Part shown: piece after piece, positions 1 to 64,000 of the stretch
Numbering within the stretch: the first letter of the stretch is position 1
Layout of the letters: every line of letters begins with the position of its first letter
IMG/VR virus record: IMGVR_UViG_3300032116_000089
Span: 26,428 to 90,427 of that record
DNA length: 64,000 nucleotides
Source: a virus
Reading direction: 5' to 3' (one strand)
Translations under genes and position numbers: made by a program
The notes under the pieces: model-generated
What the model was told of the DNA's origin: nothing
What the model saw: the letters and a program-made list of their open reading frames with translations, nothing else
Databases searched by the model: none

Positions 1-147
1 ATTTCTGTATATTGACTCTTTTGTGAGCAATTTAGATACAGAAGATATTCTATTAGGCAGTCCGTGATTGATTGCGGCAGTTGCCAACAGTCTGGAATTT
101 CCAGATAGATATTCTCTATTATTAGTGCTACAGGATATAGAACTCAT
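1..147 (-). CDS. 5' part of a tail-associated protein downstream of the tape measure gene (runs off the window)
   Basis: ATG at 147 abuts the TMP stop; open frame MSSISCSTNNREYLSG... to the window edge. Confidence 0.55.
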   Translation of the reverse strand, partial: MSSISCSTNNREYLSGNSRLLATAAINHGLPNRISSVSKLLTKESIYRN

Positions 148-148
148 A

Positions 149-3100
149 TTATACTATTCCGCCATCTGTTCGTTTTAGTCTTCCGCCGTCTACAACCTTA
201 AACTGATTTTCAATAAGTCCAAATAGTTCCTGTTTTACTTGACCGGTAAGAGCCTTTAACAATCCGCCGTCATTTAAATTAATACTTACGCTAGTAGAAT
301 CTAACTTAATACTTATCTTTGTATCTCTGAGTGATTGAACATTTTCTGATAATACTCTATTGAAGTTTTCTAAAGCTGCAACAAAATTTGTCATTCCTTG
401 ACTTGGTGCTTCTGGGCTTGAACTTCCTTCTTGGCGATATCTTACCATTCCTCCTCTAGCCATCATGGCGGCACCACCATCACTATTAGATACACCAGCG
501 CCGCCGTTCATAGCTTGTAAAATTTGTAAATTATTACCACGCTGAACTGCACCCCTATTCACCACAAATTCACCGGGAGTCAACATGGCTGGTACGGTAT
601 CTGTGCCGCGAGGCACAAAAATACCTCTATTTGCGTATATTAAACCACCACGGGCTTTAGCGACAGCTGGCATATTTTCAGCCCTATTAGCTTTTTCGGC
701 TGCTTTGTTGCCTCTTTCTAAGACTTCGTTAAATTTTAATTGAGCGCTATTCACATTTATGGTGGCTGTTTGAACTTGCATTTCTGCCATTTCTGCTCCA
801 AGTTCTCCAGTTTCTCCGAGCATACCGCCCAATTCACGTAGTCTAGCTTTACTAGCTTCTTCTTCAGCCGTAGTACCGGCCATAACCTGTGCTGCTCTCA
901 TATCTGTTACGCCTCTGGCTGATAATGCAGCACTAGAAGCGGCCTCAGTTAATCCGCCAGCCCCAGCCAATCGTTGACCATATAAAGTTTGAACTCCAGC
1001 ATCTTGTTGACGTTTAATGTCTAGGGCGGCAGTTCCCAATGCTTCTGCTCCGTATTGATTCATTAATCTTTGATCACCACTAGCGATAGCGGCTGTAGCG
1101 CCAACTGCGGATTGCTGTTTAAAGAATGCTTCCACATCGCCCTTGACTAACGACTCCATAGAATCTTTTTCAAGTTTATTCTTTTCTTCTGTTATCTTTA
1201 GTTGTTCTTCCTCTAATTTAATTAGCCCCCTAATAGTATCAATTTGTGTTTTATATGCTTTTTGTAAATCTTTTTGTGTTTCATCAGCAGTAACTCCAGC
1301 GGTTCCAGCCATACCACCTTGAGATGTTCTTTGAGATTCAATTTGCGAAAACCTTCCGCGAATTTCTGCATTTCTGCGTCTTAATTCACCAGCATCACCA
1401 GTTCGCATAGATGTCAAGCCAAGCCTAGAAGCTTCTACGTTAGATTTAGCTAATAAATTTCCTCTCTTTTCTTGCATACTAACAGCTTGGCCGCCATACT
1501 TAGCTTGTATTTCTCTACCTTCCGACAGTAAATCTATCGCCTCTTGTTGTGCTGCTACAAGATTTCTTTCAGCATCAATTCGTTTCTTAGTAAACTCAGT
1601 AAGAACCTGTTCAGCTTTTGCTCTTTCTTGAGCAATTTTCTGAATAGGTTCAAACATTTTCTTTTGTTCTTCTGTCAACTTATCTCCAAAAGCGCTCAAG
1701 TCTCCAGCAATTATTTTATCTATATCAGAATCCTCTAAGTTCATATTCTTAACAACTTTTGTGAGGTTTTCTCTAGCTTCGTCAGATACTCCCGGCCCCA
1801 AACCGCTAGCAAGTTCTTCCGCCATTCTTTTCTTTATCTCATCAGAACTTAGATCTTTGAAATCAGCTTCTTTCATAGAATTTTTGACATTTTCAAATGC
1901 TTGATTGTAATTGGCTTGAGCTTGAGTAAATGCGGCTACATTTCCTTCAAACTTAGCAACCATTTGTGGAGATACTCCCATGCCTCGTAAATTATTAGCA
2001 ACATTTTGTGCGGCATCTCTTATCTCGTCTGGATTCATAGCTTGTGCAGCGCTACTAATAGATTCCTGTAAAAATTCAACATCGCTGACAAAAGTAGATC
2101 CACCAACTTCTAATCCAGCGGTAAATCTAGACATACTAGCAGAGAGTGCAGAAGCCGTTGCGTCAGCTGATCTAAGCCCTAAATTCATAGCTTGAAAAGA
2201 TTCTTTCGCACGTTTTACTTCTTTTTCAATATTCTTGATTTCTTCATTGACTTGATCCAACTGTTCTGCCATTTGTGCTGCTGCCGACCTAGCGGCTTCA
2301 GCACCCTTCTTATCGCCAGCAAGATCCAAATCTGATCCCAAGACCCTCAATTCAGATATTCTACTTTGAAGATCTCCGGTAGCTTCTTTTCTAATATCTT
2401 CTGTTTTGCCGCCTCTAACAATTCGCGATCTAATAGCAGCTTGTCTAGCTGGACTTTCTATATTAAATGCTTCTGCTTGCTGTTTTGCTGAAGAATTTAT
2501 TTGTTCAACATTTTCTTTACTAAGTCTTTCATTTCTTACAGATGAGCTTTCTCCTAATAAGCCTCCCAGTGTATAAACATCTCTTAGTGCGCCTTCTCCA
2601 CCAAGTAATCCTGCTATTTGACCTATTGGTCCAGCAAAAGATCCTTTAGCGGCAGAACCTAAACTGCCAGCTACAGAACCCCCAGACAACAACCCATTAT
2701 ATTGAGATCTATTTTTTAAATTTTCACGAACAAAGTCAGTTGTTCTTTTTTCTTGCTTTGACACTTCAGCGGTTTTGGATCTTATTCTGGACAATGCTTC
2801 TGATGCAGTTATACTTCCATTGCTAAAGTCATTCATAGCGGAAGTTGCTGTTTTTTGCGCTTGTTCTAGAGCCTTTTGAGTTTTTACTGCTCCAGCCTGT
2901 GCTGCGGCTAAAGCAACAGCACTGTCATATGTAGCACCACCAAACAGAGTTCCAATACCGGCTAAAAATCTGTCTCCAGCTTCACCAAATATACCAGATA
3001 TTGCACCTGTCACTAGAGTAGCTACACCAGCACCTAGTGCGGCACCTATGGCTGCACCAATTGGTCCACCAAGTATAAAACCTATGGCGGCACCGGCAGT

Positions 3101-6100
3101 TGCGCCACCGGCTCTTACAACATTTGCGCCTTCTAGTCCAGCTTTTTTACCGGCAATTTCTTCTGCTTTTGCGACATTTCCGCTGTCAATTGCCCCCTTT
3201 AGTTGATTATCGTAATCATATAAACTAGTTATCACAGAATTAAAAGCTTGAGTGGCAATATAAGCAGATCCTGCGATGGCAATAAGTGGACCAGCAAGTG
3301 CAGTTGCATTTTGAGTAAGAGCGCCAATTGAAGAACTAGCAGATCCTAATGAACTACCTAAAGAAGTTAAACCTTTGCCAAGCGTGGGAGATAAACTAGA
3401 TACAGAAGATCCCGCTCTCATTAAACCTCTACCGCCTTGAAGTGCAGCACTTCTTCCGAATTTACTTGCTCCTTTTATACCTTTCCCACCAAGAAAATCC
3501 ATCATACTTTGTGAATTTAATTTTACACCAAATGCCTCTAAGGCAAATCCTACCGCTGTAATAGTTGTGATTAACCCCAAGATGCTATGAGCCATTTTTA
3601 ATGCGCCAGATGAAGATTCATCAAGTGCTGGTAAAAATCCTTGAACTATACTAACGCCCATAGAAGCTACCATCATTTTATTACCAGCCGCAACACCCAT
3701 TGCGCTTTTTGCGGCAGAGTTTTGCGCTTTGGTATTAGCGTTAACAGATGCGGTATTGGTATTTACACCACCAACTTTGCTACCCATAGTTGCACCCATA
3801 GTAGCAAAACCACCACTTGGAGTAGCAGACGGTGATGTAGTTTGGATCGGCCTCCTTGGAGAAGGTGCGGCTGATGGTATGGATATAGGATTGCTAGCTT
3901 TAATGTCTCTTGAATTTTTAGCAAGAGCATTAACATATTGTTCTGCGGCACTTCGTATTTTATCTTGTGACGCTCCACTTTTCTGTAGTTGTTGTAAGTT
4001 ATAGAACATACTGTCTACTACATCTATATTGACCGCAACAGAGCGTCGATTTAGTTTGGCATTCTCATCTATGATTGCAGAAAAGCCGGGTAACACACTG
4101 TTTAAATAAACTAACTGTCTTTGATATTTTTGTGTAACGCTTTCACCACCAACGGCGCTTTTTGCTAATGAATTCAAACCTAGAGCAAGTTTTGTAAAAC
4201 CTCCAGCAGTAACTCTATCCAAAACTGATGCCATCTTCAGTGCAGCTACATCTAATTTTCTAGCACCTTCAAAAGACAATTTTTGTGCTGGAAGATCAAA
4301 AGCGGGTCTAGCGGGCTTGGCTCCGCTGCCAGATGTACCGGTAGCAAATCGCTGTACAATTCCGCCCTTGGCATATTTACCAACTTTATTCATACGGTTT
4401 AGATTACCGTAACCAATCCTCTGAGCGGATGAACGATTTACAACAAACTCACCGGGAGTTAATAGGGCTGGAACAGTATCTGTACCAACACCTCCACCAG
4501 TAGCATATCTGCGGCGTCTTATAGTTGCATCAACAATTTTCTTTTCTCTGCTTCTACCTTCATAATCTCCAATAGATTTTCCGGTTTTCTTTTTCACCGC
4601 TTCATCAATTCTATCTTGTCTTTCAAACTTTGCCGCCTCAACAGCATCAAGTAAGGGAGAACTTATTCTCTTTGGTAATAAATTCATTTTTTTGATTTCA
4701 GAATCCGACATGATAAAATCTCGCCATCCTGTTGATTGGCGTTGATCAAGCATATCTTTTAGTTTTTCTACTGTTATATTTCGTTGTTTTGCTGCCGCAA
4801 TAAGAGAATCTTCATCAAATGCCATACTTCGCTTGGGCAATTCATTGCCGACCCCACCACCATCGGCAAATTTTTGAATTATACCGCCAAAGTGTTTTCG
4901 TTGACCAGTTGTTCTTAAACTAACACCGCCCTTATAGCCATTAATAATATCATTAGCTAATTTTCTTTGTATATTACCACCAACTTCACCGTAACTACGC
5001 TTGGCTTCAGCTTTAATCAACTTATTTACTTGTGCTTGACTACCAAACAAAGTCCCAAGCTTGTCTTTATTTTGAGATATTGCAGATCTTGGGAAGTCAA
5101 AATTTGCTCTACCACCAGCGGCTGTTGCTCCCGTAAAAGCTGAGATCATCGCTTCAAATAAATAACCTTCTATAGTACTTCTGACTTGATTATCCGACTG
5201 AATTTTGCCAACTATGCCGGTCATCAATTTTTCATTTGTGTTTAATCCCGGCGGTAAATCAAGTAATCCTTGAGATACAACAGAATTGATAGTAGAATTT
5301 ACTCCAGTAGAAATACCATCTAAAAATCCCTTATGAGCAGCTGCTGCATATTTAGCATTATTTTCTAAATTTCTTTTTCCTTCTTCCATTCCGGGATAGA
5401 ATACTGGATAAGTAGCGGGATTTATAACAGCGTTAACACCGCCTTTGATTTCGTCTGGCGACAAACCGGCTTGAGAGGCAGAAATCTTAGCATATTTATT
5501 GCCAGCAGGAAGTGTGAATGGGAATGGTTGAGTTGCAGAATAACCTCCTTCAGATCCCTTTGGTGGAGTTAATACAAATGCGCCTATCTGCCCATCATTT
5601 ACATCAAACTGTATGTTACCAGCACCAGCGACATCTTTATTTACGCCATATTTTCCATCTCTTTTTTTTGTACTTTTTAGTTTTTGTGTGGCACCAACGA
5701 TAGCTCTACCGCCGTTAGCATAACGATTTTGGTTCATAGCCGCCAAAGTACCAGCACCCATTTTATTAACACTGCTCTTGCGTATTACGAATTCTCCGGG
5801 TTGTAACATCGCTGGAACAGTATCTCTATTACCACTGCCGGGAACTAATCCGCCTCTAGCAAAACCAAGAACTTTACCGCCCTTGTTGTAAGTTCTTCCA
5901 GATGTTGCGCCGCTCATTATACCACCAAAAAAACCTCCTAAACCTTTAGCAATTTTGAAAGCCGCAAGAGCGGCCAATAAAGGCAGTAGAGGTTTAATAG
6001 AATCAGCAATCTTGATTAAAGCCGATGCCAATGACAACGCAGTATTTGCCATTACTTGGAAAGTAGATGTTTCTGTTATACTACGAATTAGAGCAAGGAA

Positions 6101-7234
6101 TTCTTCTTTTACCTTCATAATTCTAATAGCAAGTGCCGCTTGTGCAGATGCGGCGTCATTAGTAAGAGAATCATTTGCTTTTGTTGCAACATTCAAAGCC
6201 TGTTGAGCAGTCGTAAATTGCTGTAAAAGTGGCAACACTTTGCCAATTTGACGAAAGCCACCAAGTTCTTCAGCGATGCTAATAAATGTGAGGTCGCCTT
6301 CTCCTAATCCAGCTAAAGCCTGACTTAATCGTTTTATGGCTTCATAGGGACCAACGAACTTACCATTCAAATCTACAAGTTCTACACCAAACTGTTTTAA
6401 GAATTCAATAGTTTTTGGTCGCTGAATACGTGTGAAGATAGTACGTAAACCAGTACCAATACTTTCTGCACTTTCTCGCGTTGTTGCTCTAACGCTAGTA
6501 AATAGTGCCAGTAGTTCATTTAAACTGCCGCCAGAAGCTTTAAACACGCCGCCAGTTCTACGAATAACGTCAATTAAGTCACTTGCTTCTACAGCGAAAG
6601 CGCCAGCAACAGCATTAATGGACCCTAACTGTGCTTCTAAAGCGCCTACACCTTGTTGAAATTGTGCTAAAATAGCAATAGCACCTTCTGCTGTTTCAGT
6701 AATACTATCAAAGTTAGGAGCAAGCGCAGCTTTTGCTAGAGTTCTTAAAGCTACGGCAGTATCTTCAGCAGTTAAACCGGCCTGTGCTAATACTGTAGAA
6801 ACTTCTAATAAATCTGAGGATGCAACGCCAAAACCGGTAGACAAACTAGTAATTTGTTTAGTAAGGCCACGAAGCTGACTAATGCTTTTACCAGTTACCT
6901 GAGATACTTTAATCAATTGACGTTCAAAGTCAATAGCATCTTGTACAGCATTTCCAAGAGTGTTAGTAAATAAACTAACTGCTCTGGTTGCTACAGAAAA
7001 AGCAGCAAACCGCCGAACAGAAAGGGAAAAAGCTTTTCCCATTCTTTCAGCGGCTGTTGTTGCTTGATTGGTAGATTGAGTTACTTGCTGTAATTGACGC
7101 TGTGCTTGTGCAGACCCCTGCACTTGTACATTAACATTAACCCCACTTAACTGGGATTGTATTTGTTGTACAACTTGCCTAACGTTATTTGGAGCTTGTA
7201 ATTGTAATTGTGCGGTCAGTACGAATCTTGACAT
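149..7234 (-). CDS. Tail tape measure protein (2361 aa) with inserted domains
   Basis: Very long Ala/Gly/Gln-rich helical protein; N-terminal TMP-type region (AIDFERQLIKVSQVTG, ESIGTGLRTIFTRIQ); hydrophobic Gly/Ala segments; follows tail tube and chaperone genes. Confidence 0.9.
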   Translation of the reverse strand: MSRFVLTAQLQLQAPNNVRQVVQQIQSQLSGVNVNVQVQGSAQAQRQLQQVTQSTNQATTAAERMGKAFSLSVRRFAAFSVATRAVSLFTNTLGNAVQDAIDFERQLIKVSQVTGKSISQLRGLTKQITSLSTGFGVASSDLLEVSTVLAQAGLTAEDTAVALRTLAKAALAPNFDSITETAEGAIAILAQFQQGVGALEAQLGSINAVAGAFAVEASDLIDVIRRTGGVFKASGGSLNELLALFTSVRATTRESAESIGTGLRTIFTRIQRPKTIEFLKQFGVELVDLNGKFVGPYEAIKRLSQALAGLGEGDLTFISIAEELGGFRQIGKVLPLLQQFTTAQQALNVATKANDSLTNDAASAQAALAIRIMKVKEEFLALIRSITETSTFQVMANTALSLASALIKIADSIKPLLPLLAALAAFKIAKGLGGFFGGIMSGATSGRTYNKGGKVLGFARGGLVPGSGNRDTVPAMLQPGEFVIRKSSVNKMGAGTLAAMNQNRYANGGRAIVGATQKLKSTKKRDGKYGVNKDVAGAGNIQFDVNDGQIGAFVLTPPKGSEGGYSATQPFPFTLPAGNKYAKISASQAGLSPDEIKGGVNAVINPATYPVFYPGMEEGKRNLENNAKYAAAAHKGFLDGISTGVNSTINSVVSQGLLDLPPGLNTNEKLMTGIVGKIQSDNQVRSTIEGYLFEAMISAFTGATAAGGRANFDFPRSAISQNKDKLGTLFGSQAQVNKLIKAEAKRSYGEVGGNIQRKLANDIINGYKGGVSLRTTGQRKHFGGIIQKFADGGGVGNELPKRSMAFDEDSLIAAAKQRNITVEKLKDMLDQRQSTGWRDFIMSDSEIKKMNLLPKRISSPLLDAVEAAKFERQDRIDEAVKKKTGKSIGDYEGRSREKKIVDATIRRRRYATGGGVGTDTVPALLTPGEFVVNRSSAQRIGYGNLNRMNKVGKYAKGGIVQRFATGTSGSGAKPARPAFDLPAQKLSFEGARKLDVAALKMASVLDRVTAGGFTKLALGLNSLAKSAVGGESVTQKYQRQLVYLNSVLPGFSAIIDENAKLNRRSVAVNIDVVDSMFYNLQQLQKSGASQDKIRSAAEQYVNALAKNSRDIKASNPISIPSAAPSPRRPIQTTSPSATPSGGFATMGATMGSKVGGVNTNTASVNANTKAQNSAAKSAMGVAAGNKMMVASMGVSIVQGFLPALDESSSGALKMAHSILGLITTITAVGFALEAFGVKLNSQSMMDFLGGKGIKGASKFGRSAALQGGRGLMRAGSSVSSLSPTLGKGLTSLGSSLGSASSSIGALTQNATALAGPLIAIAGSAYIATQAFNSVITSLYDYDNQLKGAIDSGNVAKAEEIAGKKAGLEGANVVRAGGATAGAAIGFILGGPIGAAIGAALGAGVATLVTGAISGIFGEAGDRFLAGIGTLFGGATYDSAVALAAAQAGAVKTQKALEQAQKTATSAMNDFSNGSITASEALSRIRSKTAEVSKQEKRTTDFVRENLKNRSQYNGLLSGGSVAGSLGSAAKGSFAGPIGQIAGLLGGEGALRDVYTLGGLLGESSSVRNERLSKENVEQINSSAKQQAEAFNIESPARQAAIRSRIVRGGKTEDIRKEATGDLQSRISELRVLGSDLDLAGDKKGAEAARSAAAQMAEQLDQVNEEIKNIEKEVKRAKESFQAMNLGLRSADATASALSASMSRFTAGLEVGGSTFVSDVEFLQESISSAAQAMNPDEIRDAAQNVANNLRGMGVSPQMVAKFEGNVAAFTQAQANYNQAFENVKNSMKEADFKDLSSDEIKKRMAEELASGLGPGVSDEARENLTKVVKNMNLEDSDIDKIIAGDLSAFGDKLTEEQKKMFEPIQKIAQERAKAEQVLTEFTKKRIDAERNLVAAQQEAIDLLSEGREIQAKYGGQAVSMQEKRGNLLAKSNVEASRLGLTSMRTGDAGELRRRNAEIRGRFSQIESQRTSQGGMAGTAGVTADETQKDLQKAYKTQIDTIRGLIKLEEEQLKITEEKNKLEKDSMESLVKGDVEAFFKQQSAVGATAAIASGDQRLMNQYGAEALGTAALDIKRQQDAGVQTLYGQRLAGAGGLTEAASSAALSARGVTDMRAAQVMAGTTAEEEASKARLRELGGMLGETGELGAEMAEMQVQTATINVNSAQLKFNEVLERGNKAAEKANRAENMPAVAKARGGLIYANRGIFVPRGTDTVPAMLTPGEFVVNRGAVQRGNNLQILQAMNGGAGVSNSDGGAAMMARGGMVRYRQEGSSSPEAPSQGMTNFVAALENFNRVLSENVQSLRDTKISIKLDSTSVSINLNDGGLLKALTGQVKQELFGLIENQFKVVDGGRLKRTDGGIV

Positions 7235-7266
7235 AATTCTCCTTTACTGATGCCACACAACCCTGT

Positions 7267-8154
7267 CTATTCACTTTCCGTTGCTATTGACTTCTTTTTT
7301 TTAGTTGGTTTTTCTGACTGCTCTGTATCGTCTGGCTTTATTTCTTTGTTGTCATCATCTAGATAAGTGACTTCTGGTATATAATTACCATTTTCGTCCA
7401 ACGGATTACCATCCTTATCTACCCTATTTCCTTGATCGTTTAGCCAGTATCCTTGCTTGTCTATTCTGCGACCATCTGTGTCTACAGTCTCACCCTTGTC
7501 GTTAACTAAGCTAAGATCCTCATTAACGAAATGGAACATTTTAAGGAATTTATTTTCTGGTAATTTGGCTTCGAAATCCTTATCAACAGAATACATCATT
7601 CCGGCTAATGTTGATGCCGCCATAAAAGCGATTTCATCATCTCCGCGCTCTTTATAGTCTTCTATATCATTATACACTTTCTGACCATTTTCGTAAAACG
7701 CAGAATTAGCAACTAGATAATCAAAACGAACATTATCTGATATGGACTCTGCGGTATTTTGCTCTAGACTCATTTTTTCAGCAATCAAGTCACGAAGTTC
7801 ATTTCGCTTAATTCTCATCTGTATAGCAATTCGTTTGCCCTCAGAAGCTTTTAGCTTTTTACCGCCGTTACCACTAACGTAAAGTTGTTTTTCTAAATCG
7901 GCAATTTCTTGAACAGTTTTCTTTTGTTCTTCGTCCTTACCTTCGTCCCAAATACCTTGCTGCTTCATGAACTTTTCAAGTTCTTTCTTAGTCATAATTC
8001 CATCCCTTACGCAATCTGTCCAAGCTTTTGCTCCAACTCTTTGGGCTTGAGAGATTAAATTACTACTGGGGCGTTTAACAGTTAGTTTAATTGTTTCTTC
8101 TTTTCCATTTCGTGTTCTTTTAACTTCTACTGATTTTTCCTTTTCCTGTGACAT
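7267..8154 (-). CDS. Putative tail assembly chaperone
   Basis: Directly upstream of TMP; charged; GGAGG RBS before ATG at 8154; C-terminal DxDG repeats. Confidence 0.55.
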   Translation of the reverse strand: MSQEKEKSVEVKRTRNGKEETIKLTVKRPSSNLISQAQRVGAKAWTDCVRDGIMTKKELEKFMKQQGIWDEGKDEEQKKTVQEIADLEKQLYVSGNGGKKLKASEGKRIAIQMRIKRNELRDLIAEKMSLEQNTAESISDNVRFDYLVANSAFYENGQKVYNDIEDYKERGDDEIAFMAASTLAGMMYSVDKDFEAKLPENKFLKMFHFVNEDLSLVNDKGETVDTDGRRIDKQGYWLNDQGNRVDKDGNPLDENGNYIPEVTYLDDDNKEIKPDDTEQSEKPTKKKKSIATESE

Positions 8155-8166
8155 ATTTTCCTCCAA

Positions 8167-8502
8167 TTATTTATTGTTAGGGGTAACTACGGGTATTTTG
8201 ATTTGATATCTTAACCATTCTATATCATATTGAGCTAATTCAGCATCAATATTACGAGCTTGATTATTTCCACGATCTAGTATTTCTGATCTCACTTTAT
8301 TGTATAAAGTCTTCATTAACTCTTGGTCTTTTGTAAGCTGTCCACCAGACTCGCTGTTCCATAAAAAACTAAAATTTTCTTCTATTGTACTTAATGCGCC
8401 TATCATAGTTGTCTGAATTTTCTTTTTAAGTATCTTGGACAATCTATCTTTTGATTCAGCTTTATATTTTGAATCTCTTATTTTCTTATAATCTGGTTCC
8501 AT
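8167..8502 (-). CDS. Hypothetical protein (tail assembly region)
   Basis: Tightly packed ORF in the operon. Confidence 0.6.
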   Translation of the reverse strand: MEPDYKKIRDSKYKAESKDRLSKILKKKIQTTMIGALSTIEENFSFLWNSESGGQLTKDQELMKTLYNKVRSEILDRGNNQARNIDAELAQYDIEWLRYQIKIPVVTPNNK

Positions 8503-8503
8503 A

Positions 8504-9544
8504 TTATCCTCCTATTTTTCCTCTCATTTGATTAGTAGCCATCATCTGTATATTGCGTTTTTGATCTGGTAAATTTTGATCTTGTATTGTTCCATGTTTT
8601 TCAATAGCGGACTGTCTTTGTTTTTTAATCATTTTGCCCATTGGGTCATTCATATCATTAATTTTTGAAGCACGATCCTTATTAGAGACTATGAAAACTT
8701 CTGATGAATTTTTAATCTTTTCATTATTGGTTTCAGTGTCAAATTCTTTTTCTAATCTTTCTTTTTCACGTTTTTGATTTTGGATTATAAACCAACCGTC
8801 AAGCATATCATCGTCTTCTATAACTTCCTTTTCTGGACATTCTAATGACTCTTGTATATTATCATACATTTGTGACCAGACTAACAAATTTTTTTGATTA
8901 TATGTCAATTCAGTATTGGGGGGATTGCAAAATAGTGGGGAGTTTGAATTTTCTCTTACTACCCATAAAGATTTCCAAGGGTCATTGCGGGCTATGTCTC
9001 TAGACTTTTTTTCTGATAAAAAGTGTGACTGCCACTCATCTATGACATATTGCAATGATATATCTTCAAAATCATAGATCTTGTTTTCACGATATGTCGT
9101 ATTTTTGATTATCCACATGAGTCTTTCAGTGGATGCAATGCCCTCGCATGTATTTTGATGATACATGTATTTTTTGTTTAGATGAGAAGATAACTGTGAC
9201 TCACCTGCGCGAAGATATTTTCTTATACTATTGACCATATTTTTATCCCTACGAGCGTTGTAAATTTCTACTTTTAAACGCTCAATATCCTTTTTTAACC
9301 CTTCTTCTCTTTTATCGTCGTGAGGTGTCCATAGTTCATTTTCTAACATCCACTCATTAACATCTTCTTCGGTCATCATTTCTTCTGACAGGGCGTTATC
9401 ATAGGCTCGTTGATATATTTGACAAGATTTAAAAGATTGATCAATTGTGAGTGGGCGTACTTCTAGATCTATATCCTTATAATTTATGAATACTTTACCA
9501 GATCTTACCATAGAAACGAAAAACTCCCGCTCATGATGCTTCAT
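8504..9544 (-). CDS. Putative tail assembly chaperone-like protein
   Basis: Between tail tube and TMP; charged helical protein; C-terminal EDDDMLDGWF motif. Confidence 0.5.
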   Translation of the reverse strand: MKHHEREFFVSMVRSGKVFINYKDIDLEVRPLTIDQSFKSCQIYQRAYDNALSEEMMTEEDVNEWMLENELWTPHDDKREEGLKKDIERLKVEIYNARRDKNMVNSIRKYLRAGESQLSSHLNKKYMYHQNTCEGIASTERLMWIIKNTTYRENKIYDFEDISLQYVIDEWQSHFLSEKKSRDIARNDPWKSLWVVRENSNSPLFCNPPNTELTYNQKNLLVWSQMYDNIQESLECPEKEVIEDDDMLDGWFIIQNQKREKERLEKEFDTETNNEKIKNSSEVFIVSNKDRASKINDMNDPMGKMIKKQRQSAIEKHGTIQDQNLPDQKRNIQMMATNQMRGKIGG

Positions 9545-9615
9545 ACAGCTTTCTCATAAGCGGGAGTCTCATTTTTGTATCCTTAAAAATTCCTAATTAT
9601 TTAGCTATGAGGTAA

Positions 9616-10812
9616 TCAAGGAGTACCGTTATAAATTGGCTCATAGTCTGGATTGTCTTTACTAGCAATTAAATCTTGGGGATGTGTTACAGTTAAACTA
9701 TTATAGGTAGAATAACTATATGTGATAGTAGCATTGCCACCACCAGCATCACCACCAGTATAATTTACTGATGATAATCTACTCTTAGTACCTAAATCAA
9801 AAACAGTACCATCGTGTAGTCTTATAACGATTGTTTCTTCTGCTGTATTGTTGCCGTAGTTCTTTTCGCCAACGTCGAAGCCGTCTTTACTGGTATCGCC
9901 TTCTTCGTAAGCGTTGATAAAATCGCCACTGACAGCAATAACTTCAAACTCAGAAGTTACTTCTACGGGGAAATTTGCAAATCTATAGTATGGTGATTTT
10001 CTGCCAAGTTCTTGAATACTTTCTCTGTTTAAATCGCAGTTAATAGAGCAATTCTGTACGTGTACTCTATTTGTATTGTTAGAGCTATTGTAAGCATTAC
10101 CCGCCGTGGCTGACTGAGTTACACCAAAAATTGATAATGGTAATATAGAATTTTTAATATCTACATTTTCTCTACGCTGAACGCCACCGTAGAATGATCC
10201 AGTTTGTAAATTCTTTGGAGCATCCAAACCGTCGCCAGCAGTAGTAGAATCATCAAGTTGATTTGCTACTGAGGCTGAAAACTTTGTTGGAGTAATTGAC
10301 CAAGCTTTATGATTACCAACTAGTGTTAACGACTCTGTGCAATTGCCATCTACTGGGAGAGTAAAGCCAATACTACTAACATACATGCCGCTCATTTGTA
10401 CTTCGACTAGGGCGTTGGCGTCGGTGTCGCCAATATTTTCTACAGTCTCTGGGAAAATACCTAGATAAACATTTGTTCTCTGTTTTGAACGTGCCACAAG
10501 AGATAATTTAGCAGCGCTAGTCAAAGTTTCTTCATCAACTCCGCATGTAGCAACGTGATACATCAGAGGATAACCATCAAGAACCTTTTCTAAGGTTACT
10601 TCAATATCTGGTACGCCTTCGATATTTTCATAAATATGGATCTGACCTAATTCGAAAACTTGTTCTAGATTGAATGTTGTGTTTAGGCCAACGCTCTGAA
10701 CGCCATGAAGCACCTGCACGTTGTTACTGGTAACAGTTAGTGTGCCAGCATTATCATATAGTGGCTCAAGAGCAACGGCTTGGCAAGCGTAGAAAATTCT
10801 ATTGTTGGGCAT
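9616..10812 (-). CDS. Major tail (tube) protein
   Basis: Position before chaperones and TMP; beta-rich; two internally similar halves (EQVFELGQ / ESIQELGR); strong RBS. Confidence 0.7.
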   Translation of the reverse strand: MPNNRIFYACQAVALEPLYDNAGTLTVTSNNVQVLHGVQSVGLNTTFNLEQVFELGQIHIYENIEGVPDIEVTLEKVLDGYPLMYHVATCGVDEETLTSAAKLSLVARSKQRTNVYLGIFPETVENIGDTDANALVEVQMSGMYVSSIGFTLPVDGNCTESLTLVGNHKAWSITPTKFSASVANQLDDSTTAGDGLDAPKNLQTGSFYGGVQRRENVDIKNSILPLSIFGVTQSATAGNAYNSSNNTNRVHVQNCSINCDLNRESIQELGRKSPYYRFANFPVEVTSEFEVIAVSGDFINAYEEGDTSKDGFDVGEKNYGNNTAEETIVIRLHDGTVFDLGTKSRLSSVNYTGGDAGGGNATITYSYSTYNSLTVTHPQDLIASKDNPDYEPIYNGTP

Positions 10813-10850
10813 AATTCTCTCCTATTTTAAGATGGTAAGCTCTAGTTACT

Positions 10851-10857
10851 TATACAC
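10851..10857 (-). promoter_or_regulatory. Putative late promoter motif GTGTATA (also 16821, 24366, 27388, 37442, 48578; variant at 40963)
   Basis: Same heptamer 22-45 bp upstream of start codons in the few intergenic gaps of the virion module. Confidence 0.65.
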
Positions 10858-10867
10858 CAAAACTATA

Positions 10868-11827
10868 TTAAACTTCTATTGTTTCTAGTGTCAGCCGCAC
10901 AATTCCAGCAAAAAAGTTGCTATTTATTAACTTCATGTCTTGAACAGAGGAATTTTTTAATCGTACCCTTCCACGGGCATAATTATGGATCAAATCTGGA
11001 TATCTCAATGCTCCAGAAACTGGAAATCCCATATAATCTAATGGAAAAGCTCCGCTGCTGGCTATGGAGTTACTATTAAACATATATATAGTCTTATCAT
11101 TTTGTAATGACATAATATCTACTAATTTATTTCTAGTATATTCATCTTCGGCTAAACAGTGAAATAAAACATCAGTTTCAACAAATTGACCACCGCCTAA
11201 CTGATATCCACGTATATTTCTACGAGGAACAATTTCTATAGCTATGGTTGGAAGTTGCATCCTAGCTTCTGCTGGTAATTCATATTTAGCTTTATTAAGA
11301 CTGCCGCCAACTGGCTCTAAAGAAGAATATTGAACTTCGGCTAACCAAGGTAGACTATTGGCATATACCACGTTGATGTATTTATAACTATATTCGGCCT
11401 GTACGACACTACCTGTCGGTATAGGATTGTTGAAAATTACTCTACCATTGTAATAATCAACTTTATGCGCATATGTTCCACTCGTATTACTTGGATGGAA
11501 GGTGCCGTTCACGTAAACTCCAGATATACCGGGTATTGCTCTACTAGGGCCAATAATTGGTGGAGGTGAGTAAGATACTCCACTTTGCCAAACCCAATTC
11601 TTTCTAAAGCCTTCCCAAACTTTTCCACTTGGATATGTAGGGCTAGGAGAAATATTTAACCTACTATAATCTACTGAGTCTGGAGAATTCTCGCCTATGG
11701 TAACATTCATATAGTTACCTTTTTCTAGCAATGACCAATCTAAAAACTCAATAATATTATCTTGTAATTCATTGTTTAATGTATTTTGAAATACATTATC
11801 AAATCCCTTTAGTTCAAGATATGACAT
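10868..11827 (-). CDS. Tail completion/terminator-like protein
   Basis: Synteny; LPTIAIE...GYQLGG motif typical of tail terminators. Confidence 0.5.
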   Translation of the reverse strand: MSYLELKGFDNVFQNTLNNELQDNIIEFLDWSLLEKGNYMNVTIGENSPDSVDYSRLNISPSPTYPSGKVWEGFRKNWVWQSGVSYSPPPIIGPSRAIPGISGVYVNGTFHPSNTSGTYAHKVDYYNGRVIFNNPIPTGSVVQAEYSYKYINVVYANSLPWLAEVQYSSLEPVGGSLNKAKYELPAEARMQLPTIAIEIVPRRNIRGYQLGGGQFVETDVLFHCLAEDEYTRNKLVDIMSLQNDKTIYMFNSNSIASSGAFPLDYMGFPVSGALRYPDLIHNYARGRVRLKNSSVQDMKLINSNFFAGIVRLTLETIEV

Positions 11828-12456
11828 TATGCACCTAAGACTTTCTTAAATATTTTGGTGATATCTTGTTCTTGTTCGGTTCCAATAAATGCTCTTGTAA
11901 TAAAATTATTGTCTTTTGTTCCAGAGTATTGTGGCGGAACTCTAAATCCTTTGCCGGGAACCATGTTGCCTAATCCCGTTCTGCCTAGACCTGTTTTTGG
12001 ATTATATTCATAACCAACTACTATTATTTCATCTCCACGTAATAACATCCATTCTAACCAGTGTAAATCTCCACCAGAATATATAGTGTGTCCTTGTGGC
12101 AATGCTAATAAATTAGCAAAATCATTCTGTTGAATTTGAAGCTCAAAACCTCCACCGGTTAAGTTTTGGTTATATTTTTTAAAGGTGATTAATATTGAGC
12201 CAGATATGGCATTTATTATTGCATTGACTATATTGGATGGCGATGTGTTAAATCCAAATTCTCCGGTTAAGCTTCTAGATAATAAAGCTTGTATTTCTGG
12301 TTGATTGTTTATCCACTTTGGAATTAAAGATACAACACTGTTGATAATTTTAGATTGATTACTTGATAGAAGATTATTTATTTGAGTAGATATAGCTTGA
12401 TTTATCTTTTTTTCTATTTCTTGTTCGGATTCAAGAAGTTTTAACGAGATACTCAT
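11827..12456 (-). CDS. Neck/tail completion protein
   Basis: Synteny; LHWLEW...NNFITRAF; ATGA overlap with the upstream stop. Confidence 0.5.
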   Translation of the reverse strand: MSISLKLLESEQEIEKKINQAISTQINNLLSSNQSKIINSVVSLIPKWINNQPEIQALLSRSLTGEFGFNTSPSNIVNAIINAISGSILITFKKYNQNLTGGGFELQIQQNDFANLLALPQGHTIYSGGDLHWLEWMLLRGDEIIVVGYEYNPKTGLGRTGLGNMVPGKGFRVPPQYSGTKDNNFITRAFIGTEQEQDITKIFKKVLGA

Positions 12457-12932
12457 ATTCTTCTCCATAGACAAGAAAAATATCTTATCTGTCGTAATCC
12501 CATTGGATTATGCTCACCAATTCGCTCAAACCTCATTTCTTTGATATCTTTGATATTATTATGTACTATTAGCGCCTTAGATTTTAGTATAATAGGTAAA
12601 TCAGTCATCATACCAATTGTTTGAATAACGTTGTCTGGAACTTGTACAGATGCGACATTGATAAATTCTTTAGGATTCCAATACACTTTTAATCTAATAT
12701 CTTGAAGCACTTCTACTTCTTTAATAATTTTGTTGCTTCTCTCGTAATCACCCTTACGATTAATGTGGGCATTTATAGAGTTTCTTTCTGGAATATTATT
12801 ATTTGGCACGTATACTATTTCTTCAACAGTGTCTGTCAATACTAATTGGCAATCAACTCCAAAAATGTCGAAGGTGGAATCTATAACATCAAAATATTTG
12901 TCGAAGACACTTTCTGGTACATTGACGGGCAT
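12453..12932 (-). CDS. Head closure (stopper)-like protein
   Basis: Synteny and size. Confidence 0.45.
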   Translation of the reverse strand: MPVNVPESVFDKYFDVIDSTFDIFGVDCQLVLTDTVEEIVYVPNNNIPERNSINAHINRKGDYERSNKIIKEVEVLQDIRLKVYWNPKEFINVASVQVPDNVIQTIGMMTDLPIILKSKALIVHNNIKDIKEMRFERIGEHNPMGLRQIRYFSCLWRRI

Positions 12933-12939
12933 TTTACAC

Positions 12940-13455
12940 CTATATAGTAATATCTATAGATGCTAGCTCTTCTGATGAAGTGGCTGCATTTATTGACTGT
13001 TTTATGGAAGCATAAGAATTGCTTAATATTGAGCGAGCTTGACCATATTGCAACATAAGTAAAGTAAGATCTTGTAGATTCATAGAATGTGATTGACCCT
13101 CTTTGTCTACAATTGTTGCTAGATCATTTATTCCAATATTATTAGCTTCTTTAGCTAAAGTGAATGCCCCATTAAGTAAGGTAATATCAGAAACATCTAT
13201 GCCTAAACTATAACCAGAAGGTGTCTCCCAGCCATCTTTGACTTTTTCTTTCCATACGTTATCAAGAATTTGCATTTTTTGAATTTTAAGTTTTTGCAGA
13301 GGCCATGCGTTCAAAATAGTATTTATTTCTTCAATTTGAGATAATGAAGGTTGATTGTCTTCATAATATTGAATATTCACAGATCCATCCGAAGATTCGG
13401 AAAGAGTTTTAACCATAATAATAGGTAACAAATCTCTATACAAATGATTTAACAT
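12940..13455 (-). CDS. Fibre assembly/chaperone-like protein (DUF4376-like)
   Basis: Follows a fibre gene; C-terminal IKQSINAATSSEELASI typical of fibre chaperones. Confidence 0.5.
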   Translation of the reverse strand: MLNHLYRDLLPIIMVKTLSESSDGSVNIQYYEDNQPSLSQIEEINTILNAWPLQKLKIQKMQILDNVWKEKVKDGWETPSGYSLGIDVSDITLLNGAFTLAKEANNIGINDLATIVDKEGQSHSMNLQDLTLLMLQYGQARSILSNSYASIKQSINAATSSEELASIDITI

Positions 13456-15275
13456 AAATAGGTTCCCATTATTCCATATTGTCCACTTACTGCTATATTC
13501 TCTGGTCCATATTTTTCATTGTTGACGATGGGCAGATTAGTAGTGTTATTACGAACTTTTTGTATTCCAGTATATTGTTGTATATTAGCTGGAATAGAAA
13601 TAAAAGATGATATTAAACAAGTGCTAACATAATCATTGGCATCTCCACCGATATGATTATAGTTACTAATCAAAAAGTTACTACCGTTAAACCCATTTTC
13701 TAAAATAGAATTTATACCAAGAGCATAACTATTGTTAGAACCATTTAGAGTAACAGATAACTTAATATCCACATTACATATTGAGTCAGTACCATTGATG
13801 ACTAAAATTGGATCAATAAAGGTAGACGTAATTGGCGACCAACCTGTAGATGAAGTAACCCAATATGAACCCTTAACCAAAGACTTTAGAGGTTTGGAAA
13901 TGCGATTATACTGATTAAATATAAGGCGTTGTTTGTATGTGTCCATAAATATATTAGATGAACCGGTATAAATAGTTCCTAAATATTTTTTGGTATTGTC
14001 GGATAACATGATATAAATGCCATCAAATTTTGATATTTCTTCTATTCTGAATGAAGATGTTTTAGTGTTGTAAAACGGATCTTCAGAATCTTGCCAAGAT
14101 GGTTCCCACATTTCCCACGGAACAACATCAAAGCTCAAAATATCATTATTCAAGTATCCAAATACATCATATAAAGTATTTGATGACAATGAAGAAAAAG
14201 TAGCGACGATCCTATTGTTGAAACTAGTTTTTACCCAAATATTTCCATCATATAAAGAAATTGAATTGCCGTTATATGGAGAATAGTACAGAGTTACTCC
14301 AGAGCAATTTAAACAAGATGGATCACCTGAGCTTAATGTTAATCTACCATTAGATATATTGCTATTTATATCTGTAGAAGTAACTATATTATCTATTTTA
14401 TCATCTAAGTATCCAGAAATTGCTACAATTTTATTGTTTAAAATGCCAGATATTGCAGTCATAGTGCCAGATATTGCAGTACCACCAGCCATATTAAAGT
14501 ACAATGATGACAAATCTGGAATATCTTCTTTAACAAGATATCTAAACATTGGATAATCTGGAGAACACGGCGGTACACAACCTCCAGACGGACCAGCAAA
14601 AACAGTATTGGCATTTTGCTTCTTGAGTAAAATATTTTGGTTAACAATACCGCTAAGATCAAAAACCACAGACGAGTTAATGTTGAGTTGATTTGGTTCA
14701 AAATGAACTAACTGCCTGCCACCAGAATATGAAGATATTCCATTATTACCAGATGGAAAATAAATACCAGAATTTCCTATATGAATTCCAGATACTACAA
14801 TATTAGAGTTAGGACTTAAACCTCCTATGTCTAAAGTGCCAGATGGAACGGCTCTATTAATGCCTAATCTGCCATTTGTAGAATCAAATACAATTTTATC
14901 GCTATATGACAGAGAGTTAGATGAGTTCCATATAGCCAATCCGCTGCTATTTGGAATAGGTTGAGTTCCAGATGTATTGAATACAGAATTTGTAGCTGGA
15001 TAAGTTACATATACTTCTTTAAGACCTTCTATAAAGTTTACTAATTGATTGGAATTAGTAGTTTTAAATGGGAATCTTTTTATTTGATTAGAAGAGAGAT
15101 ATAGGCCAGAACCAATTTCATAATTAGTTCCATCTGTTACCGCATAGAATAAAGCATCATCACTAGAATATGATGATGAAAAAGATGAAAATCCATTAAC
15201 TGCACCGGACAAAACAAGATTGCCCGTGCCAATAGTATATGATATTTCTTTTACTCGATCATATAGCTTAATCAT
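13449..15275 (-). CDS. Virion fibre protein
   Basis: N-terminal DRVKE..TIGTG..L.GAV.GF fibre-anchor motif; Ser/Gly/Asn-rich. Confidence 0.65.
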   Translation of the reverse strand: MIKLYDRVKEISYTIGTGNLVLSGAVNGFSSFSSSYSSDDALFYAVTDGTNYEIGSGLYLSSNQIKRFPFKTTNSNQLVNFIEGLKEVYVTYPATNSVFNTSGTQPIPNSSGLAIWNSSNSLSYSDKIVFDSTNGRLGINRAVPSGTLDIGGLSPNSNIVVSGIHIGNSGIYFPSGNNGISSYSGGRQLVHFEPNQLNINSSVVFDLSGIVNQNILLKKQNANTVFAGPSGGCVPPCSPDYPMFRYLVKEDIPDLSSLYFNMAGGTAISGTMTAISGILNNKIVAISGYLDDKIDNIVTSTDINSNISNGRLTLSSGDPSCLNCSGVTLYYSPYNGNSISLYDGNIWVKTSFNNRIVATFSSLSSNTLYDVFGYLNNDILSFDVVPWEMWEPSWQDSEDPFYNTKTSSFRIEEISKFDGIYIMLSDNTKKYLGTIYTGSSNIFMDTYKQRLIFNQYNRISKPLKSLVKGSYWVTSSTGWSPITSTFIDPILVINGTDSICNVDIKLSVTLNGSNNSYALGINSILENGFNGSNFLISNYNHIGGDANDYVSTCLISSFISIPANIQQYTGIQKVRNNTTNLPIVNNEKYGPENIAVSGQYGIMGTYLC

Positions 15276-15281
15276 ATTCTA

Positions 15282-16247
15282 TCAAGCCGTATATGTTGGA
15301 TTAATAGTTACAGTAGTAAGTCCACTGCCTCCCGGTTCGGTTCCAAATACAACTAAATCATTTACTATAGCGTCTAAGTAATATCCACCAGCACCAGCTT
15401 CTTCTGGCTTGCCCATGACCACAAAGCTTACAGAACGTAATTTTTGAGCATCATCACCAACTCTGTATGATAAAGCCACTGTATTCTCGCTGAAATCTTC
15501 TCTACTAGAAGCTGTTACTCTACCGTTACTATGACCAACTGCTACATAGTTGTTATCTTTAAATATGCCAGAATTAAAAATAATTGTAAACTTGCCAGTA
15601 GCTTCTTTTTTAATGCCAGAGACATTATATGAATCAAGTACTGATGGGCTACCATTACCGCCAATGCCGCTACCTTGGAATCTTATCCAAGCCTTAGCAA
15701 CTCCTCTGGCAGAATCTAGCTTTGATGTATCTTTTAGGAATGTAAAGTTTGTACCACTTCCAACATTAATAGTCTCTGAAGTATTTGTTAGCTTGCTAAA
15801 TTGTAGACCTCTATAGCCATTGTTGCTAGTTGGATCACCTTGACCACTAGCATTGATCCAAAAAGTTGACATACCAAGGCTTCCGGCCATTGATCTTGTT
15901 CCGCTAACTGGTAAATACTGAGTATGAGGATCTCCGGTATTCAAACCATCTAATTGATTATGTAATATACTGCCGGGACCGGGATATGGAACTCTTTGCA
16001 TATCAGTTCCATTTGGAGCATTAGGGAACACTATGCCAGATTCTACATATAATATGCCACCTAATCTCACATGGTTAACAAATGGTGTTTCGGAATTAAA
16101 ATTACCACTGGCTACAATTTGATTTATAGATTCAACAGTATCTATAATACTGCTTCTGACATCGGCGGCTGAAATTTGTCCAGCGTTGTTGTCTGGTATG
16201 ACACCGCTAATATATGAAATTAAACCACTCTTTGATCTAACAGTCAT
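15282..16247 (-). CDS. Virion fibre/structural protein
   Basis: DPHTQYL motif; C-terminal AKAWIRF...SYNVSGI...TGKFTIIF domain common in fibres. Confidence 0.6.
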   Translation of the reverse strand: MTVRSKSGLISYISGVIPDNNAGQISAADVRSSIIDTVESINQIVASGNFNSETPFVNHVRLGGILYVESGIVFPNAPNGTDMQRVPYPGPGSILHNQLDGLNTGDPHTQYLPVSGTRSMAGSLGMSTFWINASGQGDPTSNNGYRGLQFSKLTNTSETINVGSGTNFTFLKDTSKLDSARGVAKAWIRFQGSGIGGNGSPSVLDSYNVSGIKKEATGKFTIIFNSGIFKDNNYVAVGHSNGRVTASSREDFSENTVALSYRVGDDAQKLRSVSFVVMGKPEEAGAGGYYLDAIVNDLVVFGTEPGGSGLTTVTINPTYTA

Positions 16248-16259
16248 CTGAATCCTCCA

Positions 16260-16781
16260 TTAATATCTAAAATAGCCGCCTCTGGAATCGTAATCACCGT
16301 GGGTTCTAACAACATAGTCACTGGCTGGACTATATGGGCCAAGAATAGCGTGTCCAACCATACTACCACCAGCACGATAATCTAGTAGTAGTTTAGAGTA
16401 TTTATCAGAGAGATCTTTGTACAGAACTGATAGGGTAGAGGCTACTCCCCTTAAGTCTATAGCAGATGGGCCATCTTTGATTGATATTGCATTAGAAGCT
16501 TCAGTTTTTAATTCACTGCCGACTATGATGCAGGCAGTTTTTAATGCAGTTAAGTTGATAAAAGCATTATCTCTGGTATTACTATCAGTAGGATCTGGAG
16601 AAAGTTCACCATTGGCAATATCTATATCATATGAGTTTGTGAAATCAGTTTCTATTGATAGCATTTGTGCGCTAACTAGAATAGATGTTTCTATTCTATC
16701 ATCAGAATACTTGTACTTTGCTTGGTCAAGATCATTTATTAAATGTCTAACCATTAATGGTATTTGACTGCGCCAAGACAT
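16260..16781 (-). CDS. Head-tail adaptor-like protein
   Basis: VRHLINDLD...YSDDRI motif of helical connector proteins; synteny. Confidence 0.55.
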   Translation of the reverse strand: MSWRSQIPLMVRHLINDLDQAKYKYSDDRIETSILVSAQMLSIETDFTNSYDIDIANGELSPDPTDSNTRDNAFINLTALKTACIIVGSELKTEASNAISIKDGPSAIDLRGVASTLSVLYKDLSDKYSKLLLDYRAGGSMVGHAILGPYSPASDYVVRTHGDYDSRGGYFRY

Positions 16782-16832
16782 AAAAAGTCCCCATTTTTGT
16801 TTTTAGGCTTCTCTATGTAATATACACTAAAA

Positions 16833-17432
16833 CTACATAGTATCTAATTCTTCGTCATTTTCTGGAACTGGTTCATTTGCTAGTAATTTGCGGGATTTTT
16901 TAATAGCTCTATAAACTAACATTTTGCCAATTGCGTCCATAAATGGCAGACCTCTGCGCTTTGCTTCATCTCTAAGCCATCCAATAATTGTATCTATATT
17001 TTCTTCGCACCAATCATTTCCTTTTTCATTCATTTCTAAAGCGTGTCGCTTACAAGAGCAACTATCTGTCATTTGAATTCCGACAGACTTAATCATTTTT
17101 GATAGTATAGTACCGCAATGGTTGGGATTTTCCTCTAATGTTTTAGGATATAATGATCGTAAGTATTTGGCTGGATCATCACCAAATAACTGAGTAATTT
17201 TATTTTCTGCCTGAGATTTTGTCCAATCTCCAATTAAGTCATAGTCAGAACCATTCCAAATTGGTATATTTATTTGTAGTCCAATTATTTGTGCTGACAC
17301 AGATTTGGATTTTGGATTATCTATAAAAATAAACTCTAAGTTTTCTAAGATAACTGGATTTGGATTAACTACTTTTCCTGCGTTATCAGAATAAGGCGGT
17401 GGTTGAATTGTAATAGAATTTTTAAGTTTCAT
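16833..17432 (-). CDS. Hypothetical protein with Cys motif (CSC...WCEENIDTIIGWLRDEA)
   Basis: Good ORF with RBS. Confidence 0.65.
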   Translation of the reverse strand: MKLKNSITIQPPPYSDNAGKVVNPNPVILENLEFIFIDNPKSKSVSAQIIGLQINIPIWNGSDYDLIGDWTKSQAENKITQLFGDDPAKYLRSLYPKTLEENPNHCGTILSKMIKSVGIQMTDSCSCKRHALEMNEKGNDWCEENIDTIIGWLRDEAKRRGLPFMDAIGKMLVYRAIKKSRKLLANEPVPENDEELDTM

Positions 17433-17491
17433 ATTTATTTCCTTTCAATAATGAGATCGTTACATACTATAATAGCTAGTGCAAGCACTTT

Positions 17492-19183
17492 TTAGCCAAA
17501 TCGCACACAAAATGTCATAGTCTCTACAGCGCCTTCGTCACCGGGATTAGGCGGTGGAGGTGTAAAGTTAGGATATGCACAATTACATCCAAAATCGCAG
17601 GAATCAACAAGCAAAAGCCATTCGTCTTGGCCATTCCATCCCCAAAGGCAATTTCCTCCTCCGCAAACACATATGCCGCCCGTACACATATCATTTTCTT
17701 TGCAGCATGTCCCATTACAGCATGTTTCATCGGGATCGCAAAGATCTACACATCCAGCCGGTGTGCATACTTTACACAGAGTTGGGTTACAGCAGATACC
17801 CTGACAGCATGGAGCAATTGGATCACATCTATCAACGCAATTATTGCCCATACAGTCTTCGCAAGCCATTTTATTACATGGTGGATCACAGCCGGGTGGA
17901 TTTGGTGATGGAGTAGGTGGCTCGCAAGCTGGACCAACGATTGCAGTTGGGCAACAAAGACCACCAACAGGAGTCCATCCCTGTGGACAGCACCCTATAG
18001 ATGTAATTTCAAAACCAATCGGACAGTTTCCCGGAGGTAACGTTGTAGATGGATTTTCAGTAGTACTTGGAGTGGAAGTTGTAGATGATGGAGTTTGTGT
18101 AGTACTACTAGTTGGCTCAGTAGTCGGAACTGTAGTTGTCCCTGTTGTTGTGCTGCTAGTGCCTGTGGTTGAAGTTGAAGTTGAAGTTGAAGTTGAAGTG
18201 GATGTTGTAGTTGTAGTACTAGTTGTCGTTGTTGGTGGATCTATACAAGCAAACTCATCAAAAATATTTTCTGGACAACATTTAATCGCGCCGGTAGATG
18301 GATCTATTAATATATAAGATCCACAAGGGCAACAACTTTCACCCTGTATATGATCAATGAGACAATAATTTGCGCCATATACTATACATGGGTTGGGGGT
18401 TGTTGTAGTTGTAGTTGTGCTTGTAGATGTAGAGGTGCTTGTAGTTGTGGGTTCTACAGTTGTAGTTGTAGTTGTGGGTTCTACAGTTGTAGTTGTAGTT
18501 GTGCTTGTGGATGTAGAGGTGCTTGTTGACGTAGAAGTACTTGTTGACGTAGAAGTGCTGGTTGATGTTGAAGTGCTGGTTGATGTTGATGTGGAAGTAG
18601 TTGTTGGGATGAGCGTCGTAGTGCTGCTAGTTGTAGTGCTACTAGTTGTTGTACTACTAGTTGTTGTTGGGCATGGAATATCAATAGTTATAGAATAAGG
18701 ATTTAAACTAATTGATGGTGGGACTTCGCAACAAGTGCTATCAAAATCACATATACTAGTTATAGATACAAGTAATTTTTTGTTGAATAGATTTTTAGTG
18801 GAACTATTACAATCAAAAATTGGAATATTTATGTTATTGTCACCTATATTATTGACACTAATAAATCCAAGTATGCTATCTGTCATATACTCGCTTACAT
18901 ACACTTGAATAGTATTGCTCAAAGTAACTGGATATAGATTTGCATTATCAATATTTTCTGCATACCAAAATAATTCAAAGCCAGTAATAGTTATACTAGA
19001 GTCTACGACGCATTTTTGCGTGGTGGTTATTAATGATTCGCCATGCTGTATAAGTACTGATTTATCATGGACAAGCTTGAGATCAATACTACCACTTGTA
19101 TGCAATACTCTTAGCCCAAGTCCACCATTTGTGTACTTGGTTCCTAATGGAAAATAGATCGATCCACAGTTACACGATGACAT
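17492..19183 (-). CDS. Mucin-like Thr/Ser-rich, Cys-rich protein
   Basis: Two long T/S tracts separating Cys-rich domains. Confidence 0.7.
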   Translation of the reverse strand: MSSCNCGSIYFPLGTKYTNGGLGLRVLHTSGSIDLKLVHDKSVLIQHGESLITTTQKCVVDSSITITGFELFWYAENIDNANLYPVTLSNTIQVYVSEYMTDSILGFISVNNIGDNNINIPIFDCNSSTKNLFNKKLLVSITSICDFDSTCCEVPPSISLNPYSITIDIPCPTTTSSTTTSSTTTSSTTTLIPTTTSTSTSTSTSTSTSTSTSTSTSTSTSTSTSTSTTTTTTVEPTTTTTTVEPTTTSTSTSTSTTTTTTTPNPCIVYGANYCLIDHIQGESCCPCGSYILIDPSTGAIKCCPENIFDEFACIDPPTTTTSTTTTTSTSTSTSTSTSTTGTSSTTTGTTTVPTTEPTSSTTQTPSSTTSTPSTTENPSTTLPPGNCPIGFEITSIGCCPQGWTPVGGLCCPTAIVGPACEPPTPSPNPPGCDPPCNKMACEDCMGNNCVDRCDPIAPCCQGICCNPTLCKVCTPAGCVDLCDPDETCCNGTCCKENDMCTGGICVCGGGNCLWGWNGQDEWLLLVDSCDFGCNCAYPNFTPPPPNPGDEGAVETMTFCVRFG

Positions 19184-19193
19184 TTATTGACTC

Positions 19194-20375
19194 TTAAGGA
19201 TTTGGGGGTGGACAATCTAGAATATGCGCCGCTAAACAATCTGAATGACACTTATACTTATAAAGTCCGTCTTCCCAACAAGAATGACCATAATCTTCTA
19301 TACATTGAGCATCTATTATTGGTTCTATAGAAGATGGTCTACAGGCATCACACTGGTATGCTGGAGAAGGACATTGACAACATCCACATTCAGACGCATC
19401 TCCAGTAAACGTCCAGTATGGTGGCTGATCGCATCCACAGCTTTCATCTGGAGCATTCAGAATAAAATTTTCTATGCATGATATGTTAAGACTTGCGTTC
19501 CACTTATTACCGCACGGAGAATTTGGAGCAGAAGGGTTACATGAAATAGAGCCAATAATTATATCTCCACATCCTAATGTTCCATTTATAGACCAAGTAT
19601 TGTCTCCGCTCTTAGTAAAGCTAGCTGTGGCGTTCCTATCAGCACACTCTGAACCAAATCTAACTATACCATTACCGTCCCAGTTGCAACAATTAGGATC
19701 TTGAGTAGTGCTTGTAGAAGTACTTGTCGAAGTCGAAGTACTTGTCGAAGTCGAAGTACTTGTCGAAGTCGAAGTACTTGTCGAAGTCGAAGTACTTGTC
19801 GAAGTCGAAGTACTTGTCGAAGTCGAAGTACTTGTCGAAGTCGAAGTACTTGTGCTAGTAGTAGTTATGCAACTTGATTCTACAATTACTGTAAATTCAT
19901 CAGTATCAATAGTATTTCCAGATAAGTTTTTAGTGAGTACATCTATAGTATACCAAATTATATTACTACTATTAAGCCAAGTCCAAGGATAAGCTGGTAC
20001 ATTAGTGTATGATGGGGCTTGTCCGTCGAACGGATTAGGTATTCCATACATGTTAAAATATAATCCACTACCGCTAATTTCAAACAATGGTCTAGACTTC
20101 AGTGCGAATTTTGAATCATCCAGTTCAATATAAAACGGTTCACATCCAGCTGATGACATTAGTATGTCAGCAACTTTTATGAATAATGGATCTAGTGTTT
20201 TTACTGGTAGATTTAGTACATAAACAGACTTATTGTAAGGTGGGCATGGTGCATTTTCATCTGGCAATACAAAGTAATCGATATCATATGGATCAGCAGG
20301 AACCGCTGGTCCACGTTGATCATATTTGGAATATGGAGATGGTAGTTGTATGCACGGATAATTAGGCCGTCCCAT
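19194..20375 (-). CDS. Protein with (Ser-Thr)n linker and Cys-rich C-terminus
   Basis: About 55-residue TS tract; Cys-rich tail. Confidence 0.7.
   Translation of the reverse strand: MGRPNYPCIQLPSPYSKYDQRGPAVPADPYDIDYFVLPDENAPCPPYNKSVYVLNLPVKTLDPLFIKVADILMSSAGCEPFYIELDDSKFALKSRPLFEISGSGLYFNMYGIPNPFDGQAPSYTNVPAYPWTWLNSSNIIWYTIDVLTKNLSGNTIDTDEFTVIVESSCITTTSTSTSTSTSTSTSTSTSTSTSTSTSTSTSTSTSTSTSTSTSTSTSTSTSTTQDPNCCNWDGNGIVRFGSECADRNATASFTKSGDNTWSINGTLGCGDIIIGSISCNPSAPNSPCGNKWNASLNISCIENFILNAPDESCGCDQPPYWTFTGDASECGCCQCPSPAYQCDACRPSSIEPIIDAQCIEDYGHSCWEDGLYKYKCHSDCLAAHILDCPPPNP
19717..19853. repeat. Perfect tandem repeat, 18 bp unit GAAGTACTTGTCGAAGTC x7.6
   Basis: Read directly; encodes TSTSTS on the minus strand. 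Confidence 0.95.
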
Positions 20376-20385
20376 AATCTATCCT

Positions 20386-23300
20386 CTATGGATCACAACA
20401 GCATGATGTGTCTACTGCGCTTATCCAAATTGGTCTATATTCTCTGTTTACTAAACCAGCAATGACATATGCGCCAGAATGTATGACAGATGTTATATCT
20501 CTATTGAATATAAATATTGTGCCAGAGTTTGCCCAATCATTGTCTTTAATAAGCATTACACCGCTGGTTTTGTTTCCATTTGTTGGAGCTTGCAATCCGC
20601 TTGGCATATATCCTTCTATAAACATAGTGCGGATTAAATTAATTCCGCTATTTCCTATAGATATACCACTATTTCCTAGATTGACTCCACTCTGAGCTAG
20701 ATTTGTGGCGTGAGTTATTCCACTAGAAGTATCAAGGGATGTGCCATCGCTAAACCTAATAGCTCCTCTTAGACGTAAATCGCCGTTAAGTTCAGCAAAC
20801 GGTCTTCCAGATGGATCTGGTGGAGTATAGTATGTTGTAGCATTCAACATCGGATTCTTAACGTGATCTAAAACTAATAAATCAGCAGATCCGCTAGCAC
20901 TAAATCTAAAACGTAAATTATTAGATGGATATAGTAAATTTGTTCCACTATTAATAACTTCAATTATATTAGTTTTTAGATGTAAGCTTTCTGTATCATT
21001 AGCATTATTGATATATAATCTTCCGCCACTTGGCATTATAAGTTTTTTATCAATGTTATTGGGACCAATAGTGCCACTAAATAATAACTTATCATTTAAA
21101 CCTAATAGGAATTGATAAGATCCACTCTCTGAACTTCCAATGTTATGACCAATAATGATGTTGCCACTAGTATTAGATAACGAAGGAGTCTTATTAAAAG
21201 AATAGTTTCCAAAGACTAAGTTATCATATGTAATATTAAGGCCACTAGCTGAGTTTTGACCAATAACTATATTATTGTTTCCAGAAGTTAGATTATATAG
21301 TGACTCATAACCAATTGAAGTGTTGCCAGACCCAGAGTGAATATTAAATAATGACTTATATCCATAGCTAGTATTGTACATTGTTTTTCTAGATATGTCT
21401 CTTCTTCCAGACGGAGACATGTATCCAGCATATGTATTCCCGCTTGGGTCAGTATAAACTGCTCTAGCATCTAAATTGTCTAGCTTATTAACAACTAAGT
21501 CAAAGTTATTGCCAGATGAATCTAAGTAAAACAATGAGTTATGTTGTCTAGCAAATTCTTTGTATGTATGAAGATTATATATCTTACCGTATCCGCTCGT
21601 TGGGGTTACGGAAGAAGTGCTAACAAATCTGTTATCTTTAAGACTAATGGCTGGAAGTGCTGGGCCACCACTGTATCCAACTGTAATCATTGCGTTGGTA
21701 TTGCCGCTAGATAGTATCCCTATTTGTTGAGAATTTTTTAATCTGGCAAAAATAATTTGTCCAGAATCTTTAAACATATTTATGTCAAGAACACCGCTTC
21801 GGCTTAAATAGGCAATCTCTGCGCCACTCAATTCGCAATTTAATGGGGCTAATAGTTGTATGGCAGATTTCTTGAATCCGTTGTTTTGAGATGTAAATCT
21901 TCCAATGCAATCAATTTGAGATCTAACATTTAAAATTGTATTCGGTAAGATACTTTCGGTAATTGATGGAATATTAGTTATTGAAAGAACAGAACCATTG
22001 TTATCATCCTTCATAAGAACTAGGCCATTGACGAACCTAGAAGTATCATTATATGATCCAATTACAAATCTATCTGTCAAATCACCTTGAACATCTAAAT
22101 CGGTATCATCTATATACTTTAATTCAAAACCACGAAGTTTATCTTTATTTTGATTAGCTATATCTTTGGTTCTTATCTTTGATCTACTCAAAAATCTCTG
22201 ACTGACATTTACTCCAGACTCTAAAGCAGAGACTGAGAAAACATAATCAGAAGTGTCGCCAGAATTAGATATAAAGTTGATGTTTCCAACACCAGCTAAA
22301 TGTCCGCTTGATGATCCGGGATTAACATTTAATACATTCTTACGAGAGATATATGTTATTCCACTATTAAAAAATAATCCAAAACAATCATTTTCACCAA
22401 ATGCTGATGGATTATAAGATACGATACTATTGGTTTTAATGTATCTATCGCTTGGTACTTGAAAATTTATGTTACTATACCATGTAGCATTATACTGATC
22501 GCTAAAGCAAGACATGCCTTCGGATGGTTGTCTGAATATTAGACTATATTGTTTGTTACTTGTAAGTGACTTAAGAAATAATCCACCACCATCTAGGCCA
22601 GAATCTGTAAATAGCGGTTCATTAGATGAGTTAACGCCAAGGTAAAGGTTTTTATTATTATATGTTTCAGTATCTACATTTATTAACCTACCTATGCTTG
22701 CTACATTATTTACAATTATGTTATCAAAATATCCAACTACCCATCTTCTAGATTGACTACCTAAAGAAAAATTACTACCTATTGATGGTAGAAAAGATCC
22801 GCTTAGAGATATGGCCAAAGAAGATTCTCTTAATAAGGTAACATTATTGTTAAATCTAATGCCACTGGATACATGAACATTTTGCCAAGGATAAAGTGCG
22901 TGTCCTAAATCAAAAGATCCGCTTCTAGATGGAGAAATATTGCCACTAACTTGCAGTGTTCCAAAATTATGAAGAGTTCTAGTTCCGACACCAAGTTGAA
23001 TTCCAGATAAGTCTCCATGCAATAAAGGAATCCAACCAGAGCCTAATGGATTGCTGCATATATGAGTATCATTTACTGGATGATAAGCTAAGAAAAACTT
23101 ATAGTTATCATCCTTAGCTACATAATAACCAGCACCATGACCGATAGCAATATTTCCAGTTCCTGACTTATTTTTGTTTAAAGCAAAGTTGCCCAAACCA
23201 ATGTTCAAATTACCAACGGTATTGCCAGCAAGGGCATGATAACCAAGACCAATATTGCCTTGACCGTATACGTTACAAGATAAAGAATTGGACCCTAAAG

Positions 23301-23601
23301 CTGTATTTTGAACCCCTTGATAATTAGCCTTTAACGCAAAATATCCTACAGCAGTATTATCTTGACTGTTAGCTCCCGGTACATATAAATACTCTATAGT
23401 AGATTGACCAACTCTAGTATTGCCAGAAGGAGATGTGGCTAGATTGAGCGCTCTTAATTCTGCATCAGCTGTTAAATTATGTACAGAATCGATAATATCA
23501 AGGAGATTGTGTCTAATATCATATGGAGATATTTCGCCACGCGCTTGATCGGATATCTCATTTGTAATATTACTAACAAGCTGGGACTTGCTTAATATCA
23601 T
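20386..23601 (-). CDS. Large virion structural protein with two NTAVG/NIAIG beta-roll repeat blocks
   Basis: 14-residue repeats (NTAVGYFAL, NTALGSNSL, NIGLGYHAL...) as in trimeric adhesin heads; located next to capsid genes. Confidence 0.7.
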   Translation of the reverse strand: MILSKSQLVSNITNEISDQARGEISPYDIRHNLLDIIDSVHNLTADAELRALNLATSPSGNTRVGQSTIEYLYVPGANSQDNTAVGYFALKANYQGVQNTALGSNSLSCNVYGQGNIGLGYHALAGNTVGNLNIGLGNFALNKNKSGTGNIAIGHGAGYYVAKDDNYKFFLAYHPVNDTHICSNPLGSGWIPLLHGDLSGIQLGVGTRTLHNFGTLQVSGNISPSRSGSFDLGHALYPWQNVHVSSGIRFNNNVTLLRESSLAISLSGSFLPSIGSNFSLGSQSRRWVVGYFDNIIVNNVASIGRLINVDTETYNNKNLYLGVNSSNEPLFTDSGLDGGGLFLKSLTSNKQYSLIFRQPSEGMSCFSDQYNATWYSNINFQVPSDRYIKTNSIVSYNPSAFGENDCFGLFFNSGITYISRKNVLNVNPGSSSGHLAGVGNINFISNSGDTSDYVFSVSALESGVNVSQRFLSRSKIRTKDIANQNKDKLRGFELKYIDDTDLDVQGDLTDRFVIGSYNDTSRFVNGLVLMKDDNNGSVLSITNIPSITESILPNTILNVRSQIDCIGRFTSQNNGFKKSAIQLLAPLNCELSGAEIAYLSRSGVLDINMFKDSGQIIFARLKNSQQIGILSSGNTNAMITVGYSGGPALPAISLKDNRFVSTSSVTPTSGYGKIYNLHTYKEFARQHNSLFYLDSSGNNFDLVVNKLDNLDARAVYTDPSGNTYAGYMSPSGRRDISRKTMYNTSYGYKSLFNIHSGSGNTSIGYESLYNLTSGNNNIVIGQNSASGLNITYDNLVFGNYSFNKTPSLSNTSGNIIIGHNIGSSESGSYQFLLGLNDKLLFSGTIGPNNIDKKLIMPSGGRLYINNANDTESLHLKTNIIEVINSGTNLLYPSNNLRFRFSASGSADLLVLDHVKNPMLNATTYYTPPDPSGRPFAELNGDLRLRGAIRFSDGTSLDTSSGITHATNLAQSGVNLGNSGISIGNSGINLIRTMFIEGYMPSGLQAPTNGNKTSGVMLIKDNDWANSGTIFIFNRDITSVIHSGAYVIAGLVNREYRPIWISAVDTSCCCDP

Positions 23602-23616
23602 GTTAAGTTCCAGTAA

Positions 23617-24321
23617 CTATTTTAGGCTGATTTCTAGCGAATTAGCATCAAATCTTATATTGTCTCCAAGATAAACATAGCGTGGATTAGTTAGTTTAGC
23701 ATACATCAATAAATTACCAGAGCCAACGGTTGGATGATCTACCACAGCTATTCCAGAAACCCAACCCCATTCAGTTAAGGCTGTATTGAAGACAATTTGA
23801 TTTTTGTTTCTAATAAAACCATTACCCTCATAATCTGGATAATTAGATTTGACATATACTCCAGAATTAAACATCCCAACATTTCCACTTGGCGCAAAAA
23901 ATGAAACAGATGGAAATTCTTTAAAAGTATATGTAATATTTTCTCCGGGTCCACCATTGGCTGTAGAGTAACTATTTGCAGCCGTGGTAGATAGAAATAT
24001 AGGATAAAAATATGCTAGTGTTCCGCTGGTAGTTGAGCCATATACACTATAAGCAGTTGTGGAATCTACCCCAACAGAATTCCAAGAATTGTCACCATTT
24101 GTGGCTGGAGAACCCAAGCTTATTCTTTGATAATTAGTTGTAACAAAGTTAAGGCCATTTTGTACACCAGATGGTAATTCTGGAATAGAGCTTCCAGTAT
24201 CAGAATCTAACGGTACTCCACTTGTTAAAGCAATACAAATTGTAGATGGTCTTGAGAAAGCGGAGTTTCGGAAGAGATGACTCAATAGACCAGACTCAAG
24301 ATAATCCGATAATGCGGCCAT
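23617..24321 (-). CDS. Virion structural protein
   Basis: SDYLE..LL.HLFR...WGWVSGIAVVD...GNLL motif of small phage structural proteins. Confidence 0.6.
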   Translation of the reverse strand: MAALSDYLESGLLSHLFRNSAFSRPSTICIALTSGVPLDSDTGSSIPELPSGVQNGLNFVTTNYQRISLGSPATNGDNSWNSVGVDSTTAYSVYGSTTSGTLAYFYPIFLSTTAANSYSTANGGPGENITYTFKEFPSVSFFAPSGNVGMFNSGVYVKSNYPDYEGNGFIRNKNQIVFNTALTEWGWVSGIAVVDHPTVGSGNLLMYAKLTNPRYVYLGDNIRFDANSLEISLK

Positions 24322-24372
24322 ATTATTCTCCTATTATGTCCTTTGAATAACGTTATCTAATGTATTATACAC

Positions 24373-24407
24373 AAAAAAGCCACCCCCAATCGCTTGAGGA
24401 TGGCTTT
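24373..24407 (-). terminator. Rho-independent terminator after the major capsid gene
   Basis: Minus strand AAAGCCATCCTC-loop-GGGGGTGGCTTT followed by a T run. Confidence 0.8.
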
Positions 24408-24433
24408 AATGTGATGGATATTTCTAAATTATA

Positions 24434-25441
24434 TCAGAAAGAACCGAGAACGATTCTGCGATTATCTAGAACACCAAAGCCAAGTTCAGCCCATCCGTAG
24501 TAGCCAGCGCGTTGCTGACGATGTAGGGTGGGATCTTCGAATACCTGTAGCTGTTGCTTGACGGGCATTACGAAACTATCATTCATGGACTGATCAAGAC
24601 CAACAACAAGTTCAACGTCGCTTGCCTGTACAGCACCGCCAAGATCGCTAGTGAAGAAGTTCTGGTACTGTTGACCTTCGCCTAGTTCGTCTAGGTCATG
24701 GAGGTTAACACCAAAGATTCTTGTCACAACGGATGCGTCTGGAGCGGCATTGTAGATTTCACGACGGGTAACGTCATCAATCTGGTCTAGACCCCAGTTA
24801 CGAATATCTTCTAAAGCTTCTGGCGATAGATAGATATCTGTTAAGCGGCCACGACCAACTGACGCGGAGTTACCGCCAGAATTTCTACGCATGACTGTCT
24901 GCATGAGTGATACTAATCTCTTTGAGAATAGACCAGCTGTTGCATCAGCATCATAGACGAGGATGTTACGATCAACGCCAGCGGCTAGAATGGTGTGCCA
25001 GCCGTCATCGTTCATCTTCTTAGTGAAACCAGCTTCCATAACCTGCATGGCACGACCAACGATATCCCATCTGGCTTCGCGGGCAAAGCGAAGTAGATAG
25101 TCAACCGATGATGCGATTGTGTAGGTTGGAATCATTACGTAGTCGCCTTCGACTGAACGCTCTGGGATTCTACCGTGACCGGGATTGGTGTAAGCGACAT
25201 GCTCACCTTCAAGGCCGGGGGAGATAAGATCTAGAGGAAATTCAGTTGTTGAACCGGCTTCCACGTTAACGGTTTCGAAAATATTACCGAGGATATTACC
25301 AACTAAAACGCCCTTACGTAAGGGAAGTTCTAGAGCTTTGGCAAACTCACGTTGAGCAGCCATTGCTACATTGATATCGGCATCCCCTGACTTGCGTAGG
25401 AGGGCGATAAAGTCATCGCTAGGTCTTTCAGTTATTGGCAT
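24434..25441 (-). CDS. Major capsid protein (HK97 fold)
   Basis: 335 aa after protease and decoration genes; optimised codons; C-terminal GYYGWAELGFGVLDNRRIV; followed by terminator. Confidence 0.85.
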   Translation of the reverse strand: MPITERPSDDFIALLRKSGDADINVAMAAQREFAKALELPLRKGVLVGNILGNIFETVNVEAGSTTEFPLDLISPGLEGEHVAYTNPGHGRIPERSVEGDYVMIPTYTIASSVDYLLRFAREARWDIVGRAMQVMEAGFTKKMNDDGWHTILAAGVDRNILVYDADATAGLFSKRLVSLMQTVMRRNSGGNSASVGRGRLTDIYLSPEALEDIRNWGLDQIDDVTRREIYNAAPDASVVTRIFGVNLHDLDELGEGQQYQNFFTSDLGGAVQASDVELVVGLDQSMNDSFVMPVKQQLQVFEDPTLHRQQRAGYYGWAELGFGVLDNRRIVLGSF

Positions 25442-25469
25442 GTTTAATTCTCCTTTTATTTTATTATAC

Positions 25470-25937
25470 TCAGGGGAGGTTGACTTCTACTTTGGCATAG
25501 CCATCGGCATCCTTACTGGTAAGGAAACGACCGACAACTAAACCACCAGAACTGCCGGGACTGTCGCCACGAACATTGCCAGCATTTACGTGGCAAGCAT
25601 AGGCTAATGAGCCAGCACTTGGTGAACCGGTGACGTTGTTTGTTACGACATAACCCTTGCGGAGTACTGTCACTTTGCCACCCTTCTGCACTTCATCCTT
25701 ATACTGGTTGAGGTGAGTACGGGTTAGATCCTTATTTACTACGTCGTTTAATAGAATACCAACTGGAACATTGGTGCCACTTACGGCGGCATACTTCACA
25801 AGGTTAACACCTTGATCCATAGCTGCACCAGAACCAGCGGTATCATGAACAACTACACCACCGCGAGTTGCAGTACCGGCGTTGTAGAAGAAACTGATAT
25901 CAGTCTGAAGCTCGTATCTATCTGCTTTTAGGGCCAT
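25470..25937 (-). CDS. Capsid decoration/cement protein
   Basis: 155 aa between scaffold and MCP; PVGILLNDVV...GRFL..KDADG motif. Confidence 0.7.
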   Translation of the reverse strand: MALKADRYELQTDISFFYNAGTATRGGVVVHDTAGSGAAMDQGVNLVKYAAVSGTNVPVGILLNDVVNKDLTRTHLNQYKDEVQKGGKVTVLRKGYVVTNNVTGSPSAGSLAYACHVNAGNVRGDSPGSSGGLVVGRFLTSKDADGYAKVEVNLP

Positions 25938-25954
25938 AGTTTTTCTCCTTTATA

Positions 25955-27358
25955 TCACTTACGTAAAACGTTATTTGTTAGCCACTCTGCCACACTAGCT
26001 CTTGTGGCTTCTATTTCATCGCTAGCATCAGAAGCATCTACGAGAGTGGCTTCTGTTGTTTTTACTTCTTCAAAAATAGCAGCAGTTGATTCTTCAGCTA
26101 CTTCTGTTTTCTCTTCTGCGACAACTTCAGTTTCTGAAGCCATTTCCTTCTTTTCTTCTTTCATCATCTTATCCTTCATGGCTCCCCACTTTTTCTTCAT
26201 GGCAGCAACAACTGCTTCGAAGGCTTCGTCGCTAAGAGCATCATATAAAGAAAGTGATTCATCGGCTTCCGAATCTTCAAAGCCAGCCATGACTAGCTTT
26301 TCTTTTCGGCTACGATCTTTTTCTTTCTTCTTCATGTCTTTCATTTCTTTATCCATTGCTGCTAAATCCTTTTGTAGATTAGCAATTGTTTCTTCTAAAG
26401 TTGTTACCTTAGAAGCATAAGCTTGAATTTCTGTTTCTTTAGCGACTAATGAAGCCTCTAATTCTGAAACATTGTTTTCTACTTGTACTTCTGTAGCTTC
26501 AACCTTTGCAGCTTCTTCTACAACTGGTGCAGTTTCTAGCTGCTTCTCTTCATTATTATCTGACATATTCACTTCTCCTTCTGAAACGTTGGAAATAGTT
26601 TGTTGTTCATCAACAGAGAAAGCCTTGCTAGAATCAAGAATGATACTTCTGGGATTTGCTGGTCTAGATACTAAACCTTTACCAGAAAAAGAAATATCTC
26701 TTAATAATCTACCAATTTGATAGCCTTCATATTCTCCGGTTCCGCCATAAGCCCTTAAATGCTTGGTTAAAAATGCCGAGTCTTCATTTCTGGCAACTAC
26801 TTTACTTTTACCAGCATTATCTTTTACGGCATAGTCAAAACCAGCAAATAAACATTCCATTGAAACGAACCACTTACCTTGTTCTATCTCTGATATGATT
26901 TTTTGCATCCTCTCTCTGTTCTCTGGATTTGTCCAACTGTTATAAATAACGGCTTCGGTTACAATGTCGAATTCATATGGTGTTTCAGAGTCTTCTGCGC
27001 TGACTTTGTTACCATCTCTATCAACAACATAACATCCAGTGATGTGTCCTATTATATCGTTTTCATTATGCATTAAATTAAATTGTTTGTCTTCTGGAGT
27101 ACTACGAGCCGCCCAAGTTTGGTTCGGATCGAAAACGTCATCGTTTTTATTCCATCCAGTAGAAACTAATATCGATTTAAGATAGTATAAATCTATTTGA
27201 TTTGGATTGCTAGATGCTTTTACTTTATCTAACAAAAGTTGAACAGCATCTGATTCTGTTTTGTTGCTAAGAACGGCAGCTGAACAATAAGCTATAGTCG
27301 TGTCATTTTTAACACGTTCTGATACTCCGTCAGCGATTTCTTGTGCATATATTTTCAT
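25955..27358 (-). CDS. Prohead maturation protease fused to scaffold
   Basis: N-terminal NxNxD, His, VSMEC and FSGKGLVSRPANP motifs; C-terminal acidic coiled coil; ATG at 27358 (the GTG at 27394 lies in the promoter motif). Confidence 0.8.
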   Translation of the reverse strand: MKIYAQEIADGVSERVKNDTTIAYCSAAVLSNKTESDAVQLLLDKVKASSNPNQIDLYYLKSILVSTGWNKNDDVFDPNQTWAARSTPEDKQFNLMHNENDIIGHITGCYVVDRDGNKVSAEDSETPYEFDIVTEAVIYNSWTNPENRERMQKIISEIEQGKWFVSMECLFAGFDYAVKDNAGKSKVVARNEDSAFLTKHLRAYGGTGEYEGYQIGRLLRDISFSGKGLVSRPANPRSIILDSSKAFSVDEQQTISNVSEGEVNMSDNNEEKQLETAPVVEEAAKVEATEVQVENNVSELEASLVAKETEIQAYASKVTTLEETIANLQKDLAAMDKEMKDMKKKEKDRSRKEKLVMAGFEDSEADESLSLYDALSDEAFEAVVAAMKKKWGAMKDKMMKEEKKEMASETEVVAEEKTEVAEESTAAIFEEVKTTEATLVDASDASDEIEATRASVAEWLTNNVLRK

Positions 27359-27454
27359 ATTTTCCTCATGGTGTCTCTCACAGATAATATACACAAAAAC
27401 ATAGTAAGTTTAGCGAATTGGTATATGTATGATAGACAAAATAAAAGTAATTTA

Positions 27455-27823
27455 TTATTCAATTGGCGATGAGGTTGTGGTTATAGGTTCTTGAGTCGTA
27501 GTTGTGGGGGTAGATATGGTAACGGTTCCATCGTCGTTCATAGTAAATTGACCAATTAAGCTTAATCCATTAGATATTGCTTCTGGTTTAACTGAAGCTA
27601 TAAGTTGACCCAAAGCGTAATGTAACTCAAAAACCTCTTTAGCATCTGATCCTAATGCTGATGCGATTTGAGTCGGAGTTGCTCTGGGATTATTCCAAAA
27701 ATTGCTAGATCCAGCATTGAAAGCGTTCTTCATCATAAAAAACGTTTGCTTTGTGGACAGTTTGAGATTATTTGCGACAGATTGTGCGGGATCTGGCGCT
27801 GGTGTGGAATCTAGTATGCTCAT
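27455..27823 (-). CDS. Hypothetical protein with Thr-rich tail
   Basis: ORF in the fibre operon. Confidence 0.6.
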   Translation of the reverse strand: MSILDSTPAPDPAQSVANNLKLSTKQTFFMMKNAFNAGSSNFWNNPRATPTQIASALGSDAKEVFELHYALGQLIASVKPEAISNGLSLIGQFTMNDDGTVTISTPTTTTQEPITTTSSPIE

Positions 27824-28002
27824 ATAGTTTCTCCATTATTTAAATTAAGCGATTGTAAATAGTTATCAGCAACAACATTTACTTCTTCTTGTGTTGGATA
27901 GTGGTCAAATTTGAAAAACTGAGTCGAGTTTTCATCGATAACTACTCGCACCCTGTATTTATTTGCAGGATCAAGAAAAACTTCAGTAATAGTATAATTC
28001 AT
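27820..28002 (-). CDS. Small hypothetical protein
   Basis: Coupled ORF with RBS. Confidence 0.55.
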   Translation of the reverse strand: MNYTITEVFLDPANKYRVRVVIDENSTQFFKFDHYPTQEEVNVVADNYLQSLNLNNGETI

Positions 28003-28010
28003 TTTTCACC

Positions 28011-31000
28011 TTATGCTTGTATTATTGTAAGATCATCAACATACCCGGTAAATGTAGTTCCGCCCCAGCACTCTACTAGTATTTCAACAACGCCCGATTC
28101 TGTTGGAGTAAAGTTCAGAGTCACTTGTTCCCATGTGTCAGCAGCAGCAGTCATATAGCTAATTACATCGTTAGTTACACCAGCTATTTGTCCACCCTTA
28201 ACTCTTAATCTAAAAGTTAATCCTGTACTTGTGCGTCTCATCCATGCCTTAATTGTAACTATACTATTAGCACTAACGGCAACTTTAGCAATAGAGAAAT
28301 CCAATGGATAGGTTTCTCTTCTATAGTCACTGGTTGAAGATATGCTCCAAGCAAACCCAGTATTGCTGTATCTAACACTAGTTTGTGGTCTTACAACACC
28401 ACCATCTGTATAGATATAGTGATTATTAGCAACTCCATCTAAATTCATACTATATATTCTAGCATTAGAGGCTGTATATATTCCAAACTCCGCAGACTCT
28501 AATACTGTGCAATTATTAAGAAACATGTCGCCAGCAAAACTATAGAATGCATTGCCTATATTTCCAGAAGTTAAACAATTAGTAAATGTTTCATTAAATC
28601 CACCGTGACCGGCCCTATATCCATCATTTTGATTATTCATAAAATTACAATTATTCCAAACATTATTTGCTCCACCACCAGCATTTGTAGTAATTCCAAA
28701 AGAGCCATTGTTATTCCAGTAGCAATTGTTAAAAGTTACATGATTTCCATTTCCAAAATCCATTCCTCTTAAAGTATTGCTCAAAAAATAACAATTAGTG
28801 AATTTATGAAAATTAAATCCAAAGTCTGTTGCCATTCCAATCTGATTACAATTCATAAAAACATTTTCAAATTTACAATTTTGAGATGCGGTTGGAACTT
28901 GAAAATGATTGGTACATGATATAACATAAAAGTTACGAACATTACAGAAGAATGAATTTTGCATCCATACTCTATCATACCTAATAAATCCCATCCTATT
29001 AAAACCATTACCAGATTTACTGCTTATATTTAATCCATAACCAAGGCTGTTTTGACCATCAAAAAAAGTAACTCCACTTTGAGTAGTCATATTAGTTCTA
29101 TCAAAGCCACCCTCAAAAACAATATTGGGAGTAAAATGACTTGCTCCGTCATTGATCAAATGAACATTATTACTAGCCGCTGATTGAACTGGTGTTTTTA
29201 TAGTTTCTCTTTTAAATGTATTTATGGTTTCTGTTGTTCCATAGTATCCTTTTGAAAAGTTTCCCTGAGTACTAACAGCTGGACTTGTGGATAGTCTTCC
29301 GTCTATAATTACTCTGGTTCCAACAATACTTTGTATTGGATACCACGTTTCATTAGTAGTATTTTTTCCAATTAGTGATGTTAAGTTTAATGAATCTGCA
29401 CTTGAATTAGCTTTACAGGCTATAATATTGCTTAATAAAACAGTTTGCGCCCCAAAATTATTACTACGATATAAAGCTACACTTTGAATGCTGTTTCCTA
29501 AATTAGTACCAAGATCAACAGTAAAAACATGCCATGTATTTAACGCTCCCAAGGCAGGAATATTGAAAGTATTAACCGCTGTAACACCAGCGTTATCGCT
29601 ACATAATCTAAGTTGTAATCCGAAATTAGCAGTCGATCCAGCCGTTTGGTATATAAAAAAGCTTAGTTGTTGATAGCCACTCAAGTCTTTGGTCGAGAAT
29701 GATTTATATGCCATTAAGCCAGTTGTAAAAGAAGCATTCGCTGCTATCTGATCGCTAACATTTCCTTGTTTTGTAGTAGTCGATGTTGTTGCTGTTATGT
29801 TTGTGCTTGCTGTCCAAGCTGTGCGACCTTCTCCAACATTGCCATGACTAGCAATATTCTCTGTTAAAGCAGATGCTAGTCTAACAACACAATTGGTTGC
29901 TTTTCTCGATGTGCCAGATGCCCCACCAACACCATTGCCAGTCGATCCAGTAAGAGTAAATGTAGTAGATCCAGTAACTGTTATTTCCCATGTTCCATTA
30001 GCATTAGTATTTGTAGCATGGTCACAAATAAATACAGTATCTCCTGTTGAGTACGCATGAGCAGATGAGGTTGTTATGGCTATCGGAGTTGCATTAGTAG
30101 ATGATGCTATAGCAATTGTTGGGAAAGATCCTGTACCACTCCAAGTAGCATTTCCTATGCTTGTTGGATCTGGACTAGCTTCAACTCTTATAATATCACA
30201 AGAATGAGTTCTAAGTGCTGTTAGTCCGTTTGTGAATGTTTGTATTCTTCCGCCTATAAAATATTGACGCGCACTAGTATTTGCCAACGCTGTACCAGAA
30301 ACAATAGCATATAGTGTTAAATTTGTACTATTTACTCTTGCTATTATATGGTAGTAAGCATATATGCTTCCATTAAAAATACTTAAGATTTGTCCGGGGG
30401 GGTTTTCGTATGTCGTAACAGAAGCTGAAGCCTCTATTTGAATCCCAGTAAAATATATTCCCTTTGTTGCGTTTCCAAAATAGCTCATATTGACTAAATC
30501 TAATCCGGTATAGCTATCTTCGGCCATACAAAAAGAAAATATATCGCTAGAAGCATTAGCGGAAGACGTTACTGTTATGCTTAGTCTATACCAGCCTCCC
30601 CCGATATTGCTTATTGCAGAAGTGGCACCGGCCCCTGTTTGTTCCACAGTGCCGTTAGAAAGATTAAATCTTGCTGTTTTTGTAGTATCATTTGTCCATT
30701 GTAAAATAACTTTATTTCTTCCTGCGCTTCTAACATATACTGAGGCCGTATATTGAGTACTGTTAGCAATAGTAATAACACCGGCCTGTGTTCTAGCAAA
30801 ATGGCTGGTGAGATTTGGATATTCTTGCAAATAATAAATATAAGAATTAATACCAGTTGGTCCGGTTATAGTTTCATCAACATAATAGTCCAAACTTAAT
30901 AATCTGCATCCATTATAAGTTCCGTAACCTTGCCAGAAATTAGTGTGCCAACAAATATTTTTAAGAGGAGCTATGGTGTTATCGTTGGGAAAATTTGCTG

Positions 31001-31118
31001 TGGCTGAACTAAAAGTTGAAGATGTTATTGCTCCATCGCTGCCAGAAGCCAAAAGAGCGAAACTAGTTCCACTATGGTTGTCGTTTCCATTTTCATAATC
31101 TAAATAAAATGTTGTCAT
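28011..31118 (-). CDS. Spike/fibre protein with carbohydrate-binding-like domains and a right-handed beta-helix (depolymerase-like)
   Basis: Asn/Cys ladder repeats (FTNCYFLSN, FNNCYWNNN, WNNCNFMNN); GGGWYRLSIT and WEQVTLNFTP CBM-like motifs. Confidence 0.7.
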   Translation of the reverse strand: MTTFYLDYENGNDNHSGTSFALLASGSDGAITSSTFSSATANFPNDNTIAPLKNICWHTNFWQGYGTYNGCRLLSLDYYVDETITGPTGINSYIYYLQEYPNLTSHFARTQAGVITIANSTQYTASVYVRSAGRNKVILQWTNDTTKTARFNLSNGTVEQTGAGATSAISNIGGGWYRLSITVTSSANASSDIFSFCMAEDSYTGLDLVNMSYFGNATKGIYFTGIQIEASASVTTYENPPGQILSIFNGSIYAYYHIIARVNSTNLTLYAIVSGTALANTSARQYFIGGRIQTFTNGLTALRTHSCDIIRVEASPDPTSIGNATWSGTGSFPTIAIASSTNATPIAITTSSAHAYSTGDTVFICDHATNTNANGTWEITVTGSTTFTLTGSTGNGVGGASGTSRKATNCVVRLASALTENIASHGNVGEGRTAWTASTNITATTSTTTKQGNVSDQIAANASFTTGLMAYKSFSTKDLSGYQQLSFFIYQTAGSTANFGLQLRLCSDNAGVTAVNTFNIPALGALNTWHVFTVDLGTNLGNSIQSVALYRSNNFGAQTVLLSNIIACKANSSADSLNLTSLIGKNTTNETWYPIQSIVGTRVIIDGRLSTSPAVSTQGNFSKGYYGTTETINTFKRETIKTPVQSAASNNVHLINDGASHFTPNIVFEGGFDRTNMTTQSGVTFFDGQNSLGYGLNISSKSGNGFNRMGFIRYDRVWMQNSFFCNVRNFYVISCTNHFQVPTASQNCKFENVFMNCNQIGMATDFGFNFHKFTNCYFLSNTLRGMDFGNGNHVTFNNCYWNNNGSFGITTNAGGGANNVWNNCNFMNNQNDGYRAGHGGFNETFTNCLTSGNIGNAFYSFAGDMFLNNCTVLESAEFGIYTASNARIYSMNLDGVANNHYIYTDGGVVRPQTSVRYSNTGFAWSISSTSDYRRETYPLDFSIAKVAVSANSIVTIKAWMRRTSTGLTFRLRVKGGQIAGVTNDVISYMTAAADTWEQVTLNFTPTESGVVEILVECWGGTTFTGYVDDLTIIQA

Positions 31119-31297
31119 CCTTTAGCTCCTAAGAATGGTTGTGCTTTATATACAACATCCATATTTCTAGTTTCTTGATTTTTAGTTACAACTTGTACAA
31201 ATGGTTGAGCCTTATACACAGTATCCATAGACTCAAGTTGAGTTTTAGTTAATAGCCTATTTGGACCTTTTAACAAATTTACTCGTTTATTAAACAT
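31115..31297 (-). CDS. Small protein with duplicated MDxVYKAQPF motif
   Basis: Internal repeat; fills the gap between fibre genes. Confidence 0.55.
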   Translation of the reverse strand: MFNKRVNLLKGPNRLLTKTQLESMDTVYKAQPFVQVVTKNQETRNMDVVYKAQPFLGAKG

Positions 31298-31302
31298 AAT
31301 TA

Positions 31303-34300
31303 TTAACCATAATTCTGAGAGAAAGAACCATACCAATAAGTTCCATCACTAATAAAACTTAATAAATCAACTTTGCTTGCTGTGCTTGTTATTGTTGGGG
31401 GTGTGCTGTCACTCCATCTGACCCCTGTGAATGTTGCTGTAAACGATCCGGCCCCAGTATTTAAAAATAATGAGAAACTCTTACCAGCAGTTGCTGTGGG
31501 CATAGTAAATGTGCAGTTACCCGTTAGTGTGCAAGTGTGTACTGTGCCACTGGCTAGACTTAAAGTTTTGCTAGTTCCACTGCTACCATTAGCTACAACA
31601 CTTTCTGTGAAACTATCAAATGTGAGATTGCCATCAATATTAACATCTCCAAGAACATCTAGTGTTGTTGATGGTGTAGATGTTCCTATGCCAATACGAC
31701 TATTACTTCTATCTGTACTAAATATAGTTCCACCACCAGCACCAATATCAGCATATAAACTTAGACCATTTGCGTTCAAATAAGCAACTGCCGAGGGGCC
31801 ATTATCAATAATCACCAAGGTGCCGTCACTATTAATATAAACGCCCTGCTCACCATTTTTAGCAGAAAAGCCTCCTCCTGCTGGAGAACAAACAAAATCT
31901 CCATAAACTTGTAATTTTGTATCCGGATCAATACCACCTATACCAACATTACCGCTGCTGGTTACTACCAAATTAGCAGCACCCGGCGAACCTCCTCCGT
32001 ATTGAAACGATCCATCAGCATATCTCAGCGCCAAGGTGTTACCATTATTATCATAAAAACCTAATTCTCCTCCAAATGTATCTTCACCAAATTCAATACG
32101 ACCCAGTAAATTAGATCCAAAAAAAGCAGTTCCATTAACGTCTAATTTAGCCGCTGGGGATGCTGTTCCTATGCCAACCCTGCCATCTGTATTTAAATAA
32201 ACCTGCGCACCATTTTGAGTTGTAAAGCATATTGGATTATAGGACGTAATAGCATCATTAAAGCCTTGAAAACAAGCAAATTCAGTATTACTACCAAAAG
32301 TTCCAGATGGATTAGTATTTGCCGCTATTCCCACAGTACCAGCACTATTACCAAACCAACTAATACTACCATAAGATTTAAATCCAAGACTTTTAAAAAC
32401 ACCATTGACATCCAATTTGGCAGCGGGCGAGTTAGTCCCTATTCCTATTCTAGCATTGGCTCTATCAGTATAAAAGAATGGAGATGCTGCCGAATCGAAC
32501 AATGTAAGTCCATTATCATCTATAGTAAGAGCGATATTTGGTCCAATATTATCATTAAATGCTAAACTTGGAACTGAAGGATCAACAAATAGTCCTGCTG
32601 CACCGGCGCTTGGATCGCCAACAACAGTGCCGCAAGAAAAAGAACCTCTTACATCTAATTTGGCAGTAGGAGCGGTGATACCAATTCCTATGTTACCAAG
32701 ATTATTTATTCTTAGTCTTTCCACCCCACTAGTACTAACGCCAAAAGTATTCGCTGCTGGACTAAACAAGCCAGTATCAGTATCATTAATAAATTCAAAA
32801 GATGGCAATGAAGCAGTGCCTGATCCTCCAATAAACGATCCTGTTGCTAACACATCTCCAGCAACATGAAGTTTAGAGGTTGGGGTTTGCGTACCAATTC
32901 CTACTCCGGTATTATTTACAACCATCCAAGAGGTATGATTACCAGTAACATCATATCCCAAAGAGTGTTTATATCCAGAACTACTAACACTATAGTTTAA
33001 TGTAGAACCATCTGCTTTATATATTCTAGTATTATTATCACCATATATACTAAAAGTACCACCTCTTATAATATTATTTTGTGTAATAATATTTCCATTA
33101 ACGGTAAGTGCTGCACTACCGGCGATAGCAGAATTGTTAATGTCAATGCTAGTAAATAAACCAGTTCCAACAACGTGAAGTGTGGCTGTTGGACTTGCAG
33201 TTCCTATACCAACATTTCCACCCATAAAAACCGCAGCATAGTTTCCTAAGATTGTTCCAGTAACTAATGTGCTTGCATTAACATAAAGACCATAGCTATT
33301 AGTAGTAGTATATTGACCACTACTAGATGGAGATATTAACAAACCGTATGTACTATTAAGATTACTACTACTAGTAAGAAAAGTTGGATTCACATATAAT
33401 GATGTGTGATTTTGACCATTTGCGCTTTGAGAAGCATGAGAATTTGATACTATTATTCCGGTAGTACCAACGCTGTTTCCTTGTAAAAGGCCAGCAACTT
33501 GGAGTGGGGCGGTTGGAGAAGTGGTTCCAATACCAACATATCCACTATTAGTAATCCTCATTCTTTCAGTACCATAGTCGGTATCAGAAGAACCAGCACC
33601 TATTCTGGTGCTAAAAGCGATATGTCCATTGCTATCGTTAGAAGTAGAAAATATTTGCATTATTCGTGAAGAGGCATTGTAGTTGATACCCATTCTATAA
33701 TTATTGTCAAAAAACATACCAAGCCTAGAGCTACTCCATGTTTGCTGTATAGCCCCATTTACTTCAAGTCTAGCTGAAGAACTAGGAGTATTTGTATTTA
33801 TTCCAACGCTAGTTCCATTATCAAAAACTAAACTATTACTTAACCCACTACCGCCAGTTCCAAACTTGCTTAAGTAATTAGATGTCCCTACCGGTAACAG
33901 TCCACTTACACTACTATTAAAATTAGTTATATCAGATGACGAATGGGTGTGTCCATTCAAACTAACAATCGTATCATTAACACTTAGGGTTGAGAAATTT
34001 CCAGATCCATTTTGATCTATGGTCCAATAAGGATGGTTAAGAGATGTAAGTTCTCCTATATATATTGTTCCCGGTGATCCTCCATCAAAATCATTTACAG
34101 ATAAGAGGGCATTAGAAATCAGATATCCGGTTGACAATATATTATTACCATATATATCTCCAATAACTTCTAGCTGAACAGTGGGAGTGGATGTTCCTAT
34201 CCCAACGTTACCACTAGATAACAATCCGTTTGTAAAAGTATGAATTGCATCTATAGTTCTAGCATTATTTATATGCACATACTGAGAATGATCATCATCA

Positions 34301-35574
34301 GCCAAGCCAAATAAAATCCCGTGATCATTTTGAACAACGCCGATAGATGTTGATTGTATAGCTACTCTAATATCTAATATACTTTGTAAGCTACTTTTAG
34401 GAGTATTGGTAAAAGTATTGTCGGTTATAAAAATTAAACGATATAGTGGTCTTATTTCTGATGTTGGTATATTAGTTAAATCAATATCGCTCCAATTATT
34501 ATTGCTTGTGGCACTATTTAAATTATCATCTTCTCTTTGACCAAGTATAGCAAGAATCGGCTCATTAATATCGTTTGTTGCCACAATCCACATAGCAAAA
34601 TATTTTTTATCACCAACATTAGGAGTTGTCCATGTTCCACCAGAGTATAAATTATATTGCGCTCTAGTAGCATTGTATTTTAGTGGAAAACTTGTGGCAG
34701 TATCTCGTACCCACTGTCCCGTAGTTCCGCTGTGATAGTAAACAGGAATATATGCAATGGGACTTAATTGTTGAATGAAACTTCCAGCGCCAACTCCATT
34801 TGTTATATTTATTATAATATCTTCTTGATATAAAGTACCATCAGATATATCAAATTGAGCATGACTATTGGACGATCCATTTCCTAGAAGCGTATATCCT
34901 CCGATACTCAAGCCATTAATATACTGCATACCAAAAGTATTATGAATCCACTTGTGGGTCATGCTATCCATTTTGATTCCATGACGCTCTTCACCAAAAA
35001 ATGTGCTTTGATTAATACCACCATTCCAATGGATAAATGCTACTGGCACATCAGTATCAAAATCAAATGCAGAAGTTTTAGTTTGTAAAATATAAGGAGG
35101 CGTGGTATCAAAATGAATATAATTCAATGCTGTTCCTGAGCCAAGAACAACAGTCTCAACCGTGTTCTTAACAACTTTAATTCCTTCAATATATAAAGTA
35201 TAAGAACTTCCAGAAGTGGCTGGTTGTATTGTGAATGTGCGAGTACTATCATTGAAACTAATAGTGCTATCATCTCTGTTCACAAAACCTTGAGGTTCTT
35301 GACTTAATGTATTGACCTCTATCGAAGAATGGTTATGCCCACTAACACTAACAGGAACACCACTAACAGCAAGATAATTAAAGTTACCACTTGCTGGAGT
35401 TATGTAGGTTCCACTTATACTAGTAACACCAAGATTAATTACAGAGTTGGCATTATTCTTAGTATAGAATTTACCATCAGCAATATTTATAGCAAGTTCG
35501 CCCTGAGATAAACCGCTAGCAGCGGGAGCAGCGCCGGATGTGCTACTCCTTTTGTGTTGTATAGTATTAGCCAT
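31303..35574 (-). CDS. Long fibre protein (1423 aa) with G(N/R)VGIGTxxP repeats
   Basis: About 10 VGIGT-type repeats; N-terminal IQHKRS...GELAIN docking domain. Confidence 0.8.
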   Translation of the reverse strand: MANTIQHKRSSTSGAAPAASGLSQGELAINIADGKFYTKNNANSVINLGVTSISGTYITPASGNFNYLAVSGVPVSVSGHNHSSIEVNTLSQEPQGFVNRDDSTISFNDSTRTFTIQPATSGSSYTLYIEGIKVVKNTVETVVLGSGTALNYIHFDTTPPYILQTKTSAFDFDTDVPVAFIHWNGGINQSTFFGEERHGIKMDSMTHKWIHNTFGMQYINGLSIGGYTLLGNGSSNSHAQFDISDGTLYQEDIIINITNGVGAGSFIQQLSPIAYIPVYYHSGTTGQWVRDTATSFPLKYNATRAQYNLYSGGTWTTPNVGDKKYFAMWIVATNDINEPILAILGQREDDNLNSATSNNNWSDIDLTNIPTSEIRPLYRLIFITDNTFTNTPKSSLQSILDIRVAIQSTSIGVVQNDHGILFGLADDDHSQYVHINNARTIDAIHTFTNGLLSSGNVGIGTSTPTVQLEVIGDIYGNNILSTGYLISNALLSVNDFDGGSPGTIYIGELTSLNHPYWTIDQNGSGNFSTLSVNDTIVSLNGHTHSSSDITNFNSSVSGLLPVGTSNYLSKFGTGGSGLSNSLVFDNGTSVGINTNTPSSSARLEVNGAIQQTWSSSRLGMFFDNNYRMGINYNASSRIMQIFSTSNDSNGHIAFSTRIGAGSSDTDYGTERMRITNSGYVGIGTTSPTAPLQVAGLLQGNSVGTTGIIVSNSHASQSANGQNHTSLYVNPTFLTSSSNLNSTYGLLISPSSSGQYTTTNSYGLYVNASTLVTGTILGNYAAVFMGGNVGIGTASPTATLHVVGTGLFTSIDINNSAIAGSAALTVNGNIITQNNIIRGGTFSIYGDNNTRIYKADGSTLNYSVSSSGYKHSLGYDVTGNHTSWMVVNNTGVGIGTQTPTSKLHVAGDVLATGSFIGGSGTASLPSFEFINDTDTGLFSPAANTFGVSTSGVERLRINNLGNIGIGITAPTAKLDVRGSFSCGTVVGDPSAGAAGLFVDPSVPSLAFNDNIGPNIALTIDDNGLTLFDSAASPFFYTDRANARIGIGTNSPAAKLDVNGVFKSLGFKSYGSISWFGNSAGTVGIAANTNPSGTFGSNTEFACFQGFNDAITSYNPICFTTQNGAQVYLNTDGRVGIGTASPAAKLDVNGTAFFGSNLLGRIEFGEDTFGGELGFYDNNGNTLALRYADGSFQYGGGSPGAANLVVTSSGNVGIGGIDPDTKLQVYGDFVCSPAGGGFSAKNGEQGVYINSDGTLVIIDNGPSAVAYLNANGLSLYADIGAGGGTIFSTDRSNSRIGIGTSTPSTTLDVLGDVNIDGNLTFDSFTESVVANGSSGTSKTLSLASGTVHTCTLTGNCTFTMPTATAGKSFSLFLNTGAGSFTATFTGVRWSDSTPPTITSTASKVDLLSFISDGTYWYGSFSQNYG

Positions 35575-35596
35575 TTCAGTCCTTTATAACGTTAAG

Positions 35597-37405
35597 TTAA
35601 AATGATCCACCATCAAGTGAACAATCAACAATTGCAGCACAAACGGTTCCTGCTGTCAAGTATGTTGCTGTAGTAACAGCGGTAACGTGTCCTAACCCAT
35701 CTACAGTGATGCTAGCGATACCATTACTACCCTGTGCGCCAGTTAAAGTAGATGTATCAGCATGACCTATAGTAATACTGCCGTTGCCATTAGTAATATC
35801 AACGCTTGTTCCAGCAGTCAACGTTGCTTTAGTCAATGTATTACCAGTACTATTACCAATCAATAATTGGCCATCTGTATAACTAGTTTGATTAGTTCCT
35901 CCATTAGCCACCGGTAGTGTTCCACTAACATGTGCTGTAAGACCAACTTTACCCCAAGATGGTGCAGTATTAACACCGCCAGCCAATAATACATTGCCGG
36001 TAGCCACATCAGCAAGTTTTGCTAAAGATGTTGTTGTATTAGCATAAAGCAAATCACCAATAGCATATGAGCTTTGACCAGTTCCGCCCTTATCGGCAGC
36101 AATTGTTGTAGCATTCCAAGTTCCGGATGTTACAGATCCGCCAGACATGACTCTAAAAGTGATATCATTATTGTCATCATAAATAATAAATGCTGCATCC
36201 GTAGTAGGTTGATAACCAGCATTAATTACTGCAAAAGAATTAGTGCCAGTAAATGTTTGACTTGCACTCAGTCTGGCAATATCGCTAGCTAAAAATCCAC
36301 CATCTTTAATGATTTTACCGGTAGAACCATCAAACATGGCAATATTACCACTAGTAGCACTAGTTGGACCAGTTACAAGAATACTAGCATCAGCTATATT
36401 TGTTTGTAAAATAACCCAATTGCTACCAACAACAGCATGAGTACCAGCGGATGTACCATCGGTTGTGCAAATAAGAGTATCATTTACTTCTACTGCTGGA
36501 CCAGAAGCTCCGCCAATTTTACCAGCAACGCTTACTTTATAGGTCCAACCCCTATCACCAGATGGATAATTAGGATTTGTTGAACAATCAATTGCACCTT
36601 TAAATATCATTGCATCATTAGTAGCAATACCAGAAACAATCATATTATCAACATAGGTCTTAACAGCATCTGCTCTTGGAATAAAAGTGGAACTATTATT
36701 TGTATCTAAATTTGTTGATACTTGATATCCAGTATTTAAGGTTTTACTACTATTAGCTGCCCATGTTGGGATATATCCACTAACATTTATAGATGTTGAT
36801 CTTACTACTGTACTATCAACAGCAATACTATCTGCTGATACAGAAATACCATCTCCTTGACCAATATCGAAAGTCCTATTAGCTGATAATGTACCACCAC
36901 CAACAAGACCGCTACCAGCAATAATATCCAAACCACTAGTAGCCGCACCAATATCATCAAGAATTTGATCTTTACTAACTGATTTTAGCGTTTGGGTGGA
37001 TGAATTAGGATTATTATCAAAAACTGCAAAATATCCAACACTGTTAGATGAGGTATTAATAGCTACTGCACTAATGCCACTATTAAAAGTTGTAGTATTA
37101 CCAAATGTTTTTAAACCATTGACGGTTTGATCGCCAGTTGTATAGACACCATTAGTGACAGTCTCGGCGTTACCAGTTACACTAATAGGCCAAGTGCCGC
37201 TAGCATTAGTGCCGCCGCGATGTGCAAAATATCCAGTTCCACCAATTTGTTCAATACTAGAAGCTGCGCCACCTACTCCGCTGCCATAACCATAATAAAG
37301 AATATTGTCATTCTCATTGAATGCTAATTCACCGTTAGATAGTGATGATGGTTTTCCAGCAGCACCGCTAGCTGGTCTTCTCTTGATTTTGATTGTATTA
37401 GCCAT
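35597..37405 (-). CDS. Fibre protein
   Basis: N-terminal IKIKRR...GELAFN; GGTGQSSY/GGTNQTSY repeats; ends LDGGSF. Confidence 0.75.
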   Translation of the reverse strand: MANTIKIKRRPASGAAGKPSSLSNGELAFNENDNILYYGYGSGVGGAASSIEQIGGTGYFAHRGGTNASGTWPISVTGNAETVTNGVYTTGDQTVNGLKTFGNTTTFNSGISAVAINTSSNSVGYFAVFDNNPNSSTQTLKSVSKDQILDDIGAATSGLDIIAGSGLVGGGTLSANRTFDIGQGDGISVSADSIAVDSTVVRSTSINVSGYIPTWAANSSKTLNTGYQVSTNLDTNNSSTFIPRADAVKTYVDNMIVSGIATNDAMIFKGAIDCSTNPNYPSGDRGWTYKVSVAGKIGGASGPAVEVNDTLICTTDGTSAGTHAVVGSNWVILQTNIADASILVTGPTSATSGNIAMFDGSTGKIIKDGGFLASDIARLSASQTFTGTNSFAVINAGYQPTTDAAFIIYDDNNDITFRVMSGGSVTSGTWNATTIAADKGGTGQSSYAIGDLLYANTTTSLAKLADVATGNVLLAGGVNTAPSWGKVGLTAHVSGTLPVANGGTNQTSYTDGQLLIGNSTGNTLTKATLTAGTSVDITNGNGSITIGHADTSTLTGAQGSNGIASITVDGLGHVTAVTTATYLTAGTVCAAIVDCSLDGGSF

Positions 37406-37448
37406 GATGTCCCCTTTGGTGTGTGTGAATATTCAGTATTTTATACAC

Positions 37449-38150
37449 TTATACAATTCCGCCATCTAATTCATTTTGATTGATCCAACGGGAATTGTTA
37501 GAGTCATATTTTATTAGGTCAGAATTAGAAATATCATTAAAGTATATTTCATTCAACTGGCTAAGTTTTGGATTAATAAAGGATCTTACTAAAATTGTGC
37601 CATCTGTTGCGTGAGAGTATGTTATTATACCCACTAGAATTATATTTTTAGGTGGTTTAACTTTAGTCAATTTTCCATAATCTGTAGGATTTACATATAA
37701 AATATCACCAGTAGACCAAGATTCACTACCATCAGATATATTAGAAATTGCGCCAGTTGTATTTAAATTGGAAATAGATCCAAAATTTAAAATAAATCCA
37801 TAGTCTCCATTAGAAACGTAATCAGATATCAACCCTACGAACAGTTGTTCTGATATAGTTCCATTAGCGATATATGGACTAACAGTAGGAACGCTGTAGT
37901 ATGAACTGAATCCGTTAATATAAACAGCTTGACCTTTTTGTATGGCATATCCGCTATTGTTTTGTACTCTGATTAGATTTTCTTTAGTTCCAACATAGTC
38001 TAGTTCATCCCAAGAGCTTGATCCATCTCCAAATTTTAATCTACCAGTATCAGTTTCAAGTCCAAGTTCACCGCTCTCTAAAACTGGATTGGTAGATATC
38101 CACTGAGATTTAGTTCCTCGTCTGATTTGTATTAGATTTTGGCGAGGCAT
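37449..38150 (-). CDS. Fibre protein with major-tropism-determinant N-terminal-like domain
   Basis: IQIRRGT..QW...NPVL..GELGLETDT...KFGDG motif. Confidence 0.75.
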   Translation of the reverse strand: MPRQNLIQIRRGTKSQWISTNPVLESGELGLETDTGRLKFGDGSSSWDELDYVGTKENLIRVQNNSGYAIQKGQAVYINGFSSYYSVPTVSPYIANGTISEQLFVGLISDYVSNGDYGFILNFGSISNLNTTGAISNISDGSESWSTGDILYVNPTDYGKLTKVKPPKNIILVGIITYSHATDGTILVRSFINPKLSQLNEIYFNDISNSDLIKYDSNNSRWINQNELDGGIV

Positions 38151-38434
38151 TATGGAGAACCTCCATCTATTGCTATTGCAGATTGCTGTGGAATAAATGA
38201 TTGTATATATGTAGCTAGATCACTAACCCTAGTGTATGGAAGATCTCCAGATGTAGCTTCTATTGGATAGCCACTTGGCATCTCAAAGGTGATAAATGTA
38301 TTAGATGTTGATACATCTACATTAACATCATTGTCTCTAGTAATTGTTAAGTTTACTATATCTTGTAAATTACTATTATCAACTTCAACATAGTATGGTT
38401 GATTACCACTAATCTCTATAATGTAGTCGCTCAT
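38150..38434 (-). CDS. Small structural protein ending IDGGSP
   Basis: Coupled ORF. Confidence 0.6.
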   Translation of the reverse strand: MSDYIIEISGNQPYYVEVDNSNLQDIVNLTITRDNDVNVDVSTSNTFITFEMPSGYPIEATSGDLPYTRVSDLATYIQSFIPQQSAIAIDGGSP

Positions 38435-38830
38435 TTAGCAGTCCAGTATAGTAGAATTATGACTACTGCGTTTAACTATTGTTATCACGCCATATACGAT
38501 TCTATTGGTATAATTTCCTCCACCAGAATAAAGAATATCATCTGATTCAAGCTCAAGATCATATTTAGCAGTTTTGAACGTAAAATTATTTGTTGTAATT
38601 GCAGGAAGAAGTAATGTAATTTTACCATTGGGTCCATCTAAGCTCATCTTATAATCAGAATTTGTAGTACCAGAACTGTATGTGATTGTCTGATTATCAC
38701 TTGTTGTCATTATAATTCTGGCACACCAGTTAGATATGTTTACTACGGTATTTGTACTATCTTTATAAGTAAAAGAAATAGTAAATGAAGAACCTTGTTC
38801 TATAGGAAAGTTATATTCTGCTGCGGGCAT
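38435..38830 (-). CDS. Fibre adaptor protein (BppU N-terminal-like)
   Basis: IEQGSSF...G.ITL.L....T......AKYDLEL motif. Confidence 0.6.
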   Translation of the reverse strand: MPAAEYNFPIEQGSSFTISFTYKDSTNTVVNISNWCARIIMTTSDNQTITYSSGTTNSDYKMSLDGPNGKITLLLPAITTNNFTFKTAKYDLELESDDILYSGGGNYTNRIVYGVITIVKRSSHNSTILDC

Positions 38831-38831
38831 T

Positions 38832-40922
38832 TTATTCTGCTTCCTCTAATGTGGTTTGGATATATAAACTAATTATCCTCATACGATACTTGTCTATATT
38901 CATTGATTCTGGATGGATATCATTAGATTCTAGAATCGAAGCAAAAGTTTTCGGAGTGGTCTTTTTAGAAACTAAAATATCTCTTACAGAATTTGCATTT
39001 ACATCTGACATTAACTCAACATTAGTAAGAACGTCTATCTTTAATTTTTCAAGTTCTAACACTTCTGATTTAGTTAACTGGCGTAAGTTTTTCTTAGACT
39101 TTGAATTTAAATAAGCGTCTGTTAAAACATCAGATATTTCTTTCCAAGTCGATTCGGCCCAGTATATAAATTCTGCTACTCCGGGTTTGCTTTTTGGATT
39201 TGCAATTCTTTGTTTCCTAGGTCCAGCATCTTTTGTATTTGCTGGGCGACCATTAGGATTGCTCGGTTTGGGGGCATTTGGCAGTCCAAGTCCAGTGGGT
39301 GCTTTTGGTTGAGGTAAAAGCATATCTTTTGGAACACTAGTTTTGAGACCGACATCTTGTGGCGTTACCTTGCTTCCTTGTAGAGCAATCTTTTCAAGAT
39401 CTTGCTTATGATTAGCATTATGAAATGGTCCAGCTTTATCTGGAGTATCCTCACCCTGTCTATCTTCAAACTCTCTTTGTAGTCTAATTTTTTCAATTTG
39501 TGGAATTTCTTTAAATCTTTCAAGAACAGTTTCTTGACTAATAATATCTCTATCAACAAGCTGTAAGAGAAGAGCTTTTTCTGCGGCTTCATCAGATAAA
39601 GTCATTTGATCGAATTGAATGTAAGCTTTGTATCTAAAGCCCATAGCCTGCCTAACTAATTCAATTTCTTTTTCCCAAAATCTAGTTAATTGATCTCGAC
39701 CATACTGTAGTCTTTCTACAAGAGTCTTCAATGAAATAAAGTTATTAGTAAAGCCACCACCGTTTGTAGCCATACCAGTTAACGTTGGCGGTACACCTAA
39801 TCCAGCATATATACTATTGAGTACGGCGGTATACTTTTCTGAACCTAGAAACTTGTATACCTCACTGCTTGATTCTTTGAAGCTTAGTTCTGGCCCCCAA
39901 ACTAATTCCATTGTGCCACCACCAACATTACTGGCTAGAATATCACGTAATTTATTAATAGCTGTTTTATTTGGTAAAATCTTATGTTCAAGATTTCCAA
40001 GAGTCCAAAGTCTGATGTTAGATATAGCACCGTCCAGAGCAGACATGTCTGCCAATCTCATTTTTTCTAACATAATGATATCATCAAGAATGGCATATAT
40101 CATTGGATTAGCCCACATCTGCCAATCATCTTTCTTATAATGAAATACGCATAGTCTTTCTGAGTCAAGAGGTATTCTTTTTTCTTTATTCATTAGCGCG
40201 CGTTTAATATCAACCGGAAGGCTGTCAAGAACATCATTTGGTATGGTGCCGCCAGCAAATGTATCTAAAAATGTTCCAGCACTTAAGGTATAATTTGATA
40301 TTCCCATAAAAAGTGCAAGTTTGCCCTCTTTCATCTCTACAGTTAGAGGACTAAAGAAGTTATATCTCCAAGGAATTTGATTTTGTTTTACATTAGGAAC
40401 TTCTACCTTGATATCTTTAGCTAAAGATTTCATATATTTTTCAAGTTCTGGAGTAACATTGGCAAAACTTCTGTACATAATTACATTGCCGGTCTTATAG
40501 AGATTGTTTAAAAATCTTTCAGATCTTTCTTTGCCATTTACACTCTTAAACCATTGTTGATAAAATTTTTCAACACTTTTATTGGGATGAACTATACTTA
40601 TGCCTTGACTTCCAAAGTCACCCATTAAATCAATAATATTTCTTATAATTCCAACTTTATCATAAGCATCCATGCACATCTTGATGATTCGACGTTGCTG
40701 ATTTGGAACAGATTCTGTTTGTCGGAATGCGTAATAATCTAGCTTATTAAAACCGGGCCTTACTGACCTATTTGGTTCAATGTCAATAAATGTTCTATAG
40801 GCACTACTTGCAGAAGATTTATTTAAACCAGAATATGCATCAATATTGTCAGACAATTTTTCCATAGCGTTAGATTTGCTAGAAAAGTCATCATCAGACC
40901 AAGTTATCATGTCATCGCTCAT
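38832..40922 (-). CDS. Portal protein
   Basis: 696 aa immediately downstream of TerL; GLGVPPTL motif; Pro-rich low-complexity region. Confidence 0.85.
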   Translation of the reverse strand: MSDDMITWSDDDFSSKSNAMEKLSDNIDAYSGLNKSSASSAYRTFIDIEPNRSVRPGFNKLDYYAFRQTESVPNQQRRIIKMCMDAYDKVGIIRNIIDLMGDFGSQGISIVHPNKSVEKFYQQWFKSVNGKERSERFLNNLYKTGNVIMYRSFANVTPELEKYMKSLAKDIKVEVPNVKQNQIPWRYNFFSPLTVEMKEGKLALFMGISNYTLSAGTFLDTFAGGTIPNDVLDSLPVDIKRALMNKEKRIPLDSERLCVFHYKKDDWQMWANPMIYAILDDIIMLEKMRLADMSALDGAISNIRLWTLGNLEHKILPNKTAINKLRDILASNVGGGTMELVWGPELSFKESSSEVYKFLGSEKYTAVLNSIYAGLGVPPTLTGMATNGGGFTNNFISLKTLVERLQYGRDQLTRFWEKEIELVRQAMGFRYKAYIQFDQMTLSDEAAEKALLLQLVDRDIISQETVLERFKEIPQIEKIRLQREFEDRQGEDTPDKAGPFHNANHKQDLEKIALQGSKVTPQDVGLKTSVPKDMLLPQPKAPTGLGLPNAPKPSNPNGRPANTKDAGPRKQRIANPKSKPGVAEFIYWAESTWKEISDVLTDAYLNSKSKKNLRQLTKSEVLELEKLKIDVLTNVELMSDVNANSVRDILVSKKTTPKTFASILESNDIHPESMNIDKYRMRIISLYIQTTLEEAE

Positions 40923-40961
40923 GGTTTTCCCTTAATTGGAATGTAATTGGAATGCTACTTT

Positions 40962-42950
40962 TTAATACACATCTTTCATGTGATCAGAGAACCAGCTTGG
41001 GCCACTATATAGCCTCTCATCATTTTTTTCTGGAGTGTGGCCACCAGTTGCAAAACCTCCATAAAACTGATATTCTTCTGGGGTTGGAGTGCGTTGTATA
41101 GTTCTGCCAGCCATGTTAGACATCAAAAGAGCAGAATATCTATCTTTTCTCATTTTACTCTTTTTGCCAGTTCCAACGATAACTTCTGGAGTATCCCATC
41201 TATCTCTTCCGCTATTTGTCTGTGTCATCTGTATCATAGATAATTCATCTTTAAGTTCTTCAATGTCCATTACACATTCTTCAAGCGTGTCATACATCCT
41301 ATTTTTAAGACCGTCTTCAGAGTTGGACAAACCTAAAGTTACAGAGTCAAAAAATGGAAATAACAATACTTTATCTTCAAAATCTTTTCTCATACCATGA
41401 TTTGCTTCTGATAGCCACTCATATTTAGCAAATTGGCACATTTCAAGGATATGCAAGCCACGTTCTCCATCAGTATCTTTTGGTTTATTATCATCTATTA
41501 TAGGCCATATTGGCAACTCGCCATCTTTTATTTTATCATGGTCATGTAAAGATTCCATTATCGCAATACCGCCGCCCTGCGCATCCATAGAAATATGAAC
41601 GCATGGAAAAAGTTTCATCAAATCTCTGATTTTTCTGGCACAATATGCATAGAAATCACTTTCATTAGCATATCCCTTTTTAACTTTTTCTTTGTGTTCC
41701 TGCCTAGTAGTAGTCCAGCAATGTACTATTCTTCTATGATCTCCATTAATTTCTAGAACAACAATGCTAAAATTATCTACTTCGGATGCTGGGTCAACAC
41801 CAAAAATATATCGTTTATTTTTATCTCCGATTAGCGTAGCTTCGAACTTAATTGTATTTCCAGCTGAGTCTTTAATTGGATATTCATCACTGCCAACTAC
41901 GCAAGATTCTATTAGTGATCTTTTAAAGAATCCTTGACTGTCTCTAGTGAAGCAAGCGCCATATTCCATCTGATAAATACCAGCATGTACGGTAGCTTTT
42001 GATCTTGCTACTTGGTCAGCATCCATAAAGCCTGCTGGTAAAAGTTCATACGGCATTCTTATTATAGAGTATTGACGCCAATCAAATGTCTCTGGGGGCT
42101 TATCGCCGCCAAATACATCTGTCAATTTAGCAATATTTCCGCGACTCTTGATAATGGCTTTCCACTTTTTCCAGTATGTTGCAAAGTGATTGAAGTCATA
42201 ATATGCTGTGCCAGATAGTATAATTTGATTATCTTTGATTTCTGGGTTGTCTTCTTCAGTTTCTAACTCTATGCCTAGTTCAGCAGCTTTTTTCTTAGCT
42301 GACATTCTTTTAACATTCTGAACTGGATCTGCACTTACGGCAGCGAAACCGGCGACAACATTTTCAAAGATATCTCTAGGAATAGAGGCAAATTCGTCAG
42401 CAATAATATCATTTGCTCTTTGGCCTCTAATCTTCTGTCCGTCGCCAAGAGGCAAGCAAGTTATGACGCTCTCATTGATTCTCATAGTGCAGCGATCAAC
42501 ATCTCTGGTTGGACCACTATTACTATCACACATATCTCTTAACATTGGGGCGTTACGCCATATAGTTTCCATATATTCAAATAACACTTTTGACTGTCTA
42601 AATGCGGCACCAACAATAACAATTTTCCTTTTTGGTAATAGCATCCCGCGAATGATAGAATATAGTGCTAATTGAAATGATTTTCCAAGACCTCGACTGC
42701 CCACAAGCATAGGGAACTTTCTAACCCATAATTCATTGATAATTAAGGATTGTGATGGTAACAGTTGAATGTTGAGTATTTGATGACATAAAAATGATAA
42801 ATACTCTGGTCTACTCATCAGCCAAGAAAGCTTCAAATGAAAGTCATCATCAGAAGAATTAAGTATAGACATTGGATTAAAGATGTCAGTATCAATAACA
42901 TCTAATCCAAGCCAAGCCTCATCGATTACTTTAAGCTTGTCTTTACTCAT
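40962..42950 (-). CDS. terL: Terminase large subunit
   Basis: Walker A GSRGLGKS, Walker B RGQRANDIIADEF, coupling motif LSGT, nuclease GVDPA and C-terminal KDRYSA. Confidence 0.93.
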   Translation of the reverse strand: MSKDKLKVIDEAWLGLDVIDTDIFNPMSILNSSDDDFHLKLSWLMSRPEYLSFLCHQILNIQLLPSQSLIINELWVRKFPMLVGSRGLGKSFQLALYSIIRGMLLPKRKIVIVGAAFRQSKVLFEYMETIWRNAPMLRDMCDSNSGPTRDVDRCTMRINESVITCLPLGDGQKIRGQRANDIIADEFASIPRDIFENVVAGFAAVSADPVQNVKRMSAKKKAAELGIELETEEDNPEIKDNQIILSGTAYYDFNHFATYWKKWKAIIKSRGNIAKLTDVFGGDKPPETFDWRQYSIIRMPYELLPAGFMDADQVARSKATVHAGIYQMEYGACFTRDSQGFFKRSLIESCVVGSDEYPIKDSAGNTIKFEATLIGDKNKRYIFGVDPASEVDNFSIVVLEINGDHRRIVHCWTTTRQEHKEKVKKGYANESDFYAYCARKIRDLMKLFPCVHISMDAQGGGIAIMESLHDHDKIKDGELPIWPIIDDNKPKDTDGERGLHILEMCQFAKYEWLSEANHGMRKDFEDKVLLFPFFDSVTLGLSNSEDGLKNRMYDTLEECVMDIEELKDELSMIQMTQTNSGRDRWDTPEVIVGTGKKSKMRKDRYSALLMSNMAGRTIQRTPTPEEYQFYGGFATGGHTPEKNDERLYSGPSWFSDHMKDVY

Positions 42951-43585
42951 TCTGTAAAGTGCCAATTACGCAATATAGAGTCAGCAAAACCATAGTAAAC
43001 TGCTTCTTCTGCATTTAAATACCAATCTCCAGACTTTAGCTTGCGAATTAAATATTGTTTTACTTGTTTAACACTAGGTTTTTTACCAAATTTCTCATAA
43101 AAGAACTTTCCTTCTACACATCTAGTAGCATATACATTAAACATAGTGTCGGCAGTTTTTCGTTCATAATCAGCTTGATTCATTGCACTTAGATAATCAG
43201 TATTTATATCTGATGACCCATAATGACTCATAAAATGGGCGTTTGGAGTCATATAACGATAATCAGCAGCCTGCATAAAAATACTACTCATGGACTCAGC
43301 TTGCCCATATATAATAATAGTTACATATGATCTACACATCTGTATAGCATCATATATTGCCATACCATCAGTCCATTCGCCGCCAATACTATGACAATGA
43401 ATAGTGATATTGGCATTGCTTCTCATGTCTAATGCTCTTAAGTTCTTAATAAAAGTATTGGACATTTTATATTCTACACCGGGATTTTGATTATCTTCAG
43501 CATGGTAATGATTGTGAAGAAATATTTCCCTAGTGGCAATATTAGCTCCATAGTCATGAAAATCTTTCAATAGTTCTGGTTCCAT
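42947..43585 (-). CDS. clpP: ClpP-like serine protease
   Basis: HSIGG...GMAIYD...GQAESMSS...NAHFMSH...DWYLNAEEAVYYGFAD. Confidence 0.88.
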   Translation of the reverse strand: MEPELLKDFHDYGANIATREIFLHNHYHAEDNQNPGVEYKMSNTFIKNLRALDMRSNANITIHCHSIGGEWTDGMAIYDAIQMCRSYVTIIIYGQAESMSSIFMQAADYRYMTPNAHFMSHYGSSDINTDYLSAMNQADYERKTADTMFNVYATRCVEGKFFYEKFGKKPSVKQVKQYLIRKLKSGDWYLNAEEAVYYGFADSILRNWHFTE

Positions 43586-44085
43586 TATTTTTTCCTCCCT
43601 ATTGTGTACATTTCATTTACTCTTTTTAGGATACTACTAACTGCGAGAAAAGCATTATATTTATTGCCACAAAAAAGAATATGAACATTATTGTATAATT
43701 GAAACTCAAAAAGACATTTTAGCATGTACTTGCCAGTTATTTTTAATGATGCTTTATTTTTAACTGGTATTCTAGTTTCTTCTGGAAATTTTATCAAATC
43801 TTCTAGCGAAAACTCTAGTACTATAAATTTGTGTGGAAACGATTCCATTCTTTCTATTTCTGCTAAGAATGCATGTTTCTTTTGACCCAAGTTTATTGCC
43901 AGTTCTTCTACGCAACCTTTGCGTTCTATACAGATTTTATCTTCCATCCCTTTTATGGAATAGTCCCCAGTATCTAATTTTTCTTCTATCATGCCAGCAC
44001 AAGTATTGAACGCACTAAAGAAATAGCCGTCTTGCTCTCTTGTATCTTTGATTACAGTGAATGGGGGAGCTACTTTATAAGTCAT
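43585..44085 (-). CDS. ERCC4/XPF-family nuclease
   Basis: DTREQ...LDTGDYSI...IERK motif. Confidence 0.85.
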   Translation of the reverse strand: MTYKVAPPFTVIKDTREQDGYFFSAFNTCAGMIEEKLDTGDYSIKGMEDKICIERKGCVEELAINLGQKKHAFLAEIERMESFPHKFIVLEFSLEDLIKFPEETRIPVKNKASLKITGKYMLKCLFEFQLYNNVHILFCGNKYNAFLAVSSILKRVNEMYTIGRKK

Positions 44086-44335
44086 TAATTATTATCCTAA
44101 ACATATTTTCGTATTGATGTTCATATCCCTTAATAGAGTCGTGGCACTTTCTGCATAAAGTAATTCCATTAGAAGTTTCATATCTCAATGCGCTGGCTCT
44201 AGACCACTTTTTAATATGGTGTACTTGAAGTTGCGTTTTCTTTCCGCATCCCGGCATCATGCACTTTCTTTTATCTCTTTTAAGAACAGATTTTCTAAAT
44301 TGCTCATATGCTGGATCGTCATAATTTCTTTTCAT
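44075..44335 (-). CDS. HNH endonuclease
   Basis: RD...C...C....LQVHH...NGITLCRKCH. Confidence 0.9.
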   Translation of the reverse strand: MKRNYDDPAYEQFRKSVLKRDKRKCMMPGCGKKTQLQVHHIKKWSRASALRYETSNGITLCRKCHDSIKGYEHQYENMFRIIINDL

Positions 44336-44580
44336 AGTTGATATATTTTATCTATTCTAGATCTTCTGCGTATGTCTCTACATACTATTCGCATTTCTAT
44401 AGAAGTATTTTGTTTCATGATTATATTAATTAAATCATTTAGTGCTTCAAAACACGCTTCGTCTGGATCCTTGGCTGTAATAAAAATAGTTGGAAATGGG
44501 CTATTATAAGATTTAAGAAATAGGTGTTTTATTTTAATGAAGACATTCGATATGTCTAGCATTATTCTGTAGTTTCTCAT
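44332..44580 (-). CDS. Hypothetical protein
   Basis: Overlapping operon ORF. Confidence 0.55.
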   Translation of the reverse strand: MRNYRIMLDISNVFIKIKHLFLKSYNSPFPTIFITAKDPDEACFEALNDLINIIMKQNTSIEMRIVCRDIRRRSRIDKIYQL

Positions 44581-45622
44581 TTAACTTTTCATCTATCATG
44601 AGTTTAATAAGACCATTTAGATCATATTTTGGATTCCATCCCAGTTTATTTCTTGCTTTAGTAGATCTGCCACGTAGGTAATCTACTTCCGCAGGTCTAT
44701 AGAATTTTTGATCTATGCCAACTAAATTATCCCATTCTATATTAAAATACCCAAAAGACACATCAAGTAAATCTTTTATGGAATATGTATTCTCTGTACA
44801 GATTACATAATCATCTGGTTCATCTTGCTGCAACATCATCCACATTGCTTCGACATAATCGCCAGCATAACCCCAATCTCTATAGGCATCTAAATTACCT
44901 AACATTAATTTAGGAAACTTTTTATCATATAATCCAAAGATTTCTATGTCGGAGTAGCATAGGTGTTTTATGTCAAAACTGTTATACTCTAGCCAATTAA
45001 TAAAACTAACTACCCAATTCACTACTTTTTTGGTGACAAAATTGTCGCCTCTGCGTGGCCCCTCATGATTAAACAATATTCCACAATTTCCATGAATGCC
45101 ATATGCTTCACGGTATAGTCTAACGGCGTAGTGAGATGCCGCTTTAGCTATGGCGTATGGAGACTGAGGCAAAAATCTAGTATTTTCGTCTTGGTATTTA
45201 ATACCATTGGCGTCAATGTCATATGATTTTCCAAACATTTCGCTAGAAGAAGCTTGATAAAATCTTGAACCAAGCATTTCAAGATCAACCATACTTTGTA
45301 ATATATTAAGACAGCCTTTACCGGTTATATCCCAAGTTAGGGATGGCTGCGTGAATGATGTGCCTACGTGCGATTGAGCCGCTAGATTATAGATTTCATC
45401 TACATCTTCGTTATTTCTAAATATATTGATGACACTGCTTGTATCTGTTATATCACCCTCTTCCAATTTGAATCTAGGATGATTTAATATATGTTTTATT
45501 CTTTGTGTATTATCTGTGCTTGCTCTTCTGCTAACCCCAATTACTTCGTAGTCTTTCTCTAATAATAGATCAGCTAAGTGGCTACCGTCTTGTCCTGTTA
45601 TTCCAAATATTATTGATTTCAT
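44534..45622 (-). CDS. gmd: GDP-mannose 4,6-dehydratase
   Basis: GITGQDGS, NLAAQSHV, YQASSSEMFG, SPYAIAK, LFNHE, RDWGYAGDYV, RPAEVD. Confidence 0.96.
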   Translation of the reverse strand: MKSIIFGITGQDGSHLADLLLEKDYEVIGVSRRASTDNTQRIKHILNHPRFKLEEGDITDTSSVINIFRNNEDVDEIYNLAAQSHVGTSFTQPSLTWDITGKGCLNILQSMVDLEMLGSRFYQASSSEMFGKSYDIDANGIKYQDENTRFLPQSPYAIAKAASHYAVRLYREAYGIHGNCGILFNHEGPRRGDNFVTKKVVNWVVSFINWLEYNSFDIKHLCYSDIEIFGLYDKKFPKLMLGNLDAYRDWGYAGDYVEAMWMMLQQDEPDDYVICTENTYSIKDLLDVSFGYFNIEWDNLVGIDQKFYRPAEVDYLRGRSTKARNKLGWNPKYDLNGLIKLMIDEKLNEKLQNNARHIECLH

Positions 45623-45631
45623 ATTAGTCCT

Positions 45632-46498
45632 TTAAAAAAATAAGTTGGAGTATTGGCTATAATGACCCCAGTATGGATCTTCGCTAAATGTATCTTTGCT
45701 ATATATTACATAATGAGAAGTAAAATGTCTTCCATGATTTACATGAATGCTTGGATTTTTACATTTCCAAAAATTTATTTTAACATGTGGTTCAACAAGT
45801 CCAGAATTTAACAATATAGCATTTGGAAGAATAGATTCGAAATGATTGATGGCAAAATCCATTTTCATAGTTATTTGACTTAATGGTTGGTGATTAGCAT
45901 TTTGTGGTTGAAATCCGCTTTTGCACAAACCAATATAGTTTGAATTAGATATACATTCATTGTCGAAATCGTCATAATCAAAATAGCCCTCTGGATATAG
46001 AACATCATGCTCTAAAAAGCTAACATATTTGTAATCACCAGTAGCTCTTCCCATATACAAACATTGTAATATTTGTAAAGTTTGATTAAGGTGAGAAGAA
46101 GTTTTAGTCCAAGATATAGTCTCTAAGAAAGGGTTTTTATTTCCAAAACTATTCCATACATTTGTTATTATATCTGCTTTACCATCTGCGGCCTTCTTAA
46201 TACATTCTAATGATTTGAGTATACAAGGATTTATTTTATCTTCATTGTTATTAGAATAGAATATACCTAATCTAGACTGTTTAGTTTTTGGCAAAGTAAT
46301 AAAAGAATTCTCTTGTACAGAATACTGTTCAGATATCCCGTTAATTTCTGCATCTATAATGAGATGTTTAATTTTTCCAACACAAGGATCTCCAAAAATT
46401 GAATTGGAAGCTTGTATAACAAGGCTATTATTTTTAACTCTTGATGTTACGATATCTGTTACATCTTTGTCGCCATATATGGCCTTAATAATTTTCAT
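45632..46498 (-). CDS. Glycosyltransferase-like protein with N-terminal lectin-like domain
   Basis: IIKAIYG...DVT...FGDP N-terminal domain; FLEHDVLY acidic motif in a GT-A-like position; next to gmd. Confidence 0.55.
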   Translation of the reverse strand: MKIIKAIYGDKDVTDIVTSRVKNNSLVIQASNSIFGDPCVGKIKHLIIDAEINGISEQYSVQENSFITLPKTKQSRLGIFYSNNNEDKINPCILKSLECIKKAADGKADIITNVWNSFGNKNPFLETISWTKTSSHLNQTLQILQCLYMGRATGDYKYVSFLEHDVLYPEGYFDYDDFDNECISNSNYIGLCKSGFQPQNANHQPLSQITMKMDFAINHFESILPNAILLNSGLVEPHVKINFWKCKNPSIHVNHGRHFTSHYVIYSKDTFSEDPYWGHYSQYSNLFF

Positions 46499-47280
46499 TC
46501 TATCACCGTATCTGGAGTTAAGAATGGTTGGTCAATTTGCCCGTCTTCATATTTATGGAACGCGCTCAAGCGTTCCCTCTCTTTCATCATAGCCAATCTC
46601 ATCTTTTCCATTTCAATCCCGTATCGTTTCAGCGTTTCGGGGTCTTGCATTAGGTGAGCTACCCAAGAAGTAAAGCTCTGCTTACTATCTTCAAGTCTCT
46701 TGATGCGCTGCTCGCGTGTGCCTTTCATTTCTCGTAGTATAGCGGCCTTCTTGGTCTGAAGTTCGCGGTAGTCGCGGTTAAGAGCCTCTTGAGAGGCCCG
46801 TAAGGATGCTAATTGACGCTCTAGATTTAGAACATAGTCATGGTCGCGTTGATCTTTATCTACGGCGCGCTCGTCTGCTAACATTTTTTCTAAGGTAGTC
46901 ATCTCATTAAGGTTATCTTTATTACTTTTTAAGCAGCGGTTCATAAGTATTTCAAGCTTTATAACATCAACTACCTGTAGCTCTTCTGTTGGAAATACAT
47001 CATCCTTGAACTGTGAAATTATGCGCGACCAGTGGTATTTAAAAAGCTCTAACTCAGAAGGAGTAAATTGACTCTCTAATTCTACCCAGTATGGGCGACT
47101 TTCTAGTGAATACGCGGCGGCCTCTTCATTAGACAGGCCCACTTGGAATTTTCTTTTGACGAAGCTGTCTATGCTCTCAACGTCGCGGTCAAGTTGCTTT
47201 GCAATGTCCTCGACGGTAACGTGGTCTATTAGGCGACCGATTATTCGCTCCTCATCTTTAGAGATTCTACCCTTCTTCAT
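46495..47280 (-). CDS. HTH plus coiled-coil protein, possible terminase small subunit
   Basis: N-terminal EDIAKQLDR HTH; long coiled coil; upstream of packaging genes. Confidence 0.4.
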   Translation of the reverse strand: MKKGRISKDEERIIGRLIDHVTVEDIAKQLDRDVESIDSFVKRKFQVGLSNEEAAAYSLESRPYWVELESQFTPSELELFKYHWSRIISQFKDDVFPTEELQVVDVIKLEILMNRCLKSNKDNLNEMTTLEKMLADERAVDKDQRDHDYVLNLERQLASLRASQEALNRDYRELQTKKAAILREMKGTREQRIKRLEDSKQSFTSWVAHLMQDPETLKRYGIEMEKMRLAMMKERERLSAFHKYEDGQIDQPFLTPDTVIE

Positions 47281-47755
47281 CTAGCAACTCCTTAATTAAC
47301 GCAATGATTTCTTCTCTTCTCTTTTTAGGAACGTAAACGTCATTTATTATTTTGAGATAGTCAGAACGGTATTCTGATGGTAACTTGCTATCAATAGACT
47401 CTTGTAAGGACTTGGCATCTATTTTATTGTCGTTTTCGTGGTGTTCTGCGGGAATAAAATCTTCATAAGATAAACTACTAGGTTTAAGTATCTTCTTCTT
47501 ATCTTCTTCGCCCTTAATATAGAAATTATCACGAACAAAATTCTTCAGTCTATTTGAAAGATGAACGGCCAAGAAATTTTCAAGGGGGCGTTTTTGATCG
47601 TAGCGATCCAGCGCATCCATGCAAATAATAAAAGCTTCTTGTTTTATATCTTCAAGCTCATATCCATGAAAAGTATAGCGGGCCGATATCCTATTAACGA
47701 CAATGTTAATCTGATCTATAACCTGTTGTTCTGTCATGTTTTTAGGAACTTTCAT
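47267..47755 (-). CDS. Phage sigma-factor-like protein (region 2; putative late sigma)
   Basis: EDIKQEAFIICMDALDRYD..RPLENFL..HLSNRLKNF resembles sigma70 region 2; no obvious region 4. Confidence 0.7.
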   Translation of the reverse strand: MKVPKNMTEQQVIDQINIVVNRISARYTFHGYELEDIKQEAFIICMDALDRYDQKRPLENFLAVHLSNRLKNFVRDNFYIKGEEDKKKILKPSSLSYEDFIPAEHHENDNKIDAKSLQESIDSKLPSEYRSDYLKIINDVYVPKKRREEIIALIKELLDEEG

Positions 47756-48420
47756 TCCTCGTTTTCTGACCATTGTAGCGATCTCCATCTTGTTCCATCA
47801 AAAAATTTTAAAGAGTCTGTTTTTTCATCATAAGAAAAATGTTTAATAGACTTGGACACAATATCTGAAAATTCATCACTAACAAACGATACGCTACGAA
47901 GATCACTGTCATTTACGCGAGCTAAGAAAGAGTGGGGCTTTATTTGAATAGAATGAGGGCGGGCAAATCCTTTAGACGATAAAACGCAGTTGTCATCATG
48001 AAGGGCGAATGCGTATTCTTCTGGATAAGATGCTATTAATAGATTAATGCGAGAGGGGTCACAAACAAACTTGACGCTAATGCTCTTAACTAGTTGCCTG
48101 TGATCTAATCGCTTGCCCTCAAATATGGGTATGGAGCGTTTTAGTATTCTATTGGGGCCGTCTTGATATATATAACCAAAACCGCTTTCGTGACGAACGA
48201 CTTCGTTATCGACTAGCGATAGTACAGTATAGTAAAACTTATTGTCTTCACCAAACTCAAAATGCTTGTGAATCAAGCAATCTTCATTAATGATACCATA
48301 GTATTGGGCGAATGATAGTTTATAATTAGCCCTATCTATACCATCAATACCACAAAGAACTAAATCATTGCTATTATCTAAATTAGATACTAATTCAATC
48401 GCTGGAGTTTGCTTGGTCAT
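47752..48420 (-). CDS. Hypothetical protein
   Basis: Coupled ORF. Confidence 0.6.
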   Translation of the reverse strand: MTKQTPAIELVSNLDNSNDLVLCGIDGIDRANYKLSFAQYYGIINEDCLIHKHFEFGEDNKFYYTVLSLVDNEVVRHESGFGYIYQDGPNRILKRSIPIFEGKRLDHRQLVKSISVKFVCDPSRINLLIASYPEEYAFALHDDNCVLSSKGFARPHSIQIKPHSFLARVNDSDLRSVSFVSDEFSDIVSKSIKHFSYDEKTDSLKFFDGTRWRSLQWSENEE

Positions 48421-48556
48421 CGTTATCCTCATTACTGTTGTCTTTTTGGAGCAACGAAGCTAATGATCCATCCTGCTTGTTCATATCTTCTAGTATTTCG
48501 TCTTGAAATGAGGCTGTTGCCTTGCAATCCAATTGCGTTTCGATTGTTTGTTTCAT
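48395..48556 (-). CDS. Small acidic protein (53 aa), first gene of the late operon; not in ORF track
   Basis: AGGAGA RBS; MKQTIETQLDCK...; GTGTATA motif upstream. Confidence 0.55.
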   Translation of the reverse strand: MKQTIETQLDCKATASFQDEILEDMNKQDGSLASLLQKDNSNEDNDDQANSSD

Positions 48557-48766
48557 ATATTGTCTCCTATACATTGTTATACACTCAGTAACGATATTTT
48601 GGCAGATTCATGCGTTGCTAGTAGGGGCAATCGGGGAGGATAGGGTAGTACATTAATATATATTTTGTGAATTTTGTTAGAACCACCCCTCGTTTTTCCC
48701 ACAAATCTCACCCAAGCATTCTATAAGATAAAACCCCCCGGTATCCCACCTTAACATTCTCATGGT

Positions 48767-48812
48767 GGGTGGGCCGCGTGTGACGTAAACCCTTGGTACG
48801 TATAGACTTACG
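48767..48812 (+). repeat. Composite repeat R1 (GC core + right palindrome)
   Basis: GGCCGC at 48772; CGTAAACCCTT-N7-ATAGACTTACG at 48784. Confidence 0.85.
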
Positions 48813-48878
48813 ACGAGTATGTGTGATGGGAATAGAGTATGCAGTGCATAGTATGTGTGCATGGTAAGATGGGTAAGG

Positions 48879-49046
48879 TGTTGCATAATGATACAATACC
48901 TCAATATCTCGGCCTAAAACACTAACGCAAAATGCTACACGCTGTAGCAAAATGCTACGCTCAATACCTAGGCACAAAAAATGTCATAGCGTTTTCCCCG
49001 AGAAATACGCACAAAAAAATAATCTATGCTTGGCACGGCGATTGCT
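48879..49046 (+). promoter_or_regulatory. sigma54 promoter with three upstream activator sites, copy 1
   Basis: TGGCAC-GGCGA-TTGCT at 49031; TGTAGCAAAATGCTACA-like boxes at 48879, 48923, 48943. Confidence 0.8.
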
Positions 49047-49079
49047 CTTATATATGGCATAAGAAAGAGAGAAAGAAAG

Positions 49080-49211
49080 ATGATTACGATGATTAAGATT
49101 ACCCAAAACACTACTGCTATGGTAAAGAATGGTAAGGTAATATACCTTATTCAGAATGGAAAGATTACCCAAGATCCTTTGAAGGTTCGATACTTTCAGA
49201 GGATGATCTGA
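49080..49211 (+). CDS. Small early protein (43 aa)
   Basis: Follows the sigma54 promoter and a purine-rich leader. Confidence 0.6.
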   Translation: MITMIKITQNTTAMVKNGKVIYLIQNGKITQDPLKVRYFQRMI

Positions 49212-49239
49212 ACCTTACGAAAGATTCAGAATCAAGCCC

Positions 49240-49267
49240 TTGACAACCAAAAGCCGATAAGTATAAT
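49240..49267 (+). promoter_or_regulatory. sigma70 promoter, first of about 20 (others at 49497, 49707, 50765, 51150, 51856, 52425, 53041, 53619, 53741, 54023, 54180, 55446, 57254, 58835, 59318, 60602, 60929, 61774, 62689, 62950)
   Basis: TTGACA-N16-TATAAT here; the others are mostly TTGAC(A/T)-N16/17-TA(G/T/C)AAT, often with extended -10 TG. Confidence 0.85.
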
Positions 49268-49290
49268 AGAGAAAGAAAGAGAAAAAGAAA

Positions 49291-49500
49291 ATGGAAAAGT
49301 CCACTACAGTTAACAGTTTCATCCGTTCCCTTCCGCCAGTTTACACGCACGATAATGTAGTGCATATGAAAAATGGCAAATCCTACAGGGTATACCGCTG
49401 CGGTTCCCTTGGTGCGGTTTACCGCTACATGCGTTCCCAAGGTTTCGATACTAACGACATTGTTAGGGTCGATCTGGTTCCCGCAAAAAATCGGGCTTGA
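49291..49500 (+). CDS. Small early protein
   Basis: Own promoter and leader. Confidence 0.7.
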   Translation: MEKSTTVNSFIRSLPPVYTHDNVVHMKNGKSYRVYRCGSLGAVYRYMRSQGFDTNDIVRVDLVPAKNRA

Positions 49501-49548
49501 CACCCTAGAAAAATCTGCTAGAATAAGAGAAAGAAAAGGAAAAAGAAA

Positions 49549-49710
49549 ATGAAGACTTGGACACAAGATCACCGATACATCGTTTGGACAGTGACTGAGG
49601 GTACGCGAAACCATTACGATCTATACGTTGGCGGTGTACTCAAGTACACTAATCTTCCATTCGAAGAGTTCTATCCTATCTACAAAAAAGAATGCGAAAA
49701 GGGGGCTTGA
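49549..49710 (+). CDS. Small early protein (53 aa)
   Basis: MKTWTQDHRY...; own promoter. Confidence 0.7.
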   Translation: MKTWTQDHRYIVWTVTEGTRNHYDLYVGGVLKYTNLPFEEFYPIYKKECEKGA

Positions 49711-49759
49711 CACCTAAAAGCAATACGCTACAATAGAATCAACACAAGGGAAAAAAGAA

Positions 49760-49909
49760 ATGACCATCCAAGTCCAAAACACTGTTCGCTGCCTAGTCGC
49801 CCGTCATGGATATTCGGCCACGTTCGTGCAGCACATGGGCGAAGGTATCGTGTTGTATAGCATCGGCGGTATCATGTACCGTATTCGTGGTGATGGTACG
49901 ATTCTCTAA
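49760..49909 (+). CDS. Small early protein (49 aa)
   Basis: MTIQVQNTVR...; own promoter. Confidence 0.7.
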   Translation: MTIQVQNTVRCLVARHGYSATFVQHMGEGIVLYSIGGIMYRIRGDGTIL

Positions 49910-49959
49910 GGTATTTGACAGGCCAGAATCCGATAAGTAAGAAAGAAAGAGAGAACCAA

Positions 49960-50190
49960 ATGAGAATCCCCAAAGAGTCAACCATTCGTCAAAATTTTCG
50001 TGCCTATGCCTACAAGGCTGGCTTCACGATCCTTCCGCAAACGAATGGCCTTTACAACGTGTTCGATAATCGCGTAGGCTATACCGTGAACCGGAATCGA
50101 ACCATGTGCGAAGTGGTGCGAATCATCATCGACGAAATGCACATGATCGAATACAACCGAAAGAATCGTTCCCCCGTTGTGGGGGCTTGA
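49960..50190 (+). CDS. Small early protein, paralog of 50560..50757
   Basis: Shared K.GF...G.Y...D...GY.V...VVR.I.DE..MIEYN.KNRS. Confidence 0.8.
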   Translation: MRIPKESTIRQNFRAYAYKAGFTILPQTNGLYNVFDNRVGYTVNRNRTMCEVVRIIIDEMHMIEYNRKNRSPVVGA

Positions 50191-50241
50191 CAACTGGAGT
50201 AGGGGGTGAAAGGGTGTACACCACTACTTAGGGGGGTTGCC

Positions 50242-50286
50242 GGGGGGCCGCATTCGACGTAAACCCTTACGCCACAAAGACTTACG
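50242..50286 (+). repeat. Composite repeat R2 (core + right palindrome)
   Basis: GGCCGC at 50246; palindrome at 50258. Confidence 0.85.
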
Positions 50287-50365
50287 ACGAGTAACGACGC
50301 AACTACAATGCCAAGGAATAAAAAAATCCTATGCTCACAGAATGGGCATGGTAAGATGGGTAACC

Positions 50366-50534
50366 CGTCGCAAAATGCTACACTACCATAGTTTCGCGGC
50401 TGAAATCGCTAACGCAAAATGATACAGTGTGTTGCAAAATGCTACGCTCAAAATCTAGGCACAAAAAATAGCATAGCGTTTTTCCCGAGGAAAACAGCAC
50501 TTCAGAATATTTCTGTATTGGCACACCGATTGCT
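50366..50534 (+). promoter_or_regulatory. sigma54 promoter with three upstream activator sites, copy 2
   Basis: TGGCAC-ACCGA-TTGCT at 50519; boxes at 50366, 50410, 50430. Confidence 0.8.
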
Positions 50535-50559
50535 CTATATAAGGGTAAAGAAAGAGAGA

Positions 50560-50757
50560 ATGAAAATGAAAAATCTGAAGATGGAAGCCGTGAAGGTTGG
50601 ATTCGTGCTGAGTAAGGATGCCAGTGGATTCTACCACCTGCACGATATCAAGATGGGTTACGATGTGCTGGTTACGGCTTTCCGTGCTAGCGTCGTTCGT
50701 GCCATTCAAGACGAAAAGGCGATGATCGAATACAACAAAAAGAATCGCTCCCTCTGA
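50560..50757 (+). CDS. Small early protein, paralog of 49960..50190
   Basis: Sequence similarity to the paralog; follows sigma54 promoter. Confidence 0.8.
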   Translation: MKMKNLKMEAVKVGFVLSKDASGFYHLHDIKMGYDVLVTAFRASVVRAIQDEKAMIEYNKKNRSL

Positions 50758-50820
50758 ATGGGGGTTGCGACGGCGGAAAAAGTTTCATACACTTCACCAA
50801 TCACCAAGAGGAAAAAGAAA

Positions 50821-51153
50821 ATGGCTACCAAGTTCAAGATCATCGAAGATGCAAAGCGTCAGGCTCGCATGTGCTTTTTGGGAATCGCAATCCCTCACCA
50901 ACCGCGACTCGCAAACGGCGAGTACGGTCCGATTCGTTCGGAAAAGATTCTCAAGTTCAATCGCAAGGCTCTGCGTCGTGGCCGATCTACCAAGATTGAA
51001 AGCGTGGACGGTCGTTTGATTGGCGGTGACGATACCATGATCGTAAAGGTTGGAAAGCCCGGTTCGTGTGAGCGTGTTGAGGCTTTGCGGTCACAGTACG
51101 AGTTGATCGCCGCCAGCGGTCACGAAGTGTCGCCGTTCAGTTTTGAGGGTTGA
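50821..51153 (+). CDS. Hypothetical basic protein
   Basis: GAGG RBS, promoter at 50765. Confidence 0.7.
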   Translation: MATKFKIIEDAKRQARMCFLGIAIPHQPRLANGEYGPIRSEKILKFNRKALRRGRSTKIESVDGRLIGGDDTMIVKVGKPGSCERVEALRSQYELIAASGHEVSPFSFEG

Positions 51154-51212
51154 CACCTAAAGTTTCATCCTGTAGAATACCGATATAAGAGAAGTAACCA
51201 AAAGGAAAGAAA

Positions 51213-51512
51213 ATGACTCACGCCGAAGCGACAAAGATGGTTTTGGGCAAGCGTAATCGTAGCCAGCGTAAGGTTGGAAATAATACCTACGCTTATATTG
51301 AATATGATGGAAGTGTGGCTATTGAGTTGCATGGCACTAAGGTAGTGGTTTTTTCTCCTAATGGTATGGTGAAGTTGAACAGTGGTGGATATCGCACCCA
51401 TACTACGAAAAAGAGAATCAACCAGTATAGCCCCGTGCGGGTTTATCAGAAAAACTTTGAGTGGTTTTTGAGTGATGGTACTCCGTTTGAAGATAACATT
51501 TTGGTTTCATAA
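51213..51512 (+). CDS. Hypothetical phage protein (LHGT...LNSGGY.T.TTK.RIN motif)
   Basis: Own promoter and RBS. Confidence 0.75.
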   Translation: MTHAEATKMVLGKRNRSQRKVGNNTYAYIEYDGSVAIELHGTKVVVFSPNGMVKLNSGGYRTHTTKKRINQYSPVRVYQKNFEWFLSDGTPFEDNILVS

Positions 51513-51527
51513 AGAAAGGGGCCACGG

Positions 51528-51629
51528 ATGGTCGATATAAACTGGGTGTGTGTAGGTGTGGGATTTGTTGCTGGCGTTGCTGGTTGTTGGCTTGTTTGTG
51601 ATCTTGTTTTTCCAGTGAAAAAGGACTGA
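51528..51629 (+). CDS. Tiny membrane peptide (33 aa)
   Basis: MVDINWVCVGVGFVAGVAGCWLVCDLVFPVKKD. Confidence 0.5.
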   Translation: MVDINWVCVGVGFVAGVAGCWLVCDLVFPVKKD

Positions 51630-51631
51630 CT

Positions 51632-51709
51632 ATGCGTACACTAGACAAAGTTACACTAGCGGTATCATTCGTGATCGGATGTATAGCGGCTTGGATCGTG
51701 AACAGTTGA
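51632..51709 (+). CDS. Tiny membrane peptide (25 aa)
   Basis: AAGGA RBS; MRTLDKVTLAVSFVIGCIAAWIVNS. Confidence 0.5.
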   Translation: MRTLDKVTLAVSFVIGCIAAWIVNS

Positions 51710-51756
51710 CGTAACTCTATATCTAACAAGGGTTTACGACGAGCGGGGCGGGCCGC
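51710..51756 (+). repeat. Composite repeat R3 (left palindrome + core)
   Basis: Palindrome at 51710; GCGGGGCGGGCCGC at 51743. Confidence 0.85.
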
Positions 51757-51766
51757 CGCCGATTTT

Positions 51767-51801
51767 TGGCATGGTATTTGCTAGTAGCAAGTCGTGTGCC
51801 A
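51767..51801. promoter_or_regulatory. Two face-to-face sigma54 -24/-12 motifs
   Basis: Plus strand TGGCAT-GGTAT-TTGCT (51767); minus strand TGGCAC-ACGAC-TTGCT (51801-51786). Confidence 0.65.
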
Positions 51802-51922
51802 AAAGTAGTCCGAATCCTGTCATCTTTTTAAGGAAAAATATTTGTAGGTTGGGGCTTGACATAGCCGATAATAGGTGTAGAATCAGAGCATGATGATTGA
51901 CAGCACCAACGGAGCGAATGCC

Positions 51923-52132
51923 ATGTACGAGTTTGATGATGTTGACCGTATCCTCGCTGAACTAGCCGAGCAGGGTACGCTTGAGCCGATGGCCGAGCCG
52001 ATTGATGAGCCTACGTGCCACCCGATGGATTGGGCCGAAGTCACGGGGCTGGCCGATGAGTTGGCCGATGAGATTTACCCCGAGCCGATTACGATGCTTG
52101 ACGAGGATGGTTTTGTATGGTATGTTTCTTGA
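51923..52132 (+). CDS. Small highly acidic protein
   Basis: D/E-rich; GGAG RBS; own promoter. Confidence 0.7.
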   Translation: MYEFDDVDRILAELAEQGTLEPMAEPIDEPTCHPMDWAEVTGLADELADEIYPEPITMLDEDGFVWYVS

Positions 52133-52145
52133 ATAGGAGAAAATC

Positions 52146-52415
52146 ATGAGTCACCCAGATCCCTGCTACGATCCCGATAACTCTTATGAGGATGATGAAA
52201 TGGCTACCCATTTTGATGATTACGAGTACGATTACCACGACGATTTCTATGGTGAGGATAGTTCGTCCTATCATCACGATGCTGATCATGAGGTTGAAAG
52301 CCAGTTTGATGATGATGTCTATGATGACAGTATGGACGGCGACCATGATTCCGCGATGGAATCCGCCGGTTGGGGAACGGATGAGGATTACGGTTACTAC
52401 GGGGAAGATTTCTAA
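52146..52415 (+). CDS. Extremely acidic Asp/Tyr-rich protein (ends SAGWGTDEDYG...)
   Basis: AGGAG RBS; no Lys or Arg. Confidence 0.75.
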   Translation: MSHPDPCYDPDNSYEDDEMATHFDDYEYDYHDDFYGEDSSSYHHDADHEVESQFDDDVYDDSMDGDHDSAMESAGWGTDEDYGYYGEDF

Positions 52416-52490
52416 AGTTGAGGCTTGACATTGGCCGATAACTAGTGTACAATGGTTGAAAAGGTTTACCCACTAAGGAGTTGATTAGGC

Positions 52491-52895
52491 ATGAATGATG
52501 CGTTTACGGTTGGTGTGATTGTTGCTTGTGCCGCTGCGGCGGTTGTTGTTTTCTTTCTCTATAACGTCTATAGGGGTGTGCATGATAGCCTTGCTAATGC
52601 TGTTATTGGTACTGTATATAACTTTCGATACTTCCAACCAGTGACCGGAACTTATGAAAGGTATCTTGCGAAGGTAGTTAGTATTCGTCACCTTGACCAT
52701 TGGGAACTTGGTAGGCTTGACTTTACTAGCGATTACCGTCGTAGTGACAAGAACTTCAAGCGTACACCTACGCTAGTTACGTGTCAGATGAGCGATGGTG
52801 AACACCGACAGTTCTACGCTGAACGTAGTGATATGTGCAAGCGTACACCGGTTGGTAACTTGCTTTATAACATGGGTGTAGCATACCTGTTCTGA
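52491..52895 (+). CDS. Membrane-anchored hypothetical protein
   Basis: N-terminal TM helix; own promoter. Confidence 0.7.
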   Translation: MNDAFTVGVIVACAAAAVVVFFLYNVYRGVHDSLANAVIGTVYNFRYFQPVTGTYERYLAKVVSIRHLDHWELGRLDFTSDYRRSDKNFKRTPTLVTCQMSDGEHRQFYAERSDMCKRTPVGNLLYNMGVAYLF

Positions 52896-52930
52896 TGTTC
52901 ACTAACTAACCCGATAACCTAGACCCTTCT

Positions 52931-53012
52931 CCTAAGTCCTTGCGGGCAAAGGAGTTAGGGCTAGGCGGGCGGGCCGCGTTCGCCGTAAGTCCTTACGCCA
53001 CAACACTTTACG
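52931..53012 (+). repeat. Composite repeat R4 (complete)
   Basis: Palindromes at 52931 and 52984 flanking GGCGGGCGGGCCGCG. Confidence 0.9.
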
Positions 53013-53049
53013 ACAAATCAAAAAATCTTTTATTTTCTGCTTGACAGGC

Positions 53050-53077
53050 TAAAGTTCCAATGGTAGAATGTCGATAA
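53050..53077 (+). promoter_or_regulatory. sigma28 (FliA/SigD)-like promoter motif (also 51158, 52413, 53750, 57242, 57490, 60938)
   Basis: TAAA-N16/17-(G/A)(C/T)CGATA, e.g. TAAAGTTCCAATGGTAGAATGTCGATAA. Confidence 0.6.
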
Positions 53078-53104
53078 TAGAAGTAGAAGAAAGAGAGTGA
53101 AAAG

Positions 53105-53326
53105 ATGAGTTGGAATGGTTATCGGATGAGTAGGGATATGTGGGGTAATGTGAGACACGAACATATCCATACTGGCTGGACTGTGACGTTCTCTATGGAT
53201 GGTAAGACTTGGACTTGGAAACTTGGGGCAAGGTATGCTACCAAGAGTGATGTTGAGCGTAAGGTTTTTAGCAAGTATCCGTCTGCTAGTAATATCCGTT
53301 GTAACAAGCATATTTGTGAGGTCTGA
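53105..53326 (+). CDS. Hypothetical protein
   Basis: Own promoter. Confidence 0.65.
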   Translation: MSWNGYRMSRDMWGNVRHEHIHTGWTVTFSMDGKTWTWKLGARYATKSDVERKVFSKYPSASNIRCNKHICEV

Positions 53327-53328
53327 AT

Positions 53329-53622
53329 ATGAACTGTAATAATCCCTATTATCCCTACTGGGTTAGCAATACCCTAAACTTTACCTACAATGGTAAGAAT
53401 GTTTGGGCGACTATTTTGGAGTTTGGCAAGGATTGGATAACTTGCATAACTAAGGATGGTTATAGGCGTTACAAGTGGAATAAAATGACTCCTCCTACGC
53501 TATACCAGTGCAGGGTGAGTGATTTGATTTTGCAATATGAAAGATATGGAAATAATGATTTTGAATATCTGTATCGATACTATGGGCCGTCAACGCCAAC
53601 GATTCAATGGAAAGAGGATTGA
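53329..53622 (+). CDS. Hypothetical protein
   Basis: GAGG RBS. Confidence 0.6.
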   Translation: MNCNNPYYPYWVSNTLNFTYNGKNVWATILEFGKDWITCITKDGYRRYKWNKMTPPTLYQCRVSDLILQYERYGNNDFEYLYRYYGPSTPTIQWKED

Positions 53623-53795
53623 CATAATGATATAGGGAGTTATACTATGTCAATATGGTATGAGTGAATACACTGCGAGGGGGATGTATCTCCCAAAGAA
53701 TGAAGATCGATGTTTTGCAGATAGTCAGCGTCAGTAGGGCTTGACAAACTAAACTTTTGAAGGTAGAATGTCGATACATACGCTAGGGGAACAGA

Positions 53796-54026
53796 ATGAA
53801 TATCTTTGGGACGTATACCAGTAAAGAGATAAAGAGCGTTATCAAGAAGCCATTTCATGAGTGGCCCGAAGATATCACTCTATATTTGCAGGACATTATG
53901 GCTGGCGAACTAATGGATCAGTGGCTAGAGACTCACTCTGACGAAGAATACGTAGAATACATTGAGAATATCGTAGAAGATCTGACCTCCCATATTGAGG
54001 ATAACGACGAAGATTTAGATAGTTGA
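53796..54026 (+). CDS. Small acidic protein
   Basis: Own promoter and RBS. Confidence 0.7.
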   Translation: MNIFGTYTSKEIKSVIKKPFHEWPEDITLYLQDIMAGELMDQWLETHSDEEYVEYIENIVEDLTSHIEDNDEDLDS

Positions 54027-54106
54027 CAACATACGGGTCTATGGTAGAATGATATCAAAGAAGCCATAGATAAAAGACAGTCGAGTATGGCAGACACCCG
54101 TATTTT

Positions 54107-54179
54107 GGGTCATTAGCTCAATCGGCAGAGCATCGGACTTTTAATCCGTTGGTTGTAGGTTCAAGTCCTACATGACCCA
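54107..54179 (+). tRNA. tRNA-Lys (UUU)
   Basis: Cloverleaf; anticodon loop CT-TTT-AA; T-loop TTCAAGT. Confidence 0.92.
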
Positions 54180-54241
54180 TTGACTTTTTCGTGTGTATAA
54201 AGTATAATAGATAAAACCATCCTCTAACCTCCCGGAATACT

Positions 54242-54388
54242 ATGTATAACGAAAACGTCATGAAGTGGTGCGGCCCTTACGATCAAGAAGAATACGAAGA
54301 ACTCATTGGCGATGATGAGCGAGATATCATCGTATATGATGACAGCAATGAGTGGTACAATATTTATGCTTCGGAGGCTGATGTTTGA
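54242..54388 (+). CDS. Small acidic protein (48 aa)
   Basis: Promoter at 54180; MYNENVMKWCGPYDQEE... Confidence 0.55.
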   Translation: MYNENVMKWCGPYDQEEYEELIGDDERDIIVYDDSNEWYNIYASEADV

Positions 54389-54475
54389 GTTACGGGATGT
54401 GGTCTGACCCTAGCCCATGCTAGACGTAGGACTGCCCTAGTGGTTTTGTGGGATTCCATTTTAAAAATCCCACTT

Positions 54476-54547
54476 GCCCGCATAGTATAAAGGCTATTAC
54501 AGTTGATTTGTAATCATCGGATGAGGGTTCGATTCCTTCTGTGGGCT
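54476..54547 (+). tRNA. tRNA-Thr (UGU)
   Basis: GCCCGCA/TGTGGGC acceptor; loop TT-TGT-AA. Confidence 0.88.
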
Positions 54548-54556
54548 TTGATTGAT

Positions 54557-54629
54557 TGCCCGGTAGCTTAACTGGCAGAGCAAGGGATTTTGGTTCCCTC
54601 GGTTGTAGGTTCGAATCCTACTCGGGCAT
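54557..54629 (+). tRNA. tRNA-Gln (UUG)
   Basis: AGGGA-TT-TTG-GT-TCCCT anticodon arm; TTCGAAT T-loop. Confidence 0.9.
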
Positions 54630-54689
54630 TTACGGTTCGAATCTTTAGGCTCAGTTGGTGTATAATACTATACCAAAGGAGATTTAAAG

Positions 54690-55124
54690 ATGAAAATGAA
54701 AGAACAAATATTAGAACTAAAAGCACAAGGTTATTCTTACAGAGATATACAAGCAAAACTTGGATGTTCCAAAGGAACAATAGCGTATCATGTAGGTATA
54801 GGTCAAAAAGATAAAACTCAAAATAGAACCAAAGAATATAGAACAAAGGTTAAAAGATACATACAAGAGTATAAGTCTGGTAAAAGATGTGCTGATTGTG
54901 GAGAGGATTATCCATACTGGCTATTAGAGTTTGATCATACTAGAGATGATAAAAGTTTTAATATATCAGAGTTCTCTCAACACACTATAGCATTAGAAAA
55001 AATTAAAGAAGAAATAAGTAAGTGTGACGTTGTATGTTGCAACTGCCATAGAAATAGAACATTTATGAGACAAACTAACGACGCTAGATATGTAGGTATA
55101 GAATTTTGTAAGTATCCAGAATAA
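54690..55124 (+). CDS. HTH-HNH endonuclease (putative homing endonuclease) in the tRNA cluster
   Basis: SYRDIQAKLGCSKGTIAYH HTH; CADC...FDH...CCNCH. Confidence 0.85.
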   Translation: MKMKEQILELKAQGYSYRDIQAKLGCSKGTIAYHVGIGQKDKTQNRTKEYRTKVKRYIQEYKSGKRCADCGEDYPYWLLEFDHTRDDKSFNISEFSQHTIALEKIKEEISKCDVVCCNCHRNRTFMRQTNDARYVGIEFCKYPE

Positions 55125-55129
55125 CGTGA

Positions 55130-55201
55130 ACACAGGTAGCATAATGGTAATGCCCCAAACTGTTAATTTGTCAGATGTAGGTTCGAATCCTACCCTGTGT
55201 G
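55130..55201 (+). tRNA. tRNA-Asn (GUU)
   Basis: ACACAGG/CCTGTGT acceptor; loop CT-GTT-AA. Confidence 0.85.
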
Positions 55202-55205
55202 CTTT

Positions 55206-55277
55206 GGCCCCATCTTCTAACGGTTAGGAAATCGGATTTTCGCTCCGAGAATCAGGGTTCGATTCCCTGTGGGGTCA
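55206..55277 (+). tRNA. tRNA-Glu (UUC)
   Basis: TCGGA-TT-TTC-GC-TCCGA. Confidence 0.9.
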
Positions 55278-55280
55278 TTT

Positions 55281-55354
55281 GGGAATGTAGATCAACTGGT
55301 TAGATCGCTAGCCTGTCACGCTAGAGGTTGCGGGTTCAAGTCCCGTCATTCTCG
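55281..55354 (+). tRNA. tRNA-Asp (GUC)
   Basis: CTAGC-CT-GTC-AC-GCTAG. Confidence 0.92.
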
Positions 55355-55363
55355 TTATCTTGT

Positions 55364-55411
55364 CGTAAGTCCTTATCTATCAAGTATTTAGGAATAGCGG
55401 GGCGGGCCGCG
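55364..55411 (+). repeat. Composite repeat R5 (left palindrome + core)
   Basis: Palindrome at 55364; core at 55397. Confidence 0.85.
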
Positions 55412-55496
55412 AATCCTATGCCAAAGATTTTCTCAAGATTTCCCCTTGACTGTGCCGATGTATAGTGTAGAATCGGTGAACACAAGGGAGAGAATC

Positions 55497-56201
55497 ATGA
55501 AAGTTGCAAACGGTAATGACAAGTTGGGCAAGGGTTGTTTGGTCGTTTCTAGGCCAGTTGGTGATACTTGTCCGTCAACGTGTGCATTTTTGGGTAACGG
55601 TTGCTATGCAGAGCAAACCGAGAAAATGTATCCTAACGTGCGTCCTGCTGGTATGCAGAATGTTATCACTGAGCGTGGGCGTATTCGCTCCATGATTCTG
55701 GACGCTATTCGTCAAGGAAAATCTATTCGTTGGCATGAGCGTGGCGATTGGTTTCTTGACGGTAAACTGGATATGGATTATGTGAACAATGTTATTTGGG
55801 CTTGTGATAGCATTGTGAGCGAAGGTAAGATTCTGCCCGATATGTGGTTTTATACCCATATCTACGACGCTAGACTTGTGGCTATGGAAAAGTATATGGC
55901 GGTCTATGCTAGTGTGCATAACGCTAATGACAAGGCTACGGCATCACTCGCCGGATTCAAACTGTTCGCATGGTGCGATAGCGATGAGAAGATTGCGAAG
56001 AAACGCCCCAAGCGTAAAAACCTTGCCGATGCTTGGCGTAAGAGTCTGCCCAAACTTGTGATTCTCGACGGCGAGAAGTTTATCACTTGCCCCGAAATCC
56101 GTCGTGGTCGCGGCGTTGTGACTTGCACTCCGACGAAGGGTAGTGTAGACTGTAATCTGTGCGTCAAGGGTTTGGCTAACGTGTTGTTTCCATCACACTG
56201 A
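55497..56201 (+). CDS. Gp88-like (Fe-S/radical-SAM-like) phage protein
   Basis: N.KL, TCP..C....CYA, RWHERGD, WFYTH and C-terminal CP...C...C..C. Confidence 0.7.
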   Translation: MKVANGNDKLGKGCLVVSRPVGDTCPSTCAFLGNGCYAEQTEKMYPNVRPAGMQNVITERGRIRSMILDAIRQGKSIRWHERGDWFLDGKLDMDYVNNVIWACDSIVSEGKILPDMWFYTHIYDARLVAMEKYMAVYASVHNANDKATASLAGFKLFAWCDSDEKIAKKRPKRKNLADAWRKSLPKLVILDGEKFITCPEIRRGRGVVTCTPTKGSVDCNLCVKGLANVLFPSH

Positions 56202-56208
56202 GGATAAG

Positions 56209-56427
56209 ATGAAAGTTTTTACATACGATTGTGTTACGCTTGCCGATGTTTGTGAGCAGAACACTCTAGATTATGGTCATGTTATAGAGGAAATATCCCA
56301 TAGTGATATTTCATTTGGCACTAACGAGGATACCTTGATTAGCAAGAGTATGCTTGAACAAGTATTAGATATTACTATTGACTTTGGTGGTCTGGACGAT
56401 ACCGTACTTATTAGCCTTGGGAGTTGA
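56209..56427 (+). CDS. Small acidic protein
   Basis: GAGG RBS. Confidence 0.65.
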   Translation: MKVFTYDCVTLADVCEQNTLDYGHVIEEISHSDISFGTNEDTLISKSMLEQVLDITIDFGGLDDTVLISLGS

Positions 56428-56429
56428 CG

Positions 56430-56936
56430 ATGTATACTATTGTAAAGAAGCGTAGCGGTGCTGGTTGTGCATCATCGTTTTATAAACTCAAGGGTAAGAA
56501 AAATCGTGGGTTTAAAATCTTCCAATCCAAAGAAGATGCAGAGATTGCCCATACTAATCAAGTAGAACTGTCAATGTATAATCTAGCCCCGTATGTTTAT
56601 AGTCAAGTCGGTCGTGTTCGTAAGAGTGATAAGAGTCTAACTGGCTGGGGATATGTTACAGAAATCGCGGAACTAATCTGCTGCCCCGGTAATGGTTGCT
56701 ACTGTTGTGATCGTGAAGAACTAGAAGATGAATATTGTGATGAGATGAGCAATCTAGTTTGCAATATGGAAGAATATGGATTTAGTTTTGGAGATAATCA
56801 CGCTGGCAATGTTGGATTTGTAAATCGTGATGGTCATAAGGTGATGGTATGTATTGACACTGGAGATGAAAGCGTAGTAAACGAAAATAGGTGTTTTTGC
56901 ATCACTTGCAGAAAAGGCGGTTGCTGCCATGAGTAA
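56430..56936 (+). CDS. Minimal protein-kinase-like protein
   Basis: GAGC loop, GFKIF Lys, APYVY, DNHAGN catalytic loop, IDTG. Confidence 0.7.
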   Translation: MYTIVKKRSGAGCASSFYKLKGKKNRGFKIFQSKEDAEIAHTNQVELSMYNLAPYVYSQVGRVRKSDKSLTGWGYVTEIAELICCPGNGCYCCDREELEDEYCDEMSNLVCNMEEYGFSFGDNHAGNVGFVNRDGHKVMVCIDTGDESVVNENRCFCITCRKGGCCHE

Positions 56937-57156
56937 GTATTACATTAAGTCTAACACGCTAGAACTTATCTACTCTACAGATAAAACTCCCCTTGAGGCT
57001 GCGATTGTAGCACTAGGTGAGACTAACAAGTTTGACGTATTAGATGAACATTTTTACATTGACGAGCGTGGTATGAAAGACTACGTTACAGCACTTCCCG
57101 ATACTATTGTAATCCCCACTAAACTAGTGGCAGCAGAAGCCGGTTGGACGATGTGA
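56929..57156 (+). CDS. Hypothetical protein
   Basis: Coupled ORF. Confidence 0.65.
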   Translation: MSKYYIKSNTLELIYSTDKTPLEAAIVALGETNKFDVLDEHFYIDERGMKDYVTALPDTIVIPTKLVAAEAGWTM

Positions 57157-57238
57157 CGTAAACCCTTGTAGCCATTAGGGTTACGGCGAACGGGGCCGGG
57201 GAGATTTGACGTAAACCCTTATCAAATATAGACTTACA
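57157..57238 (+). repeat. Composite repeat R6 (complete, divergent core)
   Basis: Palindromes at 57157 and 57210. Confidence 0.85.
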
Positions 57239-57300
57239 ACCTAAAGTTTTTTCTTGACTGTGCCGATAGGTATGGTATGATAGTTGCATAGGAGACACGT

Positions 57301-57492
57301 ATGTATATTTGGAGAGTTTGGAAAGATAATCGGTTTGCGGGGTATGTATCGTCCCCTAGTCAGTTTGATGCATACGTGAAGGCCCGAGATGAGTTTGGGC
57401 AAAATGTGTGGGTTGAGCGGACTGTGCAATATGCAGTGGTGTACCACCCAAATAATCAAGATCATTTTGTGAGAGATAGTCAGCCAGCCTAA
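57301..57492 (+). CDS. Hypothetical protein
   Basis: AGGAG RBS, own promoter. Confidence 0.7.
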   Translation: MYIWRVWKDNRFAGYVSSPSQFDAYVKARDEFGQNVWVERTVQYAVVYHPNNQDHFVRDSQPA

Positions 57493-57524
57493 AGTTTCTG
57501 AGCAGGAATGTCGATAATCCTTAT

Positions 57525-57872
57525 ATGAAAAAGGAGACAGGCATCATGATTCAATGGATTGGCGTGATCATTACGATTTGCGGTCTGGTGTATACGGGAA
57601 TAAAAGATGTTCAAACTGGCGTGATAAAAATACCTACGTTATCGCAAAACGAGGTATTGACAAAAACAAACTATCCAATACAATACTGTCTGATGGCTTA
57701 CGATCCTAACACTGACAAAGTTTACTATCAACACGAAAACGGTATATGGTATGATTACCCTCCACAACAACGACGATATGCGGCCACGCCGCAACGTAAT
57801 CAAAATCAAGAAAGTTATGCCGTGGGAAATGCGGCAGGGACACCAAGAACACAAGTTTACGGTGTTCGATAA
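57525..57872 (+). CDS. Membrane-anchored hypothetical protein
   Basis: TM segment; sigma28-like motif upstream; start may be 57546. Confidence 0.55.
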   Translation: MKKETGIMIQWIGVIITICGLVYTGIKDVQTGVIKIPTLSQNEVLTKTNYPIQYCLMAYDPNTDKVYYQHENGIWYDYPPQQRRYAATPQRNQNQESYAVGNAAGTPRTQVYGVR

Positions 57873-57928
57873 TCGCCCCAAGCGACAGCGTACCCGTAGG
57901 GATATTGAACGTCAATGGCGGAATGAAT

Positions 57929-58354
57929 ATGACTCCTAAACCATTACATGGCGAAGTTCGTTTCCACCTGAGTAGGGGCGAACATTATATGCACTGGCAA
58001 GTAAAAGTCATGCAGGGTAGAAAGAAAGTTGATGTATATTATTACGATCCTAATGAGTATCAGTTAGAGATGCGGGGTTGTAAGTTGATAAACAAGCCAA
58101 ACAAGGCTAAACAAGTATTTGAGGCTGGAGTTCATGATGTGAGCGGTTGGGTAAAGTGTGACGAAGTGATGCTTCGCAAAACATTTTATCCAAAGTTGCC
58201 TATTGACAATCTTGAAAAGGTGTTCTATAATCCTATTCGTGATCCACACTGGCGACGAGAGAGTGACTCTAACGAGTTTGTGTGGGACGATAGCGAGTAT
58301 GCTACTTTACTAACTGACGGCAAACAAGTCTACATTTTGGAAGAAAGAGTCTAA
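57929..58354 (+). CDS. Hypothetical protein
   Basis: Long ORF with plausible composition. Confidence 0.7.
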   Translation: MTPKPLHGEVRFHLSRGEHYMHWQVKVMQGRKKVDVYYYDPNEYQLEMRGCKLINKPNKAKQVFEAGVHDVSGWVKCDEVMLRKTFYPKLPIDNLEKVFYNPIRDPHWRRESDSNEFVWDDSEYATLLTDGKQVYILEERV

Positions 58355-58355
58355 T

Positions 58356-58838
58356 ATGCCTAACTGGTGCATGAACAATATAACGGTTTCTCACGCTGAT
58401 CCTGCTAAAGTGCAGGAGTTTGCTGATGCCTATAACTCAGGGAATACATGTGACCACTATCTTCCGTGTCCTAAAGACAAGGATGGTAAGATTATTATGG
58501 ACGAGAGTAGTCCAGACTATTGGTACAAGTGGTGCATAAATAACTGGGGTGTCAAGTGGGACTTTGGTAAGGATGAGTATGGTGACTCTGCTGTTGTTGT
58601 AGATAATGAAGTATCTGTATCATTCAATACCGCTTGGGCACCGCCTAATGGTTTGTATGATGAGTTGCACCGTCAAGGATACATTCTAAATGGTTCGTAT
58701 TGGGAACCCGGAATGGGATTCTGCGGCACCATTGAAAATGGCATGGATTTGTATGTGGAATATAGAGACAAGGAAGAAATCCCCGATCATTTGTGGGATG
58801 AGTATGGCATGGCAGATTTTTTTGAGGAAATGGCTTGA
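58356..58838 (+). CDS. DUF1281/YubB-like ferredoxin-fold protein
   Basis: MPNWC.N...WY.W...NWGVKWD...F.TAWAPP...EPGMGFCG. Confidence 0.8.
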   Translation: MPNWCMNNITVSHADPAKVQEFADAYNSGNTCDHYLPCPKDKDGKIIMDESSPDYWYKWCINNWGVKWDFGKDEYGDSAVVVDNEVSVSFNTAWAPPNGLYDELHRQGYILNGSYWEPGMGFCGTIENGMDLYVEYRDKEEIPDHLWDEYGMADFFEEMA

Positions 58839-58867
58839 CAAGCCGAAAATAGAGTGTAGAATACAAG

Positions 58868-59312
58868 AGTCGCAAGCAAGTGGTAATCGGGAATGAATGA
58901 AATCCAGCCGGTTGGTCATTCCTGACACTCGCTGCCGTTGCTCATATGTTTGTCCGAGTATGAGTACCGATAAAACGCTAAGACTTAGCAAGTCTATCGG
59001 CTACAATACAAACTTACGTGTGGTAGTTGCTACTACTAGAGAGATAGCCCAGCAAACAGCGTCTGCATCTAATGGGTGTATGGGGTTGCCGACCTAGGCT
59101 ATGGGAAGGCTCATGCTGCTCTCTATTGGGTTGGATTCCCGACACACGATTTAATACAACCAGTAATCGTTTCCAAGAGCCAGATGAATCATATAGCATA
59201 GCGCAGTGTGAAAGATTCTAGAGAGGTTTCCGTGGGCGGTTTCCATCCGATCCCGACAAGGGGCAATCGTATGGGTTATAGGAATCGGGGCGTAAAAGAT
59301 TCCGCTGGTTTT
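58868..59312 (+). ncRNA. Putative structured ncRNA(s) including a tRNA-like domain
   Basis: Follows promoter 58835; no ORF with RBS; dense nested stems. Confidence 0.55.
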
Positions 59313-59351
59313 TCTTATTGACAGACTGATAACTAATGGTATAATGAGAAT

Positions 59352-59528
59352 ATGAAAACTGAAACCCTTGAACTTACTAAGACTGAACTTGAATATCTAT
59401 ACAATGTTGTAGATGACCATATTCGTTCTGGTATTTACTGGGGCAAAAAAGAAAACTTTGAAAGTCTGCAAAAGAAAGTATTTGATAAGGTAGAAGAAGC
59501 ATACGACATACTCTGTGAGCAATCATAA
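59352..59528 (+). CDS. Hypothetical protein (58 aa)
   Basis: Directly after promoter 59318 (probably near-leaderless). Confidence 0.6.
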   Translation: MKTETLELTKTELEYLYNVVDDHIRSGIYWGKKENFESLQKKVFDKVEEAYDILCEQS

Positions 59529-59782
59529 TGGAATGGATTAGTTTCTTCGGTCCTCGTCGCCCTATTAACGGGCAGAAAGTTTACTACTTTGGTGAATACA
59601 TTGGCGTGTGGCAAGGGCGGTATGAGATTCATCGTGATGATCCAGTAAGTGAACATATCTTGATTTGTGAAGAAAGTCCCGGTATAGTAGATCGTATGGA
59701 TGCTCCGTGGTGGATGCCATATGAGGGACAACCAAAACCGCAACGACCAGAAAGTGATTACCCAAAGGATTATCCAAAATGA
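59528..59782 (+). CDS. Hypothetical protein (MEWIS...P.RP...WWMP; DUF551-like)
   Basis: Coupled ORF. Confidence 0.65.
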   Translation: MEWISFFGPRRPINGQKVYYFGEYIGVWQGRYEIHRDDPVSEHILICEESPGIVDRMDAPWWMPYEGQPKPQRPESDYPKDYPK

Positions 59783-59937
59783 AACTGGTACTATATGCTG
59801 TTTGCTGGAAAGAAGATGGAGATACGGTTGATCCTCAATGGGTTTTTCGCACACGCGAAGAAGCACAAGAAGTTATTGATGATTGTTATGGTAGAGGAGT
59901 AATCGTAGAACTATTCAAGAAAGAAAATAATGACTGA
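59779..59937 (+). CDS. Hypothetical protein (52 aa)
   Basis: ATGA coupling. Confidence 0.55.
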   Translation: MKLVLYAVCWKEDGDTVDPQWVFRTREEAQEVIDDCYGRGVIVELFKKENND

Positions 59938-60103
59938 AGAGCGTGAAAAGGCTATGATTTATCTTCTTAGTTTTTTCAAGAATAGAATGGCCGCTGTAAA
60001 TAAGCATAACGTAGATAAGGCTAAAGAGTTGATTGGATTACATGAAATATCAGTAAGTGAACTGATTAATAAGTACGTGGAACTGGTCTACAAAAACTCT
60101 TAA
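59930..60103 (+). CDS. Hypothetical protein (57 aa)
   Basis: Overlapping operon ORF. Confidence 0.55.
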   Translation: MTEEREKAMIYLLSFFKNRMAAVNKHNVDKAKELIGLHEISVSELINKYVELVYKNS

Positions 60104-60114
60104 TAGGAAATAAA

Positions 60115-60489
60115 ATGATTAATGTCAAACTGACCGTTCGTGAGGCTACGTGGATTCTCTCCAAGATTGAGTCCTACGACACGATCTATGACAAGATTGT
60201 GGCAGGGATTGAGGACGCTATTGGTGTGAATCGTCACAAGACCGTTACCATCACTGGCGGTATGACCTTTGACAACCGTATTCCTTGTATCAAGGCTATT
60301 CGTCTCAACACTGGTTGGGGCTTGAAGGAAGCCAAGGATTGGAGCGACGTTCTGGTGGGAACGTGGGATGATGCTGGTCGAAGGCTCAAGGGTGCCAGCC
60401 GTCACAGCATGACCCTCAAGACTCCAGAAGCGGCTGAGAACCTCTTGCGTGATCTGGTGGGTTTGGGGTGCGAAGGTTTTCTCTCTTGA
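60115..60489 (+). CDS. Ribosomal protein bL12 (L7/L12) C-terminal-domain-like protein
   Basis: RIPCIKAIRLNTGWGLKEAKDWSD matches the L12 KI.VIK.VR..TGLGLKEAKDLVE motif. Confidence 0.75.
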   Translation: MINVKLTVREATWILSKIESYDTIYDKIVAGIEDAIGVNRHKTVTITGGMTFDNRIPCIKAIRLNTGWGLKEAKDWSDVLVGTWDDAGRRLKGASRHSMTLKTPEAAENLLRDLVGLGCEGFLS

Positions 60490-60571
60490 TCTAAGTCCTT
60501 GCCCACTAAGGATTTAGAACCAAGGGGGCGGGCCGCGTTCGCCGTAAGTCCTTATCCCACAACGACTTATG
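60490..60571 (+). repeat. Composite repeat R7 (complete)
   Basis: Palindromes at 60490 and 60543; core GGGGCGGGCCGCG at 60525. Confidence 0.9.
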
Positions 60572-60677
60572 AGGAATAAATATTTTTTCAAGGAACAGGG
60601 GTTGACAGGACGATATACTATGGTAGAATGATTGAAGTAACGGGTTGATAACACTAACACTTGTAAGGAGTTTGATT

Positions 60678-60932
60678 ATGCAGAAGTATACGTTTGTGGT
60701 TGATGTGGTTTCGGATTCGGCTATCGACGCGAACACGGTTCGTGCTTCGCTGCTGGAGACTGTGGATGGTATCGGTACGATTGCTGCCGTGCATCCGGCG
60801 AAGGTTGATTCGCTCAAGGAGCAGGGCTTCAAGGTTTGGCGGGCAAGGGTTGCTGGTATCAAGGAACCGGCCAAGGTCAAGGCTCCCAAGGCCAAGAAGG
60901 TCGAGGCCGAGGTTGCTACGGCGACCGCTTGA
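60678..60932 (+). CDS. Small protein with Lys/Ala/Pro-rich tail
   Basis: TAAGGAG RBS, own promoter. Confidence 0.75.
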   Translation: MQKYTFVVDVVSDSAIDANTVRASLLETVDGIGTIAAVHPAKVDSLKEQGFKVWRARVAGIKEPAKVKAPKAKKVEAEVATATA

Positions 60933-61019
60933 TTTTCTAAAGATTGTCTGCTAGAATGTCGATACTGGTGAAGTAGTAGTAGCCAGTATCCATTCTAGCC
61001 CACTAACTAGGAGATTACA

Positions 61020-61376
61020 ATGGGTTTGGATCAGTTTGCATTTGCTATCGACAACAATGGAGAAAAGGAAGAACTCGCCTGCTGGCGTAAGCATCCTAAT
61101 CTTCAAGGTTGGATGGAACGGTTGTGGGAAAACAAGGGTTACCCTAACGCCCACGATAATGATAACTCTTTCAACTGTGTTGAACTTGAACTGACTAAGA
61201 GAGATTTGGACGATCTGGAACGGGCTGTTACTAATGGTACGTTACCGGCTACGGTTGGATTTTTCTTTGGTAGTAATAGCGATGCTGTTTACGGACAGCA
61301 GGACTTGGAGTTTATCAAGAAAGCCAGAGAGGCACTTGACAGCGGACTGACCGTAGTGTATGATAGTTGGTGGTGA
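61020..61376 (+). CDS. Hypothetical phage protein (MGLD...WRKH...YDSWW motifs)
   Basis: AGGAG RBS; recognisable phage-family motifs. Confidence 0.8.
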   Translation: MGLDQFAFAIDNNGEKEELACWRKHPNLQGWMERLWENKGYPNAHDNDNSFNCVELELTKRDLDDLERAVTNGTLPATVGFFFGSNSDAVYGQQDLEFIKKAREALDSGLTVVYDSWW

Positions 61377-61401
61377 CATTTCGACAACCATGAGGAACGA
61401 T

Positions 61402-61542
61402 ATGAAGATTCTTGGATTGGGCGATGAGACTGATGCTGGCAAGGTTGTTCGCATTGGTCGTGATGGTGTGACATTTGAGAAGAATGGTGCGAAGGTTGTG
61501 TTGACCCTCGCTGATGTTGAGTCGATGGTTTTTTCTAACTAA
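61402..61542 (+). CDS. Small hypothetical protein
   Basis: GAGG RBS. Confidence 0.6.
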   Translation: MKILGLGDETDAGKVVRIGRDGVTFEKNGAKVVLTLADVESMVFSN

Positions 61543-61547
61543 GGGAG

Positions 61548-61766
61548 ATGATAATGTCTAATAACTTTGCTAGCCTTCGTAAGAACCGCCATATCAAGTG
61601 CAAGTATCCACTGCATGGCAGCAAGAACGTGCTGAAGTATCACGTTGGTCGCATTGAACGTGTTGGTACTGGCCCTAATGGTCGATATGCCGTGGTTCGT
61701 GCCGTTGATCAGACGGTGCGTACCCTTCTGTGCGATAAGATGATCGAAACGAAGTGCTATCGTTGA
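61548..61766 (+). CDS. Small basic protein
   Basis: GGGAG RBS. Confidence 0.65.
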   Translation: MIMSNNFASLRKNRHIKCKYPLHGSKNVLKYHVGRIERVGTGPNGRYAVVRAVDQTVRTLLCDKMIETKCYR

Positions 61767-61823
61767 TTCTCCCTTGAGTGTACGGGTGGCGTATGGTACA
61801 ATGCTATGCGTCACCCGTATCAT

Positions 61824-61899
61824 GGGGCGTAAGGTAAGCCGGTTGCATCCGACACTCTTATAAGGTGTTCATAGGTACGTTCGACTCGTACACGCCCTA
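61824..61899 (+). tRNA. tRNA-Ile (UAU)
   Basis: GGGGCGT/ACGCCCT acceptor; ACACT-CT-TAT-AA-GGTGT; GTACG-TTCGACT-CGTAC; own promoter; atypical D arm. Confidence 0.8.
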
Positions 61900-62050
61900 C
61901 TGTTCTTTTTCTGTAACAGCCTAGGGAGATCACTTGATAGAACTTATGATTATGATTATTGTGTGGAGTATGTTGAACCAAGACTAATAAATCGGAATAG
62001 TTTGACTTATAAAGTAACCAATATTCCCCCAAACATTTAGAGGTAAACAT

Positions 62051-62263
62051 ATGAACGAACTGATAGCCACCTATGTTATGGATGATGTACGCTATGATAT
62101 TTATGCGTGTTATGATTCTGCTGATGATATGGATACTCGTAATGTATCTTTCTATGACGTTTACAACCAAAAGACGGGAGCGTGTGTGAACGAGGGCGAT
62201 CCTTGGGAAACCATGCCAACGTGGAATGAGATTTTTCATACCTATTACTCACCGGTGAAATAA
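62051..62263 (+). CDS. Hypothetical protein
   Basis: GAGGT RBS. Confidence 0.7.
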   Translation: MNELIATYVMDDVRYDIYACYDSADDMDTRNVSFYDVYNQKTGACVNEGDPWETMPTWNEIFHTYYSPVK

Positions 62264-62421
62264 TGAATACTAAAATGCAAAATAAGATAAACGAGTTTCT
62301 TGATGGTTGGTATAAGACGGAAGATGATTGTATGTTTGATATTAACGACTATAATGATTGGATGAATGAAGCAGTTGAGTTGCTAGAAGAAATAGTTGGT
62401 CGCGTTAGAGAGGAAAGTTGA
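62263..62421 (+). CDS. Small acidic protein (52 aa)
   Basis: TAATG coupling. Confidence 0.55.
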   Translation: MNTKMQNKINEFLDGWYKTEDDCMFDINDYNDWMNEAVELLEEIVGRVREES

Positions 62422-62423
62422 GC

Positions 62424-62606
62424 ATGTACCACTACGTTACTATTGAAGTTGTTATGCGTAACTGTAAATCAGCAGAGGATGCTAAACAAAAATGCGAAAG
62501 ACTGTTACCATATAAGCCAGACGAGAACTGTACATATATGGAATCGTGGGAAATAACTAGGTCCGCATCACCATTTGCCGTAAGTCCTTTGCCACCAAAG
62601 GTTTAG
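62424..62606 (+). CDS. Hypothetical protein
   Basis: GAGG RBS; 3' end runs into repeat R8. Confidence 0.55.
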   Translation: MYHYVTIEVVMRNCKSAEDAKQKCERLLPYKPDENCTYMESWEITRSASPFAVSPLPPKV

Positions 62607-62660
62607 GACCGACGCGGCCCGCCCCGCTCGTCGTAAGTCCTTATCTACCAACAACTTACG
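62579..62660 (-). repeat. Composite repeat R8 (complete, inverted)
   Basis: Core CGCGGCCCGCCCCGC at 62613; palindromes at 62579 and 62632. Confidence 0.9.
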
Positions 62661-62735
62661 TCTAGAGAAAAAAACTAATGCTGACCCCTTGACTCTGCCG
62701 ATATACATGGTATGATGGTTGAAAAGGAGACAGTT

Positions 62736-62966
62736 ATGGTTTGTGCTGTTCGTGATACTATTTGCGATGCTTTTTGCAAACACTGCGGGCGTCAGTTTGT
62801 ATTGACGTTTGATAAGAGTGATATGTATGATTGGTTGAGCGGTTCGCTGCCCATCCAGAATGCTTTGCCTTATCTTTCTGCTAACGAGCGTGAACTGCTC
62901 TTGAGCGGAACGTGCGGCGACTGTTTCGACAAAATGTTTCCGCCCGACCTTGACAACGGCGAATGA
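62736..62966 (+). CDS. Small Zn-finger-like protein (CxxC...CxxC)
   Basis: AAGGAG RBS; CKHC, CGDC. Confidence 0.7.
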   Translation: MVCAVRDTICDAFCKHCGRQFVLTFDKSDMYDWLSGSLPIQNALPYLSANERELLLSGTCGDCFDKMFPPDLDNGE

Positions 62967-63012
62967 TCGTTGTATAATACGAGAAGTTGATAACCCACTA
63001 ACTAGGAGATTG

Positions 63013-64000
63013 ATGATGACTGCCTATAACAAGTTGACGATTGATAGCGACAAGTCGGAAGGTTCGTTTGTTCGCACCCTTGAGGGTAGGACCGGTACGG
63101 GTTTTGAGAATGGTACGCATGTCCACAAGGATTGGTGGAGCAAGACCAAGACCTACGAAGAAGTCATGCAGACTGCCCATGTCGCAGTCGAGAACCGCGA
63201 GGATATTCTGACTGAGCGTAAGAATATTACCTGTGTTGGTAATGATAAGGGATTCTTTTTGAAGTTGAACGATGGTCGAGAGTTTCGTCCTACGGATCAC
63301 TCCATTGAACAGTTTAGCGTTCGTTCGGGCGTTACCTCGTCCTCGTTCCTTCGTGAGATGCGTAATATCGAAGGTTTCGACCTTGCCGATGCTGAAGTCA
63401 TGGCATACGTTGGTAACAATGCTCTGCGTCGAATCGACGCTGACAAAAAGTTTCGCTTGCGTACCTATACGGATGGAACGTGCCGTGCGTTCGTGACTGA
63501 GCAGTATGCTCCGGTTGACAATCGCTGGTATCTGGAAACCCTCGCAGAGTTTATTCCCGGTGGTCGTTTCAGTCACTGGCGTGGCGATGAGGATACCATC
63601 TATGGTAACGTCCTTATCCCCGATACCATCATGGACTACGGTGCTGATGATAGTGATTACGGTGGAATGATTAGCGTTGGTAACTGCGAGATCGGCACTC
63701 GCCGCATTAGCCAGACTCCTAGCCTGTTTCGTGCTATTTGCATGAACGGTTGCATCTGGGGTCAGACTGCCGGTGAGAAGATTCGCCGTGTTCACCGTGG
63801 CAATATCGACCTTATTAAACTTAAGGATGAAATCGCCCATAATATCCAAGATCAGATTCCGCTTCTTGCTCCCGGTATCAAGCAGTTTCTGGCTACCCGT
63901 GCTTTGGAAACTGGCAAGGCTAGCGTCAAGGGTATCGTGGCTACGGTATCGTCGGATTACAAACTTAGCAAGCGTGAGGCTACTGAGTTTCTTGAGCAGT
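63013..64000 (+). CDS. DUF932-family protein (3' truncated by the window; not in ORF track)
   Basis: AGGAG RBS; RAFVTEQYAPVDN...GNCEIG...RAICMNG...RRVHRG. Confidence 0.8.
   Translation, partial: MMTAYNKLTIDSDKSEGSFVRTLEGRTGTGFENGTHVHKDWWSKTKTYEEVMQTAHVAVENREDILTERKNITCVGNDKGFFLKLNDGREFRPTDHSIEQFSVRSGVTSSSFLREMRNIEGFDLADAEVMAYVGNNALRRIDADKKFRLRTYTDGTCRAFVTEQYAPVDNRWYLETLAEFIPGGRFSHWRGDEDTIYGNVLIPDTIMDYGADDSDYGGMISVGNCEIGTRRISQTPSLFRAICMNGCIWGQTAGEKIRRVHRGNIDLIKLKDEIAHNIQDQIPLLAPGIKQFLATRALETGKASVKGIVATVSSDYKLSKREATEFLEQ

Follow-up and report, generated by a model that had tools for sequence, protein, structure and literature searches.

What is the composite repeat that separates the early gene blocks of this phage, and what might it do there? 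The window, meaning the whole 64,000-nucleotide stretch of DNA analysed here, was originally predicted to carry eight copies of an 82-bp element built from 12 imperfect palindromes, and a re-scan of the window confirmed each of the 12 starts and the positions of the cores. The module consists of a GC-rich centre flanked by two 29-bp near-palindromes whose starts are separated by exactly 53 bp, and each palindrome is made by the half-site CGTAAGTCCTT with a strict 7-bp gap. The phasing holds in all four complete copies (52931, 57157, 60490, and 62579). Five palindromes match the 11-7-11 consensus at ≤3 mismatches compared to 0 in 100 shuffles, while the core yields six matches at ≤2 mismatches compared to 0.11 expected. 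The eight copies are as follows:

48766..48812, + strand: copy 1, a half module with core TGGGTGGGCCGCG (48766-48778) and promoter-side palindrome (48784-48812), lacking the left palindrome
50242..50286, + strand: copy 2, a half module with degenerate core GGGGGGCCGCA and a palindrome (50258-50286)
51710..51757, + strand: copy 3, a weak left palindrome (51710-51738, 7/11 positions paired) and core (51745-51757)
52931..53012, + strand: copy 4, complete, with left palindrome (52931-52959), core (52966-52978), and right palindrome (52984-53012)
55364..55411, + strand: copy 5, left palindrome (55364-55392) and core (55399-55411), lacking the right palindrome
57157..57238, + strand: copy 6, complete, with degenerate centre GGGGCCGGGGAG between palindromes 57157-57185 and 57210-57238
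60490..60571, + strand: copy 7, complete, with palindromes 60490-60518 and 60543-60571 and core 60525-60537
62579..62660, + strand: copy 8, complete, central ~24 bp inverted, with palindromes 62579-62607 and 62632-62660 and core CGCGGCCCGCCCC (62613-62625)

In copies 1-5 and 7, GGCCGC is placed as predicted, 41 bp downstream of the left palindrome start and/or 12 bp ahead of the right one, and in copy 8 it occupies the mirror position (35/18) on the opposite strand. The predicted inversion of one copy is thus real for copy 8, but it is limited to the central ~24 bp rather than the whole element, as both palindromes retain their normal polarity; the orthologue of copy 8 is likewise inverted in L005, L012, L013, L017, L030, L034, and L070. 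Palindrome quality varies, from the poorly paired 51710 to 57157, which has a 1-nt slip, and the promoter-side palindromes pair poorly. Copy-to-copy spacings range from 1221 to 3333 bp, in agreement with the predicted 1.2-3.3 kb. A half-site matrix scan of the 90-kb contig placed all strong half-sites (score ≥14.8) within 48784-62650 and none in the other 76 kb, so the virion module is indeed free of copies. It should be noted that eight, although verified, is a lower bound, since a 99.3-99.9% identical strain (L068) has a ninth copy ~0.6 kb past the window end.

Copy 1 marks the start of the early region, and its half module is conserved together with an upstream AGATAAAACCCCCC tract in relatives L007, L015, L025, L032, and L052, while copy 2 lies within a ~300-bp duplicate of the copy 1 region (repeat families D1 and D4). 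Copy 3 has a T-run and a TGGCAT-N5-TTGCT dyad in place of the right palindrome, the same replacement being found in L007, L025, L032, L041, L044, and L045. The left palindrome of copy 5 begins 9 nt past a tRNA-Asp, and a full copy appears to occupy this site in same-lake contigs of relatives, judging from the joints 55409>62625 and 62662>55483 found in three runs. Copies 6 and 7 directly follow the ends of ORFs (56929-57156 and 60115-60489, respectively). A sigma70 promoter lies beyond copy 4 after a 28-bp A/T-rich tract (53041-53069) and another follows copy 5 (55446-55473). The promoter of copy 6 (57254-57281) is merely 15 bp downstream, that of copy 7 (60602-60629) follows a 30-bp A/T-rich tract, and that of copy 8 (62689-62716) is 28 bp downstream.

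Large freshwater phages of an uncultured group have the module repeated between their early gene blocks. Complete relatives (149-229 kb) each carry 7-15 modules, all in one 15-22 kb region, and 108 distinct full copies were collected from many phages. Conservation of the spacing in relatives, the test named beforehand as able to refute the prediction, was borne out: neighbouring palindromes, detected without using the core, are 53 bp apart in 83/85 pairs and 54 bp apart in 2/85. As a distance of 53 bp between palindrome centres corresponds to ~5 helical turns, both palindromes should lie on the same helix face.

Is the module then read as DNA or as RNA? Its architecture recalls the promoter-early stem-loop (PeSL) cassettes of T4-type phages (Arbiol et al. 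2010, PMC2839356; Comeau et al. 2014, PMC4122927), in which a G/C-tract stem-loop, an AT-rich tract, and a sigma70 promoter are united (PMC2839356). If the module were such a terminator-promoter cassette, a reading we consider unlikely, the palindromes and GC centre would form terminating, attenuating, or 3'-stabilising hairpins for the upstream block and the promoter would restart transcription. Consistent with this, the left palindrome starts ≤4 nt from, or contains, the upstream stop codon in 32/80 copies and forms a moderate sense-strand hairpin (-8.8 to -11.3 kcal/mol) that beats the antisense in 75/108 copies; this hairpin just past stop codons may reflect an RNA role of the left palindrome. 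Canonical terminators are also few in the early region, and copy 3 and its counterparts in relatives have a GC hairpin and T-run directly after the core. However, neither palindrome is trailed by a U-tract, and folding slightly favours the sense strand for the left palindrome but the antisense for the right, which is weak in sense (-4.4 to -5.2 kcal/mol). Shuffled sequences fold as well as the centre, whole-copy fold z-scores range from -2.7 to +0.9, and Rfam holds no family matching the module. Compensatory change, by which a transcribed hairpin was to be recognised, was tested directly. At every variable arm pair the observed pairing is at or below the column-composition expectation, as illustrated by left palindrome positions 6/24 (39 G,T, 39 A,C, 15 G,C, and 0 A,T), and perfect palindromes are absent among the 108 copies on both the left (~10 expected) and the right (~4 expected). 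Transitions hit both arms equally, revealing no strand bias. Since the arm changes do not preserve pairing and are even anti-compensatory, a transcribed hairpin is unlikely. Inheritance from two ancestral palindrome types, instead of selection, could account in part for the pattern in which each palindrome has a single good half-site. Terminators also have no need of exact 53-bp and N7 spacing, and the half module in first position, which has no co-directional gene upstream, is conserved in relatives; this ties the core and right palindrome to downstream functions, not termination.

The 24-bp GC-rich centre between the palindromes is lineage-specific. It is inverted in place in 31/108 copies (29%), with both palindromes keeping their polarity relative to transcription, and sister lineages use a different sequence as the centre. 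Thus, the core cannot be a fixed polar signal, and the "directional" core of the original prediction is not supported. A dyad DNA site could accommodate such in-place inversion, whereas an RNA signal is harder to reconcile with it. A centre found in both orientations could also be expected of site-specific recombination sites for cassette capture or inversion, whether a tyrosine-recombinase core, an integron attC-like folded site, or a resolvase res-like site. Recombinase core sites would be compatible with the 11-7-11 geometry and its spacing of 16-18 bp between half-site centres; sites I and II of Tn3/gamma-delta res are 53 bp apart centre to centre, equal to the spacing of the module; and the whole element can fold attC-like (outer stem, unpaired spacers, inner stem, variable loop). 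Even so, we regard this reading as very improbable. Searches of five complete relatives with PF00589 (tyrosine) and PF00239 (serine) found no recombinase while detecting the positive controls, spacers are non-identical among copies, the attC R-box GTTRRRY is absent, and the gene order of relatives is largely collinear. Moreover, inversion by an enzyme would require a longer segment than these 24 bp, and the flip is explained by the 11-bp inverted arms on either side. Classical crossover sites are therefore unlikely, as originally proposed from the variable spacers.

The palindrome-asymmetric motif-palindrome mosaic, the half copies, and the in-place flips might instead suggest REP/BIME-like or MITE-like palindromic repeats, selfish or neutral, that spread within and between phage genomes and whose main effect is to provide homology for cassette exchange. 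Homology between the window and relative G001 does break at 52976 and restart at 60492 and 62581, all element edges, same-lake contigs of relatives join at elements, and the bare palindrome also occurs in unrelated phages. Nonetheless, we find this reading improbable. The five complete relatives encode no RAYT/Y1 transposase, copies occur strictly within the early region and in phase with promoters, and arms and core are better conserved than the flanking genes, with variable loops. A host-chromosome repeat family was rejected, as 185,579 species genomes gave nothing but mis-binned phage fragments and the perfect palindrome was present in 1/401 genomes of one phylum. In addition, four indels between 99%-identical strains all lie away from elements.

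With both a transcribed hairpin and classical crossover sites unlikely, the module is best read as a protein platform on double-stranded DNA; in this respect the predicted nucleoprotein platform stands, without the core as its directional factor. We give roughly even chances to the proposal that the 82-bp composite is a cis-acting docking module for putative sequence-specific protein(s), located next to strong promoters. The module has been shown to contain three dyad-symmetric sub-sites, namely the two palindromes and the centre. Its location is the upstream border of early transcription units, where the left palindrome adjoins the previous gene's stop codon or overlaps it. In 41/108 copies, the right palindrome ends 27-31 bp 5' of the -35 box of a strong sigma70 promoter. 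In the commonest arrangement this distance is 28-29 bp, the gap is an A/T-rich, UP-like tract, and the three sub-sites fall near -78, -100, and -131. Minor distance classes occur near 18, 39, 50, and 61 bp, and the resulting helical ladder is weakly significant without the main class (p ~0.02-0.04, the copies being non-independent). One third of copies have no sigma70 promoter within 160 bp, and modules accompany only 8 of ~25 strong early promoters in the window. As for the protein(s), the predicted likeness to the IHF consensus holds insofar as TATCAAGTATTTA is present at 55378, but it mostly restates the palindrome skeleton AA-N4-TTA, and the full consensus occurs in 12/108 copies; HU/IHF, ParB, and sigma54 activators are not encoded by the five complete relatives. 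We propose that dimers on both palindromes, bridged across the centre, would set the activity of the adjacent sigma70 promoter. Such a complex could time early-gene shut-off or boost early genes, and may insulate the promoter from incoming upstream transcription. As a side effect, the repeated modules would offer homology patches where the gene cassettes of relatives differ.

Some copies also neighbour a sigma54-type motif (TGGCAY-N5-TTGCW), which follows the core or right palindrome in either orientation in ~1/4 of copies, including window copy 3. Activator sites for such promoters are typically paired palindromes 80-150 bp upstream, an arrangement that the module resembles. That the palindromes are enhancer-like sites of this kind is nevertheless extremely doubtful, because PF00158 (activator AAA+) and PF04552 (sigma54) are absent from the five complete relatives, the majority of copies precede sigma70 promoters, the motif often forms a face-to-face dyad, which is odd for promoters, and other phages show no enrichment of it beside the palindrome (3 loci).

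The palindrome itself extends well beyond this group, as TAAGTCCTT-N7-AAGGACTTA, strictly with N7, is present in ~60 unrelated phage contigs. The perfect palindrome is present at N7 in 77 IMG/VR stretches, whereas each of the other gap lengths gave ~1 and a reversed control gave 5, and no gene family or Pfam domain recurs beside it in other phages. The DnaA box TTATCCACA adjoins it at 11 loci in these phages and is 23-fold enriched within 300 bp, while one contig has eight palindromes in 600 bp, similar to an iteron array. The T5 injection-stop region is likewise rich in palindromes and DnaA boxes. These features could suggest replication or DNA-entry sites, such as iteron-like initiator sites or fork or entry pause sites. 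Yet in the module clade, copies are scattered over 14-22 kb between genes, inspection of the copies by eye brought no DnaA box to notice, and we consider this reading very unlikely.

How does the docking module compare with known systems? The claim that it is not a described element holds for its sequence and three-part geometry, neither of which was found in the searchable literature, but the T4-type PeSL cassettes are a described analogue. The dif/loxP core sites share the 11-7-11 geometry and Tn3/gamma-delta res the 53-bp distance, whereas the five complete relatives have no recombinase gene, the spacers of the module differ from copy to copy, and the sequences are not alike. Enterobacterial BIME/REP elements are also mosaics of two imperfect palindromes around a short asymmetric motif just after genes; BIME-1/RIP bind IHF and BIME-2 bind gyrase. 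REPs, however, are host-chromosome families mobilised by RAYT transposases, unlike the module, which has neither RAYT nor host copies and rarely the IHF consensus. The rrnB P1 promoter similarly combines a strong promoter and A/T-rich UP tract with phased upstream protein (Fis) sites, near -71, -102, and -143 compared to ~-78, -100, and -131 for the module. Like the phi29 p4/p6 switch complex, the module may use bridging between dimers at inverted repeats to control early promoters, although the analogy with these systems is by position only, with no sequence likeness. The stoperators of cluster A mycobacteriophages (L5 gp71 repressor sites) also place many short operators in the short intergenic gaps of one genome, and a protein roadblock or transcription regulator is a plausible shared action. 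Stoperators are single 13-bp asymmetric sites, transcription-oriented and genome-wide, with a known repressor, whereas the module has paired palindromes and a centre and is restricted to the early region. By analogy, the closest counterpart is the T4 PeSL cassette. PeSL stem-loops are terminators of variable position, whereas the module has three exactly spaced sub-sites (53 bp and N7), arms that conserve sequence rather than pairing, no U-tract, a centre that flips, a flanking palindrome common to unrelated phages, and a presence on just ~1/3 of early promoters. Nevertheless, both are composite motifs, conserved in the gaps between small early genes and present in many copies per genome, both place a G/C-rich symmetric element before an AT-rich tract and a strong sigma70-like promoter, and in both cases relatives differ in gene content at the motifs.

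The module, an 82-bp unit of two 29-bp palindromes around a GC-rich centre of ~24 bp that contains the core, is best read as a putative docking site on double-stranded DNA at the head of early transcription units, a reading to which we give about an even chance. All twelve palindrome starts and all of the cores lie where the original prediction had placed them, forming eight copies between 48766 and 62660, of which copies 4, 6, 7, and 8 are complete. At the set stringency, five palindromes and six cores were found in the window, as compared with none in 100 shuffles for the palindromes and 0.11 in shuffles for the cores. The phasing was likewise confirmed, as the palindrome starts are exactly 53 bp apart in all four complete copies and GGCCGC keeps a distance of 41 bp downstream of the left start, 12 bp upstream of the right start, or both. 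The palindrome arms follow an 11-7-11 layout in every copy, with a gap of strictly 7 bp. When a half-site matrix built from all arms was run over the contig, the strong half-sites were all located within 48784-62650 and none occurred in the other 76 kb, in agreement with the claim that the element is confined to the early region. The window makes up the right-hand 64 kb of its IMG/VR record, which measures 90.4 kb and has an estimated completeness of 57%. A 12.3-kb contig of a near-identical strain from another sample (L068, 99.3-99.9% identical) extends 8.1 kb past the window end (L068:1-8126) and contains a ninth copy with an inverted centre ~0.6 kb beyond position 64000, after which there is no further copy.

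A pattern search of IMG/VR with the core plus the right arm matched 73 stretches, mostly true copies, many of them within contigs of 150-229 kb. Five relatives that are 94-100% complete carry 7-15 cores each, in every case within a single region of 15-22 kb, and 108 non-identical full composites were gathered from these loci. Using only the invariant skeleton of the palindrome (TAA, TT, AA, TTA) and ignoring the core, we found 83 of 85 distinct neighboring palindrome pairs at 53 bp and the other two at 54 bp, so the spacing is conserved in the relatives as well. Among cultured phages there was neither near-identical DNA nor a relative, and the terminase of the window is only 26% identical to those of Bacillus phages. 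A short-word search with the composite returned chance matches only, while a literature search on the motif words returned only unrelated primers. The phage is present in freshwater and lake metagenomes (DNA runs X3, X10, and X11 are from freshwater or lake water), with almost zero coverage in raw-read run X21. Because scans of bacterial genomes yielded only chance matches and three small mis-binned MAG contigs of contradictory taxonomy, the element is not a host repeat family; REP/BIME elements are unlikely, as these scans revealed no dispersal in host chromosomes and the RAYT transposase is absent from the five relatives. Fragments of the clade are binned in MAGs labelled Planktophila, Planctomycetaceae, and Alphaproteobacteria (L109, L118/L180, and L186), and the Planctomycetaceae MAG (G008) includes six clade contigs (C238, C413, C596, C598, C712, and C1039), which is either mis-binning or a hint of the host.

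The early genes are all encoded on the + strand, which is G-rich, and every copy was oriented by its local GC skew. Among 80 copies with a recognizable upstream ORF, 32 have its stop codon ≤4 nt from the left palindrome or supplied by the palindrome's own TAA. A sigma70 -35/-10 pair is found ≤160 bp downstream in 75 of 108 copies. In 41 copies, 27-31 bp separate the right palindrome from the -35 box (28 bp in 24 of them and 29 bp in 12), a stretch occupied by an A/T-rich, UP element-like tract; in this main class the sub-sites therefore lie near -78, -100, and -131. Minor gap classes occur near 18, 39, 50, and 61 bp, of which the 50-bp class results from an inserted TGGCAY-N5-TTGCW motif in either orientation. 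Without the main class, a gap periodicity of 10.5-11 bp is weak (p ~0.02-0.04) and comes from non-independent copies. Only 8 of the ~25 strong early promoters in the window have a module. A CGATA motif (GCCGATA or GTCGATA) is also conserved in early sigma70 promoters, where its position is constant, either within the spacer or immediately past the -10 box; these promoters may have an additional regulatory site or form a class of their own. The promoters bearing it are as follows.

53039-53076, early promoter with CGATA
55445-55495, early promoter with CGATA
57253-57303, early promoter with CGATA
60927-60964, early promoter with CGATA
62688-62738, early promoter with CGATA

The module shares with the promoter-early stem-loop (PeSL) cassettes of T4-type phages an adjoining sigma70-like promoter that is strong and preceded by an AT-rich tract, and the main rival reading is that the module is a terminator-promoter cassette of this kind, working in RNA. 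We consider this less likely than the docking site. The original prediction favored a DNA platform and had counted compensatory change as evidence against it; none of the variable arm pairs, however, showed pairing above the expectation from column composition. In the left palindrome, for example, positions 6/24 have G,T and A,C 39 times each, G,C 15 times, and A,T never, although ~32 G,C and ~15 A,T were expected. Perfect palindromes are absent from all 108 left and all 108 right palindromes, as compared with ~10 and ~4 expected. Transitions affect both arms equally, and each leaves one strand with a wobble and the opposite one with an A-C mismatch, neither strand being favored. The left palindrome folds slightly better in the sense strand and the right palindrome in the antisense strand, which gives the module an overall dyad signature in DNA. 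The pattern of one good arm could partly be inherited from two ancestral palindrome types. As PeSL-type stem-loops, the modules offer moderate hairpins, no U-tract, anti-compensatory changes, and a centre that folds no better than shuffles, and the z-scores for whole-copy folds range from -2.7 to +0.9. An Rfam scan of 48-64 kb of the window matched tRNAs only and not the element; together with the uncompensated arm changes, this makes a structured RNA element unlikely. An intrinsic (Rho-independent) terminator is unlikely as well, since the palindromes are A/U-rich without a T-run, which only the core hairpin of copy 3 has. As this case shows, comparative data alone suffice to test a hairpin reading of a palindrome, and the changes here oppose pairing. 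For the preferred docking site on double-stranded DNA, dimers on the two palindromes might bridge over the centre and thereby regulate or insulate the adjacent promoter.

The centre behaves differently from the palindromes. One copy had been described as inverted, and copy 8 does have GGCCGC on the opposite strand, at the mirrored position; however, the inverted part is limited to the central ~24 bp, while the palindromes keep their asymmetry. Throughout the clade, the centre is inverted about its exact midpoint in 31 of 108 copies, whereas each palindrome remains asymmetric in its usual sense with respect to transcription. Inverted repeats of 11 bp form the inner arms, which allow template switching or recombination between them and so account for the flip. 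Orthologous copies have the same centre orientation across several relatives. Centre types in the clade include GGGCGGGCCGC, TTTTCGGCGCAAAA, and GGCCGGGCGCCGGGCC; sister lineages have a different, again roughly palindromic centre, such as AATTTTCGGCGCAAAATT or GGCCGGGCGCCGGGCC, with the 53-bp distance kept. Since the centre both flips and is lineage-specific, the fixed, polar "directional factor" once proposed to act at the core is unsupported.

As for the proteins that might read the module, the proposed likeness of each arm to an IHF site found little support: the consensus WATCAANNNNTTR is exact in only 12 of 108 copies, its AA-N4-TTA part derives from the skeleton of the palindrome, and most copies lack WATC. 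No gene for HU/IHF, ParB, a sigma54 activator (PF00158), or sigma54 itself (PF04552) was found in the five complete relatives. Pfam and PHROGs searches with the early window ORFs revealed no clear regulator, only an HTH-HNH homing endonuclease; the segment with this ORF is absent from the relative G001, as a homing endonuclease would predict. A sigma70-family factor adjoins the start of the early region and is also present in four of the five complete relatives. These ORFs, along with several from the late module, are listed here.

149-7234 (-), tape-measure protein of 2361 aa, late module
42947-43585 (-), ClpP-like protease, late module
43585-44085 (-), ERCC4-type nuclease, late module
44534-45622 (-), GDP-mannose 4,6-dehydratase, late module
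47267-47788 (-), sigma70-family factor of 173 aa, region 2 detected
54690-55124 (+), 144-aa protein encoded within the tRNA cluster, combining a resolvase/transposase-type HTH at the N-terminus with an HNH endonuclease domain

The sigma54-type TGGCAY-N5-TTGCW motifs lie beside composites both in the window (51766-51800 and 55418-55430, the latter reversed) and in the relatives L041, L007, L040, and L052, often as a face-to-face dyad (TGGCAT GGTAT TTGCT AGT AGCAA GTCGT GTGCC). A sigma54 enhancer (UAS) is unlikely, as the motif is beside a minority of copies and phage-encoded PF00158 and PF04552 are absent from the five relatives. Several other likenesses were dropped for poor fit, namely CIRCE, HAIR, BirA and TyrR boxes, a DnaA box within the right palindrome, boxA/nut, ops, Chi/KOPS in the core, an SD/anti-SD hairpin, and mimicry of an anticodon loop or a CRISPR repeat.

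The palindrome alone extends well beyond the clade. In IMG/VR, the perfect palindrome matched 77 stretches versus 5 for a reversed control of equal composition, and when gaps of 2-16 were allowed, 77 of 94 matches had a gap of exactly 7, with about one match for each other length. Roughly 10 of the 77 loci belong to the clade, and the others range from 31 to 66% G+C. No gene family or Pfam domain is common to the palindrome neighborhoods in other phages, and no candidate regulator of a stoperator-like repeated operator emerged there. In a T4-like contig the palindrome follows the gp23 stop codon, and in 11 loci a DnaA box is at a fixed distance from it. One other phage group (L203, L206, L216, L241, L262, and L263) has AAGGACTTA-AAAAG-TTATCCACA, with a perfect DnaA box fixed 5 bp after the palindrome, and each contig of this group repeats the unit in several of its intergenic regions. 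Eight perfect palindromes with irregular spacing lie in 600 bp of an unrelated phage contig of 38.8 kb (L255:4303-4871), beside a sigma54-like motif; this looks like an iteron-type array. Within one bacterial phylum, only 1 of 401 genomes contained the palindrome. The palindrome is thus phage-specific, geometrically rigid, and conserved in sequence rather than structure. It is present in ~60 unrelated phage contigs and hardly ever in bacterial chromosomes, which suggests an undescribed, phage-specific recognition system that these phages share. More tentatively, one conserved protein or machine may read the palindrome, (Y)(R)TAAGTCCTT-N7-AAGGACTTA(Y)(R) of 25-29 bp, as a recognition site widespread among aquatic phages whose gene contents are unrelated and whose G+C spans 31-66%; from it, this clade would have built a phased three-part early-promoter switch. 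If so, identifying the reader would open up a widespread and so far undescribed level at which phages control their genes or handle their DNA.

The 11-7-11 geometry also fits the core sites of tyrosine recombinases (two inverted arms of 11-13 bp with a 6-8 bp spacer, identical in partner sites). As originally argued, variable spacers speak against classical crossover sites, and the 7-bp spacers indeed differ between all window copies and among the 108 copies. None of the five complete relatives encodes a tyrosine recombinase (PF00589, controls positive 14/14), a serine recombinase (PF00239), or a Y1/RAYT transposase (PF01797), positive controls for the latter two being detected, although a host tyrosine recombinase might act at the sites. 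A serine-resolvase res site is unlikely, as its cognate recombinase is missing from these relatives. Gene order is collinear between the window and G001 at 70-87% identity; homology stops at 52976, within the core of copy 4, and resumes with the first base of copy 7 (60492) and of copy 8 (62581). Copies 5, 6, and 8 are junction points in contigs of relatives from the same lakes, some of these joints being alignments to paralogous copies. Between 99%-identical strains, there are four indels, none of them at composites.

50861-50968, non-aligning against contig L058, off composites
56299-56376, non-aligning against contig L058, off composites
57032-57067, non-aligning against contig L058, off composites (the three gaps are 36-108 bp)
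61008-61256, 249 bp missing from L068, off composites

Given the G001 breaks and lake-contig joints on the one hand and strain indels elsewhere on the other, cassette differences at the modules are probably real but modest.

In large uncultured phages, the early region is for the most part uninterpretable, consisting of small orphan genes whose control logic is unknown. The module described here is a sharply delimited cis-element at the heads of early transcription units, with a 53-bp phase, a 7-bp gap, a flipping centre, and >100 natural variants. It is a ready bait for a regulator search by pull-down, one-hybrid, or DAP-seq as well as a marker of early regions in metagenomic phage contigs. 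Modest cassette differences at the modules would be in line with the T4 PeSLs (PMC2839356, PMC4122927), and the module belongs with the known intergenic regulatory cassettes of phages, as a new form.

Follow-up and report, generated by a model that had tools for sequence, protein, structure and literature searches.

The closest described counterparts of the locus analyzed here are bacterial sigma-54 promoters that are served by several upstream activator sites. At glnAp2 of enteric bacteria, tandem NtrC sites are centred about -108 and -140, and the activator oligomerises on several sites. The norV promoter has three NorR sites, and zraP-zraSR is a divergent pair of sigma-54 promoters arranged around one enhancer. 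The Qrr small-RNA promoters of Vibrionaceae are also sigma-54 promoters, with several upstream LuxO/SypG sites of the form TTGCAWWWTGCAA, and a CA-N3-TG core is common to NtrC, LuxO and SypG sites (PMC10162802). Among phages, a sigma-54-like promoter, P015, is reported for Pseudomonas phage YuA (Ceyssens et al. 2008, as cited in passages of PMC10914365).

The window analyzed here is a stretch of 64,000 nucleotides from the 90-kb IMG/VR record IMGVR_UViG_3300032116_000089, which derives from an uncultured freshwater phage. At the start of the early region, the window carries two copies of a regulatory module of ~310 bp. From the elements described below, we consider that both copies are probably sigma-54 promoters that depend on an enhancer and are switched on by an NtrC-family activator of the host. 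The module resembles glnAp2 in its -24/-12 promoter, in its 17-bp dyads of 7-N3-7 geometry with a CA-N3-TG core, and in having sites more than 100 bp upstream. It differs from glnAp2 in its half-site (TGTWGCA versus TGCACCA), and it has three sites where glnAp2 has two strong ones, in a genome without an activator gene. Like norV, it offers three activator sites to each promoter, as would fit the assembly of one hexamer from three dimers. Like zraP-zraSR, copy 2 has a leftward sigma-54 box across the same sites, as do one third of the modules of related phages. Unlike at norV and zraP-zraSR, the site sequences are different and the leftward phage box faces no gene.

The likeness to the Qrr promoters lies in the position of the sites, within -60 to -175, and in their sequence: the phage box GTTGCAAAATGCTACA, like the dyad of the relatives, is identical to the LuxO site at 12 of 13 positions (PMC10162802). 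However, the phage dyad is two bases longer on each side (TGT...ACA), and the product is not a small RNA but a small protein. LuxO itself occurs in Vibrionaceae, which are an unlikely host of a freshwater phage. As in YuA, which is virulent and without an RNA polymerase of its own, a host sigma-54-type promoter stands alongside sigma-70 promoters. Unlike YuA, for which the passages of PMC10914365 describe no enhancer sites, the present phage has a cassette that is duplicated, common to dozens of contigs and accompanied by many gene-less boxes; it is also unrelated to YuA, much larger and uncultured. An initial sequence-only reading of this DNA did not know the coupling of first genes to a host signalling pathway as a usual strategy for a phage. 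Use of sigma-54 by a phage has been published for YuA, and the mapped sigma-54-like promoter of YuA, as presented in those passages, was the sole precedent found in the literature searched for phage sigma-54 enhancers.

Layout of the two module copies

Copy 1 (48768-49079, + strand) opens with one half of an element made of a palindrome and a GC core, and its last base directly precedes the ATG. Copy 2 (50242-50559, + strand) aligns with it over 340 alignment columns at a mean column identity of 84%. In copy 1, box 1 (TGTTGCA-TAA-TGATACA, 48879-48895), box 2 (TAACGCA-AAA-TGCTACA, 48923-48939) and box 3 (TGTAGCA-AAA-TGCTACG, 48943-48959) are followed after 72 bp by the sigma-54 -24/-12 element TGGCACGGCGATTGCT (49031-49046, + strand), with a predicted start near 49057. 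In copy 2, box 1 (CGTCGCA-AAA-TGCTACA, 50366-50382), box 2 (TAACGCA-AAA-TGATACA, 50410-50426) and box 3 (TGTTGCA-AAA-TGCTACG, 50430-50446) are followed after 73 bp by TGGCACACCGATTGCT (50519-50534, + strand), with a predicted start near 50545. The boxes are 17-bp dyads of 7-N3-7 geometry with a GCA-N3-TGC core. Their start-to-start spacings of 44 and 20 bp are the same in both copies, and their centres lie about -170, -126 and -106 from the predicted start. Spacings of 20 and 44 bp correspond to 1.9 and 4.2 helical turns, so that the dyads face roughly the same side of the helix. The sequence-only reading had proposed two copies of about 300 bp, each with three equally spaced 17-bp boxes, a perfect TGGCAC-N5-TTGCT 72 or 73 bp further on and then a small gene, and the coordinates bear out every one of these elements.

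Both module promoters are exact instances of TGGCAC-N5-TTGCT. With their flanks, CTTGGCACGGCGATTGCT at 49029-49046 and ATTGGCACACCGATTGCT at 50517-50534, they have GG and GC 10 nt apart and agree exactly with the extended consensus YTGGCACG-N4-TTGCW. The window contains three exact copies of TGGCAC-N5-TTGCW (0.056 expected) and six of the 17-bp box cores (0.068 expected). These numbers are far above chance: neither was attained in any of 1000 first-order Markov simulations. A sigma-70 reading of TTGGCA together with a TATATA run was rejected by inspection for its poor spacing and poor -10, and a promoter scan found no sigma-70 promoter within either module copy.

The boxes and their spacing had been described as kept while the intervening sequence had diverged. 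The first part stands, but the second does not apply throughout, as the sequence between box 3 and about -50 is strongly conserved both between the window copies and across relatives. An intrinsic bend may be formed by a conserved block in the enhancer-promoter interval (48969-48999, + strand) that contains an A6 and a T4 tract; the conserved A6 and T4-5 tracts lie at about -81 and -65. Between enhancer and promoter, the IHF consensus WATCAANNNNTTR had no match at one mismatch or fewer in either copy.

Just upstream of box 1 lies the element CATGGTAAGATGGGTAA (48860-48876 in copy 1 and 50347-50363 in copy 2, both + strand), with the pattern TGnTAAGAT; it looks like an extended -10 and is kept in most relatives. 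Such an element, together with the A/T-rich tracts that the repeated boxes adjoin, would suit boxes that serve as origin iterons or as operators of a phage repressor, and for one copy the fold is somewhat better than for shuffled sequence (z = -2.5), as might be expected if the conserved 150 bp formed a structured RNA; the proximity of the sigma-54 box would then be incidental. We regard these explanations as extremely improbable. Replication-origin iterons come as four or more direct repeats and are promoter-independent, whereas the boxes here are dyads, three per copy with two copies in the window, and a -24/-12 box is invariably found with them, 70-150 bp away. The TAAGAT element is missing in several lineages that retain both boxes and promoter. 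As for an RNA, the other three folds had z = 0.0, -0.8 and -0.9, the structures differ between copies, no compensating changes preserving a hairpin of box 2 and box 3 were found in relatives, and no Rfam match occurs near the modules.

Only two small genes lie directly behind module promoters. The first early gene (49080-49211, + strand, ATG at 49080) encodes 43 aa without a family match and follows a purine-rich leader of ~23 nt; the second (50560-50757, + strand, ATG at 50560) encodes 65 aa and also has a leader of ~23 nt. The 65-aa product is paralogous to that of the gene directly upstream, 49960-50190 (43% identity, E = 3e-16), so that one member of the pair is behind a sigma-70-type promoter and the other behind a sigma-54 cassette. 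The promoter scan found no other promoter of their own for the 43-aa and 65-aa genes, and the rest of the early region has near-consensus sigma-70 promoters (TTGACA-N16/17-TATAAT). The phage also carries a GDP-mannose dehydratase gene.

The module family and orphan boxes in related phages

A first scan of IMG/VR was performed with an 18-mer from box 3 and the next six bases as the query, and no sigma-54 box was required of a match. It returned 25 loci, and in all aligned instances TTGGCAC-N6-TGC was present 83-85 bp downstream. Among 22 distinct modules, the ten bases TTGGCAC and TGC are invariant, whereas the six bases between them take at least 10 forms. Invariant promoter blocks around a variable spacer are the pattern expected for sigma-54 recognition, which argues for the sigma-54 promoters first proposed from the window. 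A second scan returned 52 loci, and both scans together with the window gave 42 distinct modules, in which TTGGCAC and TGC are again without variation and the six intervening bases are not. The dyads in these modules have several offsets, yet they are always ~70-150 bp upstream of the promoter box; a position that is flexible but always upstream is enhancer-like behaviour. In three whole phage sequences (G0, G2 and G3), the dyads occur solely upstream of a sigma-54 box, and sigma-54 boxes without dyads are also present. This upstream-only placement, the CA-N3-TG core and the occurrence of the dyad beside activator genes in three bacteria (see below) are consistent with the proposal that the boxes form a sigma-54 enhancer.

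The leader AAGAAAGAG and an ATG follow 21 of 24 module promoters, and leaders of this type are also found downstream of the sigma-70 promoters of the phage. The module is carried by dozens of IMG/VR contigs, and near-identical DNA was found in sequencing runs of 16 further studies; no RNA run was listed among those that contain this DNA. At the nucleotide level, the 2.3-kb region had no match among cultured phages. The module family is widespread among large freshwater phages.

Three sigma-54-type boxes were found in the window beyond those of the sequence-only reading, at 50299-50313 (- strand), 51767-51782 (+ strand) and 51786-51801 (- strand). The first, TGGCATTGTAGTTGC, is a leftward box inside copy 2, 52 bp from box 1, and forms with the promoter box at 50519 (+ strand) a divergent pair flanking one enhancer. 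Leftward boxes of this kind occur in 14 of the 42 distinct modules. Ahead of the box at 50299-50313 there is no gene start; it points at a palindrome/GC-core element and at the upstream gene's end. The other two form a face-to-face pair (51767-51801), with TGGCAT-N5-TTGCT on the + strand and TGGCAC-N5-TTGCT on the - strand, which has neither dyads upstream nor a leader and stands directly after a terminator-like hairpin.

Boxes without dyads, leader or gene, hereafter orphan boxes, account for 68 of the 92 sigma-54-type boxes in the family set, about three times the number of module boxes. They point toward a palindrome/GC-core element in 29 cases, away from one in 27 and neither way in 12, and they include face-to-face and back-to-back pairs. 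In the complete genomes, the boxes cluster where the early region begins, within a single stretch of 3-4 kb. A purely promoter-based reading leaves the orphan boxes unexplained, and the motif may therefore have another role in these phages.

These orphan boxes, their pairing and their clustering could be explained if the boxes bind sigma-54 polymerase, or sigma-54 alone, for a purpose other than starting the two mRNAs, e.g., as a roadblock or insulator by the terminator and palindrome elements or as a sink for host sigma-54, with the dyads recruiting or trapping the activator. As an account of the cassettes themselves this is unlikely, however, because the module boxes are unlike the orphans in their fixed distance to the dyads and in the standard leader and ATG that follow in 21 of 24 cases, and because neither cassette gene has a separate promoter. 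It is conceivable, at a low probability, that the gene-linked cassettes are only what shows of a more extensive phage system that exploits host sigma-54, with dozens of consensus boxes in both orientations around palindrome/GC-core elements over the initial 3-4 kb of the early region. In such a system, stable closed complexes could insulate neighbouring units, or the boxes, if fired, could instead drive convergent short transcripts across the palindrome/GC-core elements. The triple enhancers could also sequester the activator of the host, and the phage would then not only read a host signalling pathway but damp it as well.

Source of sigma-54, its activator and the host

The sequence-only reading had noted that no activator is encoded in the window and had advised a search of the rest of the phage for an AAA+ enhancer-binding protein. 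The absence extends to the whole 90-kb record and to near-complete relatives. RpoN domains were absent from the record and from five near-complete relatives (145-231 kb), and Sigma54_activat, GAFTGA and HTH_8 (Fis-type HTH) were absent from the record and from five relatives that are 94-100% complete. The sole weak AAA+ match, in the 231-kb relative, proved to be a RuvB homologue rather than an activator. As the phage and its relatives lack RpoN, the sigma-54 of this reading would have to come from the host, and as they lack an activator gene, the activator, if any, must also be the host's.

A phage-encoded activator might still act at sigma-54-dependent cassettes if it were a non-canonical protein missed by the profiles, or if its gene lay outside the record, which is 57% complete by CheckV and hence leaves ~43% of the genome outside; most of the early proteins also have no family match. 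We consider this very unlikely in view of the five relatives that are 94-100% complete and carry none of the activator signatures. It also counts against a phage activator that, to our knowledge, every sigma-54 activator is an AAA+ protein of the NtrC-type family.

The perfect dyad TGTWGCA-W3-TGCWACA was found beside AAA+/HTH_8 activator genes in three unrelated bacterial genomes, with sigma-54 promoters at two of the three loci. In a Bacillus, it lies between a sigma-54-promoted hydantoinase operon and a divergent gene for a GAF-AAA+-HTH_8 activator. In a deltaproteobacterial MAG, it adjoins a sigma-54 promoter and a pair of genes for a histidine kinase and a REC-AAA+-HTH_8 protein, and in one of 401 sampled Pseudomonadota a REC-AAA+-HTH_8 gene ends 148 bp before it. 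Three other perfect dyads (L051, L054 and L056) were without an activator-gene context. It had also been suggested that the same box might be found upstream of host sigma-54 promoters, marking the activator regulon, and here the scans of bacterial genomes gave no such regulon: the dyad count in the 401 sampled Pseudomonadota was at chance (equal to the reversed-pattern control), and a search of bacterial genome contigs for one box plus a sigma-54 box gave five matches, about the chance expectation.

Among these five matches is a phage-like contig that binning had placed in a Flavobacteriales MAG; Shine-Dalgarno sites are present at its genes, and the binning is therefore of little value for naming the host. 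The terminase of the phage has 26% identity to those of Bacillus siphophages, a match that is no guide to the host. A Kyano_Gp96 domain is present and the terminase distantly matches one Microcystis phage, which leaves a small chance of a cyanobacterial host. A cyanobacterial host would be without sigma-54. NtcA sites, the consensus of which is GTA-N8-TAC, were rejected by inspection as an identity for the boxes, which have GTA-N9-TAC and thus the wrong spacing.

Were the host a cyanobacterium or an actinobacterium without rpoN, for example, the motifs would have to be read by a factor other than sigma-54, such as a phage DNA-binding protein or a sigma-70-family factor of the phage's own, and their likeness to sigma-54 promoters would be coincidental. 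The phage does encode a sigma-70-family protein (47267-47788), and the paired, palindromic arrangements of boxes would suit a dimeric binding protein. This explanation is nevertheless quite improbable. More than 100 boxes in the family fit the bipartite consensus, in which GG and GC are always 10 nt apart, and there is no constraint on the spacers, not even in the palindromic pairs. The classical AGGAG ribosome sites of the late genes and the early TTGACA-N16/17-TATAAT promoters also speak against it, as do the absence of psbA, a cyanophage hallmark, from the relatives searched and the match of the dyads to sites beside bacterial sigma-54 activator genes.

Predicted control of the two genes and its significance

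With neither sigma-54 nor activator genes in the phage or its complete relatives, a host activator under signal control would most likely switch the two genes on. Under the sigma-54 reading that we favour, host RNA polymerase with sigma-54 would occupy TTGGCAC-N6-TGC and wait there as a closed complex. Dimers of a host NtrC-family activator (an AAA+ ATPase with a Fis-type HTH) would bind the three CA-N3-TG dyads, where three dimers can supply one hexamer; the intervening DNA, with its conserved A and T tracts, would loop, and the promoter would be opened by ATP hydrolysis. Transcripts would start near 49057 and 50545 and consist of a purine-rich leader of ~23 nt and the coding sequence of a small protein, of 43 aa and 65 aa, respectively. 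NtrC-family activators are switched by phosphorylation or by ligands, and the two genes would therefore be made only in a particular host state, unlike the neighbouring genes, which would be on constitutive sigma-70 promoters.

If this is true, a signal-transduction protein of the host governs part of the early programme in a widespread family of large freshwater phages, and the early programme is not run entirely on constitutive promoters. The paralogue pair would allow a direct comparison of constitutive and conditional expression within the same small-protein family, and the well-conserved dyad may serve as a search key for the host and for the regulon of the activator. A conserved cassette of promoter and enhancer in phages with no activator of their own would extend the present picture of the use that phages make of host transcription.

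The duplicated module and its genomic setting

Two copies of a module comprising three 17-bp dyads and a sigma-54 box are located at 48768-49079 and 50242-50559, with a mean column identity of 84% in alignment. The sequence-only reading had proposed a duplicated sigma-54 promoter with a triple enhancer, and on re-inspection of the window all the elements that it named were present where it had placed them. Each copy contains CATGGTAAGATGGGTAA, followed by the three dyads, which share the core GCA-N3-TGC at spacings of 44 and 20 bp. From the third dyad it is 72 or 73 bp to an exact TGGCAC-N5-TTGCT (49031-49046 and 50519-50534, + strand), and ATG follows 33 bp on in copy 1 and 25 bp on in copy 2. 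The window contains three exact sigma-54 consensus matches, compared to 0.056 from 1000 first-order Markov simulations, and six dyad cores, compared to 0.068; neither count was reached in any of the 1000 simulations. Throughout the 90-kb record, the dyad cores are confined to the two module copies.

Transcription from sigma-54 promoters usually starts 11-13 nt after the GC. By this rule the starts are predicted near 49057 and 50545, which places the dyad centres at about -106, -126 and -170. A conserved A6 tract (about -81) and a T4-5 tract (about -65) between enhancer and promoter could form an intrinsic bend, and no IHF consensus was found in this interval in either copy. The promoter scan detected no sigma-70 promoter within either copy. 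The early-promoter family is also represented at 50181-50195, shortly before copy 2, by a GGGGGCTTGACA box that has no recognisable -10 behind it and may be a decayed promoter.

The source record (90,427 bp, a linear IMG/VR virus, 57% complete by CheckV), whose final 64 kb make up the window, belongs to a tailed phage. Its long leftward block of structural and packaging genes encodes a 2361-aa tape measure, fibres, the large terminase subunit and a major head protein, and from about 48.8 kb on it is followed by a rightward block with many small genes and seven tRNA genes. Near-consensus TTGACA-N16/17-TATAAT promoters are found at nearly every early gene. Late genes are preceded by classical AGGAG ribosome sites, whose place is taken in early genes by a common purine-rich leader (GAAAGAAAGAGAGA..., e.g., 49060-49079, 49268-49290 and 49526-49548). 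The sigma-70-family protein encoded at 47267-47788 (- strand; Sigma70_r2, E = 9e-7) is presumably the factor for late genes. The leftward block also carries a GDP-mannose 4,6-dehydratase gene (44534-45622, - strand), about 1.6 kb before the large terminase gene, to whose product many metagenomic proteins are 65-95% identical. A small early protein (51213-51512, + strand) contains a Kyano_Gp96 domain (E = 4e-10), whose family takes its name from T4-like cyanophages. Another 19 runs, from 16 other studies, contained near-identical DNA; they are labeled freshwater, lake water, or fungus metagenome (one 2019 series).

Conservation of the control cassette

IMG/VR was scanned with the 18-mer GCAAAATGCTACGCTCAA, i.e., the core of box 3 and the next six bases, a query containing no promoter sequence. 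The scan returned 25 loci on contigs of up to 231 kb, and in every aligned instance TTGGCAC-N6-TGC was found 83-85 bp downstream of the 18-mer. Across 22 distinct sequences, the ten bases of this element are invariant and the six bases between its two parts are highly variable (five-base spacers include ACCGA, GGCGA, GGGCT, GGTAG, AGGAA, AGTAT, AGAAA, AGAAC, GGAAG and GGGAA). Boxes 1 and 2 are also nearly invariant at these loci, although they lie outside the query. The downstream genes vary from locus to locus, thus the conserved unit is a control cassette and not a gene.

A second IMG/VR scan, for a box core separated by 60-90 bp from a sigma-54 box, returned 52 loci, and both scans together with the window gave 42 distinct modules. 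The dyad offsets from the -24 element come in several sets among them (e.g., -148/-104/-84 and -95/-75; with a looser core definition also -106/-94/-74 and -129/-117/-97), and in every module the dyads lie upstream of the promoter box, within about 70-150 bp. After 21 of 24 module promoters in the de-duplicated set, a leader AAGAAAGAG... and ATG follow; this leader is of the same purine-rich kind as that behind the phage's sigma-70 promoters.

The possibility that the box region acts as RNA was also considered. No Rfam family matched near the modules, the folds of the box-region RNA differ between the two copies, and unusual stability is absent in three of four folds. A hairpin of boxes 2 and 3 was rejected as a functional RNA, being broken without compensation in relatives with TGTTGCA for TGTAGCA.

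Sigma-54-type boxes without genes

The phage family has far more sigma-54-type boxes than modules, a surplus that is a poor fit to a simple promoter story. The boxes are concentrated where the early region begins: five at 49.0-51.8 kb in the window and, in two complete relatives, 11 within 3.7 kb and eight within 2.9 kb, respectively. In the de-duplicated set, 68 of 92 boxes have neither dyads upstream nor a leader or gene downstream. These gene-less boxes are the basis of the main rival explanation, namely that sigma-54-type sites have a role other than starting two mRNAs, and likewise of a more novel reading, of low probability, in which the gene-linked cassettes form part of a wider sigma-54-based system of the phage. 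Their direction is nearly even, 29 pointing into a neighbouring palindrome or GC-core element and 27 away from one. Some are paired on opposite strands, face to face in the window (51767-51801) or back to back in the complete relative G003 (loci L037-L045; 143284-143321 and 144691-144728). These pairs lie directly after gene ends and adjoin palindrome or GC-core elements, and they lack both dyads and leaders. There is no complementarity between the two spacers of a pair, which favours two-block recognition by a protein over an RNA hairpin. One third of the modules, among them copy 2 (at 50299-50313), have a leftward second box beyond the dyads, which forms with the rightward box a divergent pair around one enhancer.

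When relatives were inspected by eye, leftward sigma-54 boxes were seen to point into palindrome elements. In the window, the composite element (GACGTAAACCCTT...ACTTACGACGAG) has its imperfect palindromes at 48768-48819, 50242-50293 and 51707-51760; they contain + strand A-C mismatches, which a minus-strand RNA would show as G-U pairs.

Probable host supply of sigma-54 and its activator

The absence of an activator gene, noted earlier for the window, holds for whole genomes. Profile searches of the 90-kb record and five relatives (145-231 kb, 94-100% complete) found no Sigma54_activat domain above noise, no RpoN core-binding or DNA-binding domain and no Fis-type HTH, and no GAFTGA-like motif turned up when the record and two complete relatives were scanned in six frames. 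A single weak AAA+ match in the 231-kb relative was rejected as an activator, since it is a RuvB homologue. Judging from this gene content, both sigma-54 and the activator would have to be supplied by the host, because the 90-kb record and the five relatives are without the machinery. Two complete relatives, G002 and G003, have "direct terminal repeats" of 127 and 123 bp. The largest k-mer in common use by metagenome assemblers is 127; because of this similarity in length, the repeats may mark circular assemblies and not physical genome ends.

The best dyad copy, TGTAGCA-AAA-TGCTACA, has the 7-N3-7 geometry and CA-N3-TG core of NtrC sites. LuxO sites (TTGCAWWWTGCAA) and SypG sites (TTCTCANNNTGMDWN) share this core, and GTTGCAAAATGCTACA, the form common in the phages, agrees with the LuxO motif at 12 of 13 positions (PMC10162802). 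A one-genome-per-species scan of bacteria for the box core with a sigma-54 box gave five matches, approximately the chance number; in two of them the dyad is complete or short of only its final base, which the pattern did not demand. A Bacillus isolate has the dyad flanked on one side by a hydantoinase/oxoprolinase operon with a sigma-54 promoter and on the other by a divergent gene for a GAF-AAA+-HTH_8 activator. At a second, independent locus, in a deltaproteobacterial MAG, a dyad cluster that keeps a distance of at least about 80 bp from a sigma-54 box adjoins genes for a histidine kinase and a REC-AAA+-HTH_8 protein. Among 401 sampled Pseudomonadota the perfect dyad was at chance level (three sites versus two for the reversed control), with one site 148 bp after a REC-AAA+-HTH_8 gene. 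These contexts indicate that the dyad type is used at sigma-54 activator loci of distant bacteria. No host regulon carrying the dyads was found in the one-genome-per-species set or the 401 Pseudomonadota. None of the dyad-bearing bacteria here is plausible as the host of a lake phage. A 15,640-bp contig that bears the phage module along with HNH/GIY-YIG endonuclease genes has two entries (L049 and L073), one as an IMG/VR virus and one as a member of a Flavobacteriales MAG; this bin is doubtful as a host clue because the genes have Shine-Dalgarno sites.

The module is built in the same way as the classical enhancer-dependent promoters, among them glnAp2 (with NtrC) and the Qrr promoters (with LuxO). 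The literature searches turned up no account of conserved sigma-54 cassettes with enhancers in activator-less phages. Sequence conservation, linkage, geometry and the absence of phage machinery make the earlier proposal, two copies of an enhancer-dependent sigma-54 promoter that a host activator would switch on, well supported at the sequence level. Only two small genes lie directly behind the cassettes, at 49080-49211 (43 aa) and 50560-50757 (65 aa), neither with a protein family match. The second is a paralogue of its upstream neighbour at 49960-50190 (43% identity, E = 3e-16), which has its own TTGACA box with a weak or degenerate -10. Given a TTGACA box at one and a sigma-54 cassette at the other, 49960-50190 would be constitutive and 50560-50757 conditional.

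Follow-up and report, generated by a model that had tools for sequence, protein, structure and literature searches.

A gene-free stretch in the early region of an uncultured lake phage is a promoter-driven cassette of separately folding small RNAs

Introduction

What does a phage make from some 450 nt of its early region that appear to hold no gene, and is the product one RNA or several? We addressed this question for nucleotides 58868-59312 of a 64,000-nt stretch of viral DNA (hereafter the window). The window is the final 64 kb of an IMG/VR virus record of 90.4 kb, for which CheckV estimates a completeness of 57%. An earlier, sequence-only reading had described these nucleotides as a single structured non-coding RNA of about 450 nt, transcribed from its own promoter, and had drawn attention to the large phage RNAs GOLLD and ROOL. 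Here we report that the gap carries no protein gene and forms a cassette with its own promoter, in which three small RNAs fold separately.

Minus-strand structural genes, including those for tail fibres, the large terminase and a 2361-aa tape measure protein, occupy nucleotides 1-48,400. The genes of nucleotides 49,000-64,000 are small and on the plus strand, and this part also has seven tRNA genes and a large number of near-consensus sigma-70-type promoters. The tape measure gene (149-7234, minus strand) is of unusual length, which implies a very long tail. A promoter scan of 56-62 kb found 24 near-consensus sigma-70-type promoters compared with 12.5 expected, and matches of 12/12 or 11/12 were located at 57657, 58203, 58835, 59318, 60602, and 61336 (window 56000-62000). 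Near-consensus promoters every few hundred bases suggest that almost every small early gene has a promoter of its own. In relatives, the early promoter is part of a repeated cassette (CTTGACAAGCCGATAA...). Upstream of the gap lies a DUF1281_C/Api92-like gene (58356-58838; Pfam E = 2.6e-4, just under the cut-off), and downstream lies a 58-aa ORF (59352-59528, plus strand). The tRNA genes nearest to the cassette in the window, as called by ARAGORN, are 2.5-3.5 kb off. One of these is a lone tRNA-Ile (anticodon UAU; 61824-61900, plus strand) 2.5 kb downstream, separate from a six-tRNA cluster at 54.1-55.4 kb.

Results

Layout of the Cassette

The cassette promoter, a sigma-70-type element (TTGACA-16-TAGAAT), was located by the promoter scan at 58835-58862 on the plus strand. 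A second one (TTGACA-16-TATAAT with TG; 59318-59345, plus strand) lies outside the RNA and would drive the 58-aa ORF that begins at 59352. Promoters had been proposed at both positions, and both proved to be true sigma-70-type consensus matches. No internal promoter was found by the scan at the linkers that join the modules, where the sole -35-like hexamer is spaced 11 nt.

Between the two promoters, we distinguish three modules on the plus strand. Module 1 (58867-59002) consists of three consecutive hairpins (58872-58935, 58939-58966, and 58967-59000) and is without a closing stem. The unpaired linker ACAAUACAAACUU (59003-59015, plus strand), which contains AATACAA at 59005-59011, precedes module 2, and a second linker (59149-59157, plus strand) precedes module 3, with its AATACAA (59153-59159) extending into the closing stem of that module. 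Another AATACAA (58860-58866) overlaps the -10 box of the cassette promoter and the likely start site. The three copies, beginning at 58860, 59005, and 59153, are thus spaced 145 and 148 nt apart, and each precedes a stretch of approximately 140-155 nt. Among the 51 distinct linkers preceding module 2, A was invariant (51/51) at three positions and C was present in 47, while the nucleotide directly 5′ of the module 2 stem was U in 48 of 51 distinct sequences; ATACAA was present in the leaders of 46 of the 55 distinct versions of module 3. As judged from these comparisons, the AAUACAA-type linker, predicted to be unpaired and nearly invariant, is the most conserved part of the cassette.

The likely end of the transcription unit is a U5 tract at the 3′ end of the module 3 closing stem (59309-59313, plus strand). 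A TTGAC -35-like hexamer follows module 3 within 40 nt in the window, where it belongs to the full consensus promoter described above, and in 21 other distinct sequences; from sequence, we read this hexamer as the next promoter. In 19 of the 55 distinct sequences, the window included, a U-run comes first and the hexamer then follows within the same 40 nt. Neither element was present in 28 of the 55, where the array or a gene carries on.

Module 1 is lineage-specific and was detected in near-identical relatives only, with no divergent homologue among the relatives searched. In one of these, L011, it is identical at 132 of 138 positions, and two of the differing positions, 58880 (G>A) and 58928 (C>U), compensate each other.

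Stems and Folding Energies

All of the stems listed by the sequence-only reading are present in the sequence and were recovered by unconstrained MFE folds. They are TCGGGAATGA/TCATTCCTGA (58888-58925, with one G-U), TGCTCATA/TATGAGTA (58939-58966, with one G-U), CCGATA/TATCGG (58967-59000), AACCAG/CTGGTT enclosing GGAATC/GATTCC (59158-59310), and CCAT-CGAT-CCC/GGG-ATCG-ATGG (59242-59275). The cloverleaf of the middle module (59016-59149) was absent from that list. The folding z-score of the whole stretch was -0.84 on the plus strand and -0.78 on the minus strand, and the MFE z-scores of modules 1, 2, and 3 were -2.5, -1.7, and -1.05, respectively. As these energies are not significant, the stems taken alone are no more than expected by chance, and we did not use folding energy as evidence. 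That the stretch is structured, as had been proposed, is instead borne out by conservation and covariation in about 100 other phage contigs.

Modules 2 and 3 Are Shared by Large Phages of Lakes

A blastn search of the GenBank phage collection with the region and 3 kb around it gave no match, indicating that no cultured phage carries the cassette. Homologues were found via the flanking gene and three motif scans and were confirmed by HMMs and covariance models. Nucleotides 59003-59314 are 75-85% identical in IMG/VR contigs in which the protein of the upstream gene reaches only 54-65% identity. Two exact motifs of the 3′ half retrieved 54 and 49 contigs and a motif from the 5′ half retrieved 25 more, giving a total of about 100 distinct contigs. 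Profile searches split the conserved part into two units, which we call m5 (module 2) and m3 (module 3), and both occur among these approximately 100 IMG/VR contigs of large (about 150-230 kb), uncultured lake phages. The DNA runs containing the stretch are mostly labeled as lake or freshwater metagenome, with eight labeled as "fungus metagenome". The m3 loop motif occurs in only three MAG contigs among 185,579 species genomes, and because the bin labels of these MAGs disagree, no host is indicated.

Module 2 (m5; 59016-59149, plus strand; model R2, 61 bits, E = 1.6e-10) forms a cloverleaf-like four-way junction composed of a closing stem (59017-59022/59143-59148), a first arm (59023-59036), a branched second arm (59037-59125), and a third arm (59126-59142). 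The closing stem has 5-6 bp and reads CGUGUG/CACACG in the window and CCGUGG/CCACGG, UCGUGG/CCACGA, CGUAUG/CAUACG, or GCGUGG/CCACGC elsewhere. The first arm is short (GUAGU/ACUAC in the window, GUCC/GGAC and GUC/GAC elsewhere), the middle arm spans 63-111 nt with a branched interior (UAGAGAG/CUCUCUA in the window, UAGAUUGG/CCAAUCUA and others elsewhere), and the last arm has 4-6 bp with a loop of 3-7 nt. Different as the stem sequences are, 48 of the 51 distinct m5 sequences reached this same junction when folded singly without constraints. In a covariance-model alignment of 53 distinct sequences, changes on both sides were seen in 24 of the 36 pairs (189 cells), 91.1% of the cells were paired compared with 35-42% when the partners were slid, and the covariation score was 0.326 vs. 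0.05-0.085 for slid partners, with none of 500 shuffles reaching the observed value. Covariance-model alignments, for m5 as for m3, lean toward the given structure, and since the m5 alignment was fitted to its model, the independent support for m5 comes from the free single-sequence folds. The 3′ trailer of m5 is variable and is N-CCA-like in some m5 only.

Module 3 (m3; 59158-59311, plus strand; model R1, 138 bits, E = 8e-35) is also a four-way junction. Its closing stem (59158-59164/59304-59310) has 7 bp, AACCAGU/GCUGGUU. The first arm (59165-59241), AAYCGUU/GRCGGUU, surrounds a conserved inner domain that is made up of CCAAGAGCCAGA, a variable hairpin and AGGGAGGAUUUCCGUGG; the second arm (59242-59275) varies in sequence and length or is missing; and the last arm (59281-59303) has 5-6 bp and carries an invariant 11-nt loop, GGGGCGUAAAA (59287-59297). 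The core comprises 18 pairs that are 99.5% paired, five of them compensatory, compared with 22-45% in slid controls, and the observed value was reached in 0 of 500 shuffles. Peripheral arms were swapped whole between phages, while the core is almost invariant, and 32 of the 55 distinct m3 sequences reached the four-way junction in unconstrained folds. Alignment of whole modules with MAFFT followed by RNAalifold recovered the invariant stems only, because swapped arms misalign, and was replaced by single-sequence folds and covariance-model alignments. We also considered a likeness of the m3 loop to the GGGCGUAAAG stretch of 16S rRNA and rejected it, as the 8-mer match was estimated to be at chance level.

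Frequent and even invariant G-U pairs in the homologues, among them invariant U-G pairs in both m5 and m3, are compatible with a plus-strand RNA only, as they would be A-C mismatches on the other strand. The plus-strand assignment made earlier therefore holds.

m5 and m3 Are Separable Units

The single RNA of about 450 nt proposed by the sequence-only reading was not supported, as the stretch resolved into the three modules described above. Both m5 and m3 have a terminal stem of their own, and no pairing between modules was predicted. The gap between them in relatives is 0-4 nt in about half of the loci and 60-240 nt in the remainder, and these longer spacers are themselves self-closed modules with their own terminal stems, flanked by the AAUACAA linker. 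In L068, L085, and L149, m5 is duplicated. tRNA genes are found in the gap or next to it in other phages, and some abut the modules, with a tRNA-Glu 12 nt after m3 in L096, a tRNA-Gln 4 nt after m3 in L138, and a tRNA-Gly 5 nt before m5 in L119. When 26 loci were retrieved by m5 alone, m3 followed wherever the sequence sufficed, except in L160, L163, and L148. In the latter two, m3 has been lost except for a stump of its 5′ end (ACAACCAAUAA and ACAAUCAGUA, respectively), which leads directly into a protein gene. In L160, m3 has been lost as well, and a ribosome-binding site and a gene come immediately after the AAUACAA linker. Regular linkers, variable spacing, modular spacers, duplication, contact with tRNA genes, and the occurrence of m5 without m3 together show that m5 and m3 behave as separable beads and point to separate units rather than one RNA of about 450 nt.

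Several of these arrays have features of their own. The spacers in L078, L136, L105, and L130 are other module families inserted between m5 and m3, none of which was called by ARAGORN. Some such spacers have a canonical tRNA T arm (GGUUCGAUUCC or GGGUUUGAAUCCC), a 7-bp closing stem and an insertion of 60-100 nt. A miniature m5 of approximately 65 nt in L106 (12366-12430, minus strand; R2 E = 1e-7) is a plain cloverleaf the size of a tRNA, and a miniature m3 of approximately 95 nt in the L118 spacer (about 6671-6778, minus strand) has just the core and the GGAUCGUAAAU loop. These two miniatures mark the minimal conserved parts of each family.

RNA-Library Contigs from Relatives

Hints of expression came from contigs of four RNA runs (X15-X18), which derive from relatives rather than from the phage of the window and may contain DNA. 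In X16, a freshwater metatranscriptome, 17 contigs of relatives that are 90-99% alike lie on 59152-59313. The depth of single X16 contigs on m3 was 160-1320 vs. 21 for one contig on the next coding sequence, where the depths may mix phages. X16 had no contig on m5 or module 1, X17 and X18 gave thin cover of m5, and one contig of X15 crosses from the end of a relative's m5 into m3. No backward joints were seen in the contigs of the four runs. There was no RNA cover of 58800-58988, comprising module 1 and the promoter, which is uninformative given that module 1 is lineage-specific. Taken together, these contigs hint that m3 is an abundant RNA.

Discussion

m5 and m3 are two RNA families that are absent from Rfam 15, although they may overlap the unnamed "DNAVirus_X" entry of the IMG/VR csRNA catalogue (PMC10690425). 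The sequence-only reading had suggested an Rfam scan and a covariation check in homologues. The covariation check was positive, with compensatory pairs, whereas the scan (Rfam 15 cmscan of the whole window at gathering scores) returned tRNAs only. A permissive scan of 58700-59450 (E up to 10) added two chance matches, both with E > 5, and ARAGORN called no tRNA or tmRNA, permuted forms included, in 58868-59312. Judged by these models, the stretch is not an RNase P RNA, YrlA, tmRNA, GOLLD, or ROOL.

Both m5 and m3 have a tRNA-like shape, in which covariation maintains a junction of a closing stem with three arms. They resemble tRNA (RF00005) in the four-way junction, the short first arm and long middle arm (in m5), and the last arm, which continues directly into the 3′ strand of the closing stem. 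The acceptor/T minihelix of tRNA has 12 bp, and the closing stem and last arm of m5 and m3 together have approximately 10-13 bp; both RNAs are also co-located with tRNA genes. However, their closing stems have 5-7 bp, and they have no conserved CCA, G18G19, T-loop consensus, tRNA-type D or T loops, or anticodon loop. In m5, a branched domain of 63-111 nt takes the place of the anticodon arm, and in m3 a large domain stands where the first arm would be. ARAGORN found no tRNA inside any m5 or m3 of the relatives, and the Rfam tRNA model was silent in 58868-59312. GOLLD and ROOL, each a single RNA of roughly 500 nt or more, are likewise phage-borne, located near tRNA genes and of complex conserved structure, but the units described here are 135-155 nt, modular and separable, and no GOLLD- or ROOL-type large RNA was matched by any Rfam model in the stretch, even at E up to 10. 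YrlA (tRNA-like Y RNA, RF02553) is a tRNA-mimicking non-coding RNA that phages can encode. Its ends form the Ro-binding stem and its tRNA-like part is internal, such that its topology is reversed relative to m5 and m3, and RF02553 had no match in the permissive scan of 58700-59450. A phage-encoded RNA enzyme was also considered as a partner and rejected, as none of the candidates was consistently present. A TROVE/Ro60 gene was found in none of five phage records (the 57%-complete record of the window and four near-complete or complete relatives), a CCA-adding enzyme in none of those four relatives (94-100%, CheckV), and RtcB with an RNA ligase in only one of the four. In that relative, which is complete, the two genes are neighbors (bases 74-3576) at the end of its 232.7-kb contig (G004, to which L068 belongs).

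The closest parallel is provided by RNAC and RNAD of phage T4, which are classed as late RNAs (PMC9697503) and whose roles are still unknown (PMC3014915, PMC9697503). In T4 (NC_000866), tRNA-Arg is followed after 1 nt by rnaD (species 2, 119 nt) and, after a further 6 nt, by rnaC (species 1, 139 nt), which has a tRNA-type T arm and ends that pair. The T4 RNAs and m5/m3 are alike in size, in tandem pairing and in contact with tRNA genes, the latter seen for m5 and m3 in relatives. They differ in that m5 and m3 lie in a promoter cassette of their own, follow conserved AAUACAA linkers and lack a canonical T loop. An unfiltered search of NC_000866 69000-75000 with R1 and R2 matched rnaC/rnaD only in fragments of 15 and 21 nt (E = 7.7 and 8.9). 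The best matches in this region (E = 0.22-0.44) lie elsewhere, and those of the m5 model, which are not significant, are real tRNAs. Given this lack of R1/R2 homology, we regard T4 RNAC/RNAD as an analogue and not as a family member.

As a whole, the cassette is an RNA-only transcription unit, whose transcript is probably processed into stable tRNA mimics that may act in trans. The promoter at 58835-58862 would transcribe the three consecutive modules, and the unit would stop at the U-tract before the next promoter. Host tRNA-processing or RNase E-type enzymes may then cut the primary transcript at or next to the linkers, yielding what, by analogy with T4, would be stable RNAs of about 135-155 nt. 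Cutting is suggested by the contact with tRNA genes, the closing stem and last arm of minihelix-like length, the conserved U 5′ of the m5 stem, and the T4 case, in which the small RNAs at the end of the tRNA operon are a precedent for transcript cutting. A U just 5′ of a stem is a known preference of bacterial RNase P. Given the short closing stems, the missing conserved CCA and the lack of tRNA-type D/T loops, recognition by RNase P or RNase Z can be proposed as an analogy only. More tentatively, m5 and m3 might work in trans by offering their tRNA-like shape, as ligands or decoys, to a conserved protein of host or phage that recognizes tRNA architecture, with the invariant loops as the possible contact surface. 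This idea draws on those loops and on the finding that phage tRNAs counter tRNA-cleaving defences (PMC13096335).

Other explanations have to be weighed against this one. The order of m5 followed by m3, constant in nearly every sufficiently long locus and with a gap of 0-4 nt in about half, counts against independent beads and would fit a two-domain RNA or an obligate pair. It is conceivable, though unlikely, that m5 and m3 are a functionally coupled, tRNA-derived pair, either a new class of tRNA mimics that act in trans or a small ribonucleoprotein or ribozyme built from two RNAs, whose loops and AAUACAA tails engage a universally conserved host machine; candidates for this machine would be the translation apparatus, the enzymes that process tRNAs or a defence nuclease directed at tRNAs. 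We give a similarly small chance to a single large RNA that works unprocessed, such as a ribozyme or a GOLLD/ROOL-like assembly made of RNA only, in which m5, m3 and perhaps module 1 would be domains. The constant order, the close spacing, the extreme conservation of the m3 core and loops, and the X15 contig that bridges a relative's m5-m3 junction all speak for such an RNA. However, m5 and m3 are self-closed without predicted pairing between them, unrelated closed modules (60-240 nt), duplicates and mini-copies sit between the two, three phages have m5 only, no large RNA of Rfam is matched, and the RNA contigs covering m3, which are short, greatly exceed in depth any on m5.

Control of the downstream gene in cis, by a 5′ leader that acts as a riboswitch or binds a protein, would be consistent with the 28 of 55 distinct m3 that have no U-run or promoter after them and with the ribosome-binding site and ATG found within about 25 nt of m3 in L010, L006, L003, and L012. 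Yet in the window and the 21 other cases with a TTGAC hexamer, the downstream gene would have its own promoter, and elsewhere tRNA genes or more RNA modules come next. The immediate downstream gene varies, with the 58-aa ORF of the window present in only 5 of the 72 RNA-bearing loci, and no riboswitch model is matched, making this reading rather improbable. Still less probable is that the modules are decayed or insertion-bearing tRNA genes without a function of their own. Their cloverleaf-like topology and adjacency to tRNA genes, as well as the non-significant m5-model matches to real tRNAs of T4, speak for decay, but the compensatory pairing and the loops and linkers that stay invariant, though flanking proteins are only 24-65% identical, indicate selection, and the tRNA calls and hallmark tRNA elements are missing as described above. 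Finally, we consider it highly improbable that small proteins, one or several, are encoded here. There are ORFs of 66, 49, and 37 aa, and homologues have a median length of 67 aa for their longest open stretch, but open-frame length was an uninformative test when taken alone, and the question was decided by length variation and arm exchange. The homologous regions vary in length between 228 and 693 nt without favoring multiples of three (24:20:11), whole arms are exchanged, and substitutions in stems are compensatory. The 66-aa ORF has no Pfam match. The ORFs of the stretch, at 25-66 aa in total range, are without a convincing ribosome-binding site, in agreement with the earlier view that it is non-coding.

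The junction cores, loops, and linkers of m5 and m3 are far better conserved than the neighboring proteins. Together with the abundance of m3 relatives in a lake RNA library, this points to an important RNA function early in infection. The parallel with T4 RNAC/RNAD suggests, by analogy, that tRNA-shaped accessory RNAs may be a general feature of phage tRNA regions. Were m5 and m3 indeed a coupled pair, they would be the lake-phage counterpart of T4 RNAC/RNAD and would make the T4 problem testable. As the promoter is a sigma-70-type consensus match, the cassette could be expressed and dissected in E. coli.

Two genes recur near the cassette. An 84-aa ORF without a Pfam match (59528-59782, plus strand) is its most constant neighbor, found in 49 of the 72 loci and, in all but one of these, on the same strand 0.25-1.2 kb downstream of m3. 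In 43 of the 72 RNA-bearing loci, a 124-aa protein (60115-60489, plus strand, in the window) is encoded 0.7-3.2 kb downstream of m3; its match to PF00542 (C-terminal domain of ribosomal protein L7/L12) is weak and falls under the cut-off (E = 1.5e-4). Its homologues number 716, with identities of 61-96% among the 120 listed; many have a precomputed PF00542 match and some are named L7/L12 by JGI. A link between this L7/L12-like protein and the tRNA-shaped RNAs is possible.
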